In this document: piece after piece, positions 1 through 35,773 of the stretch
How positions within the stretch are numbered: the first letter of the stretch is position 1
How the letters are laid out: the number at the start of each line of letters is the position of its first letter
From: a plasmid
Sequence record: NZ_CP138856.1
Reading direction: 5' to 3' (one strand)
DNA: 35,773 bases
Translations under genes and position numbers: made by a program
The notes under the pieces: generated by a model
Databases searched by the model: none
What the model was told of the DNA's origin: nothing
The model's input: only the letters and a program-made list of their open reading frames with translations

Positions 1-1443
1 ATGAGTTTACAGACTCATGCGCAGAATGCGCACACTAAAACACCCACCCGCGTCGAACCAGACCGCGGCGGACTGGATAACACCCCAGCATCAGCCAGCG
101 ACCGCGACCTGCTCCGCGCACATTTAGGCCGCGAGGTACTCCACGGGTCTGTCGGACGAGATTTTTCCAAGGCGTATATGCGTAATGCCGACGGTACAAA
201 CTCGCCACGCATGTATCGCTTCGACACCGAAGCTTTAGGACGGTGCGAGTACGTCATGCTTACCAGTAAGCAGTACGCCGCCGTCCTAGTCGTTGACGTT
301 GACCAAGTAGGAACAGCCGGCGGCGACCCCGCAGACTTAAACCCCTATGTCCGTGACGTGGTGCGCTCACTTATCGCCCACAACATCGGCCCAGCGTGGG
401 CGGGAATTAACCCGACTAACGGTAAAGCCCAGTTCATATGGCTTATCGACCCCGTCTACGCTGACCGTGGCGGTAAATCAGCGCAGATGAAACTACTGGC
501 AGCAACCACGCGCGTACTGGGTGAGCTTTTAGACCACGACCCTCACTTCTCTCACCGCTTTAGCCGCAACCCGTTTTATACCGGCAAGGCTCCCACGGCT
601 TATCGTTGGTACAGGCAGCACAATAGGGTGATGCGTCTGGGAGACTTGGTAAAAAAGGTGAGGGACTTGGCAGGACACGACCAGTTCAACCCCGTCCCAC
701 GCCAGCAGTTTTCCTCTGGCCGGGAACTTATCAACGCAGTTAAGTCTCGCCGTGAGCAAGCCCAAGCATTCAAAGCCCTTGCCCAAGACGTAGACGCTGA
801 AATCGCCGGAGGACTAGACCAGTACGATCCGGAGCTTATCGACGGTGTGCGCGTGCTGTGGATTACCCAGGGAAAAGCGGCACGTGACGAAACCGCCTTT
901 AAGCACGCACTCAAGACTGGTCACCGTCTGCGCCAGCAAGGTCAACGCTTGACTGACGCGGCGATTATCGATGCCTACGAGCACGCCTACAACGTCGCCC
1001 ACACCCACGGCGGAGCAGGCCGTGACAGCGAGATGCCACCCATGCGCGACCGCCAAACCATGGCACGTCGCGTGCGTGGCTACGTCACCCAGTCCAAGAG
1101 CAGAGCCTATGGAAGCGCTAGCGCGCCAGGAAAAGCTACCAGTAGCGAGCGTAAAGCACTGGCTACCATGGGGCGCAGGGGTGGTAAGAAAGCCGCAGAG
1201 CGCTGGAAGGAAGACCCACACGGCGAATATGCGCAGACAGAGCGCAAAAAGCTTCAAGCTGCAAACGCACTTCGACAGAGTCGTGGAAAAGGTACCCGCG
1301 GACGGGTGCTAGCGACAGCGATGGACATCTTGACGCAGACAGGAAAGACTCCGTCAGGACGAACCGTAGGTCAGGAATTGGGCATCACCCGTCAGCAAGC
1401 TAACCGTCATCTGAAAGCTCTGCGTGAAGCCGGTCTTATCTAG
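1..1443 (+). CDS. rep: Plasmid replication initiator protein (Rep), 480 aa, with a C-terminal helix-turn-helix
   Basis: Long ORF with consistent codon usage. C-terminal motif (GQELGITRQQANRHLKALREAGLI) is a DNA-binding helix-turn-helix typical of theta-replicon Rep proteins from corynebacterial plasmids. The window begins exactly at its ATG. Assignment is by recognition, not search. Confidence 0.6.
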   Translation: MSLQTHAQNAHTKTPTRVEPDRGGLDNTPASASDRDLLRAHLGREVLHGSVGRDFSKAYMRNADGTNSPRMYRFDTEALGRCEYVMLTSKQYAAVLVVDVDQVGTAGGDPADLNPYVRDVVRSLIAHNIGPAWAGINPTNGKAQFIWLIDPVYADRGGKSAQMKLLAATTRVLGELLDHDPHFSHRFSRNPFYTGKAPTAYRWYRQHNRVMRLGDLVKKVRDLAGHDQFNPVPRQQFSSGRELINAVKSRREQAQAFKALAQDVDAEIAGGLDQYDPELIDGVRVLWITQGKAARDETAFKHALKTGHRLRQQGQRLTDAAIIDAYEHAYNVAHTHGGAGRDSEMPPMRDRQTMARRVRGYVTQSKSRAYGSASAPGKATSSERKALATMGRRGGKKAAERWKEDPHGEYAQTERKKLQAANALRQSRGKGTRGRVLATAMDILTQTGKTPSGRTVGQELGITRQQANRHLKALREAGLI

Positions 1444-1605
1444 TTGAAAGTGGAACATGCCGTAAGCAATATACGGTTCCCCTGCCGTTAGGCAGTTAGA
1501 TAGAACCTCACGTGAAGAAAACCTCCCTAGTTTCTTGGTTTTGATACCAGCAGGAATTCTTTGGCGTCCAGTATTTTCACGGGGAATATTTATTGCCTGC
1601 GCCCG

Positions 1606-1658
1606 CAGGTGGCTTCTCCCCTTAGTGCTTCCAACGACGAGAAGCACTAAGGGGAGTT
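1606..1658 (+). terminator. Rho-independent terminator for rep: 16-bp perfect stem (1606-1621 / 1631-1646), 9-nt loop, T-rich tail
   Basis: ctccccttagtgcttc...gaagcactaaggggag followed by tttcctttattg. Lies between the convergent rep and 1663..1962 genes. Confidence 0.75.
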
Positions 1659-1662
1659 TCCT

Positions 1663-1962
1663 TTATTGCGTGCCCTCCAGTCGTTCTTTGAGGCTGGTGG
1701 CTAAGTCTAGAAGTTCGTCTGGGTTATCTGCGGGGCGTTGTTGAGACAGATTCCTCTGTGCTGCGCGTACGAACTTGGCGAGTATGCCGGCGCCGCGGGC
1801 CAGTGGGGAAGTGGCAGGCAGTTCTGCTTGTATTGCTTGCAGGTGTTTGGCCGCACTGTTGGCGGCATCTAGTGCGTACTCGTAGTCTTCACCGTCTCCG
1901 TGGGCTTTGATGAACAAAGCGCACAGGTGTGTGTCCTGGGCTTCATGAACAATGTCCGCCAT
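1663..1962 (-). CDS. Hypothetical protein, 99 aa
   Basis: ORF with a Shine-Dalgarno-like aagggatgg upstream of the ATG at 1962. Convergent with rep and sharing the terminator hairpin. No recognisable family. Confidence 0.4.
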   Translation of the reverse strand: MADIVHEAQDTHLCALFIKAHGDGEDYEYALDAANSAAKHLQAIQAELPATSPLARGAGILAKFVRAAQRNLSQQRPADNPDELLDLATSLKERLEGTQ

Positions 1963-2139
1963 TCCATCCCTTCTATTTTAGCCGCCTTCGGTTTAGCCCT
2001 TTAAGGCTTTCCCGGTCATGAAAGCAACTTTAACTAAAGAGAGTCACTTCAAAGTAGAGAGAAAATAAAGGGTACACCCATCTGTACGCGCTGACCTGCG
2101 GCGTTGTGGGTTGTGCCGAGCGTGCTGCCGGAGTCCCTT

Positions 2140-2484
2140 TCAGTGTCCCTGGGGTAGGAGCGGCCGCATGAAGGTGCGCTCGTACCGCAGGACGCACTCG
2201 GACTCGTCTCGAATCCGGTCAGCGGCGATGAAGTCCGAGTGGGTGCCGAACAAGGTGCGGTACTGCTCGTAGGCAGCCAGGCTGGGGAAGCTGAACAGGG
2301 ATTCCGCACGGTCACTCACACCTTCCGCGGGTAGGTAGTACCCGTGGTGGGTGCCGCCGTGTTCGTCGACATGCCGCATCCAAGCGCGGGCGAACTGTTC
2401 AAAGGCTGCGATCTGGTCGGGGTCGATGGTGTAGTGGACGACACAGGTGATCACATCCACAACGCTAGGCCCACAGGCGCTCAT
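2140..2484 (-). CDS. Hypothetical small protein (~114 aa), possibly a dimeric alpha/beta-barrel (Dabb/NIPSNAP-like) fold
   Basis: ORF 2140..2526. An internal ATG at 2484 preceded by aaagg is the likelier start. Lies 69 bp downstream of the smr pair on the same strand. The fold guess comes from motif resemblance only. Confidence 0.3.
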   Translation of the reverse strand: MSACGPSVVDVITCVVHYTIDPDQIAAFEQFARAWMRHVDEHGGTHHGYYLPAEGVSDRAESLFSFPSLAAYEQYRTLFGTHSDFIAADRIRDESECVLRYERTFMRPLLPQGH

Positions 2485-2553
2485 TGGGGAGCCTTTGTCT
2501 GTGCGCCTCGTGGTGCAGCACACCAATCTGCCTGGTTTACCTGCGGAAATGCG

Positions 2554-2883
2554 TCAGTTCGCCAAGTTGGCGCCGAGTTCAACGGTGAGAACTCCGACGG
2601 CGATGAGGAGGATGCCGAGGGCCATGGTTCGGGTGAGGGGTTCGTGGAAGATGACCCGGGCGAGGATCGCGGTGAGAGCTACGCCGGATGCTGCCCAGAT
2701 GCCGTAGGCGACGCCAAGGGCCATGCCGTCGGCCAAGGCGAGACTTAAGGCGACGAACGCCACGAGATACCCCGCGATGACGCCGATGAACCATTTCTTC
2801 ACCCGGCCACCGTCGGAGGCTCGTAGCGACATGGTCGCGACGACTTCGGACAAGATGGCGCCTGCGAGGAAGATCCATCTCAT
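2554..2883 (-). CDS. Small multidrug resistance (SMR) family membrane protein, 109 aa, second subunit of a paired pump
   Basis: Four predicted TM helices with the conserved SMR signature E14 (…LSEVVATMSLRAS…). Its start overlaps the stop of the upstream smr (ATGA at 2880-2883). Confidence 0.75.
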   Translation of the reverse strand: MRWIFLAGAILSEVVATMSLRASDGGRVKKWFIGVIAGYLVAFVALSLALADGMALGVAYGIWAASGVALTAILARVIFHEPLTRTMALGILLIAVGVLTVELGANLAN

Positions 2884-3239
2884 GAGTTGACTCCTGCTTC
2901 CTGGGCTGCGGTTTGCTGAGCTTTCTGGGAGCCGAGTTCGACGGTGAGGACACCGCTGATGATCGCAACCATTCCAAGACCCATCACAGCGGTCAGAGGT
3001 TCACCGAAAATCGCGGCGGATAGCACGGCGGCGAGCACGACCCCGCTGGCTCCCCAGATGCCATAGGCGACGCCGATCTGCATTCCTTCGCGCAGGCAGA
3101 AGGTGAGGAAGACGAAAGTGCCGATGTATCCGGCAGCAACCACGATGTACCAGGATGGGTGATTGAGCGCCGCCTTGAGAGACAGCGTCGCCGCCACTTC
3201 GGTAGTGATGGCGCCAGCGAGCAGGAACCACTGCTTCAT
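2880..3239 (-). CDS. Small multidrug resistance (SMR) family membrane protein, ~119 aa, first subunit of a paired (EbrAB/YkkCD-like) pump
   Basis: The MKQWFLLAGAITTEVAATLSLKA… motif is a typical SMR N-terminus. Real start is the ATG at 3239, directly abutting the tetR stop at 3236-3238. The ORF track extends it artefactually to 3434. Confidence 0.75.
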   Translation of the reverse strand: MKQWFLLAGAITTEVAATLSLKAALNHPSWYIVVAAGYIGTFVFLTFCLREGMQIGVAYGIWGASGVVLAAVLSAAIFGEPLTAVMGLGMVAIISGVLTVELGSQKAQQTAAQEAGVNS

Positions 3240-3781
3240 GGGGTTGTTCCTTCGATCAGGGAGCGAATGCTGGAGACGACGGCTTCGAGATCCGCGCCGT
3301 GGAGGGTGGACACACCTGTGGCCTGGGCGCCCCAGAGTCCGTCGGCGGCGAGTCGGGCGGTGGTCAGCCTGGCTCGGGTGGCGGCGTCGAGATCGTCCGG
3401 GAGTTCGAGCCAGCGGCCCATCCGCGTAGTCCACGGTTCGGTGAGTTCGGGCCGATACGTCGCTTGGCCCCAGATGATGAACTCGGCGCGCTTGGCGGCC
3501 CCGTGGGCGGCGACGTGAACGTAGCTCAGGAGCCGCTCGGTGGCGTTGGCGTTCTCGAGGGGCTTGCCAAGGGTGGCAGTCATGTCGTTCTCGACGTTGG
3601 CCGCAGCGTGGTCGACGATCGCGGCGAGCAGTACGTCGCGGTTGCGGAAGTGATATAGCAATCCCGGTTTGGTGAGCCCGGCCTCGTGGGCCACTGCGTC
3701 AAGGGTAATGTCGCCACCCTCCGCTGCGTTCATGACGCGGAGGGCAGCTTCCAGGATCTCGGAGCGCTGACTGGTTCGCAT
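3236..3781 (-). CDS. TetR/AcrR family transcriptional regulator, 181 aa
   Basis: N-terminal helix-turn-helix (…ITLDAVAHEAGLTKPGLLYHF…) is typical of the TetR family. It is the first gene of a tetR-smr-smr operon. Confidence 0.8.
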   Translation of the reverse strand: MRTSQRSEILEAALRVMNAAEGGDITLDAVAHEAGLTKPGLLYHFRNRDVLLAAIVDHAAANVENDMTATLGKPLENANATERLLSYVHVAAHGAAKRAEFIIWGQATYRPELTEPWTTRMGRWLELPDDLDAATRARLTTARLAADGLWGAQATGVSTLHGADLEAVVSSIRSLIEGTTP

Positions 3782-3915
3782 ATAGCTAACTTTACCATTT
3801 GGTAGGTGAAGCCTTCAACTGCGGGCGCTGGTAGGGGCACCTGGGGTACACCCTAAGTGAACAGTTTGAGAATTACATGCATCGCGTTTAACTCACTGTT
3901 CGCTAGGGTGGGTTT

Positions 3916-4536
3916 ATGAGTAATGAAACAGAACCGTCACTACCTCTAGACATTCCTGAACAACCAGAGGTGGTTACGGGGCAGAAAATCGGTTACGCGC
4001 GCGTGAGTTCCAAGGATCAGAATCTCGACCGGCAGTTGGCGGCGTTGAAGAAGGAAAAAGTCTTCCGCATCTTCACCGACACGGTGAGTGGTTCGTCCAC
4101 CCAGCGCCCCGGCTTAGATGGGGCGCTTGATTATGTGCGCGCCGGCGATCAACTCATTGTGGTGAGCATGGACAGGCTTGCCCGTTCCCTTATCGACCTC
4201 CACCGCCTGGTCGATGAACTCACCGAACGCGGAGTATCCGTGAAATTCCTCAAAGAGGGGCAGACCTATTCATTGGACTCGAGTCCGGTGGCCAAGCTCA
4301 TGCTTGGCCTACTCGGGTCGGTGGCGGAGTTTGAACGCGCGATTATTCGTGAACGCCAAGCCGAAGGCATTGCCAAAGCCAAGGCGCGCGGCGTGTATAA
4401 GGGGCGTGCGAAAGTCCTCAACGAGGAGCAAATAATGCAGGCGCGCGAGTGGGTGAGCGAGGGGGTTCCGAAAACAGAGGTTGCCCGCCGCTTCGGGATA
4501 GGGCGCACCACACTGTATAAATACCTCGCCGACTAA
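3916..4536 (+). CDS. Serine recombinase (resolvase/invertase family), 206 aa
   Basis: Catalytic N-terminal motif (GYARVSSKDQNLDRQ) and a C-terminal helix-turn-helix (GRTTLYKYL). Divergent from tetR. Confidence 0.85.
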   Translation: MSNETEPSLPLDIPEQPEVVTGQKIGYARVSSKDQNLDRQLAALKKEKVFRIFTDTVSGSSTQRPGLDGALDYVRAGDQLIVVSMDRLARSLIDLHRLVDELTERGVSVKFLKEGQTYSLDSSPVAKLMLGLLGSVAEFERAIIRERQAEGIAKAKARGVYKGRAKVLNEEQIMQAREWVSEGVPKTEVARRFGIGRTTLYKYLAD

Positions 4537-4543
4537 CGGGCCG

Positions 4544-4837
4544 TTAGAGGTGATCAGCAAGCGAGAAAAAGACAAGTGCCCCCAGGATGAGACCGAGAAA
4601 GATTCCGACATCGATCCAGCGCGATTTTTTCACCGGCTTCTCCCACGGCATGGTGGCTGCTATGGCGACACCAACGCGGACTGCCGCAGCGAGCGAGCAG
4701 ACGGCGAAAACAGTCAGAAGCTCTGCCACCCAGCCAAACAGGCTGGCAACGATAATGGAAATGATCGCCACCCCGAAAATCACGGTGCTGGTGCGAAGCG
4801 ATGGACGAGGTGCGGGTGAAGGATGTTTTCTACTCAT
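4544..4837 (-). CDS. Hypothetical small membrane protein, 97 aa, ~3 TM helices
   Basis: Hydrophobic helices. Convergent with the resolvase; the two stops are 7 bp apart. Weak RBS. Confidence 0.35.
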   Translation of the reverse strand: MSRKHPSPAPRPSLRTSTVIFGVAIISIIVASLFGWVAELLTVFAVCSLAAAVRVGVAIAATMPWEKPVKKSRWIDVGIFLGLILGALVFFSLADHL

Positions 4838-4883
4838 GTGGACACCATGTCATATGCGTGTGCACTTTCCCCCGAACAAGGAT

Positions 4884-4978
4884 TTGCCCAGCTCGCGCAT
4901 GATAGACACGCGTACTGGGCGACTTTTATCAGCCGACGGACTCGTGTGCGTTAGCCGCGCGTGACGGTGGGTTTGTGC
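4884..4978. repeat. Left copy of a ~90-bp repeat flanking hicAB: hairpin module (gcccag-loop-ctgggc + T-rich) followed by a conserved ggactcgtgtgcgtt…gcgcgtgacggtggg segment
   Basis: The 35-bp hairpin module 4884-4918 is the reverse complement (1 mismatch) of 5681-5715. The downstream ~50 bp is a direct repeat of 5722-5770. Confidence 0.7.
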
Positions 4979-5072
4979 GGCAGGTGCCAGTTCAACTGGC
5001 AAAGGAGCATAATCAAGAAAAACCGTCAACCCATTGTTGACTTGTTTAGTCTCCCGTCGGTAGACTACTGTT

Positions 5073-5282
5073 ATGAAGCGAAACGCCGTCATCAAGAAAT
5101 TGAAAGCGGAAGCCAAGCGGCGCGGTCTTGAATTTGAGGAAATCGCCCTATCGCGCCATGACGCTTATCGGGTAGGCAGCACCACCCGAACCTTAGGTAG
5201 GCACCGTGAGATTGACGATGTGACAGTCAAGAAGTTTTTCGACCAATACGCCCAAGAATTAGGTAAAGGCTGGTGGAGGTAA
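5073..5282 (+). CDS. hicA: HicA-family toxin candidate (type II toxin-antitoxin), 69 aa
   Basis: Small basic protein with a HicA-like pattern (…RH…EI…VKKFFDQ). Its stop overlaps the hicB ATG (TAATG). Promoter-like TTGACT-N17-TAGACT lies upstream. Confidence 0.5.
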   Translation: MKRNAVIKKLKAEAKRRGLEFEEIALSRHDAYRVGSTTRTLGRHREIDDVTVKKFFDQYAQELGKGWWR

Positions 5283-5662
5283 TGACCACGACATACACAG
5301 TAACCGCAGAACGCGGAACCAGCGGAGTATGGGTGCTCGAATGCGCCGAACTAGGGGCAGTGTCCCAAACTAAGCGGCTGGCTAATGCTGCCGACGAGAT
5401 GCGCGAAGCACTGGCCTACCAGGCAGGCCTAGACCCAGACGAAATCAACATTATTGTTGATGTTGTTCTCCCACCGGGCCTTGCGGAAATGAAAGCTCGC
5501 GCCGAAAAAGAACGCGAAGAAGCGGCACGACTGGCCGCTGCGGCACAGGCAAGCACTCATGACCTCGCTGTTGCAATGAGAAACGCTGGAATGACCGTGC
5601 GAGATATGGGAACAGTCCTCGGAGTGTCTTACCAGCGCGCCCAAAAGCTCGCAGCATCCTAA
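5282..5662 (+). CDS. hicB: HicB-family antitoxin candidate, ~126 aa (N-terminal HicB/UPF0150 domain plus C-terminal helix-turn-helix)
   Basis: YTVTAERGTSGVWVLECAELGAVSQTKRLANAADEMREALA matches the HicB N-domain pattern. C-terminal MTVRDMGTVLGVSYQRAQKL is helix-turn-helix-like. Translationally coupled to hicA. Confidence 0.55.
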   Translation: MTTTYTVTAERGTSGVWVLECAELGAVSQTKRLANAADEMREALAYQAGLDPDEINIIVDVVLPPGLAEMKARAEKEREEAARLAAAAQASTHDLAVAMRNAGMTVRDMGTVLGVSYQRAQKLAAS

Positions 5663-5877
5663 ACACTGAAAGCGAAAGTCGCCCAGTACGCGTGTCTATC
5701 ATGCGCGTGCTGGGCGATTTTTCTCGACCGGTGGACTCGTGTGCGTTGGTGGCGCGTGACGGTGGGCTTGCAAGGTAGTCCCCAGTTAGTGGTGTGGGCG
5801 GCGTTAAACGGCTCGGCCTGGTCGATGATTTGGCGTCCAATCTTGGCCGCTTCGCGCCCGAAAAGTTTGTCCATCAC
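5659..5877 (-). CDS. Hypothetical small ORF, 72 aa, with a strong Shine-Dalgarno (AAGGAG-N5-ATG); its 3' half runs through the repeat
   Basis: The first ~27 codons have good coding character. The remainder is encoded by the repeat/hairpin sequence. Possibly a disrupted gene start. Confidence 0.2.
   Translation of the reverse strand: MMDKLFGREAAKIGRQIIDQAEPFNAAHTTNWGLPCKPTVTRHQRTRVHRSRKIAQHAHDRHAYWATFAFSV
5681..5770. repeat. Right copy of the hicAB-flanking repeat; hairpin + TTTTT acts as a likely hicAB terminator
   Basis: gcccagtacgcgtgtctatcatgcgcgtgctgggcgatttttctcg, then ccggtggactcgtgtgcgttggtggcgcgtgacggtgggcttg. Confidence 0.7.
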
Positions 5878-5899
5878 TGCTCCTTAACGCTTGGCTCTT

Positions 5900-6138
5900 T
5901 AGTGCTGCCGCGAAAGTCGCGTGTGCGACTTTCTTGCCCCGCGTGATTATCGCGTCCTGGCGTTCGTAGTTATCGCTAGCGGTTGCCTGACACAACCAGA
6001 GACACCGAAGCGCCGGCTACTTTTCTGCGCTGACCACGCTTTACGAGCGCTAAGCGCTCTAGGTTTATGGTACATTTGCACTAGAAGTGCCTAGGGGTGT
6101 TCCGATGCTCACCGTGCTGGTTAGAGGAGGTGGCGTGT
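5900..6138 (+). promoter_or_regulatory. Candidate oriT / traA leader with inverted repeats
   Basis: 9-bp perfect inverted repeat gaaagtcgc-gtgt-gcgactttc (5912-5935). Palindrome gagcgctaagcgctc (6047-6061). Immediately upstream of the relaxase gene, where MobF-type oriT sites normally lie. Confidence 0.4.
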
Positions 6139-9100
6139 GTGCTGACTATCGCGAAGATGGGTGCGCATTCCGTGGCCTATTATCAGTCCACAGTTGATGA
6201 GAATCGAGGGCCGGATTCGTACTATTCCGAGGACGGAAAGCAGCCAGCTTCGGTGTGGCTTCGGGGTGAAAAAGTGGCCGAGGTCTCGGCGTTTTTGGGT
6301 GCCGAAAACGGCGCTGTTGTGTCGGGAAAAACAGTTGAGGATTGGTTCAATAAGGCGGTTGCCCCGAGTGGTGTAAAGCTTGGAAAAGCTCTCGGGGATA
6401 AAGGGGTTCCGGGGTTCGATCTGACGTTTTGTGCGCCGAAATCTGTTTCATTGTTGTGGGGCATGGGTGTTGATTCTTCGGTTCGTAGCATCGTTGATGA
6501 AGCCCACCAGGCGGCAGTAAGTCAGGCATTGGATTACTTATCAGAGCATGCCGGCTATACGCGAAAGCAAGACCCTGCTGCGTCAAAGAAGCGTCTGATC
6601 ATTGAAAAATTGGCGGGTATTTCTGGCGTGAAATATGAACACCGAACTTCACGTGCGGGCGATCCTCACGTCCATTCCCACGTGTTGTTGGCGAATAAGC
6701 AGTTGTGCCAGGACGGTAAGGCTCGCACTCTGGATGGGGTTAGTTTGTATCACGAAGCGCGTGCGGCAGGCATGGTGTATCAGGCCACGGTGCGCGAAAT
6801 TCTGAGTCGAAAGCTCGGTGTGGAGTTCGGTGATGTGGTCAATGGGTGCGCGGAAATCGTCGGTCTTGATGACCCAGAATTGCTTGCGTCGTATTCAACT
6901 AGGGCGCGCGAGATTGACCAATGGCAGGCCGAGAATGGTTTAGAGACGCGGGCGTCGTATGAGCGCATCGCGCAGAAAATCACCCGCCGCACTAAGGACA
7001 CCGAGACTCCACTAGACGAGTTAGAAACCGAGTGGGCTAGTGCCGAACATGGCGCAACGGTGCGTGCGTTTGTGGACGGACTGGAGCCAAGAAGTAAAGC
7101 GGCCTCGCGTGAATTGGGGGAGGATTTCTTGCCGAAACCTGCCCAGATTTTGGCCGAGGTTATCGCAGAACGCTCCACGTTTACTCGTGCCGATGTAGCT
7201 GAAAAAGCAGCGGAACTTATCCGCCCTGGCGCAGTTTCTCCGCAGGATATGACTGCCACTGTGGAGCGGCTTGTCGATGCCGCGTTGGGTGAAAAAGGAA
7301 CGTGGTCGGTAACTCCGGAGAAATCCCGCGAGCTGGATAATACCCAGCGCGAAGGCTCGCAGAAGTACACCACCGTCGAGGTTGTCGACGAGGTTGAACG
7401 AGTAGTTGATATGGCTACTGCACGGGTTGAGCGCGGGGTTAATGCCGAGTCGATTCAGCCGGTTGAAGGCGAACTATCTCCTGCTCAGGCGGACGCTATG
7501 CGCGCGGTCGTCAGTTCTGACTATCTGACTTCTGTGGTAGTCGCGCCTGCCGGTGCTGGTAAGACGTCTTCACTTAAAGCCGCGCACAAGGCATGGAACC
7601 AGTCTGGTAAACACGTCGTGGGTCTAGCACCGACTGGTAAGGCTGCTGATGTGATGGTGGGCGAGAATGTGGCTGATGAATCCATGACGATTGCCCGCGC
7701 ATATGTTGGCACAGACGAGCTGACACCGGAGCAAACAGCGGCGAAGTTGGGGTGGGGCCAGGACACCGTCCTAGTCGTAGATGAAGCCGGCATGGTGTCT
7801 AACCCGGATATGGCTCGCGTGCTGGAGACGGCTAGTGCCGCAGGTTCGCGTGTGGTTTTTGTCGGTGATCCAGAGCAGTATTCGGCGGTTAAGGCACGCT
7901 CTGGTCTGCTGGCAACCTTGTCCCATGAGCTTCCCGATGCGGTCGAACTAGCCGAGGTGTTCCGCCAGCGTGATGCCGGTGAGCGTGAAGCATCGAAGTG
8001 GTTGCGCGGTGGTGAAGAATCAGACGTTTCCCGTGCCGCCGAGTGGTATATGCACCATGATCGCCTGCATGCTGGTTCGGTAACGGCCATGATGGACGAT
8101 GCTTTGGCTGGGTGGCGTGAGGATACTGCCGCAGGAAAGCAGTCGCTGCTGGTTGCTGCCACCCGCGACCAGGTCACCGCGCTTAATGCTGCGGCACAGA
8201 AGATTCGCGCCGAGCGTGGTGAGATTAACGCTGAGAACCGATTGTGCTTGTCTGATGGTTTGGAAGCTGGCGTTGGTGATGTAGTCCTGACTCGTCGTAA
8301 TGACTCGAAGCTGATTACTAGCAGCGGGGATATGGTGCGCAATGGTCAACGCTGGGTTGTTGATTCCATCGGTTATGACGGCTCGATTACTGCCCGTCGA
8401 TGTGACGATACTTCTGCCACAGTGACGTTAAATAGCGATTACCTGGAAAAGCATGCCCAACTCGGTTATGCCGCTACCGGGCATAGTTCCCAAGGTGCGA
8501 CCGTGGATGTGTCCCGTGTAGTCGCTGGTGTCGGCAACCTGGATAAAGCTAGCGTTTACGTTCCTATGACCCGTGGACGTGAAGGTAACTTCCTCTACAT
8601 CGCAGAGACTCAACCGGGAGATACTGAGACCGGGCACGGTCAGATACGCCAGGTTTCTCGGCGCGAGTCTGCCGAGTACGCCCGCGACCTCTTGGTGTCT
8701 GCAGGTGTGCGCGCCCAAGGTGACCGCACACCTCAAGCGTTATTTGGACAGGCTAAGCAGGACTGGGAACTGGCCAAACTGGTCAATCACCCTACCCATA
8801 TAGATACTGGTAGTCCTTTTGCTGGCACCGAGATGGGTGCCTACATGCAGGCGTTTGCCGCTAAGCGCGAAGCCCGCTTCGTTGATTTCCATGCTCGCGC
8901 TCAAGTCGATAGTACCGATGAGGTAGCACAGCCAGAGCTCGCATCCCCTTGCGAGCAGCAGGAACAGGACTTTGGCGATGCCTTGGGGCACCTCGATACT
9001 GAGATAGACCGCGTCAGCACGCAGCTAGAGACGCTGCGCGGTGAGTACGACCAAGCCAACCAGGCGGTTGAGCAGCTTGGGAAGCAGTGCGAACAGCAAG

Positions 9101-9495
9101 AACAGGTGGTTCGTGAGTCTGCAGAAGAAAAGAACGCGAGGGGCTTTTTCGGCAGACTACGCCACGGCAAGGAGGACCAAGCAATCCTCGATGAAGCAAT
9201 CCGACTGCGCGACAAAGTCGCGCAGCACTACGACCAAGCTGTGGACTATCGCGACAGCTTTACTACCCCGATTCGCCAGTTGGAGACCGAACTCGACGCA
9301 CTGTCTACTCAACGTCGCGATATGCAAGGCCTAAAGAAGTCCATGGACTTCCTCGACTCACTCGGCATGAGCGCTACCGCAGATGATGAGATGGTATCCC
9401 GTATCCACCAGCAAGCTGCTGCAGATAACGACTACGACAACGCCCCAGACAACTGGCTAGACAACACCCCCAGCAACGACGGCCCAGAGCTTTAG
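6139..9495 (+). CDS. traA: Conjugative relaxase/helicase TraA (MobF/TrwC-like), ~1118 aa
   Basis: N-terminal relaxase (begins V-LTIAKM…; GTG at 6139 with GGAGG 8 nt upstream; HxH motif DPHVHSHVLL). Central RecD-like helicase with Walker A (APAGAGKTS). C-terminal coiled-coil. Confidence 0.85.
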   Translation: MLTIAKMGAHSVAYYQSTVDENRGPDSYYSEDGKQPASVWLRGEKVAEVSAFLGAENGAVVSGKTVEDWFNKAVAPSGVKLGKALGDKGVPGFDLTFCAPKSVSLLWGMGVDSSVRSIVDEAHQAAVSQALDYLSEHAGYTRKQDPAASKKRLIIEKLAGISGVKYEHRTSRAGDPHVHSHVLLANKQLCQDGKARTLDGVSLYHEARAAGMVYQATVREILSRKLGVEFGDVVNGCAEIVGLDDPELLASYSTRAREIDQWQAENGLETRASYERIAQKITRRTKDTETPLDELETEWASAEHGATVRAFVDGLEPRSKAASRELGEDFLPKPAQILAEVIAERSTFTRADVAEKAAELIRPGAVSPQDMTATVERLVDAALGEKGTWSVTPEKSRELDNTQREGSQKYTTVEVVDEVERVVDMATARVERGVNAESIQPVEGELSPAQADAMRAVVSSDYLTSVVVAPAGAGKTSSLKAAHKAWNQSGKHVVGLAPTGKAADVMVGENVADESMTIARAYVGTDELTPEQTAAKLGWGQDTVLVVDEAGMVSNPDMARVLETASAAGSRVVFVGDPEQYSAVKARSGLLATLSHELPDAVELAEVFRQRDAGEREASKWLRGGEESDVSRAAEWYMHHDRLHAGSVTAMMDDALAGWREDTAAGKQSLLVAATRDQVTALNAAAQKIRAERGEINAENRLCLSDGLEAGVGDVVLTRRNDSKLITSSGDMVRNGQRWVVDSIGYDGSITARRCDDTSATVTLNSDYLEKHAQLGYAATGHSSQGATVDVSRVVAGVGNLDKASVYVPMTRGREGNFLYIAETQPGDTETGHGQIRQVSRRESAEYARDLLVSAGVRAQGDRTPQALFGQAKQDWELAKLVNHPTHIDTGSPFAGTEMGAYMQAFAAKREARFVDFHARAQVDSTDEVAQPELASPCEQQEQDFGDALGHLDTEIDRVSTQLETLRGEYDQANQAVEQLGKQCEQQEQVVRESAEEKNARGFFGRLRHGKEDQAILDEAIRLRDKVAQHYDQAVDYRDSFTTPIRQLETELDALSTQRRDMQGLKKSMDFLDSLGMSATADDEMVSRIHQQAAADNDYDNAPDNWLDNTPSNDGPEL

Positions 9496-9533
9496 TAAAA
9501 GTCCGTCCCCTCCTCATCGACTCCGAGCCTATG

Positions 9534-9615
9534 GTAAACAATGTTTACACAGTGGAGAGATACCGCTGCGAAAAATATGTACACTGCCGCAAGGCAAACT
9601 GTAAACATTGTTTAC
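9534..9615. promoter_or_regulatory. Pair of inverted 15-bp near-palindromes (gtaaacaatgtttac / gtaaacattgtttac) upstream of the ribbon-helix-helix gene
   Basis: The two sites are exact reverse complements of each other, 53 bp apart, and frame a promoter-like region. Probable operator for the downstream ribbon-helix-helix repressor. Confidence 0.5.
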
Positions 9616-9636
9616 GCAATAAGTGAAAGGAATTCC

Positions 9637-9903
9637 ATGGTTCAAGGCCCCCACAAGTCAGGACGAGTGGTGTCTGTGCGGATGTCAGAAGACATCATTG
9701 AGCGCTTAGATACTTTGTGTGCCCGTACTGGTCGCAGTCGCGGCTTCTACCTCAAGATGGCAGTTACTGCGATGCTGCCCCAGTTAGAGGAATATCACTG
9801 GGAACACGTCGCAGCGGACTTCGAAGACAAGAGCATTGAAAACGAGTTTTACCGCATCATGCTCGCCGGTCTGTCTGTAGAACATGACGATAAAGAGAAA
9901 TAG
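9637..9903 (+). CDS. Ribbon-helix-helix (CopG/ParG/omega-like) DNA-binding protein, ~88 aa
   Basis: Ribbon-helix-helix signature RVVSVRMSEDIIERLDTLCARTGRSRGFYLKMAV. RBS aaagga before the ATG at 9637. The ORF track start at 9541 lies inside the operator palindromes. Confidence 0.6.
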   Translation: MVQGPHKSGRVVSVRMSEDIIERLDTLCARTGRSRGFYLKMAVTAMLPQLEEYHWEHVAADFEDKSIENEFYRIMLAGLSVEHDDKEK

Positions 9904-9904
9904 A

Positions 9905-9965
9905 AGACTTATCTACCAGCATGTTTAGCATTTACAGTAAACTGTACAACTGTATGCCTGTAAAG
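9905..9965. repeat. parC-like repeat cluster (tttacagtaaactgta … gtatgcctgtaaag)
   Basis: Palindrome tacagtaaactgta. The gtatgcctgt motif recurs at 34476 and 35460. Homologous to 34440-34500. Confidence 0.45.
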
Positions 9966-10347
9966 CTCACCTATTCTCTTAATATGAGCGAATGCTGAGA
10001 TGCCGCAGGACGCCTTTCGTGCTGCAAATGTGCCAGAGAGATTTCACAGAGAGATTTCTTCGGCAACTGACTTTTCGTCTTGGAGGGCACCAGAAAGTGT
10101 GAAAAGCGTTGGCAGGGGCGCCGCCGGGAACCGGCGGTCGGGGTCGGAGGTCTAAGAGACCGTGGCGTTGATTCTGGATACCGATGACGAGATTTTCATC
10201 GCGGCGGACGCCGCGGACATGGCGAAGCAGCTTGTCGGCCTCCTCTACGGCGGGTGAGGCACAGCAGAGCGTCGCTCCCGTGCCGAACGACGCCATCAAG
10301 ATCATCTCCGGCCCCGCGAAGCTGGACGAGACGAAGGAGTGAGGACC

Positions 10348-10896
10348 ATGTCCGACCAGAACATCAACATCAAGCTCGACCGCGGCGGCCCCGAGAACCA
10401 CGCCTGGACGGTGCTGGGCACCCTGCTCGCCTGCGGCGCTGTCGGCATGGCCGCCTGGGCGATCTCCAACGCCGGAGCCCTGGACCTGGCTGCGACCGGC
10501 CTGTTTTTCTTCTTCATGCAGCTCATCTCGATGATGCTCAAGGCGGGGCTGATCGTCGTCCCGGAGAAGAACCGGAAGGACTTCGGCGAGACGCGCGGCC
10601 TGCTCAAGACCGCCTGGCGCGAGTTCCAGGAGTTCCAGGGCCGCTCGCCCATCTGGCGGATGGCGCTGCTGGCGCTCGGCTTCACCGTCGGCTACATGAT
10701 CTTCCGCTGGGGACTCTCGGTGGCGCTCGGCATCTTCAGCAACGTCTGGATCGCCGGAGCCGCCTCGGCGCTCATCGCGTCCTTCATCGTCGCGCCGCAG
10801 CTGTTCACGAACCTGGTCTCGAAGATGAAGACGAAGTCGGGCCTCCAGGTGAAGACGACCACTGGTACGCCCGATGCCGAGAGGGGTGACGTCTGA
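10348..10896 (+). CDS. Hypothetical integral membrane protein (~4 TM helices), 182 aa; first gene of the high-GC block
   Basis: AAGGAG RBS 8 nt before the ATG at 10348. Hydrophobic helices. GC ~70%. Confidence 0.5.
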   Translation: MSDQNINIKLDRGGPENHAWTVLGTLLACGAVGMAAWAISNAGALDLAATGLFFFFMQLISMMLKAGLIVVPEKNRKDFGETRGLLKTAWREFQEFQGRSPIWRMALLALGFTVGYMIFRWGLSVALGIFSNVWIAGAASALIASFIVAPQLFTNLVSKMKTKSGLQVKTTTGTPDAERGDV

Positions 10897-11513
10897 TGAC
10901 GAAGGCGGCGATCACGACCATCGGCGCAGCACTGCTGGCCGCCGCTGCTCTCGCGCTCAGCGGGTGCAGCTACCCCGGCGACGACGAGGACCGCGCCGCG
11001 TTCCATGCCGAAGCGCAGGATCCAGTCCCCTCGGCACCGGCTACCGAGCCTACCGAGCCGGAGACCCCGGCCGAGGAGACCGGCGACGAGAGCACCGAGG
11101 AAGGCGGCCAGGGCGAGAAGTCGGGCGCAACCGCGGACCTGGGCGTCGAGGACGGGCATGTCCAGTATCTCCGCGCGATCCAGAACTTCTCGCCCGCGCT
11201 TGAGCGCTGGGTGCTCGACGAGGAGGCGGGCGAGGTCACCTACGGGATCGTCAACTGCGCCGGCCAGACGAAGTCCGAGGGCGTCGCCACCCTCGAGCGG
11301 GTCGACGGCGGCGATGGAGCAGCGTTCGAGGCGACGTGGATCGGCAAGTCGCCGTTGGAGAACGTCGCGGCGGAATCGATACGCGTCGAGATCACCGAGG
11401 ACACTTTGAAGAACTTCGCGGACGTTGCGACGTCCAGGACCGACATCGAGGCGAGCAACGTCGCTTCGATGTGCGCCGAGGTCGGCGAGACAGCCGCCGA
11501 CTTCGTCTTCTGA
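10896..11513 (+). CDS. Putative secreted lipoprotein, 205 aa (signal peptide + lipobox LSGC)
   Basis: N-terminal MTKAAITTIGAALLAAAALALSGC. Acidic Pro/Glu-rich linker. Start overlaps the upstream stop (TGATG). Confidence 0.55.
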   Translation: MTKAAITTIGAALLAAAALALSGCSYPGDDEDRAAFHAEAQDPVPSAPATEPTEPETPAEETGDESTEEGGQGEKSGATADLGVEDGHVQYLRAIQNFSPALERWVLDEEAGEVTYGIVNCAGQTKSEGVATLERVDGGDGAAFEATWIGKSPLENVAAESIRVEITEDTLKNFADVATSRTDIEASNVASMCAEVGETAADFVF

Positions 11514-11722
11514 GAATGACCACAAGAACGCCCCCAGATCTACTCCGGGACCTTCTCCGCGCGAGCAGGGTCGGACGCGACTCGGGAACAATGGTGCCGT
11601 GGCAGATTTCGACCTCCTCTGCGCGGCGCTTGTCTCCGCCCCGAAGACACCATCGAAGGTCTCGTCGCGGACGTTCCGAAGCTCCGGCACGACGAAGCCT
11701 GATCGTCGTCGTCCCGAGAAGA

Positions 11723-12388
11723 TCAGGCTCGTCCGGCGCGAAGGGCGATGAGGGCTGCTTCTACGCGGTTGCGCGCTTCAGTCTTCCGCAGGATCGCGGA
11801 AACGTGCACCTTGACGGTGCCGGGAGCGAGGTGCAGCGCTTTCGCGATCTCAGCGTTCGTCTCTCCTTGGCTGAGCCGGATCAGAATCTCTCGCTCGCGA
11901 GCCGTGAGGCGTTCGAAGCGTTCGACGGCGCTCGCGTACTGGGTGTACGTCGTCGAGACGCCGGAGTCGAGCAGACGCCGGGCGACCGAGGGCGAGAAGA
12001 ACGCTCCGCGACCGGCGACGGCGTGCACACCGGCGATCAGCTGGCGCGGATCGCCGGACTTGAGGACAAACCCGTCTGCGTCGAGCCGGATGGCCTCGGC
12101 GATGTAGTCGTCCTCCCCGAACGTGGTGACGAACAGGCAGGGGAGCGCGCTCCCGTCGGAGCGGAGCCGTTGCAGCGCGTCGAGTCCGCTCATCCCGGGC
12201 ATCTGGATGTCGAAGAGGGCGACGTCGAGACGGTGCGCGTCGATCTTGCGCAGGGCCTCTGCTCCGTCGGCGGCCTGGGCTACGACCTCGATGGCGGGAT
12301 CGGTGTCGAGGATCCCGACGATGCCGGTCCTCACGAGGGGGTCGTCGTCGGCGACCAGGACTCTGACCGGGGCCTCGGTCGCTGTCAT
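11723..12388 (-). CDS. Two-component response regulator, NarL/LuxR family, 221 aa
   Basis: Receiver domain (VLVADDDPLVR…D…FDIQMPGMSG) and LuxR helix-turn-helix (LTAREREILIRLSQGETNAEIAKALHLAPGTVKVHVSAILRK). Start overlaps the stop of the upstream kinase ORF (ATGA). Confidence 0.85.
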   Translation of the reverse strand: MTATEAPVRVLVADDDPLVRTGIVGILDTDPAIEVVAQAADGAEALRKIDAHRLDVALFDIQMPGMSGLDALQRLRSDGSALPCLFVTTFGEDDYIAEAIRLDADGFVLKSGDPRQLIAGVHAVAGRGAFFSPSVARRLLDSGVSTTYTQYASAVERFERLTAREREILIRLSQGETNAEIAKALHLAPGTVKVHVSAILRKTEARNRVEAALIALRAGRA

Positions 12389-13786
12389 CGTTGTCCTCCT
12401 GCGATGTACTCGGTGCTGGAGACCTCGTCCTGCGCGAAGCAGATCCGGTACACGTCCCCGGCAGCGTCGTCAAAGGTGTTCGCGGTCACGGCGTAGTCGT
12501 GGCAGTCGTCCGGTCGGTTCTCGCCCCGCCTGGCCGGCAGCTCGTGGCCGGGCAGGATCCGCTCGGTCTCCGCCCGCGCGTCTCCGACGCTGATGCTTGA
12601 GAAGGCCCCTGCCGACAGCAGCGCGCGGTGGTTCTGCACCACCGTCAGCGCCTCGACCGCTGCGAGCCCGACGACGACGATCGCCGCGGTCGAGGCGAGA
12701 ATCAGTCGCTGGCGGAGCTTCGTTCTGCCGGTCGAGCTCTCATCGACGTCTCTCGTCGCCTCCACAGCGCGATCATCGTGCGTGCTCTGCTCCTGACGGC
12801 GAGTCGGGAGGACCGCAGAGAGGACGAACGCACTGTCCGTCTTCTCCGCGGCGAGTTCTCCGCCGTGGGCGCGGAGCTCACTTTCCAAAGTGCTCAGGCC
12901 CGTGCCCGCTGTGTGCGCGTCGGCAGGAGTCTCGCCGAGGGCGTTCTCGATCTTCAGACGCAGCTCGGCACCGACGTCGGCAGCGGTGATGTCGATCGGG
13001 GTGCCGGGAGCGTGCCTGCTTGCGTTCGTGATCGCTTCTTGTAGGACCCTCGTGACCTGCTCGCCTCCGAAGTCCTGCAGCCGCCTGGGTTCCGGCAGTC
13101 CTTGCACGGTGATGCGCGCACCGGCTGCGCGGGCCCGGGCCAGCAGTGCATCGACAGATGCTGCGCCCATTGGCAGCACGGGAGCGCCGGATTCTGAGGT
13201 CGGAGACGGAGTCCCCCAGGCGTTCGACCGCGTGGGCGAGGTCGTTGCGGGCGTGTAAGAGCGAGGTGCGGGCGCTCTCGGGCAGTGCCGGGTCGATCTC
13301 GAGCCGTCCGAGATTGAGCGCGACGAGGCTCAACGAGTGGCCGAGGTCGTCGTGCAGCGACTGCGCGAGGGCGATCCGGTCGGCGGTGGCGCGCTCCTTG
13401 AGCTCGGCCAGGCGCTGGACCTGCCGCAGCTCTCGCTCGCGGTCTGCCCTCCGCCCGAGGACGATGTACTGGCGCACGGCGAGACCGATCAGCCAGGGCA
13501 CACCAGCGCGCATGAGCGCCGGGGGCAACTCCTCCGCGACGTAGAGCCAGTGCCCGTCGAGCCACGTGGCCCGGGCCATGCTCACGACGACCAGCACTGC
13601 CAGTCCTCCCAGGCCCGCGCGCGGACCCCTGGACCAGAGCCCGATTGCGATCGCGGCGATGCCGGTGAGCAGGGCCATGAAGAGGCCCGGCTCCGGCGCG
13701 GAGGCCAGCACCCCGAAACCGATCGCCGTTAGCGCGTCGACGCTCCGGCGCGCAGACGGACGATCAATTAGGGTCATGCGCTCCAT
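12385..13786 (-). pseudogene. NarL-type sensor histidine kinase, apparently frameshifted (~13185-13195), with an unusual ~140-aa C-terminal extension
   Basis: N-terminal part (frame of ORF 12878..13879): TM helices plus the HisKA_3 H-box (SLHDDLGHSLSLVALNL). C-terminal part (frame of ORF 12385..13179): HATPase_c (…EAITNASRHA…GTGLSTLESELRAHGG…). The frames switch within gacctcagaatcc. After the ATPase domain the ORF continues in frame for ~140 aa with one TM helix. Confidence 0.6.
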
Positions 13787-13911
13787 TCTACCGGGGACCG
13801 TGGGCTCGCCGCCTCCCTCGATCGGGCGTGCGCAGCACCTCGCCGGTATGACCGTGGGCATAGACGAGTCGCCCCGCATGGCAGATTCTGAGGCCGAACC
13901 GCGTCCATAGC

Positions 13912-14631
13912 GTGGATTTCATGACTCACGAAACTTCGACGCGCACGCTTTCGACGTCGCGCAGATCCTCGTCCCGCCCCGTGCCGTGGCCCGCGCTGTT
14001 GATTGCCGTCGCAGCTCTTGCTGCCCTCGCTCTCGCGACGTATCCGGTGCGTGAGCGCCTCTTCACCGCTGTCGCCGGTCTCGCCGAGGGCTCGGCACTG
14101 GCCTCGGCGGTGGGATCCGTGGCCGAATTCGGTCTGCTTGCCCTCGTGGCGACCGCCGGCGTCCTCGCTCTCTGGTGCTGGCTGCGCGAGCGCCGGCGGT
14201 TCTGGCTCCTGGCGCTGGCTGGACTCGGCGTGATCACGGCCTACGGATTGAGCGAGGCCGTCAAGCTGCTGGTCGAGGAGCCGCGGCCCTGCAGCGTCGT
14301 CGACACTGCCACTGTGCTCAGCTGCCCCGGGAGCGGGGACTGGTCGTGGCCGTCGAATCACGCCGTCCTGGCCGCTGCCTTCGCCACCGCCTGCATCCTC
14401 GTCGTCCCCCGCCTCGCCTGGTTCGCGTTGCCTCTCGCGCTGGCGATCGCCGCCTCTCGAGTGGCCGCCGGAGTCCACTACGTCCACGACGTGCTCTCCG
14501 GTCTCGCGCTCGGTGCCCTCGTCGTCGCGGCCGTCGTCGCCGCGGCGTCGCCGGTGCTGGACCGGCGTCTGACTGGCGGACGGGACGGCCATCCGGATTC
14601 GGCCAGCCGGTCCCAGGGCGGGCGCGCATGA
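13912..14631 (+). CDS. PAP2-family membrane phosphatase (BcrC/undecaprenyl-pyrophosphate phosphatase-like), 239 aa
   Basis: All three PAP2 motifs are present: KLLVEEPRP, PSNH, SRVAAGVHYVHD. Stop overlaps the ABC ATPase start (ATGA). Confidence 0.75.
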   Translation: MDFMTHETSTRTLSTSRRSSSRPVPWPALLIAVAALAALALATYPVRERLFTAVAGLAEGSALASAVGSVAEFGLLALVATAGVLALWCWLRERRRFWLLALAGLGVITAYGLSEAVKLLVEEPRPCSVVDTATVLSCPGSGDWSWPSNHAVLAAAFATACILVVPRLAWFALPLALAIAASRVAAGVHYVHDVLSGLALGALVVAAVVAAASPVLDRRLTGGRDGHPDSASRSQGGRA

Positions 14632-15552
14632 TCGAGGTCGACCGTCTCTCGAAGCGCTACGGCCAGGTGACCGTTGTTGAAGGATTGAGCTTCACGGTCC
14701 CCGACGGATCCATCACCGGGTTCCTAGGCCCGAACGGAGCCGGCAAGTCCACGACCATGCGATGCCTCCTCGGGCTCCACAAGCCCACCACCGGAACCGT
14801 GCTCATCGACGGGCTCCCGCTGACCGCCCAGACGGCCGGCCGAGGTCGTCGGAGCCGTCCTCGACGCCTCCTGGTTCCACCCCGGCCGGACCGGACTGGC
14901 GCACCTGACGACCATCGCTGCTTCTGCCGGCCTACCCGACCGCCGCGCCTGGGAGGTACTCGAGGCCGTCGCGTTGACCCAGGCAGCTCATCGCAGGATC
15001 GGCGGCTACTCGCTCGGGATGAAGCAGCGCCTGGGGCTCGCGGCCGCCCTGCTGGGCAGACCGCGCAACATCGTCCTCGACGAGCCGATGAATGGCCTCG
15101 ACCCGCAGGGGATGGAGTGGATGCGCGCCTTCCTGCGCGATGCCGCCGCGAGCGGCCACGCCGTCCTTGTCTCCTCCCACCTGCTCGGCGAGATGGAGAC
15201 CCTCGCCGACCGCCTCGTCGTCATCGACAACGGCCGCTTGCTCGGCCAGTGGGACGTCGCCGATCTTCTGCACGCGCGCAGCCGCCAAGCGCTCCTCCGC
15301 ACCGACGACGACGAACGCGTCGAGCAGGCTCTGCGCGGACTGCGGGTCCCCGTAACCGCACTGCCCGAGGGACTCTGCGTGACATTCGACGAGACGGTCC
15401 CCGACGCGCTCACGCTCTCGCGGACCTGCCGAGACCTCGACGTGCTCATCACTGCCCTGACGGACAAGCCGATCCGGCTGGAAGAGGAATTCCTCCGCCT
15501 CACCGACCGATCATCCGAAGCCGAACATGGCAAAGAAAGGCCCGAGCGATGA
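14628..15552 (+). pseudogene. ABC transporter ATP-binding protein, disrupted by a 2-bp deletion (~14834) relative to the intact copy at 29862..30788
   Basis: Walker A (GPNGAGKST) in the N-terminal frame. ABC signature (LSGGMKQRL-like YSLGMKQRL) and Walker B (IVLDEP) are in a +2 frame after the indel. Copy 2 has gacgaggccgg where copy 1 has gacggccgg. Confidence 0.7.
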
Positions 15553-16280
15553 CACGAGCATTGACAGCTGAGGTGCGCCGACTGCTCACCGTGCGCTCCA
15601 CAGGCATCTTCGCTGCGCTGCTGATCGGCTGCTGCGTCGGCCCCATCGTCCTGATGGGCATCGTCTACGACCCGGCCTATCGAGGGCCGATCGACGCCGG
15701 TGATCTGGGCAAGTGCGTGAGCATCTTCCATGTGCTGGCCATCGTGTTCGCCGGCACACACACCGCGACCGAGATCAATGCGGGGTCGACGGCGCTGTCC
15801 TTCCTCACGCAGAAGAGTCGATGGGCCTCGTTGGTGGCACAGGCAGCGGTCCAGTGGGCGTTCCTCGCATTCGCGTACGTCGTCGGCATCGGCCTCGCGC
15901 TCGTCGCGGCGACGTTCTATCCCGACGGGCTGGCCATGTCGCCGCGAGGGTGGGCCTACCTCGCGGCCTACCTCCTCGTCGTTCTCCTGTGGGCGACGAT
16001 GGCGACGGCGCTTGCCGTCCTCACGCGCTCCGTCGCGGTGTCCGTCGCCGCGCCGATCACGTGGATGCTCCTGATCGAACAGCTCGCGTCCATGGTCCCG
16101 ATGCTCGAGGCGATCACGCCGTGGCTGCCGTTCAACGCCAGCCACATGCTCCTCGCCCAGGCACTTGGAGAGGCCCCTGCAGGCATGTCCGTGTGGCCTC
16201 CTGCCGTCGCGCTTCTCGTACCGGCACTCGGCCTGGCGGGCGCGGGGCTATGTGCCCATGTCCGACGGGACTCGGCGTGA
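15549..16280 (+). CDS. ABC-2 type transporter permease, 243 aa (6 TM)
   Basis: Hydrophobic 6-TM protein. ATG overlaps the ATPase stop (ATGA). Typical BcrB-like small permease. Confidence 0.65.
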   Translation: MTRALTAEVRRLLTVRSTGIFAALLIGCCVGPIVLMGIVYDPAYRGPIDAGDLGKCVSIFHVLAIVFAGTHTATEINAGSTALSFLTQKSRWASLVAQAAVQWAFLAFAYVVGIGLALVAATFYPDGLAMSPRGWAYLAAYLLVVLLWATMATALAVLTRSVAVSVAAPITWMLLIEQLASMVPMLEAITPWLPFNASHMLLAQALGEAPAGMSVWPPAVALLVPALGLAGAGLCAHVRRDSA

Positions 16281-16474
16281 TGGGCAGGCCTGCGCCTCGC
16301 ATCCGCCGCCCAAGACGGTTCGTGGCGTCGCAGGGCTGGGGCTGACTCACACCGCCGTTCAACAAACGGTCGTTGATGTGAACAGTGGTCCGGAGGAGCC
16401 GATCGCGAGCATTTCGCCGAGTGGGTGTTCACAAACCCGTTCAACTACATCTAGACTAGACAGAGGCAGTTGAA

Positions 16475-17315
16475 GGTGCTGTTGCAACTTGGGGCGGGAG
16501 CCAAGAAAGCTCCGTTTTTATTGTGTGATCAACGCTATGTTCCTGTGTTGTCAGGCCGTCTCGAATACCCGGCTAACAATCACTGCATCCGGATTCGGGT
16601 GACCATAGGCAAACATCGTGCCCTGCCCCTTCCGCAATGAGTGCATCGCTTCCATCCCTTTCAACGTCCGGTAGGCAGACGTTCGGTTTTTGAATGCTCC
16701 TTTCGGCCCCAGGATCCGCTTTAACCGGCCATGATCGCCTTCAATGACGTTGTTGAGGTATTTCACCCGACGATGCTCGACCGTCGATGGACAGACGCCT
16801 TCCGCCTTCAGCTCAGAGATTGCCCTGGCGAGTGAGGGGGCCTTGTCGGTGCTGATCACCCGCGGATAGCCTGCCGATTTATTCGACCGTAGCGTCTTCG
16901 CCAGGAAACGCTTCGCTGCCGCGACGTTGCGTTTTGGTGAGAGGTAGAAGTCCAGGGTCTGGCCACCGGCGGTGATTGCCCGATAGAGGTAGCACCACTT
17001 TCCCCCGACCCGGATATAGGTCTCATCCACCCGCCAGGACCTGGCCTGCCAGTCAGGAACTTGCCGATACCACCGGGTCTTCTTATCCAGCTCAGGAGCA
17101 TATTTCTGGACCCAGCGGTAGATCGTGGTGTGATCGACCGGCACTCCCCGCTCGGTCATCATCTCTTCGAGGTCGCGATAGCTCACGCCGTAGCGGCAGT
17201 ACCACCGCACCGCCCACAGGATGATTTCACGAGGGAACTGCCGACCGGAGAAGATGCCCATGGACCTGATTATTCCACGCCGGTCTTCCTACTGCCCCAA
17301 CTTTGCAACAGCACC
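16475..17315 (-). mobile_element. IS6-family insertion sequence (IS26-like), 841 bp, copy 1
   Basis: Terminal inverted repeats ggtgctgttgcaac (16475) and gttgcaaagttgggg…/ccccaactttgcaacagcacc (17295-17315) resemble the IS26 GGCACTGTTGCAAA ends. Encodes a DDE transposase. Confidence 0.8.
16551..17261 (-). CDS. tnp: IS6-family DDE transposase, 236 aa
   Basis: MGIFSGRQFPREIILWAVRWYCRYGVSYRDLEEMMTERGVPVDHTTIYRWVQ… is clearly related to Tnp26/IS6100-type transposases, but not identical to IS26 Tnp as I recall it. Confidence 0.85.
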   Translation of the reverse strand: MGIFSGRQFPREIILWAVRWYCRYGVSYRDLEEMMTERGVPVDHTTIYRWVQKYAPELDKKTRWYRQVPDWQARSWRVDETYIRVGGKWCYLYRAITAGGQTLDFYLSPKRNVAAAKRFLAKTLRSNKSAGYPRVISTDKAPSLARAISELKAEGVCPSTVEHRRVKYLNNVIEGDHGRLKRILGPKGAFKNRTSAYRTLKGMEAMHSLRKGQGTMFAYGHPNPDAVIVSRVFETA

Positions 17316-17377
17316 AAAATATATCATCATGAACAATAAAACTGTCTGCTTACATAAACAGTAATACAAGGGGTGTT

Positions 17378-18193
17378 ATGAGCCATATTCAACGGGAAAC
17401 GTCTTGCTCGAGGCCGCGATTAAATTCCAACCTGGATGCTGATTTATATGGGTATAGATGGGCTCGCGATAATGTCGGGCAATCAGGTGCGACAATCTAT
17501 CGATTGTATGGGAAGCCCAATGCGCCAGAGTTGTTTCTGAAACATGGCAAAGGTAGCGTTGCCAATGATGTTACAGATGAGATGGTCAGACTAAACTGGC
17601 TGACGGCATTTATGCCTCTTCCGACCATCAAGCATTTTATCCGTACTCCTGATGATGCATGGTTACTCACCACTGCGATCCCCGGGAAAACAGCATTCCA
17701 GGTATTAGAAGAATATCCTGATTCAGGTGAAAATATTGTTGATGCGCTGGCAGTGTTCCTGCGCCGGTTGCATTCGATTCCTGTTTGTAATTGTCCTTTT
17801 AACAGCGATCGCGTATTTCGTCTCGCTCAGGCGCAATCACGAATGAATAACGGTTTGGTTGATGCTAGTGATTTTGATGACGAGCGTAATGGCTGGCCTG
17901 TTGAACAAGTCTGGAAAGAAATGCATAAGCTTTTGCCATTCTCACCGGATTCAGTCGTCACTCATGGTGATTTCTCACTTGATAACCTTATTTTTGACGA
18001 GGGGAAATTAATAGGTTGTATTGATGTTGGACGAGTCGGAATCGCAGACCGATACCAGGATCTTGCCATCCTATGGAACTGCCTCGGTGAGTTTTCTCCT
18101 TCATTACAGAAACGGCTTTTTCAAAAATATGGTATTGATAATCCTGATATGAATAAATTGCAGTTTCATTTGATGCTCGATGAGTTTTTCTGA
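17378..18193 (+). CDS. aph(3')-Ia: Aminoglycoside 3'-phosphotransferase APH(3')-Ia (kanamycin/neomycin resistance)
   Basis: Protein MSHIQRETSCSRPRLNS…LMLDEFF matches the Tn903/Tn4352 aphA1 product. The upstream ttacataaacagtaatacaaggggtgttATG leader is the classic Tn903 sequence. Low GC (~44%). Confidence 0.95.
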   Translation: MSHIQRETSCSRPRLNSNLDADLYGYRWARDNVGQSGATIYRLYGKPNAPELFLKHGKGSVANDVTDEMVRLNWLTAFMPLPTIKHFIRTPDDAWLLTTAIPGKTAFQVLEEYPDSGENIVDALAVFLRRLHSIPVCNCPFNSDRVFRLAQAQSRMNNGLVDASDFDDERNGWPVEQVWKEMHKLLPFSPDSVVTHGDFSLDNLIFDEGKLIGCIDVGRVGIADRYQDLAILWNCLGEFSPSLQKRLFQKYGIDNPDMNKLQFHLMLDEFF

Positions 18194-18208
18194 TAGTTAG
18201 TCTTTGTA

Positions 18209-18236
18209 GGGTGCTGTTGCAACTTGGGGCGGGAGC
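18209..18236 (+). mobile_element. 28-bp remnant of the IS6-family left end (ggtgctgttgcaacttggggcgggagcc) fused to the interior of an smr gene; this is the tandem-duplication junction
   Basis: Identical to the first 28 bp of the IS at 33446. Sequence then continues as cgaaaatcgcggcgg = position 3004 onward. Confidence 0.8.
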
Positions 18237-18472
18237 CCGAAAATCGCGGCGGATAGCACGGCGGCGAGCACGACCCCGCTGGCTCCCCAGATGCCATAGG
18301 CGACGCCGATCTGCATTCCTTCGCGCAGGCAGAAGGTGAGGAAGACGAAAGTGCCGATGTATCCGGCAGCAACCACGATGTACCAGGATGGGTGATTGAG
18401 CGCCGCCTTGAGAGACAGCGTCGCCGCCACTTCGGTAGTGATGGCGCCAGCGAGCAGGAACCACTGCTTCAT
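18236..18472 (-). pseudogene. 3'-truncated copy of smr (N-terminal ~79 codons), fused to the IS remnant
   Basis: Duplicate of 3004..3239. The ORF reads through into IS-derived sequence (…AAIFGLPPQVATAPYKD*). Confidence 0.75.
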
Positions 18473-19014
18473 GGGGTTGTTCCTTCGATCAGGGAGCGAA
18501 TGCTGGAGACGACGGCTTCGAGATCCGCGCCGTGGAGGGTGGACACACCTGTGGCCTGGGCGCCCCAGAGTCCGTCGGCGGCGAGTCGGGCGGTGGTCAG
18601 CCTGGCTCGGGTGGCGGCGTCGAGATCGTCCGGGAGTTCGAGCCAGCGGCCCATCCGCGTAGTCCACGGTTCGGTGAGTTCGGGCCGATACGTCGCTTGG
18701 CCCCAGATGATGAACTCGGCGCGCTTGGCGGCCCCGTGGGCGGCGACGTGAACGTAGCTCAGGAGCCGCTCGGTGGCGTTGGCGTTCTCGAGGGGCTTGC
18801 CAAGGGTGGCAGTCATGTCGTTCTCGACGTTGGCCGCAGCGTGGTCGACGATCGCGGCGAGCAGTACGTCGCGGTTGCGGAAGTGATATAGCAATCCCGG
18901 TTTGGTGAGCCCGGCCTCGTGGGCCACTGCGTCAAGGGTAATGTCGCCACCCTCCGCTGCGTTCATGACGCGGAGGGCAGCTTCCAGGATCTCGGAGCGC
19001 TGACTGGTTCGCAT
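18469..19014 (-). CDS. TetR/AcrR family regulator (copy 2)
   Basis: Identical duplicate of 3236..3781. Confidence 0.8.
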   Translation of the reverse strand: MRTSQRSEILEAALRVMNAAEGGDITLDAVAHEAGLTKPGLLYHFRNRDVLLAAIVDHAAANVENDMTATLGKPLENANATERLLSYVHVAAHGAAKRAEFIIWGQATYRPELTEPWTTRMGRWLELPDDLDAATRARLTTARLAADGLWGAQATGVSTLHGADLEAVVSSIRSLIEGTTP

Positions 19015-19148
19015 ATAGCTAACTTTACCATTTGGTAGGTGAAGCCTTCAACTGCGGGCGCTGGTAGGGGCACCTGGGGTACACCCTAAGTGAACAGTTT
19101 GAGAATTACATGCATCGCGTTTAACTCACTGTTCGCTAGGGTGGGTTT

Positions 19149-19769
19149 ATGAGTAATGAAACAGAACCGTCACTACCTCTAGACATTCCTGAACAACCAG
19201 AGGTGGTTACGGGGCAGAAAATCGGTTACGCGCGCGTGAGTTCCAAGGATCAGAATCTCGACCGGCAGTTGGCGGCGTTGAAGAAGGAAAAAGTCTTCCG
19301 CATCTTCACCGACACGGTGAGTGGTTCGTCCACCCAGCGCCCCGGCTTAGATGGGGCGCTTGATTATGTGCGCGCCGGCGATCAACTCATTGTGGTGAGC
19401 ATGGACAGGCTTGCCCGTTCCCTTATCGACCTCCACCGCCTGGTCGATGAACTCACCGAACGCGGAGTATCCGTGAAATTCCTCAAAGAGGGGCAGACCT
19501 ATTCATTGGACTCGAGTCCGGTGGCCAAGCTCATGCTTGGCCTACTCGGGTCGGTGGCGGAGTTTGAACGCGCGATTATTCGTGAACGCCAAGCCGAAGG
19601 CATTGCCAAAGCCAAGGCGCGCGGCGTGTATAAGGGGCGTGCGAAAGTCCTCAACGAGGAGCAAATAATGCAGGCGCGCGAGTGGGTGAGCGAGGGGGTT
19701 CCGAAAACAGAGGTTGCCCGCCGCTTCGGGATAGGGCGCACCACACTGTATAAATACCTCGCCGACTAA
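19149..19769 (+). CDS. Serine recombinase/resolvase (copy 2)
   Basis: Identical duplicate of 3916..4536. Confidence 0.85.
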   Translation: MSNETEPSLPLDIPEQPEVVTGQKIGYARVSSKDQNLDRQLAALKKEKVFRIFTDTVSGSSTQRPGLDGALDYVRAGDQLIVVSMDRLARSLIDLHRLVDELTERGVSVKFLKEGQTYSLDSSPVAKLMLGLLGSVAEFERAIIRERQAEGIAKAKARGVYKGRAKVLNEEQIMQAREWVSEGVPKTEVARRFGIGRTTLYKYLAD

Positions 19770-19776
19770 CGGGCCG

Positions 19777-20070
19777 TTAGAGGTGATCAGCAAGCGAGAA
19801 AAAGACAAGTGCCCCCAGGATGAGACCGAGAAAGATTCCGACATCGATCCAGCGCGATTTTTTCACCGGCTTCTCCCACGGCATGGTGGCTGCTATGGCG
19901 ACACCAACGCGGACTGCCGCAGCGAGCGAGCAGACGGCGAAAACAGTCAGAAGCTCTGCCACCCAGCCAAACAGGCTGGCAACGATAATGGAAATGATCG
20001 CCACCCCGAAAATCACGGTGCTGGTGCGAAGCGATGGACGAGGTGCGGGTGAAGGATGTTTTCTACTCAT
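19777..20070 (-). CDS. Hypothetical small membrane protein (copy 2)
   Basis: Duplicate of 4544..4837. Confidence 0.35.
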   Translation of the reverse strand: MSRKHPSPAPRPSLRTSTVIFGVAIISIIVASLFGWVAELLTVFAVCSLAAAVRVGVAIAATMPWEKPVKKSRWIDVGIFLGLILGALVFFSLADHL

Positions 20071-20305
20071 GTGGACACCATGTCATATGCGTGTGCACTT
20101 TCCCCCGAACAAGGATTTGCCCAGCTCGCGCATGATAGACACGCGTACTGGGCGACTTTTATCAGCCGACGGACTCGTGTGCGTTAGCCGCGCGTGACGG
20201 TGGGTTTGTGCGGCAGGTGCCAGTTCAACTGGCAAAGGAGCATAATCAAGAAAAACCGTCAACCCATTGTTGACTTGTTTAGTCTCCCGTCGGTAGACTA
20301 CTGTT

Positions 20306-20515
20306 ATGAAGCGAAACGCCGTCATCAAGAAATTGAAAGCGGAAGCCAAGCGGCGCGGTCTTGAATTTGAGGAAATCGCCCTATCGCGCCATGACGCTTA
20401 TCGGGTAGGCAGCACCACCCGAACCTTAGGTAGGCACCGTGAGATTGACGATGTGACAGTCAAGAAGTTTTTCGACCAATACGCCCAAGAATTAGGTAAA
20501 GGCTGGTGGAGGTAA
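20306..20515 (+). CDS. hicA: HicA-family toxin candidate (copy 2)
   Basis: Duplicate of 5073..5282. Flanking repeats at 20117..20211 and 20914..21003. Confidence 0.5.
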   Translation: MKRNAVIKKLKAEAKRRGLEFEEIALSRHDAYRVGSTTRTLGRHREIDDVTVKKFFDQYAQELGKGWWR

Positions 20516-20895
20516 TGACCACGACATACACAGTAACCGCAGAACGCGGAACCAGCGGAGTATGGGTGCTCGAATGCGCCGAACTAGGGGCAGTGTCCCA
20601 AACTAAGCGGCTGGCTAATGCTGCCGACGAGATGCGCGAAGCACTGGCCTACCAGGCAGGCCTAGACCCAGACGAAATCAACATTATTGTTGATGTTGTT
20701 CTCCCACCGGGCCTTGCGGAAATGAAAGCTCGCGCCGAAAAAGAACGCGAAGAAGCGGCACGACTGGCCGCTGCGGCACAGGCAAGCACTCATGACCTCG
20801 CTGTTGCAATGAGAAACGCTGGAATGACCGTGCGAGATATGGGAACAGTCCTCGGAGTGTCTTACCAGCGCGCCCAAAAGCTCGCAGCATCCTAA
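20515..20895 (+). CDS. hicB: HicB-family antitoxin candidate (copy 2)
   Basis: Duplicate of 5282..5662. Confidence 0.55.
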   Translation: MTTTYTVTAERGTSGVWVLECAELGAVSQTKRLANAADEMREALAYQAGLDPDEINIIVDVVLPPGLAEMKARAEKEREEAARLAAAAQASTHDLAVAMRNAGMTVRDMGTVLGVSYQRAQKLAAS

Positions 20896-21371
20896 ACACT
20901 GAAAGCGAAAGTCGCCCAGTACGCGTGTCTATCATGCGCGTGCTGGGCGATTTTTCTCGACCGGTGGACTCGTGTGCGTTGGTGGCGCGTGACGGTGGGC
21001 TTGCAAGGTAGTCCCCAGTTAGTGGTGTGGGCGGCGTTAAACGGCTCGGCCTGGTCGATGATTTGGCGTCCAATCTTGGCCGCTTCGCGCCCGAAAAGTT
21101 TGTCCATCACTGCTCCTTAACGCTTGGCTCTTTAGTGCTGCCGCGAAAGTCGCGTGTGCGACTTTCTTGCCCCGCGTGATTATCGCGTCCTGGCGTTCGT
21201 AGTTATCGCTAGCGGTTGCCTGACACAACCAGAGACACCGAAGCGCCGGCTACTTTTCTGCGCTGACCACGCTTTACGAGCGCTAAGCGCTCTAGGTTTA
21301 TGGTACATTTGCACTAGAAGTGCCTAGGGGTGTTCCGATGCTCACCGTGCTGGTTAGAGGAGGTGGCGTGT

Positions 21372-24300
21372 GTGCTGACTATCGCGAAGATGGGTGCGCA
21401 TTCCGTGGCCTATTATCAGTCCACAGTTGATGAGAATCGAGGGCCGGATTCGTACTATTCCGAGGACGGAAAGCAGCCAGCTTCGGTGTGGCTTCGGGGT
21501 GAAAAAGTGGCCGAGGTCTCGGCGTTTTTGGGTGCCGAAAACGGCGCTGTTGTGTCGGGAAAAACAGTTGAGGATTGGTTCAATAAGGCGGTTGCCCCGA
21601 GTGGTGTAAAGCTTGGAAAAGCTCTCGGGGATAAAGGGGTTCCGGGGTTCGATCTGACGTTTTGTGCGCCGAAATCTGTTTCATTGTTGTGGGGCATGGG
21701 TGTTGATTCTTCGGTTCGTAGCATCGTTGATGAAGCCCACCAGGCGGCAGTAAGTCAGGCATTGGATTACTTATCAGAGCATGCCGGCTATACGCGAAAG
21801 CAAGACCCTGCTGCGTCAAAGAAGCGTCTGATCATTGAAAAATTGGCGGGTATTTCTGGCGTGAAATATGAACACCGAACTTCACGTGCGGGCGATCCTC
21901 ACGTCCATTCCCACGTGTTGTTGGCGAATAAGCAGTTGTGCCAGGACGGTAAGGCTCGCACTCTGGATGGGGTTAGTTTGTATCACGAAGCGCGTGCGGC
22001 AGGCATGGTGTATCAGGCCACGGTGCGCGAAATTCTGAGTCGAAAGCTCGGTGTGGAGTTCGGTGATGTGGTCAATGGGTGCGCGGAAATCGTCGGTCTT
22101 GATGACCCAGAATTGCTTGCGTCGTATTCAACTAGGGCGCGCGAGATTGACCAATGGCAGGCCGAGAATGGTTTAGAGACGCGGGCGTCGTATGAGCGCA
22201 TCGCGCAGAAAATCACCCGCCGCACTAAGGACACCGAGACTCCACTAGACGAGTTAGAAACCGAGTGGGCTAGTGCCGAACATGGCGCAACGGTGCGTGC
22301 GTTTGTGGACGGACTGGAGCCAAGAAGTAAAGCGGCCTCGCGTGAATTGGGGGAGGATTTCTTGCCGAAACCTGCCCAGATTTTGGCCGAGGTTATCGCA
22401 GAACGCTCCACGTTTACTCGTGCCGATGTAGCTGAAAAAGCAGCGGAACTTATCCGCCCTGGCGCAGTTTCTCCGCAGGATATGACTGCCACTGTGGAGC
22501 GGCTTGTCGATGCCGCGTTGGGTGAAAAAGGAACGTGGTCGGTAACTCCGGAGAAATCCCGCGAGCTGGATAATACCCAGCGCGAAGGCTCGCAGAAGTA
22601 CACCACCGTCGAGGTTGTCGACGAGGTTGAACGAGTAGTTGATATGGCTACTGCACGGGTTGAGCGCGGGGTTAATGCCGAGTCGATTCAGCCGGTTGAA
22701 GGCGAACTATCTCCTGCTCAGGCGGACGCTATGCGCGCGGTCGTCAGTTCTGACTATCTGACTTCTGTGGTAGTCGCGCCTGCCGGTGCTGGTAAGACGT
22801 CTTCACTTAAAGCCGCGCACAAGGCATGGAACCAGTCTGGTAAACACGTCGTGGGTCTAGCACCGACTGGTAAGGCTGCTGATGTGATGGTGGGCGAGAA
22901 TGTGGCTGATGAATCCATGACGATTGCCCGCGCATATGTTGGCACAGACGAGCTGACACCGGAGCAAACAGCGGCGAAGTTGGGGTGGGGCCAGGACACC
23001 GTCCTAGTCGTAGATGAAGCCGGCATGGTGTCTAACCCGGATATGGCTCGCGTGCTGGAGACGGCTAGTGCCGCAGGTTCGCGTGTGGTTTTTGTCGGTG
23101 ATCCAGAGCAGTATTCGGCGGTTAAGGCACGCTCTGGTCTGCTGGCAACCTTGTCCCATGAGCTTCCCGATGCGGTCGAACTAGCCGAGGTGTTCCGCCA
23201 GCGTGATGCCGGTGAGCGTGAAGCATCGAAGTGGTTGCGCGGTGGTGAAGAATCAGACGTTTCCCGTGCCGCCGAGTGGTATATGCACCATGATCGCCTG
23301 CATGCTGGTTCGGTAACGGCCATGATGGACGATGCTTTGGCTGGGTGGCGTGAGGATACTGCCGCAGGAAAGCAGTCGCTGCTGGTTGCTGCCACCCGCG
23401 ACCAGGTCACCGCGCTTAATGCTGCGGCACAGAAGATTCGCGCCGAGCGTGGTGAGATTAACGCTGAGAACCGATTGTGCTTGTCTGATGGTTTGGAAGC
23501 TGGCGTTGGTGATGTAGTCCTGACTCGTCGTAATGACTCGAAGCTGATTACTAGCAGCGGGGATATGGTGCGCAATGGTCAACGCTGGGTTGTTGATTCC
23601 ATCGGTTATGACGGCTCGATTACTGCCCGTCGATGTGACGATACTTCTGCCACAGTGACGTTAAATAGCGATTACCTGGAAAAGCATGCCCAACTCGGTT
23701 ATGCCGCTACCGGGCATAGTTCCCAAGGTGCGACCGTGGATGTGTCCCGTGTAGTCGCTGGTGTCGGCAACCTGGATAAAGCTAGCGTTTACGTTCCTAT
23801 GACCCGTGGACGTGAAGGTAACTTCCTCTACATCGCAGAGACTCAACCGGGAGATACTGAGACCGGGCACGGTCAGATACGCCAGGTTTCTCGGCGCGAG
23901 TCTGCCGAGTACGCCCGCGACCTCTTGGTGTCTGCAGGTGTGCGCGCCCAAGGTGACCGCACACCTCAAGCGTTATTTGGACAGGCTAAGCAGGACTGGG
24001 AACTGGCCAAACTGGTCAATCACCCTACCCATATAGATACTGGTAGTCCTTTTGCTGGCACCGAGATGGGTGCCTACATGCAGGCGTTTGCCGCTAAGCG
24101 CGAAGCCCGCTTCGTTGATTTCCATGCTCGCGCTCAAGTCGATAGTACCGATGAGGTAGCACAGCCAGAGCTCGCATCCCCTTGCGAGCAGCAGGAACAG
24201 GACTTTGGCGATGCCTTGGGGCACCTCGATACTGAGATAGACCGCGTCAGCACGCAGCTAGAGACGCTGCGCGGTGAGTACGACCAAGCCAACCAGGCGG

Positions 24301-24728
24301 TTGAGCAGCTTGGGAAGCAGTGCGAACAGCAAGAACAGGTGGTTCGTGAGTCTGCAGAAGAAAAGAACGCGAGGGGCTTTTTCGGCAGACTACGCCACGG
24401 CAAGGAGGACCAAGCAATCCTCGATGAAGCAATCCGACTGCGCGACAAAGTCGCGCAGCACTACGACCAAGCTGTGGACTATCGCGACAGCTTTACTACC
24501 CCGATTCGCCAGTTGGAGACCGAACTCGACGCACTGTCTACTCAACGTCGCGATATGCAAGGCCTAAAGAAGTCCATGGACTTCCTCGACTCACTCGGCA
24601 TGAGCGCTACCGCAGATGATGAGATGGTATCCCGTATCCACCAGCAAGCTGCTGCAGATAACGACTACGACAACGCCCCAGACAACTGGCTAGACAACAC
24701 CCCCAGCAACGACGGCCCAGAGCTTTAG
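21372..24728 (+). CDS. traA: TraA relaxase/helicase (copy 2)
   Basis: Identical duplicate of 6139..9495. Candidate oriT copy at 21133..21371. Confidence 0.85.
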   Translation: MLTIAKMGAHSVAYYQSTVDENRGPDSYYSEDGKQPASVWLRGEKVAEVSAFLGAENGAVVSGKTVEDWFNKAVAPSGVKLGKALGDKGVPGFDLTFCAPKSVSLLWGMGVDSSVRSIVDEAHQAAVSQALDYLSEHAGYTRKQDPAASKKRLIIEKLAGISGVKYEHRTSRAGDPHVHSHVLLANKQLCQDGKARTLDGVSLYHEARAAGMVYQATVREILSRKLGVEFGDVVNGCAEIVGLDDPELLASYSTRAREIDQWQAENGLETRASYERIAQKITRRTKDTETPLDELETEWASAEHGATVRAFVDGLEPRSKAASRELGEDFLPKPAQILAEVIAERSTFTRADVAEKAAELIRPGAVSPQDMTATVERLVDAALGEKGTWSVTPEKSRELDNTQREGSQKYTTVEVVDEVERVVDMATARVERGVNAESIQPVEGELSPAQADAMRAVVSSDYLTSVVVAPAGAGKTSSLKAAHKAWNQSGKHVVGLAPTGKAADVMVGENVADESMTIARAYVGTDELTPEQTAAKLGWGQDTVLVVDEAGMVSNPDMARVLETASAAGSRVVFVGDPEQYSAVKARSGLLATLSHELPDAVELAEVFRQRDAGEREASKWLRGGEESDVSRAAEWYMHHDRLHAGSVTAMMDDALAGWREDTAAGKQSLLVAATRDQVTALNAAAQKIRAERGEINAENRLCLSDGLEAGVGDVVLTRRNDSKLITSSGDMVRNGQRWVVDSIGYDGSITARRCDDTSATVTLNSDYLEKHAQLGYAATGHSSQGATVDVSRVVAGVGNLDKASVYVPMTRGREGNFLYIAETQPGDTETGHGQIRQVSRRESAEYARDLLVSAGVRAQGDRTPQALFGQAKQDWELAKLVNHPTHIDTGSPFAGTEMGAYMQAFAAKREARFVDFHARAQVDSTDEVAQPELASPCEQQEQDFGDALGHLDTEIDRVSTQLETLRGEYDQANQAVEQLGKQCEQQEQVVRESAEEKNARGFFGRLRHGKEDQAILDEAIRLRDKVAQHYDQAVDYRDSFTTPIRQLETELDALSTQRRDMQGLKKSMDFLDSLGMSATADDEMVSRIHQQAAADNDYDNAPDNWLDNTPSNDGPEL

Positions 24729-24869
24729 TAAAAGTCCGTCCCCTCCTCATCGACTCCGAGCCTATGGTAAACAATGTTTACACAGTGGAGAGATACCGCT
24801 GCGAAAAATATGTACACTGCCGCAAGGCAAACTGTAAACATTGTTTACGCAATAAGTGAAAGGAATTCC

Positions 24870-25136
24870 ATGGTTCAAGGCCCCCACAAGTCAGGACGAG
24901 TGGTGTCTGTGCGGATGTCAGAAGACATCATTGAGCGCTTAGATACTTTGTGTGCCCGTACTGGTCGCAGTCGCGGCTTCTACCTCAAGATGGCAGTTAC
25001 TGCGATGCTGCCCCAGTTAGAGGAATATCACTGGGAACACGTCGCAGCGGACTTCGAAGACAAGAGCATTGAAAACGAGTTTTACCGCATCATGCTCGCC
25101 GGTCTGTCTGTAGAACATGACGATAAAGAGAAATAG
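24870..25136 (+). CDS. Ribbon-helix-helix DNA-binding protein (copy 2)
   Basis: Duplicate of 9637..9903. Operator palindromes at 24767..24848. Confidence 0.6.
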   Translation: MVQGPHKSGRVVSVRMSEDIIERLDTLCARTGRSRGFYLKMAVTAMLPQLEEYHWEHVAADFEDKSIENEFYRIMLAGLSVEHDDKEK

Positions 25137-25580
25137 AAGACTTATCTACCAGCATGTTTAGCATTTACAGTAAACTGTACAACTGTATGCCTGTAAAGCT
25201 CACCTATTCTCTTAATATGAGCGAATGCTGAGATGCCGCAGGACGCCTTTCGTGCTGCAAATGTGCCAGAGAGATTTCACAGAGAGATTTCTTCGGCAAC
25301 TGACTTTTCGTCTTGGAGGGCACCAGAAAGTGTGAAAAGCGTTGGCAGGGGCGCCGCCGGGAACCGGCGGTCGGGGTCGGAGGTCTAAGAGACCGTGGCG
25401 TTGATTCTGGATACCGATGACGAGATTTTCATCGCGGCGGACGCCGCGGACATGGCGAAGCAGCTTGTCGGCCTCCTCTACGGCGGGTGAGGCACAGCAG
25501 AGCGTCGCTCCCGTGCCGAACGACGCCATCAAGATCATCTCCGGCCCCGCGAAGCTGGACGAGACGAAGGAGTGAGGACC

Positions 25581-26129
25581 ATGTCCGACCAGAACATCAA
25601 CATCAAGCTCGACCGCGGCGGCCCCGAGAACCACGCCTGGACGGTGCTGGGCACCCTGCTCGCCTGCGGCGCTGTCGGCATGGCCGCCTGGGCGATCTCC
25701 AACGCCGGAGCCCTGGACCTGGCTGCGACCGGCCTGTTTTTCTTCTTCATGCAGCTCATCTCGATGATGCTCAAGGCGGGGCTGATTGTCGTCCCGGAGA
25801 AGAACCGGAAGGACTTCGGCGAGACGCGCGGCCTGCTCAAGACCGCCTGGCGCGAGTTCCAGGAGTTCCAGGGCCGCTCGCCCATCTGGCGGATGGCGCT
25901 GCTGGCGCTCGGCTTCACCGTCGGCTACATGATCTTCCGCTGGGGACTCTCGGTGGCGCTCGGCATCTTCAGCAACGTCTGGATCGCCGGAGCCGCCTCG
26001 GCGCTCATCGCGTCCTTCATCGTCGCGCCGCAGCTGTTCACGAACCTGGTCTCGAAGATGAAGACGAAGTCGGGCCTCCAGGTGAAGACGACCACTGGTA
26101 CGCCCGATGCCGAGAGGGGTGACGTCTGA
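25581..26129 (+). CDS. Hypothetical membrane protein (copy 2; synonymous SNP at 25787)
   Basis: Duplicate of 10348..10896. Confidence 0.5.
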   Translation: MSDQNINIKLDRGGPENHAWTVLGTLLACGAVGMAAWAISNAGALDLAATGLFFFFMQLISMMLKAGLIVVPEKNRKDFGETRGLLKTAWREFQEFQGRSPIWRMALLALGFTVGYMIFRWGLSVALGIFSNVWIAGAASALIASFIVAPQLFTNLVSKMKTKSGLQVKTTTGTPDAERGDV

Positions 26130-26746
26130 TGACGAAGGCGGCGATCACGACCATCGGCGCAGCACTGCTGGCCGCCGCTGCTCTCGCGCTCAGCGGGTGC
26201 AGCTACCCCGGCGACGACGAGGACCGCGCCGCGTTCCATGCCGAAGCGCAGGATCCAGTCCCCTCGGCACCGGCTACCGAGCCTACCGAGCCGGAGACCC
26301 CGGCCGAGGAGACCGGCGACGAGAGCACCGAGGAAGGCGGCCAGGGCGAGAAGTCGGGCGCAACCGCGGACCTGGGCGTCGAGGACGGGCATGTCCAGTA
26401 TCTCCGCGCGATCCAGAACTTCTCGCCCGCGCTTGAGCGCTGGGTGCTCGACGAGGAGGCGGGCGAGGTCACCTACGGGATCGTCAACTGCGCCGGCCAG
26501 ACGAAGTCCGAGGGCGTCGCCACCCTCGAGCGGGTCGACGGCGGCGATGGAGCAGCGTTCGAGGCGACGTGGATCGGCAAGTCGCCGTTGGAGAACGTCG
26601 CGGCGGAATCGATACGCGTCGAGATCACCGAGGACACTTTGAAGAACTTCGCGGACGTTGCGACGTCCAGGACCGACATCGAGGCGAGCAACGTCGCTTC
26701 GATGTGCGCCGAGGTCGGCGAGACAGCCGCCGACTTCGTCTTCTGA
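26129..26746 (+). CDS. Putative lipoprotein (copy 2)
   Basis: Duplicate of 10896..11513. Confidence 0.55.
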   Translation: MTKAAITTIGAALLAAAALALSGCSYPGDDEDRAAFHAEAQDPVPSAPATEPTEPETPAEETGDESTEEGGQGEKSGATADLGVEDGHVQYLRAIQNFSPALERWVLDEEAGEVTYGIVNCAGQTKSEGVATLERVDGGDGAAFEATWIGKSPLENVAAESIRVEITEDTLKNFADVATSRTDIEASNVASMCAEVGETAADFVF

Positions 26747-26956
26747 GAATGACCACAAGAACGCCCCCAGATCTACTCCGGGACCTTCTCCGCGCGAGCA
26801 GGGTCGGACGCGACTCGGGAACAATGGTGCCGTGGCAGATTTCGACCTCCTCTGCGCGGCGCTTGTCTCCGCCCCGAAGACACCATCGAAGGTCTCGTCG
26901 CGGACGTTCCGAAGCTCCGGCACGACGAAGCCTGATCGTCGTCGTCCCGAGAAGAT

Positions 26957-27622
26957 CTAGGCTCGTCCGGCGCGAAGGGCGATGAGGGCTGCTTCTACGC
27001 GGTTGCGCGCTTCAGTCTTCCGCAGGATCGCGGAAACGTGCACCTTGACGGTGCCGGGAGCGAGGTGCAGCGCTTTCGCGATCTCAGCGTTCGTCTCTCC
27101 TTGGCTGAGCCGGATCAGAATCTCTCGCTCGCGAGCCGTGAGGCGTTCGAAGCGTTCGACGGCGCTCGCGTACTGGGTGTACGTCGTCGAGACGCCGGAG
27201 TCGAGCAGACGCCGGGCGACCGAGGGCGAGAAGAACGCTCCGCGACCGGCGACGGCGTGCACACCGGCGATCAGCTGGCGCGGATCGCCGGACTTGAGGA
27301 CAAACCCGTCTGCGTCGAGCCGGATGGCCTCGGCGATGTAGTCGTCCTCCCCGAACGTGGTGACGAACAGGCAGGGGAGCGCGCTCCCGTCGGAGCGGAG
27401 CCGTTGCAGCGCGTCGAGTCCGCTCATCCCGGGCATCTGGATGTCGAAGAGGGCGACGTCGAGACGGTGCGCGTCGATCTTGCGCAGGGCCTCTGCTCCG
27501 TCGGCGGCCTGGGCTACGACCTCGATGGCGGGATCGGTGTCGAGGATCCCGACGATGCCGGTCCTCACGAGGGGGTCGTCGTCGGCGACCAGGACTCTGA
27601 CCGGGGCCTCGGTCGCTGTCAT
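26957..27622 (-). CDS. NarL/LuxR response regulator (copy 2; stop codon TAG instead of TGA)
   Basis: Duplicate of 11723..12388, with a 1-bp indel at the stop codon. Confidence 0.85.
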   Translation of the reverse strand: MTATEAPVRVLVADDDPLVRTGIVGILDTDPAIEVVAQAADGAEALRKIDAHRLDVALFDIQMPGMSGLDALQRLRSDGSALPCLFVTTFGEDDYIAEAIRLDADGFVLKSGDPRQLIAGVHAVAGRGAFFSPSVARRLLDSGVSTTYTQYASAVERFERLTAREREILIRLSQGETNAEIAKALHLAPGTVKVHVSAILRKTEARNRVEAALIALRAGRA

Positions 27623-29020
27623 CGTTGTCCTCCTGCGATGTACTCGGTGCTGGAGACCTCGTCCTGCGCGAAGCAGATCCGGTACACGTCCCCGGCAGCG
27701 TCGTCAAAGGTGTTCGCGGTCACGGCGTAGTCGTGGCAGTCGTCCGGTCGGTTCTCGCCCCGCCTGGCCGGCAGCTCGTGGCCGGGCAGGATCCGCTCGG
27801 TCTCCGCCCGCGCGTCTCCGACGCTGATGCTTGAGAAGGCCCCTGCCGACAGCAGCGCGCGGTGGTTCTGCACCACCGTCAGCGCCTCGACCGCTGCGAG
27901 CCCGACGACGACGATCGCCGCGGTCGAGGCGAGAATCAGTCGCTGGCGGAGCTTCGTTCTGCCGGTCGAGCTCTCATCGACGTCTCTCGTCGCCTCCACA
28001 GCGCGATCATCGTGCGTGCTCTGCTCCTGACGGCGAGTCGGGAGGACCGCAGAGAGGACGAACGCACTGTCCGTCTTCTCCGCGGCGAGTTCTCCGCCGT
28101 GGGCGCGGAGCTCACTTTCCAAAGTGCTCAGGCCCGTGCCCGCTGTGTGCGCGTCGGCAGGAGTCTCGCCGAGGGCGTTCTCGATCTTCAGACGCAGCTC
28201 GGCACCGACGTCGGCAGCGGTGATGTCGATCGGGGTGCCGGGAGCGTGCCTGCTTGCGTTCGTGATCGCTTCTTGTAGGACCCTCGTGACCTGCTCGCCT
28301 CCGAAGTCCTGCAGCCGCCTGGGTTCCGGCAGTCCTTGCACGGTGATGCGCGCACCGGCTGCGCGGGCCCGGGCCAGCAGTGCATCGACAGATGCTGCGC
28401 CCATTGGCAGCACGGGAGCGCCGGATTCTGAGGTCGGAGACGGAGTCCCCCAGGCGTTCGACCGCGTGGGCGAGGTCGTTGCGGGCGTGTAAGAGCGAGG
28501 TGCGGGCGCTCTCGGGCAGTGCCGGGTCGATCTCGAGCCGTCCGAGATTGAGCGCGACGAGGCTCAACGAGTGGCCGAGGTCGTCGTGCAGCGACTGCGC
28601 GAGGGCGATCCGGTCGGCGGTGGCGCGCTCCTTGAGCTCGGCCAGGCGCTGGACCTGCCGCAGCTCTCGCTCGCGGTCTGCCCTCCGCCCGAGGACGATG
28701 TACTGGCGCACGGCGAGACCGATCAGCCAGGGCACACCAGCGCGCATGAGCGCCGGGGGCAACTCCTCCGCGACGTAGAGCCAGTGCCCGTCGAGCCACG
28801 TGGCCCGGGCCATGCTCACGACGACCAGCACTGCCAGTCCTCCCAGGCCCGCGCGCGGACCCCTGGACCAGAGCCCGATTGCGATCGCGGCGATGCCGGT
28901 GAGCAGGGCCATGAAGAGGCCCGGCTCCGGCGCGGAGGCCAGCACCCCGAAACCGATCGCCGTTAGCGCGTCGACGCTCCGGCGCGCAGACGGACGATCA
29001 ATTAGGGTCATGCGCTCCAT
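27619..29020 (-). pseudogene. NarL-type histidine kinase with the same frameshift and C-terminal extension (copy 2)
   Basis: Duplicate of 12385..13786. The frameshift is present in both copies. Confidence 0.6.
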
Positions 29021-29145
29021 TCTACCGGGGACCGTGGGCTCGCCGCCTCCCTCGATCGGGCGTGCGCAGCACCTCGCCGGTATGACCGTGGGCATAGACG
29101 AGTCGCCCCGCATGGCAGATTCTGAGGCCGAACCGCGTCCATAGC

Positions 29146-29865
29146 GTGGATTTCATGACTCACGAAACTTCGACGCGCACGCTTTCGACGTCGCGCAGAT
29201 CCTCGTCCCGCCCCGTGCCGTGGCCCGCGCTGTTGATTGCCGTCGCAGCTCTTGCTGCCCTCGCTCTCGCGACGTATCCGGTGCGTGAGCGCCTCTTCAC
29301 CGCTGTCGCCGGTCTCGCCGAGGGCTCGGCACTGGCCTCGGCGGTGGGATCCGTGGCCGAATTCGGTCTGCTTGCCCTCGTGGCGACCGCCGGCGTCCTC
29401 GCTCTCTGGTGCTGGCTGCGCGAGCGCCGGCGGTTCTGGCTCCTGGCGCTGGCTGGACTCGGCGTGATCACGGCCTACGGATTGAGCGAGGCCGTCAAGC
29501 TGCTGGTCGAGGAGCCGCGGCCCTGCAGCGTCGTCGACACTGCCACTGTGCTCAGCTGCCCCGGGAGCGGGGACTGGTCGTGGCCGTCGAATCACGCCGT
29601 CCTGGCCGCTGCCTTCGCCACCGCCTGCATCCTCGTCGTCCCCCGCCTCGCCTGGTTCGCGTTGCCTCTCGCGCTGGCGATCGCCGCCTCTCGAGTGGCC
29701 GCCGGAGTCCACTACGTCCACGACGTGCTCTCCGGTCTCGCGCTCGGTGCCCTCGTCGTCGCGGCCGTCGTCGCCGCGGCGTCGCCGGTGCTGGACCGGC
29801 GTCTGACTGGCGGACGGGACGGCCATCCGGATTCGGCCAGCCGGTCCCAGGGCGGGCGCGCATGA
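29146..29865 (+). CDS. PAP2-family (BcrC-like) phosphatase (copy 2)
   Basis: Duplicate of 13912..14631. Confidence 0.75.
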   Translation: MDFMTHETSTRTLSTSRRSSSRPVPWPALLIAVAALAALALATYPVRERLFTAVAGLAEGSALASAVGSVAEFGLLALVATAGVLALWCWLRERRRFWLLALAGLGVITAYGLSEAVKLLVEEPRPCSVVDTATVLSCPGSGDWSWPSNHAVLAAAFATACILVVPRLAWFALPLALAIAASRVAAGVHYVHDVLSGLALGALVVAAVVAAASPVLDRRLTGGRDGHPDSASRSQGGRA

Positions 29866-30788
29866 TCGAGGTCGACCGTCTCTCGAAGCGCTACGGCCAG
29901 GTGACCGTTGTTGAAGGATTGAGCTTCACGGTCCCCGACGGATCCATCACCGGGTTCCTAGGCCCGAACGGAGCCGGCAAGTCCACGACCATGCGATGCC
30001 TCCTCGGGCTCCACAAGCCCACCACCGGAACCGTGCTCATCGACGGGCTCCCGCTGACCGCCCAGACGAGGCCGGCCGAGGTCGTCGGAGCCGTCCTCGA
30101 CGCCTCCTGGTTCCACCCCGGCCGGACCGGACTGGCGCACCTGACGACCATCGCTGCTTCTGCCGGCCTACCCGACCGCCGCGCCTGGGAGGTACTCGAG
30201 GCCGTCGCGTTGACCCAGGCAGCTCATCGCAGGATCGGCGGCTACTCGCTCGGGATGAAGCAGCGCCTGGGGCTCGCGGCCGCCCTGCTGGGCAGACCGC
30301 GCAACATCGTCCTCGACGAGCCGATGAATGGCCTCGACCCGCAGGGGATGGAGTGGATGCGCGCCTTCCTGCGCGATGCCGCCGCGAGCGGCCACGCCGT
30401 CCTTGTCTCCTCCCACCTGCTCGGCGAGATGGAGACCCTCGCCGACCGCCTCGTCGTCATCGACAACGGCCGCTTGCTCGGCCAGTGGGACGTCGCCGAT
30501 CTTCTGCACGCGCGCAGCCGCCAAGCGCTCCTCCGCACCGACGACGACGAACGCGTCGAGCAGGCTCTGCGCGGACTGCGGGTCCCCGTAACCGCACTGC
30601 CCGAGGGACTCTGCGTGACATTCGACGAGACGGTCCCCGACGCGCTCACGCTCTCGCGGACCTGCCGAGACCTCGACGTGCTCATCACTGCCCTGACGGA
30701 CAAGCCGATCCGGCTGGAAGAGGAATTCCTCCGCCTCACCGACCGATCATCCGAAGCCGAACATGGCAAAGAAAGGCCCGAGCGATGA
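29862..30788 (+). CDS. ABC transporter ATP-binding protein, intact copy, 308 aa
   Basis: Walker A (GPNGAGKST), signature (YSLGMKQRL), Walker B (IVLDEP) and H-loop all lie in one frame. Stop overlaps the permease ATG. Confidence 0.85.
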   Translation: MIEVDRLSKRYGQVTVVEGLSFTVPDGSITGFLGPNGAGKSTTMRCLLGLHKPTTGTVLIDGLPLTAQTRPAEVVGAVLDASWFHPGRTGLAHLTTIAASAGLPDRRAWEVLEAVALTQAAHRRIGGYSLGMKQRLGLAAALLGRPRNIVLDEPMNGLDPQGMEWMRAFLRDAAASGHAVLVSSHLLGEMETLADRLVVIDNGRLLGQWDVADLLHARSRQALLRTDDDERVEQALRGLRVPVTALPEGLCVTFDETVPDALTLSRTCRDLDVLITALTDKPIRLEEEFLRLTDRSSEAEHGKERPER

Positions 30789-31516
30789 CACGAGCATTGA
30801 CAGCTGAGGTGCGCCGACTGCTCACCGTGCGCTCCACAGGCATCTTCGCTGCGCTGCTGATCGGCTGCTGCGTCGGCCCCATCGTCCTGATGGGCATCGT
30901 CTACGACCCGGCCTATCGAGGGCCGATCGACGCCGGTGATCTGGGCAAGTGCGTGAGCATCTTCCATGTGCTGGCCATCGTGTTCGCCGGCACACACACC
31001 GCGACCGAGATCAATGCGGGGTCGACGGCGCTGTCCTTCCTCACGCAGAAGAGTCGATGGGCCTCGTTGGTGGCACAGGCAGCGGTCCAGTGGGCGTTCC
31101 TCGCATTCGCGTACGTCGTCGGCATCGGCCTCGCGCTCGTCGCGGCGACGTTCTATCCCGACGGGCTGGCCATGTCGCCGCGAGGGTGGGCCTACCTCGC
31201 GGCCTACCTCCTCGTCGTTCTCCTGTGGGCGACGATGGCGACGGCGCTTGCCGTCCTCACGCGCTCCGTCGCGGTGTCCGTCGCCGCGCCGATCACGTGG
31301 ATGCTCCTGATCGAACAGCTCGCGTCCATGGTCCCGATGCTCGAGGCGATCACGCCGTGGCTGCCGTTCAACGCCAGCCACATGCTCCTCGCCCAGGCAC
31401 TTGGAGAGGCCCCTGCAGGCATGTCCGTGTGGCCTCCTGCCGTCGCGCTTCTCGTACCGGCACTCGGCCTGGCGGGCGCGGGGCTATGTGCCCATGTCCG
31501 ACGGGACTCGGCGTGA
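30785..31516 (+). CDS. ABC-2 type permease (copy 2)
   Basis: Duplicate of 15549..16280. Confidence 0.65.
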   Translation: MTRALTAEVRRLLTVRSTGIFAALLIGCCVGPIVLMGIVYDPAYRGPIDAGDLGKCVSIFHVLAIVFAGTHTATEINAGSTALSFLTQKSRWASLVAQAAVQWAFLAFAYVVGIGLALVAATFYPDGLAMSPRGWAYLAAYLLVVLLWATMATALAVLTRSVAVSVAAPITWMLLIEQLASMVPMLEAITPWLPFNASHMLLAQALGEAPAGMSVWPPAVALLVPALGLAGAGLCAHVRRDSA

Positions 31517-31710
31517 TGGGCAGGCCTGCGCCTCGCATCCGCCGCCCAAGACGGTTCGTGGCGTCGCAGGGCTGGGGCTGACTCACACCGCCGTTCAACA
31601 AACGGTCGTTGATGTGAACAGTGGTCCGGAGGAGCCGATCGCGAGCATTTCGCCGAGTGGGTGTTCACAAACCCGTTCAACTACATCTAGACTAGACAGA
31701 GGCAGTTGAA

Positions 31711-32551
31711 GGTGCTGTTGCAACTTGGGGCGGGAGCCAAGAAAGCTCCGTTTTTATTGTGTGATCAACGCTATGTTCCTGTGTTGTCAGGCCGTCTCGA
31801 ATACCCGGCTAACAATCACTGCATCCGGATTCGGGTGACCATAGGCAAACATCGTGCCCTGCCCCTTCCGCAATGAGTGCATCGCTTCCATCCCTTTCAA
31901 CGTCCGGTAGGCAGACGTTCGGTTTTTGAATGCTCCTTTCGGCCCCAGGATCCGCTTTAACCGGCCATGATCGCCTTCAATGACGTTGTTGAGGTATTTC
32001 ACCCGACGATGCTCGACCGTCGATGGACAGACGCCTTCCGCCTTCAGCTCAGAGATTGCCCTGGCGAGTGAGGGGGCCTTGTCGGTGCTGATCACCCGCG
32101 GATAGCCTGCCGATTTATTCGACCGTAGCGTCTTCGCCAGGAAACGCTTCGCTGCCGCGACGTTGCGTTTTGGTGAGAGGTAGAAGTCCAGGGTCTGGCC
32201 ACCGGCGGTGATTGCCCGATAGAGGTAGCACCACTTTCCCCCGACCCGGATATAGGTCTCATCCACCCGCCAGGACCTGGCCTGCCAGTCAGGAACTTGC
32301 CGATACCACCGGGTCTTCTTATCCAGCTCAGGAGCATATTTCTGGACCCAGCGGTAGATCGTGGTGTGATCGACCGGCACTCCCCGCTCGGTCATCATCT
32401 CTTCGAGGTCGCGATAGCTCACGCCGTAGCGGCAGTACCACCGCACCGCCCACAGGATGATTTCACGAGGGAACTGCCGACCGGAGAAGATGCCCATGGA
32501 CCTGATTATTCCACGCCGGTCTTCCTACTGCCCCAACTTTGCAACAGCACC
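31711..32551 (-). mobile_element. tnp: IS6-family IS (copy 2) with transposase 31787..32497
   Basis: Identical to 16475..17315. Confidence 0.8.
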
Positions 32552-32613
32552 AAAATATATCATCATGAACAATAAAACTGTCTGCTTACATAAACAGTAA
32601 TACAAGGGGTGTT

Positions 32614-33429
32614 ATGAGCCATATTCAACGGGAAACGTCTTGCTCGAGGCCGCGATTAAATTCCAACCTGGATGCTGATTTATATGGGTATAGATGGGCT
32701 CGCGATAATGTCGGGCAATCAGGTGCGACAATCTATCGATTGTATGGGAAGCCCAATGCGCCAGAGTTGTTTCTGAAACATGGCAAAGGTAGCGTTGCCA
32801 ATGATGTTACAGATGAGATGGTCAGACTAAACTGGCTGACGGCATTTATGCCTCTTCCGACCATCAAGCATTTTATCCGTACTCCTGATGATGCATGGTT
32901 ACTCACCACTGCGATCCCCGGGAAAACAGCATTCCAGGTATTAGAAGAATATCCTGATTCAGGTGAAAATATTGTTGATGCGCTGGCAGTGTTCCTGCGC
33001 CGGTTGCATTCGATTCCTGTTTGTAATTGTCCTTTTAACAGCGATCGCGTATTTCGTCTCGCTCAGGCGCAATCACGAATGAATAACGGTTTGGTTGATG
33101 CTAGTGATTTTGATGACGAGCGTAATGGCTGGCCTGTTGAACAAGTCTGGAAAGAAATGCATAAGCTTTTGCCATTCTCACCGGATTCAGTCGTCACTCA
33201 TGGTGATTTCTCACTTGATAACCTTATTTTTGACGAGGGGAAATTAATAGGTTGTATTGATGTTGGACGAGTCGGAATCGCAGACCGATACCAGGATCTT
33301 GCCATCCTATGGAACTGCCTCGGTGAGTTTTCTCCTTCATTACAGAAACGGCTTTTTCAAAAATATGGTATTGATAATCCTGATATGAATAAATTGCAGT
33401 TTCATTTGATGCTCGATGAGTTTTTCTGA
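32614..33429 (+). CDS. aph(3')-Ia: APH(3')-Ia (copy 2)
   Basis: Identical duplicate of 17378..18193. Confidence 0.95.
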   Translation: MSHIQRETSCSRPRLNSNLDADLYGYRWARDNVGQSGATIYRLYGKPNAPELFLKHGKGSVANDVTDEMVRLNWLTAFMPLPTIKHFIRTPDDAWLLTTAIPGKTAFQVLEEYPDSGENIVDALAVFLRRLHSIPVCNCPFNSDRVFRLAQAQSRMNNGLVDASDFDDERNGWPVEQVWKEMHKLLPFSPDSVVTHGDFSLDNLIFDEGKLIGCIDVGRVGIADRYQDLAILWNCLGEFSPSLQKRLFQKYGIDNPDMNKLQFHLMLDEFF

Positions 33430-33445
33430 TAGTTAGTCTTTGTAG

Positions 33446-34286
33446 GGTGCTGTTGCAACTTGGGGCGGGAGCCAAGAAAGCTCCGTTTTTATTGTGTGAT
33501 CAACGCTATGTTCCTGTGTTGTCAGGCCGTCTCGAATACCCGGCTAACAATCACTGCATCCGGATTCGGGTGACCATAGGCAAACATCGTGCCCTGCCCC
33601 TTCCGCAATGAGTGCATCGCTTCCATCCCTTTCAACGTCCGGTAGGCAGACGTTCGGTTTTTGAATGCTCCTTTCGGCCCCAGGATCCGCTTTAACCGGC
33701 CATGATCGCCTTCAATGACGTTGTTGAGGTATTTCACCCGACGATGCTCGACCGTCGATGGACAGACGCCTTCCGCCTTCAGCTCAGAGATTGCCCTGGC
33801 GAGTGAGGGGGCCTTGTCGGTGCTGATCACCCGCGGATAGCCTGCCGATTTATTCGACCGTAGCGTCTTCGCCAGGAAACGCTTCGCTGCCGCGACGTTG
33901 CGTTTTGGTGAGAGGTAGAAGTCCAGGGTCTGGCCACCGGCGGTGATTGCCCGATAGAGGTAGCACCACTTTCCCCCGACCCGGATATAGGTCTCATCCA
34001 CCCGCCAGGACCTGGCCTGCCAGTCAGGAACTTGCCGATACCACCGGGTCTTCTTATCCAGCTCAGGAGCATATTTCTGGACCCAGCGGTAGATCGTGGT
34101 GTGATCGACCGGCACTCCCCGCTCGGTCATCATCTCTTCGAGGTCGCGATAGCTCACGCCGTAGCGGCAGTACCACCGCACCGCCCACAGGATGATTTCA
34201 CGAGGGAACTGCCGACCGGAGAAGATGCCCATGGACCTGATTATTCCACGCCGGTCTTCCTACTGCCCCAACTTTGCAACAGCACC
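33446..34286 (-). mobile_element. tnp: IS6-family IS (copy 3) with transposase 33522..34232, in direct orientation with the other copies; closes a Tn4352-like IS–aphA1–IS composite transposon
   Basis: Full 841-bp element. Same inverted repeats at 33446 and 34266-34286. Confidence 0.8.
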
Positions 34287-34335
34287 GAAAATTATTCCAA
34301 CTAGTATTCCAGGAACTATATAGAGCATGGTTTCC

Positions 34336-34429
34336 CTTCTTCAGCTTCGAAGACAAGAGCATTGAAAACGAGTTTTACCGCATCATGCTAGCCGATATGT
34401 TTATAGAACATGACGATAAAGAGAACTAA
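34336..34429 (+). pseudogene. 3' remnant of a diverged (~90% identical) second copy of the ribbon-helix-helix gene (compare 9822..9903)
   Basis: ttcgaagacaagagcattgaaaacgagttttaccgcatcatgct… aligns with the 3' end of the gene at 9822..9903. The 5' part is absent. Confidence 0.55.
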
Positions 34430-34439
34430 AATACTCACC

Positions 34440-34545
34440 ACCAGCACGTTTAGTATTTACAGTAAACTGCATCTCCGTATGCCTGTAGACCTGTAAAGCA
34501 GTATTTACTGAAATCTGTAAAATGGTAGACGCAATGACGCATCCA
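34440..34545. repeat. parC/centromere-like repeat region upstream of parA (tttacagtaaactg, gtatgcctgta, cctgtaaagc, tatttactgaaatctgtaaaatgg)
   Basis: Homologous to 9905..9965. Multiple TGTAAA/TTTACA hexamer repeats. Confidence 0.45.
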
Positions 34546-34558
34546 CCTAGGAGAAGCC

Positions 34559-35149
34559 ATGATCATTACCGCCATTAACGCCAAAGGTGGCGTTGGCAAG
34601 ACCACTACAATGATGTTTCTCGCCACGGTTTTCGCCCACCGAGGAAAGACCGTGACTGTCACAGATTTAGACCGACAGGGCTCAGCTCTGGAATGGTCTG
34701 AACGCGCGGAAGACGGAGGCGATCCTTTACCATTTGAGGTCGAGCTGTCTATCCCTAAGCGCGTCGATAGACAAGCAGCACTCGTCGGAGACGATGAGTT
34801 CATGTTCATCGATGTCCCGCCAGGAGACGAGAACGCTATCGAAGCAGCAATCGCTGTCAGCGACTTCATTATCCTTCCAACCCGTTCTGCTGCAGCCGAC
34901 CTCTCCCGCGTGTGGGAATTGCGCGACGCAGTTAGCGGAACACCACATGCAGTCCTGCTGACGTTCGCCAGGAAGGGAACCAGCGCCCTTGATGCTGCAC
35001 GAGAAGCGCTTGATGCAGAACAAATGCCCCACTTTAAAACCGAAATCCCGCTACGCGAGGATATGCACCTTGCCTTTGGCTACTGCCCCGGCCCCGACAT
35101 GCATGGTTACGACAAGGTGGCCGACGAGATTATGGAGATGATGAAGTGA
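34559..35149 (+). CDS. parA: ParA-family partition ATPase (small type Ib), 196 aa
   Basis: Deviant Walker A (KGGVGKTT). RBS aggaga. Stop overlaps the start of the following ribbon-helix-helix gene. Confidence 0.85.
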   Translation: MIITAINAKGGVGKTTTMMFLATVFAHRGKTVTVTDLDRQGSALEWSERAEDGGDPLPFEVELSIPKRVDRQAALVGDDEFMFIDVPPGDENAIEAAIAVSDFIILPTRSAAADLSRVWELRDAVSGTPHAVLLTFARKGTSALDAAREALDAEQMPHFKTEIPLREDMHLAFGYCPGPDMHGYDKVADEIMEMMK

Positions 35150-35412
35150 CCACCAGCAAGGCGCGCGCACGCGCTCAACAAGGCCCGCGAACCTCGTCAA
35201 AGAAAACCGCAACGCCGACCTCGGCAGCGGAGAAGAAAACAGTACGAGGTGCATTCCATCAACCCACCGGCCGCGACTACGTCAAAAAGATGACCATCGA
35301 AATTGACCGCGACCTTCACGCAGAACTCAAAGTCATCGCCGCGCAAAAAGGCGTGACCATACGCGAGATTGTCAGCAACTACCTCGAAGAATACGTCCAC
35401 AACAATAAATAA
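35146..35412 (+). CDS. parG: ParG-like ribbon-helix-helix centromere-binding protein, 88 aa
   Basis: Basic disordered N-terminus and C-terminal ribbon-helix-helix (KKMTIEIDRDLHAELKVIAAQKGVTIREIV). GTG start overlaps the parA stop (GTGA). Confidence 0.6.
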   Translation: MTTSKARARAQQGPRTSSKKTATPTSAAEKKTVRGAFHQPTGRDYVKKMTIEIDRDLHAELKVIAAQKGVTIREIVSNYLEEYVHNNK

Positions 35413-35423
35413 AGGTTTACAGT

Positions 35424-35464
35424 CATACAGTAATACAGGTTTATGGCACCTGTATTACTGTATG
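35424..35464. repeat. 16-bp perfect inverted repeat (catacagtaatacagg / cctgtattactgtatg) downstream of parG
   Basis: Read directly. Contains the recurring gtatgcctgt-type motif. Candidate ParG/ribbon-helix-helix binding site or terminator. Confidence 0.5.
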
Positions 35465-35485
35465 CCTGTTGCTCTGGATAATTCG

Positions 35486-35552
35486 CCACCGTATGGGTAA
35501 ATCTGCGCACGCGTGACCTGGGGTTTCATTTCATGAGGGTAAATCTGCGCAG
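35486..35552 (+). repeat. Two 42-bp-spaced iteron-like direct repeats (gggtaaatctgcgcaNNNNtgacctg)
   Basis: 35486-35511 and 35528-35552. Typical of Rep-binding iterons, located upstream of rep if the molecule is circular. Confidence 0.45.
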
Positions 35553-35566
35553 CCTGACCTGTACAG

Positions 35567-35606
35567 CTGAAACTCGGTTACGTATGGCTTGCCATATGTC
35601 TAGCCA
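35567..35606. repeat. 14-bp perfect inverted repeat ggttacgtatggct-N12-agccatacgtaacc
   Basis: Read directly. A large hairpin or protein-binding palindrome in the putative origin region. Confidence 0.5.
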
Positions 35607-35773
35607 TACGTAACCGCAGGTAAAAGGCATATTTTTCGCGTGTCATGGCTAGTAAATAACACCGGTGTCATTTAGAGTCGGTGAAAGACAGTTAAAAAAC
35701 GAAGAAAGTCACCGGGCGGCAACCCGATGACTTTCGCTTATCACCCAGCACACACCTGGGAGAAACCACGGTT

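Follow-up and report, generated by a model that had tools for sequence, protein, structure and literature searches.

A 15.2-kb tandem repeat in a pNG2-family Corynebacterium plasmid record: probable short-homology duplication beside IS1628

The plasmid record NZ_CP138856.1 (35,773 nucleotides, all of which was analysed and is called the window here) contains a segment of about 15.2 kb twice. Is this repeat carried by a real molecule, and if so what kind of event could have formed it, or was it made during assembly? Judged from sequence comparison, we favor a real molecule, with a probability of roughly 0.6. A 20,540-bp plasmid would have undergone a short-homology tandem duplication of 15.2 kb, the product being equivalent to a dimer minus one 5.3-kb arc. 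We found no literature specific to this plasmid.

Plasmid and extent of the repeat

The window is a whole circular Corynebacterium resistance plasmid of the pNG2 family, opened at the repA ATG. It encodes RepA (Pfam Replicase, PF03090), ParA and a MobF/TrwC relaxase, is colinear with known members of the family and matches pNG2 (NC_005001) and other Corynebacterium plasmids in PLSDB. Ten related contigs cross from position 35773 to position 1 without a break, which closes the circle. The deduced monomer has 20,540 bp (35,773 = 20,540 + 15,233). Monomeric relatives are common and some of them carry aphA1 (L003, L033 and L035). The window is not a whole number of monomers long, and an arc of 5,303 bp, with the whole parA-repA module inside, is single-copy.

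A preliminary description had reported a head-to-tail direct duplication of about 15.2 kb, and self-BLAST and an alignment walk bear this out. Positions 3004-18237 align with 18237-33473 at 99.974% identity over 15,237 columns, with 1 mismatch and 2 gap openings. The tandem copies measure 15,234 nt (A) and 15,237 nt (B), a single base C at the joint being common to both. Chance cannot account for 15 kb repeated at this identity. Doubled in the sequence are aph(3')-Ia, the RR/HK-PAP2-ABC module of bacitracin/lantibiotic type, the relaxase, the resolvase and tetR, and the duplication creates one extra truncated smr. The two resolvase genes stand in direct repeat. The same description listed tetR, the resolvase, the relaxase, the RHH gene, the high-GC block, an IS and aphA1 in the unit, all of which are found there, but two further items have to be corrected. 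smr lies on the minus strand, and the unit therefore holds the 79 codons of its 5' end instead of the 3' part. The ORFs of 4544-5840, taken for hicAB, have no HicA or HicB match in Pfam or NCBIfam. The high-GC block is 99.8% identical to pLEW279a (NC_009128). TetR/SMR and RR/HK modules are widespread (thousands of blocks).

The IS of the unit is IS1628, an IS6-family element of 841 bp and not IS26 (NCBIfam IS6 transposase, 3.8e-79; 'IS6-like element IS1628 family' in PLSDB). Three full copies are present. The left edge of the unit cuts the second SMR gene. A chimeric ORF that spans the joint is made of smr codons 1-79 and 12 codons from the IS remnant and the aphA1 flank.

Table 1 Features of the window, with the position of the second copy where there is one
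Feature	Position	Copy B position	Strand	Content or basis
Copy A of the unit	3004..18236 (15,233 nt)		.	self-BLAST, difference walk; 5' smr, tetR, resolvase, relaxase, RHH gene, high-GC block, IS1628, aphA1, IS remnant
Copy B of the unit		18237..33473 (15,237 nt including the common C)	.	self-BLAST, difference walk
Single-copy arc, part 1	33474..35773			remainder of IS1628 copy 3, parA (34559-35149), RHH/ParG-like gene (35146-35412)
Single-copy arc, part 2	1..3003			repA (1-1443), 2 small ORFs, NIPSNAP gene, first SMR gene, 3' part of second SMR gene
Sole intact SMR efflux pair	2554..3239 (2554-2883, 2880-3239)		-	Pfam Multi_Drug_Res on the identical L003 genes
10-bp repeat R1, CACCGAAAAT	3002..3011		+	inside smr, left edge of unit
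10-bp repeat R2, CACCGAAAAT	34283..34292		+	final 4 nt of IS1628 copy 3 and 6 nt of right flank
tetR-family regulator	3236..3781	18469-19014	- (copy A)	
Serine resolvase	3916..4536	19149-19769	+ (copy A)	Pfam Resolvase 6.5e-41, HTH_7
TrwC/MobF relaxase-helicase	6139..9495	21372-24728	+ (copy A)	Pfam TrwC 2.5e-64, AAA_30
High-GC accessory block	10047..16474	25280-31710	.	NCBIfam/Pfam matches; 2 hypothetical genes, response regulator, histidine kinase, PAP2 undecaprenyl-diphosphatase-like gene, ABC ATPase, permease
C/T difference	10554	25787		copy-B-only C-to-T at the C of a GATC site, synonymous
1-nt indel	11724-11725	26958		copy-A-only deletion adjoining GATC; response-regulator stop TAG to TGA
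Extra T in GATC	13192	28426		in both copies; splits the 497-aa histidine-kinase gene
2-nt indel	14833-14835	30069-30070		copy-A-only deletion, frameshifts the ABC ATPase
IS1628 copy 1	16475..17315		-	transposase gene 16551-17261 on minus strand
IS1628 copy 2		31711..32551	-	copy-B twin of copy 1; self-BLAST
IS1628 copy 3	33446..34286		-	nt 1-28 in duplicated unit, remainder single-copy
aphA1, aph(3')-Ia	17378..18193	32614..33429	+	NCBIfam APH(3')-Ia, 647 bits (cutoff 625); copy B by self-BLAST
Chimeric truncated SMR ORF	18197..18472		-	spans the joint
Joint	18210..18238		+	29-nt IS1628 remnant: nt 1-27 and CC (= nt 840-841), then GAAAAT, then smr; joint sequence GGGGCGGGAGCCCGAAAATCGCGG

The joint between the copies

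The first 28 nt of IS1628 recur at 18210-18237, and the right edge of the unit falls 27-28 nt within IS1628 copy 3 (33472/33473). The right boundary, like the left, is therefore no IS end. The joint can be read equally well as IS nt 1-28 fused to smr position 3005. Similarity between IRL and IRR of IS1628 stops at nt 26-27, and the joint IS breaks off at nt 27|28, just where the imperfect terminal inverted repeat ends on its inner side. A separate 27-nt remnant, nt 1-27 followed by ACCCACC, occurs at another IS position in an NCBI assembly (L019) and a metagenome contig (L042). A hairpin at IS nt 23-39 was considered as a fragile site and rejected, its folding being no better than that of shuffled sequence (z = -0.8).

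As had been described, the unit is indeed a mixed backbone and accessory segment and, with only 27-29 nt of IS at the joint, not part of an (IS-gene)n array. The left boundary had been called non-IS. It does lie inside smr with no IS end, but it is not odd, since it coincides with one of two 10-bp direct repeats, the other being at the right junction of IS1628 copy 3. Such a position is the normal signature of a short-homology duplication. CACCGAAAAT occurs at two sites only in the deduced monomer, R1 and R2 in Table 1, so that the parent, before duplication, had a direct repeat at each endpoint. R1 is found in 21 unduplicated relatives and R2 in 10, and smr is intact at the 3004 site in 21 relatives; the homology is therefore older than the duplication event. 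To the right of the joint the flank is unchanged. The left side lacks 812 nt of IS and keeps no more than 8 of the 10 repeat nt (CCGAAAAT at 18237-18244), so that a second deletion must be assumed.

A short-homology duplication would proceed by RecA-independent recombination, slippage or single-strand annealing between the sole two CACCGAAAAT copies. The first copy spans the right junction of IS1628 downstream of aphA1 and the second lies in smr, 4.5 kb onward via the rep region. Whether it took place between sister copies or inside a dimer, the exchange would yield aphA1 - full IS1628 - GAAAAT - smr with one rep/par module; the predicted intermediate, a plasmid of 36.6 kb, would read aphA1 - full IS1628 - GAAAATCGCGG(smr). 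The joint IS would then have lost nt 28-839, whether afterwards or within one and the same multi-switch replication event, leaving the 27-nt terminal inverted repeat and CC. Seen from a dimer, the arc lost would comprise most of one IS1628, parA, repA and the SMR genes. This route takes two steps, or else a single complex event.

A single event would be simpler. Non-homologous deletion within a dimer, or unequal exchange, could have joined IS1628 nt 28 to smr position 3005, the 10-bp repeat being coincidental. The copies literally overlap by one C, a microhomology of 1 nt. On this reading both the 10-nt match and the 27|28 breakpoint in common with L019 and L042 would be coincidences without an explanation, and we regard such an origin as improbable. 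For the shortening of the joint IS, we put forward a rather speculative explanation. IS1628 may undergo recurrent, end-specific, near-precise excision, which acting at the joint would give a stably inherited partial dimer. The 27-nt terminal inverted repeat and 2-3 nt of the other end may remain after such excision, and the partial dimer, with its doubled resistance-gene dosage, may be inherited despite two resolvase/res copies. To our knowledge, neither IS1628 nor any other IS6-family element has been described to excise, near-precisely or otherwise.

Amplification in the manner of IS6/IS26 would mean that the transposase placed a translocatable unit, one IS with the DNA next to it, beside another IS copy, or that RecA brought about a crossover of two IS copies. 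aphA1 is indeed flanked by IS1628, three copies of which are present in one orientation, but the joint holds 27-29 nt of IS and no full copy, and the left end lies in smr without an IS. The joint sequence refutes such an origin for the 15.2-kb repeat, leaving it a negligible probability. The IS-aphA1-IS part taken by itself looks like a translocatable-unit insertion, because relatives (L003) have a single IS there. Over-length transfer by relaxase/oriT, resolvase/res recombination, and IS-mediated adjacent deletion or cointegrate formation as sole cause were all rejected, because the site or IS copy that they require is missing at the joint.

Duplicated molecule or untrimmed overlap

The warning of an over-circularised assembly, raised in the preliminary description, is justified, and such an artefact remains the main rival of a real duplicated molecule. 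We hold it to be possible rather than probable. A long-read assembler would have walked a 20.5-kb circle 1.74 times, and the untrimmed contig called circular and rotated to repA, with the overlap left as an internal repeat. In agreement with this, the circular window begins exactly at the repA ATG and contains one contiguous tandem overlap, and its length is 174% of the monomer (35,773/20,540), within 100-200% of the replicon. Plasmids assembled by Canu and NextDenovo reach 100-200% of their length, with an overlap that grows as reads become longer (PMC6966772). The record bears marks of a long-read-first assembly in which errors remain, and it is rotated to repA; start-end overlap artefacts arise under such conditions. 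The closest PLSDB record, CP103906.1, is itself an exact 2x concatemer, the halves of which differ by 3 indels only.

Among the collections searched, the joint is unique to NZ_CP138856.1. Exact search with a joint 40-mer gave 0 matches in genome contigs and 0 in metagenome contigs, no PLSDB record spans the joint, and the chimeric SMR ORF is not on record in an exact look-up of the gene index. For short-read assemblies this absence says little, because contigs break at both branch points.

The copy differences bear on the same question. Along the alignment walk, copies A and B differ at exactly 3 places, by 1 substitution and 2 small indels. All three are derived states, missing from 11-12 independent outgroup loci, and two of them are at GATC (P ~0.003). 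With the extra T present in both copies, 3 of the 4 window-private changes fall at GATC sites. None of the 12 independent loci with the module has this T; the variant has 0 matches in genome contigs, and the split histidine-kinase ORF is not on record in an exact look-up. Nanopore errors at methylation motifs fit the GATC-site changes (PMC11610573). A short-read-graph assembly would have given identical copies. The derived differences fit consensus errors, yet a recent real duplication would look alike.

The positions of the endpoints argue against an artefact. A join of contig ends is expected at arbitrary positions, whereas here one side lies on the 10-bp repeat. An in-register match of at least 10 nt to the IS right end and flank is found at 5 of 20,527 possible breakpoints, including the observed left edge (~2.4e-4, a value that needs a discount of about 10-fold as the homology was noticed after the fact). 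The other side coincides with the inner limit of the terminal repeat of the IS, the point at which the separate natural remnant of L019 and L042 stops as well. We know of no assembler step that uses 10-nt matches.

Two resolvase genes in direct repeat, with their presumed res sites, and 15 kb of perfect homology should collapse a real duplication quickly, by multimer resolution and RecA. A joint-bearing molecule would need the replication module in cis, and the smallest viable carrier would be the 35.8-kb form. Gene dosage under aminoglycoside or peptide-antibiotic pressure may have been the selective reason.

If real, the window adds a further case of resistance-gene dosage gained by short-homology duplication, in the setting of a Gram-positive skin/clinical Corynebacterium plasmid and not of an enterobacterial IS26 array. 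It would also hint at a repeatable decay of IS1628 copies to 27-nt end remnants. If the repeat is an artefact, it shows that in plasmid records rotated to repA an overlap left untrimmed can pass for an internal 'duplication', and that plasmid sizes and gene copy numbers in databases are then too high.

Comparison with known systems

As a dimer minus a 5.3-kb arc, the window is related to plasmid multimers and deletion derivatives. It differs from multimers in being no whole-number multiple of the monomer and in having only one rep/par module. With IS26/IS6 translocatable-unit arrays, such as the (IS26-aphA1)n arrays of Tn4352B type, it shares an IS6-family element and aphA1, and the local IS1628-aphA1-IS1628 structure is of the translocatable-unit type. 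In contrast to those arrays, complete IS copies do not bound the 15.2-kb repeat: no complete IS separates the units and the ends are not IS-terminal. Long-read over-circularisation artefacts (Wick & Holt, PMC6966772) are alike in topology, size range and copy differences resembling consensus errors. Their joins, however, are not expected to fall on short homologies or on the edges of IS inverted repeats.

Nearly precise excision that leaves a terminal-repeat remnant is known for Tn10 and Tn5. The joint of the window likewise keeps a terminal inverted repeat (27 nt) and 2 nt of the other end, and the remnants in L019 and L042 are of the same kind.

Short-junction, RecA-independent tandem duplications and amplifications are known from the chromosomes of Salmonella and E. 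coli and from resistance plasmids in heteroresistance. The window is like them in its head-to-tail repeat, the endpoints of which coincide with a short direct repeat, in this case of 10 bp, in the raised resistance-gene dosage and in the expected instability. It differs in its setting, a small Corynebacterium plasmid, in that one of the repeats is half IS end and half flank, and in that the joint IS has shrunk to 29 nt. Real or artefact, it leaves the understanding of these systems unchanged. A short-homology duplication adjoining an insertion sequence is an ordinary kind of event that is already known.

The duplicated unit

RepA is encoded by an ORF starting at base 1 of the window. Ten independent contigs with an identical RepA pass unbroken over 35773->1. 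Thus, the window is a whole circular plasmid, cut at the repA ATG. Self-BLAST of the window aligned 3004-18237 with 18237-33473, head to tail, over 15,237 columns (99.974% identity), with one base in common. This bears out the tandem repeat of about 15.2 kb proposed in the preliminary description. A base-by-base walk through the alignment revealed only three differences between the copies.

Self-BLAST also placed IS1628, an element of 841 bp, at three sites in full length, and its first 28 nt once more at 18210-18237. This sets the right edge of the unit 27-28 nt into the third IS copy rather than at an IS end. As had been described, the left boundary is devoid of IS. It cuts smr, the second of two SMR efflux genes; smr is indeed partly included, but through its 5' 79 codons and not its 3' part. 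An IS6-type translocatable-unit array was rejected, since the joint between the copies lacks a full IS and the left edge has none at all, in agreement with the view that the repeat is not an (IS-gene)n array.

Taking out one unit gives a monomer of 20,540 bp. Through the duplication, aphA1, the accessory module and the relaxase, resolvase and tetR genes are each present twice, and one truncated chimeric smr arises. The rep/par module is present once. The 15.2-kb unit lacks a replication module, so the 35.8-kb form would be, if the joint is real, the smallest molecule able to carry it.

Features of the plasmid and differences between copies A and B
Feature	Coordinates	Description
Single-copy arc	33474-35773 + 1-3003	most of third IS, parA, small RHH/ParG-like gene, repA, two small ORFs, NIPSNAP gene, one SMR gene, 3' part of second SMR gene
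repA	1-1443	RepA ORF
Unit, second SMR gene		5' 79 codons, minus strand
Unit, other genes		tetR, serine resolvase, small ORFs without family match, TrwC/MobF relaxase, RHH gene
Unit, high-GC block		6.4 kb, 99.8% identical to part of pLEW279a; response regulator, histidine kinase, PAP2/undecaprenyl-diphosphatase-like protein, ABC ATPase, permease
Unit, IS1628		NCBIfam IS6 transposase; IS1628 family in PLSDB annotation
Unit, aph(3')-Ia		647 bits (cutoff 625)
841-bp element	16475-17315, 31711-32551, 33446-34286	full copies
41-bp inverted repeat	4886-4926 + 5675-5715, and copy-B twins	40/41 identity
144-bp direct repeat	9819-9962 + 34345-34487	87.5% identity
Copy difference 1	10554/25787	substitution C/T
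Copy difference 2	11724-11725/26958	1-nt indel
Copy difference 3	14833-14835/30069-30070	2-nt indel

Relatives and gene content

By its PLSDB matches, the plasmid belongs with the pNG2-type Corynebacterium plasmids of C. diphtheriae, C. tuberculostearicum and C. striatum, with zero PLSDB records covering at least 80% of the window. The nearest, CP103906.1 (C. diphtheriae, 25,151 bp), is in the database as an exact head-to-tail dimer with a unit of ~12,575 bp. Only 3 indels, and not one substitution, separate the two halves, one of which has a split relaxase; the record is probably a plasmid doubled by the assembler. Three other relatives are all monomers. The metagenome contig L003 shares the backbone, has a single IS and lacks aphA1, and contig L035 is colinear with window 1030-17315; smr is intact in both. 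The NCBI isolate contig L033 carries aphA1 and lacks 2080-3843, the NIPSNAP-SMR-SMR-TetR module. Its breakpoint, at 3844, is just upstream of the resolvase gene, and contig L019 has the same boundary at 3847. The module, with an identical TetR, is found beside resolvase genes in many Corynebacterium chromosomes (L023-L032). This suggests exchange of the module at a res site.

A hicAB toxin-antitoxin pair had also been assigned to the unit. This was not confirmed: none of the seven candidate ORFs in 4544-5840 matched HicA, HicB or any other Pfam or NCBIfam family, apart from one sub-threshold DUF937 match. The 41-bp inverted repeat brackets ORFs of 69 and 126 aa upstream of the relaxase gene, and short-read contigs of relatives break there, with L006 and L008 ending at 4923 and L006 beginning at 5678. 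The segment between the repeats could be invertible or oriT-associated.

The 144-bp direct repeat surrounds the accessory block plus IS/aphA1. In the relatives L015 and L034, parA directly follows the RHH gene, showing that the block is an insertion between them, possibly by recombination between related plasmids. From 17299 to 18209, the aphA1 fragment matches enterobacterial Tn903/Tn4352-type sequence, and IS1628 adjoins it at the site where IS26 does in plasmids of that type. L019 (4560-5000) and L033 (17176-17292) retain beside aphA1 a truncated element that we take to be IS26. In both, aphA1 is oriented differently with respect to IS1628 than in the window.

Structure of the joint

Read literally, the joint leads from the aphA1 flank to IS1628 nt 1-28 and then to smr from 3005 onward, with a 1-nt overlap. 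A 10-bp repeat, CACCGAAAAT, is located at smr 3002-3011. Its only other copy in the monomer, at 34283-34292, straddles the right end of the third IS1628, with 4 nt from the element and the adjoining 6 nt from its right flank. Both 10-mers exist in unduplicated relatives (smr site, 21 loci; IS junction, 10 loci). Owing to this match, the joint is also readable as IS nt 1-27, CC (IS nt 840-841), GAAAAT and smr from 3012 onward. It can be read as a full IS at the 10-bp-homology join that would since have lost nt 28-839. All possible breakpoint positions of the monomer were scanned for in-register matches of at least 10 nt that reach across the right end of the third IS; only 5 of the 20,527 positions qualify, the observed edge among them.

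The 27|28 breakpoint falls where the imperfect terminal inverted repeat ends on its inner side. In L019 (GCA_054515975.1, NCBI; 5887-5913) and in the metagenome contig L042 (QWCQ01000748.1; 1121-1147), IS1628 nt 1-27 precede ACCCACC. This remnant separates the permease gene from aphA1, at a site occupied by a complete IS in the window, and is followed by aphA1 upstream sequence. It has the same breakpoint as the joint and arose independently. Three further genomes (L027, L030, L031) have a solo right-end remnant of 31 nt. Thus, decay of IS1628 to an end remnant occurs in nature.

Origin of the duplication

Each of the three copy differences is derived: 11-12 outgroup loci lack the change. The 1-nt deletion changes the response-regulator stop from TAG to TGA and the 2-nt deletion shifts the ABC ATPase frame in copy A only. 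Both copies contain an extra T inside a GATC site (13192 and 28426), splitting the 497-aa histidine-kinase gene, intact in 12/12 independent loci, into ORFs of 264 and 333 aa. Three of these four changes are in or beside GATC sites (copy differences alone, 2/3, P about 0.003). Methylation-motif errors are documented in nanopore assemblies (PMC11610573). The extra T stems either from systematic miscalling or from a frameshift private to this plasmid. The frameshifts in the histidine-kinase gene (both copies) and the ABC ATPase gene (copy A) may be sequencing errors, and no biological meaning should be attached to them as they stand. Since the copies differ, a short-read graph cannot have been the source of the window sequence.

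These derived changes, mostly at GATC, would also fit an over-circularised long-read contig, an origin that we consider less likely. The record is rotated to repA and is 174% as long as the monomer; start-end overlaps of kilobases, growing with read length, are documented for Canu and NextDenovo, with plasmids reaching ~200% (PMC6966772). The closest PLSDB plasmid is itself a 2x concatemer, and the joint was matched nowhere else in searches of genome contigs, metagenome contigs, PLSDB and, through the chimeric ORF, the gene index. A real duplication is expected to be unstable and short-lived, given its two resolvase genes in direct repeat and its 15 kb of perfect homology. However, nothing would lead a contig-end join to the sole 10-bp repeat in common with the IS right junction, or to the edge of the inverted repeat, at which an independent natural remnant also stops. 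The former observations show only the conditions for an artefact (long-read-first, rotated, family with concatemer records), and a real duplication sequenced likewise would show the same signs, whereas the joint does discriminate. Even after discounting the homology p-value about ten-fold, the match having been noticed after the fact, we give a real in-vivo origin a probability of about 0.7.

For such an origin, a short-homology route with IS collapse is the favoured path; a one-step non-homologous join in a real molecule is very improbable. The structure would have formed at the 10-bp repeat, by slippage, single-strand annealing or unequal exchange, either within a dimer or between sister copies. 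The joint IS may have been lost later or in the same event, and selection for dosage may maintain the duplication. Short-homology duplications, partial dimers and over-circularised contigs are known; the repeated 27-nt IS1628 end remnant is the only mildly new element.

Follow-up and report, generated by a model that had tools for sequence, protein, structure and literature searches.

The window analysed here is the whole of sequence record NZ_CP138856.1 (35,773 nucleotides), a complete circular, mobilizable, pNG2-like plasmid of 35.8 kb from Corynebacterium, deposited with rep at its start. It was taken to be a closed circle because the step from position 35773 to position 1 is contiguous in the C. 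diphtheriae plasmid CP103906.1, to which window positions 34287–35773 plus 1–2080 align (CP103906.1 positions 5622 down to 2056). The backbone genes, namely rep, resolvase, MobF relaxase, an RHH gene and parA, are 99.8–99.97% identical to those of CP103906.1. This closest backbone relative is itself deposited as a complete head-to-tail dimer, the halves of which differ by 5 indel bases; judging from that record, plasmid dimers appear to occur in this family, or at least get assembled. Two modules are inserted in the backbone: a tetR/smr-A/smr-B/NIPSNAP cassette at 2081–3843, and a block at 10034–34286 that substitutes for 400 bp of backbone. The block consists of a two-component/PAP2/ABC module, 99.8% identical to pLEW279a, followed by IS1628–aphA1–IS1628. 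The plasmid, a member of the C. diphtheriae plasmid family, carries kanamycin resistance, and a duplication has doubled its aphA1, its relaxase and resolvase genes and its two-component/ABC module. No publication describing this plasmid was found in a literature search.

The insertion sequence that borders aphA1 was identified as IS1628, a member of clade I of the IS6/IS26 family. It is 841 bp long, encodes a 236-aa PF13610 transposase and shows 99.5% identity to annotated copies; the ISFinder values for IS1628, as quoted in PMC6807381, are likewise 841 bp and a 236-aa transposase. Its ends read GGTGCTGTTGCAA... and ...TTGCAACAGCACC, with inverted repeats of about 20 nt that start with GG and have a G at position 7. 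The matching positions (13 + 7) give a terminal inverted repeat of about 20–22 nt, and in an intact end GCAACTTGGGGCGGGAG is followed by CCAAGAAAG. The two 894-bp passenger segments, at 17316–18209 and 32552–33445, are identical. Positions 31711–34286 comprise IS1628, the 894-bp aphA1 segment and a second IS1628, the transposase genes of the two elements both lying on the minus strand, an arrangement that agrees with the definition of a pseudo-compound transposon (PMC12802963). This transposon is flanked by CAGTTGAA on one side and GAAAATTA on the other, with no target-site duplication.

The aphA1/IS1628 boundary was not found in PLSDB, in GTDB representative genomes or in JGI metagenomes, and the IS1628-bounded aphA1 transposon in this record is unmatched in any collection searched. 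A swap of IS1628 for the IS26 of Tn4352 at identical boundaries was considered and rejected: the upstream IS1628 lies 4 bp nearer aphA1 (GATA is missing), and downstream IS1628 cuts in right after CTTTGTAG, where IS26 contexts go on with AGACACAAACC. A look-up with the aphA1 protein was uninformative on ancestry; the matches listed were all from outside Corynebacterium, almost all of them beside 234-aa IS26-type transposases.

Self-alignment of the window revealed a head-to-tail duplication, in which 3004–18237 matches 18237–33473 over 15,237 columns with 1 mismatch and 2 gap openings. This bears out the initial annotation, which had described the sequence downstream of the first aphA1 as the novel joint of a tandem duplication. 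Both rep and parA are single-copy and lie outside the duplicated unit, and a single-unit form of the plasmid would measure about 20.5 kb. The coordinates of all features are collected in Table 1. The annotation had also set the event apart from a homologous IS–IS exchange, and this distinction stands: such an exchange would yield a 1,735-bp unit of IS plus aphA1, and its joint would hold a full IS. Unequal homologous crossover between IS copies was rejected on the same footing, the 15.2-kb unit starting inside smr and its joint having no intact hybrid IS.

Table 1. Features of the duplicated region and of its joint in NZ_CP138856.1
Feature	Position	Strand	Details
Duplication unit, copy 1	3004..18237		15,234 bp; 5' part of smr-A, tetR, resolvase, MobF relaxase, RHH gene, two-component/PAP2/ABC module, IS1628, aphA1, 28-bp stub
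Duplication unit, copy 2	18237..33473		15,237 bp; relative to copy 1: 25787 (T for C), 26958 (+T), 30068-30069 (+GA)
Unduplicated segment	33474..35773 + 1-3003		5.3 kb; remainder of IS1628 copy C, parA, hypothetical gene, rep (1-1443; PF03090), NIPSNAP, smr-B, 3' part of smr-A
IS1628 copy A	16475..17315	-	841 bp; transposase gene 16551-17261; upstream of aphA1 copy 1
IS1628 copy B	31711..32551	-	Upstream of aphA1 copy 2
IS1628 copy C	33446..34286	-	Full element; the joint retains its first 28 bp
aphA1 / aph(3')-Ia, copy 1	17378..18193	+	Copy 2 at 32614-33429
Solo IS1628 stub	18210..18237	+	28 bp; nt 1-27/28 of the transposase-distal end; whole terminal inverted repeat + 5-7 nt; sole partial IS1628 match in the window
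Novel joint C-C-C-G	18236..18239		IS nt 27 at 18236, ambiguous C at 18237, smr 3005-3006 at 18238-18239; read from the sequence
8-mer CCGAAAAT at smr breakpoint	3004..3011	+	Again at 34285-34292: last 2 nt of IS1628 copy C + backbone flank
Intact smr-A	2880..3239	-	119 aa; middle gene of the operon tetR (3236-3781), smr-A, smr-B (2554-2883)
Truncated SMR-A' fusion ORF	18197..18472	-	91 aa: 78 native residues + LPPQVATAPYKD from the IS stub and the aphA1 3' flank

Exact copies of the 28-mer GGTGCTGTTGCAACTTGGGGCGGGAGCC are found at 4 places in the window, at 16475, 18210, 31711 and 33446, with 0 occurrences expected by chance. At 16475, 31711 and 33446 it opens full 841-bp elements that are mutually identical; at 18210–18237 it directly abuts CGAAAATCGCGGCGG, the only other site of which is at 3005, inside smr. 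The stub begins 16 bp downstream of the aphA1 stop codon (18191–18193). The initial annotation had read this region as 28 bp of the IS start, placed after the aphA1 stop and giving way to the interior of smr, and had noted that the same 28 bp at 33446 run into a full IS. Both readings were confirmed, with the joint falling at 3004/3005 and the element at 33446–34286 being a complete 841-bp IS1628, and several details were revised. The remnant had been called the IS left end; with the transposase gene on the minus strand (16551–17261), it is the right, transposase-distal end (IRR). The duplication endpoint had been placed inside the terminal repeat and is found 5–7 nt beyond it. Lastly, a 2-bp 'cc' microhomology had been suggested. 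The joint reads GAGC-C-C-G, with three Cs, where the IS gives CC then A and smr gives CC then G; since only the C at 18237 is ambiguous, the microhomology is 1 bp.

The C or CC at the joint can be read either as IS nt 840–841, in which case smr 3006 abuts the IS terminus, or as derived from smr. With its 1-nt overlap and no target-site duplication, the final joint has the form of an illegitimate (microhomology) duplication or deletion, and on its letters it reads as non-homologous under every history considered here. Products of IS26-family translocatable units or cointegrates have a complete IS at every unit boundary, and the joint keeps only nt 1–27/28. A crossover by a serine or tyrosine recombinase was rejected, as a shared 2-bp core would leave two Cs rather than three and there is no extended identity.

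On its other side, the joint falls in a multidrug-type operon that is otherwise well represented: the tetR/smr-A/smr-B cassette is widespread and intact in many Corynebacterium genomes, and the predicted intact pair at 2554–3239 (PF00893) has the make-up of a paired-type SMR. The annotation had anticipated that the rearrangement leaves a truncated smr copy, and this is what was found, with 78 of 119 codons retained and 13 foreign codons added. The 91-aa SMR-A' fusion product matches PF00893 at profile positions 2–79 of 93 and lies downstream of the second tetR. No SMR partner gene follows it; its stop codon is 3 nt from that of aphA1, the two genes being convergent. An exact-protein look-up found the fusion protein not to be on record. 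The smr copy at the joint is a truncated remnant, and annotators should not count this second smr as a functional gene.

The three differences between the copies all lie in the pLEW279a-like module, outside any homopolymer, and are private to NZ_CP138856.1. At 10554/25787 there is C in copy 1 and T in copy 2, the derived form being that of copy 2. Copy 1 has a 1-bp deletion at 11724, by which the stop codon of the response-regulator gene changes from TAG to TGA, and a 2-bp deletion at 14833 that causes a frameshift in the ABC ATPase gene. These differences may be true divergence between the copies, or else consensus errors of long-read sequencing. Compared with three relatives, the histidine-kinase gene has a 1-bp insertion and a G-to-T change in both copies; these changes are older than the duplication. 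Direct repeats of 15 kb, two resolvase genes and two relaxase regions should destabilise the duplication, and it is therefore expected to be either recent or kept by selection.

The same differences bear on the possibility of an assembly artefact, in which the true plasmid would be the 20.5-kb form, chimeric reads, a molecule present in the minority or a distinct circle of 15.2 kb would have given rise to the joint, and the unit would have been threaded twice. Small plasmids are often over-assembled. The joint was absent from every collection searched, and the 1 SNP and 3 indel bases between the copies are like the 5 indel bases in CP103906.1, which suggests long-read consensus error. Simple concatemer over-assembly was nonetheless rejected, as it would repeat the whole circle and 5.3 kb are not repeated. 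A clean novel joint should also need several supporting reads, and the differing consensus implies that the two copies were called separately, presumably from long reads that span them. A 15.2-kb circle devoid of rep and the putative origin region could not persist, and the IS-side breakpoint coincides with one seen in three independent assemblies, which is unexpected for a random chimera. On this balance, an artefact is considered improbable; were the joint an assembly problem, or a one-off illegitimate event, it would be of local interest only.

Close relatives were retrieved through exact-protein look-ups with the relaxase and the ABC permease. Six metagenomic contigs (L027–L031 and L033), 99.7–99.98% identical to the window, carry one unit with an intact smr and without aphA1; in these, a single full IS1628 lies between the ABC permease gene and parA, with both boundaries placed as they are in the window. 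Other relatives carry aphA1 in different arrangements. In L037, IS1628–aphA1–IS26 is followed by genes for a LysR-family regulator, a beta-lactamase and a transpeptidase (pbp2m-type module), and in L025 and L038 aphA1 is inverted, with a 40-bp IS26 end remnant against IS1628. These structures show that IS1628 has repeatedly remodelled the aphA1 region in relatives of this plasmid.

The comparison with related plasmids that the annotation had proposed gave a divided answer: relatives that have a single unit, with smr intact and a full IS1628, exist, and the exact 20.5-kb single-copy parent (aphA1–IS1628–parA) was not found among those retrieved. The annotation had reasoned that relatives with a full IS and only one unit would imply a recent local event or an artefact, and this holds in part, in that the event is private to this record. 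A BLAST search of PLSDB found no joint-spanning plasmid and only two records carrying this stretch of smr, intact in both, and the joint 34-mer was absent from GTDB representative genomes and JGI metagenomes. The duplication thus appears private to NZ_CP138856.1 among the collections searched. In PLSDB, further truncated IS1628 ends were also looked for; 9 records carry this IS end, and the best place listed per record is a full copy.

A truncated IS1628 end of closely similar extent was present in L032, L034 and L035, three assemblies with at least 2 genomic contexts, in which only a 34-bp stub is left of the IS1628 upstream of aphA1 (hereafter the L032-type stub). The region reads CAGTTGAA, GGTGCTGTTGCAACTTGGGGCGGGAGC, ACCCACC and AAAATATATC in succession. 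The stub corresponds to IS nt 1–27, then ACC (nt 839–841), then CACC, and is searchable as GGGGCGGGAGCACCCACCAAAATAT; the ACC is reachable via the AGC common to nt 25–27 and 836–838. Both flanks are native and identical to the window flanks of IS copy A, as in a remnant of near-precise excision. On this evidence, IS1628 has been lost near-precisely at least once, breaking at the same nucleotide as the window stub. These stubs, which end at nt 27 in a different rearrangement and in three other assemblies, lend support to the IS-end-associated recombination that the annotation had offered as one option.

The window joint, GGGAGC-CC-GAAAAT, can also be read as IS nt 1–27 plus nt 840–841 plus smr from 3006. 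The right-hand sides differ, with ACCCACC (7 nt, partly filler) in the L032-type stub versus 1–2 nt in the window, and what is strictly shared is the nt-27 breakpoint only. For an element of 841 bp, the probability that two breakpoints agree to within 1 nt by chance is roughly estimated at about 0.4%. When the IS ends were joined in silico, the terminal repeats paired through about nt 23 (dG -28 kcal/mol, z = -6.1), and nt 27/28 lies just inside the inner edge of this pairing. A second coincidence concerns the smr side, where the breakpoint 8-mer CCGAAAAT is the one that recurs at the right boundary of IS copy C. Only 0.17% of positions have GAAAAT within ±2 nt, and the GAAAAT flank beside IS copy C is native backbone. 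An exchange at CCGAAAAT would set a full IS exactly against smr 3006.

Three histories yield the same circle: direct exchange, a dimer followed by a 5.3-kb deletion, and a full-IS joint followed by near-precise loss of the IS. Under the first two, one illegitimate event would have joined IS1628 copy C at nt 27/28 to smr at 3004/3005, either by exchange between sister plasmids or by the 5.3-kb deletion in a head-to-tail dimer; in the dimer variant, one monomer would thereby lose parA, rep, NIPSNAP, smr-B, the 3' end of smr-A and the greater part of the IS. Such a single join is the simplest account. It agrees with the 1-nt microhomology and the lack of a target-site duplication, its topology is the same as that of the deposited circle, CP103906.1 was itself deposited as a dimer, and a full-IS intermediate is not on record. 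It leaves unexplained, however, both the match within 1 nt between the IS breakpoint and that of the L032-type stub, which would have to come down to chance or to a site prone to breakage or stalling at the IS end's inner edge, and the presence of CCGAAAAT at smr and at the right boundary of IS-C (about 0.2% by position). The partner breakpoint in the L032-type stub, a few nt from the other end of the IS, favours an end-to-end process instead, and the one candidate hairpin at the breakpoint (GGAGC-N7-GCTCC, IS nt 23–39) was rejected as the cause of the break, its fold energy being no better than that of shuffles (z = -0.48). We regard a single illegitimate join as a serious possibility, though on balance a doubtful one.

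The history ranked first, because it accounts for both coincidences and has the L032-type stub as a precedent, is that the duplication formed with a full IS1628 at the joint and that this IS was then almost precisely lost. We hold to it tentatively, as something close to, and short of, an even call. In the first step, the duplication would arise with a joint that holds a whole IS1628, the right end of which meets smr at about 3005/3006; the joint would then read aphA1–IS1628–GAAAATCGCGG, with TTTGCAACAGCACCGAAAATCGCGGCGG as the predicted full-IS k-mer. One route to this structure would begin with an attack of IS1628 copy C on smr, freeing a translocatable unit (the IS plus 3006...aphA1) that would be re-incorporated beside an IS1628 of a sister plasmid, as is canonical for the IS26 family. 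Elements of this family amplify aphA1 plus adjacent DNA via translocatable units (PMC9602291), and their cointegrate routes have been described in PMC7885326, where the minimum identity for the targeted conservative reaction is given as unknown. The other route would be an unequal exchange at the 8-bp CCGAAAAT common to the IS-C/backbone boundary and smr. The repeated remodelling of this region by IS1628 in relatives also speaks for the first step. In the second step, IS nt 28/29 to 839/840 would be deleted, leaving nt 1–27/28 plus 1–2 terminal C, for which replication slippage aided by the terminal inverted repeats is a plausible mechanism. The order of events, the involvement of transposase and the slippage mechanism are all points that we infer, the last by analogy with Tn10 and Tn5.

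Several considerations count against this two-step history. The full-IS intermediate was sought by exact look-up of the three fusion proteins predicted for it, and no record of any of them was found; a single event would also be more parsimonious than two. The shared nt-27 breakpoint would be accounted for just as well by a fragile site at nt 27/28 that joins to an arbitrary partner. IS26-family elements are described as not excising, with only cointegrate routes given (PMC6807381, PMC12802963).

A one-step process that keeps the transposase would be an abortive copy-in attack on smr by IS1628 copy C, with the strand-transfer intermediate mis-repaired about 27 nt inside the IS end. The position of the breakpoint just inside the transposase-binding inverted repeat, its recurrence at the same nucleotide in the L032-type stub and the evident activity of IS1628 in this lineage are all in keeping with such an event. 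No known IS26-family reaction cuts or joins inside the element, however, strand transfer taking place at the terminal nucleotide (PMC7885326), and the joint bears neither a target-site duplication nor any other transposase signature. A literature search for a Tnp26 footprint beyond the inverted repeat found no data. The proposal is purely speculative, and we consider it very improbable.

Returning to the preferred history of a full-IS joint followed by loss of the IS, it may be asked how general such a loss is. That IS1628 undergoes recurrent, position-preferred near-precise loss, leaving a 27–28-nt solo end with a complete inverted repeat, is a broader claim, and one that we would call unlikely at present. 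If it were true, IS-bounded amplification or cointegrate joints would become IS-less joints resembling pure illegitimate recombination, transposase-binding solo ends would be left scattered through resistance regions, and nt 27/28 of IS1628 would be a testable hotspot. If the stub marks near-precise loss of an IS26-family element, some "illegitimate" joints in resistance regions may be decayed IS-mediated joints. The rearrangement is of an ordinary kind for plasmids; its unusual feature is the recurrent 27–28-nt solo IS1628 end.

Of the systems with which the duplication can be compared, the CP103906.1 multimer is the nearest in sequence, having the same backbone (99.8–99.97% identity) and a head-to-tail repeat; it differs in that here 5.3 kb, including rep and parA, is present once and the joint is novel and non-homologous. 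Short-junction (microhomology) tandem duplications and gene duplication-amplification are known under antibiotic selection, and such structures should be unstable and increase gene dosage. The present structure resembles these in that expectation and in being a head-to-tail repeat of a resistance region, joined with 0 to a few bp of homology. Unlike them, it has one breakpoint at a recurrent position in an IS end, and its location on a small plasmid makes it topologically equivalent to a dimer with a deletion. Nearly precise excision of Tn10 and Tn5 is slippage stimulated by inverted repeats. There, as in the L032-type stub, the element is lost while a short end remnant stays and the flanks remain intact, and the breakpoints are at very short repeats beside the terminal inverted repeats; the remnant seen here, however, keeps one inverted repeat (27–28 nt + 1–7 nt) rather than a small palindrome. 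In the literature consulted on IS26, no description of near-precise excision was found for the IS6/IS26 family.

The remaining comparison is with IS26-family amplification of aphA1 (PMC9602291), under which the duplication is not filed because a complete IS at each unit boundary is lacking: the joint here has a 28-bp stub where that system has a full IS. There are two copies here, as opposed to 7–65 there, and the element is IS1628 in a Gram-positive plasmid, as opposed to IS26 in Acinetobacter, with a role for the transposase that is, in the present case, conjectural. In its overall plan, the duplication is nevertheless like that system. In both, aphA1 lies in a pseudo-compound transposon with directly oriented IS26-family elements, the repeated unit comprises the transposon together with long adjacent DNA, and the unit has one IS-defined end, with the other end at an arbitrary point in the neighbouring DNA.

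The two copies of the 15.2-kb duplication differ at three sites (10554/25787, 11724/26958 and 14833/30068-30069), none of which lies in a homopolymer. Copy 1 has lost 2 bp in the ABC ATPase gene, which puts that gene out of frame, and 1 bp in the response-regulator gene, whose stop codon becomes TGA instead of TAG; the third difference is a SNP in copy 2. When set against pLEW279a, a relative of the two-component/PAP2/ABC module, and the other relatives, all three differences are private to the window record. Compared with pLEW279a and the related contigs L025 and L027, the histidine-kinase gene has an extra base (GGAT[T]CTGAGG) and a G-to-T substitution in both copies, and the gene is broken into two overlapping minus-strand ORFs (12385-13179 and 12878-13879); this change is older than the duplication.

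Two genes run towards each other at the joint (18191-18199): aphA1 on the plus strand ends 3 nt from the stop codon of the truncated smr fusion ORF on the minus strand. The full IS1628 end carries a terminator-like hairpin and T-run (nt 23-47) that are severed by the joint, so that, judging from sequence, read-through antisense transcription between the two genes is possible. IS1628 stubs were also found in three other assemblies, flanked by the ABC permease side and aphA1, at a position that a full IS1628 (16475-17315) occupies in the window; their breakpoint in IS1628 is the same nucleotide as that of the window stub. The 8-mer CCGAAAAT occurs at the smr breakpoint (3004-3011) and again where the last IS1628 ends on its right side (34285-34292), the latter copy consisting of 2 nt of the IS followed by native backbone. 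Only 0.17% of positions have GAAAAT within +/-2 nt.

Coordinates of features in the window and in related sequences
Feature	Sequence	Position	Remark
Histidine-kinase gene changes, copy 1	window	about 13193 and 13376	
Histidine-kinase gene changes, copy 2	window	about 28427 and 28610	
Membrane-protein ORF cut by last IS1628	window	34287-34328	minus strand
41-nt inverted repeats	window	4886-4926 / 5675-5715	3' of resolvase gene
41-nt inverted repeats, second copy	window	20119-20159 / 20908-20948	3' of resolvase gene
IS1628-aphA1-IS1628 pseudo-compound transposon	window	31711-34286	passenger segment 894 bp
34-bp IS1628 stub	L032	10927-10960	nt 1-27 + ACCCACC
34-bp IS1628 stub	L034	10327-10360	nt 1-27 + ACCCACC
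34-bp IS1628 stub	L035	9572-9605	nt 1-27 + ACCCACC

The closest backbone relative, the C. diphtheriae plasmid CP103906.1 (1-25151), was deposited as a complete head-to-tail dimer (2 x about 12.57 kb). The two halves are separated by 5 indel bases and 0 substitutions, with the relaxase split in one half, and the record represents either a genuine dimer or over-assembly of long reads. Relative to this plasmid, the window is without 400 bp of backbone (5623-6022 in CP103906.1), and the last IS1628 interrupts, past codon 14 (MLYIVPGILVGIIF...), a small unannotated backbone ORF for a membrane protein. The RHH remnant that the initial annotation had placed beside the IS (34345-34487, 87.5% identity to 9819-9962) proved to be a native backbone feature and not a product of the IS; CP103906.1 has one too. 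Downstream of the resolvase gene, the 41-nt inverted repeats (98% complementarity, 748 nt apart) are overlapped by 84-nt direct repeats of 79% identity; the inverted repeats could be res or oriT-related sites.

For the pseudo-compound transposon, neither IS1628/aphA1 boundary had a match in PLSDB, nor did the downstream boundary, where only 16 bp separate the aphA1 stop codon from IS1628, in GTDB representative genomes or JGI metagenomes. On the parA side, the IS boundary of L025 lies 4 bp (GATA) further out than that of the window. A metagenomic relative (L037 11003-17453) has IS1628-aphA1-IS26 and, after it, genes for a LysR-family regulator, a class A beta-lactamase and a transpeptidase, which look like a pbp2m-type module; in L037 these lie on the two-component/ABC module that the window also has. 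The distance from IS1628 to aphA1 is 4 bp shorter than that from IS26 to aphA1 in Tn4352, and aphA1 expression may differ from that in the IS26 hybrid-promoter context because the upstream -35/-10 spacing is unlike that of the hybrid promoter. In L025 (17176-17292) and the related contig L038 (about 11714-12004), where aphA1 is in the opposite orientation, the IS1628 end is directly abutted by the first 40 bp of IS26, which suggests that a Tn4352-like unit had its IS26 interrupted by an IS1628 insertion.
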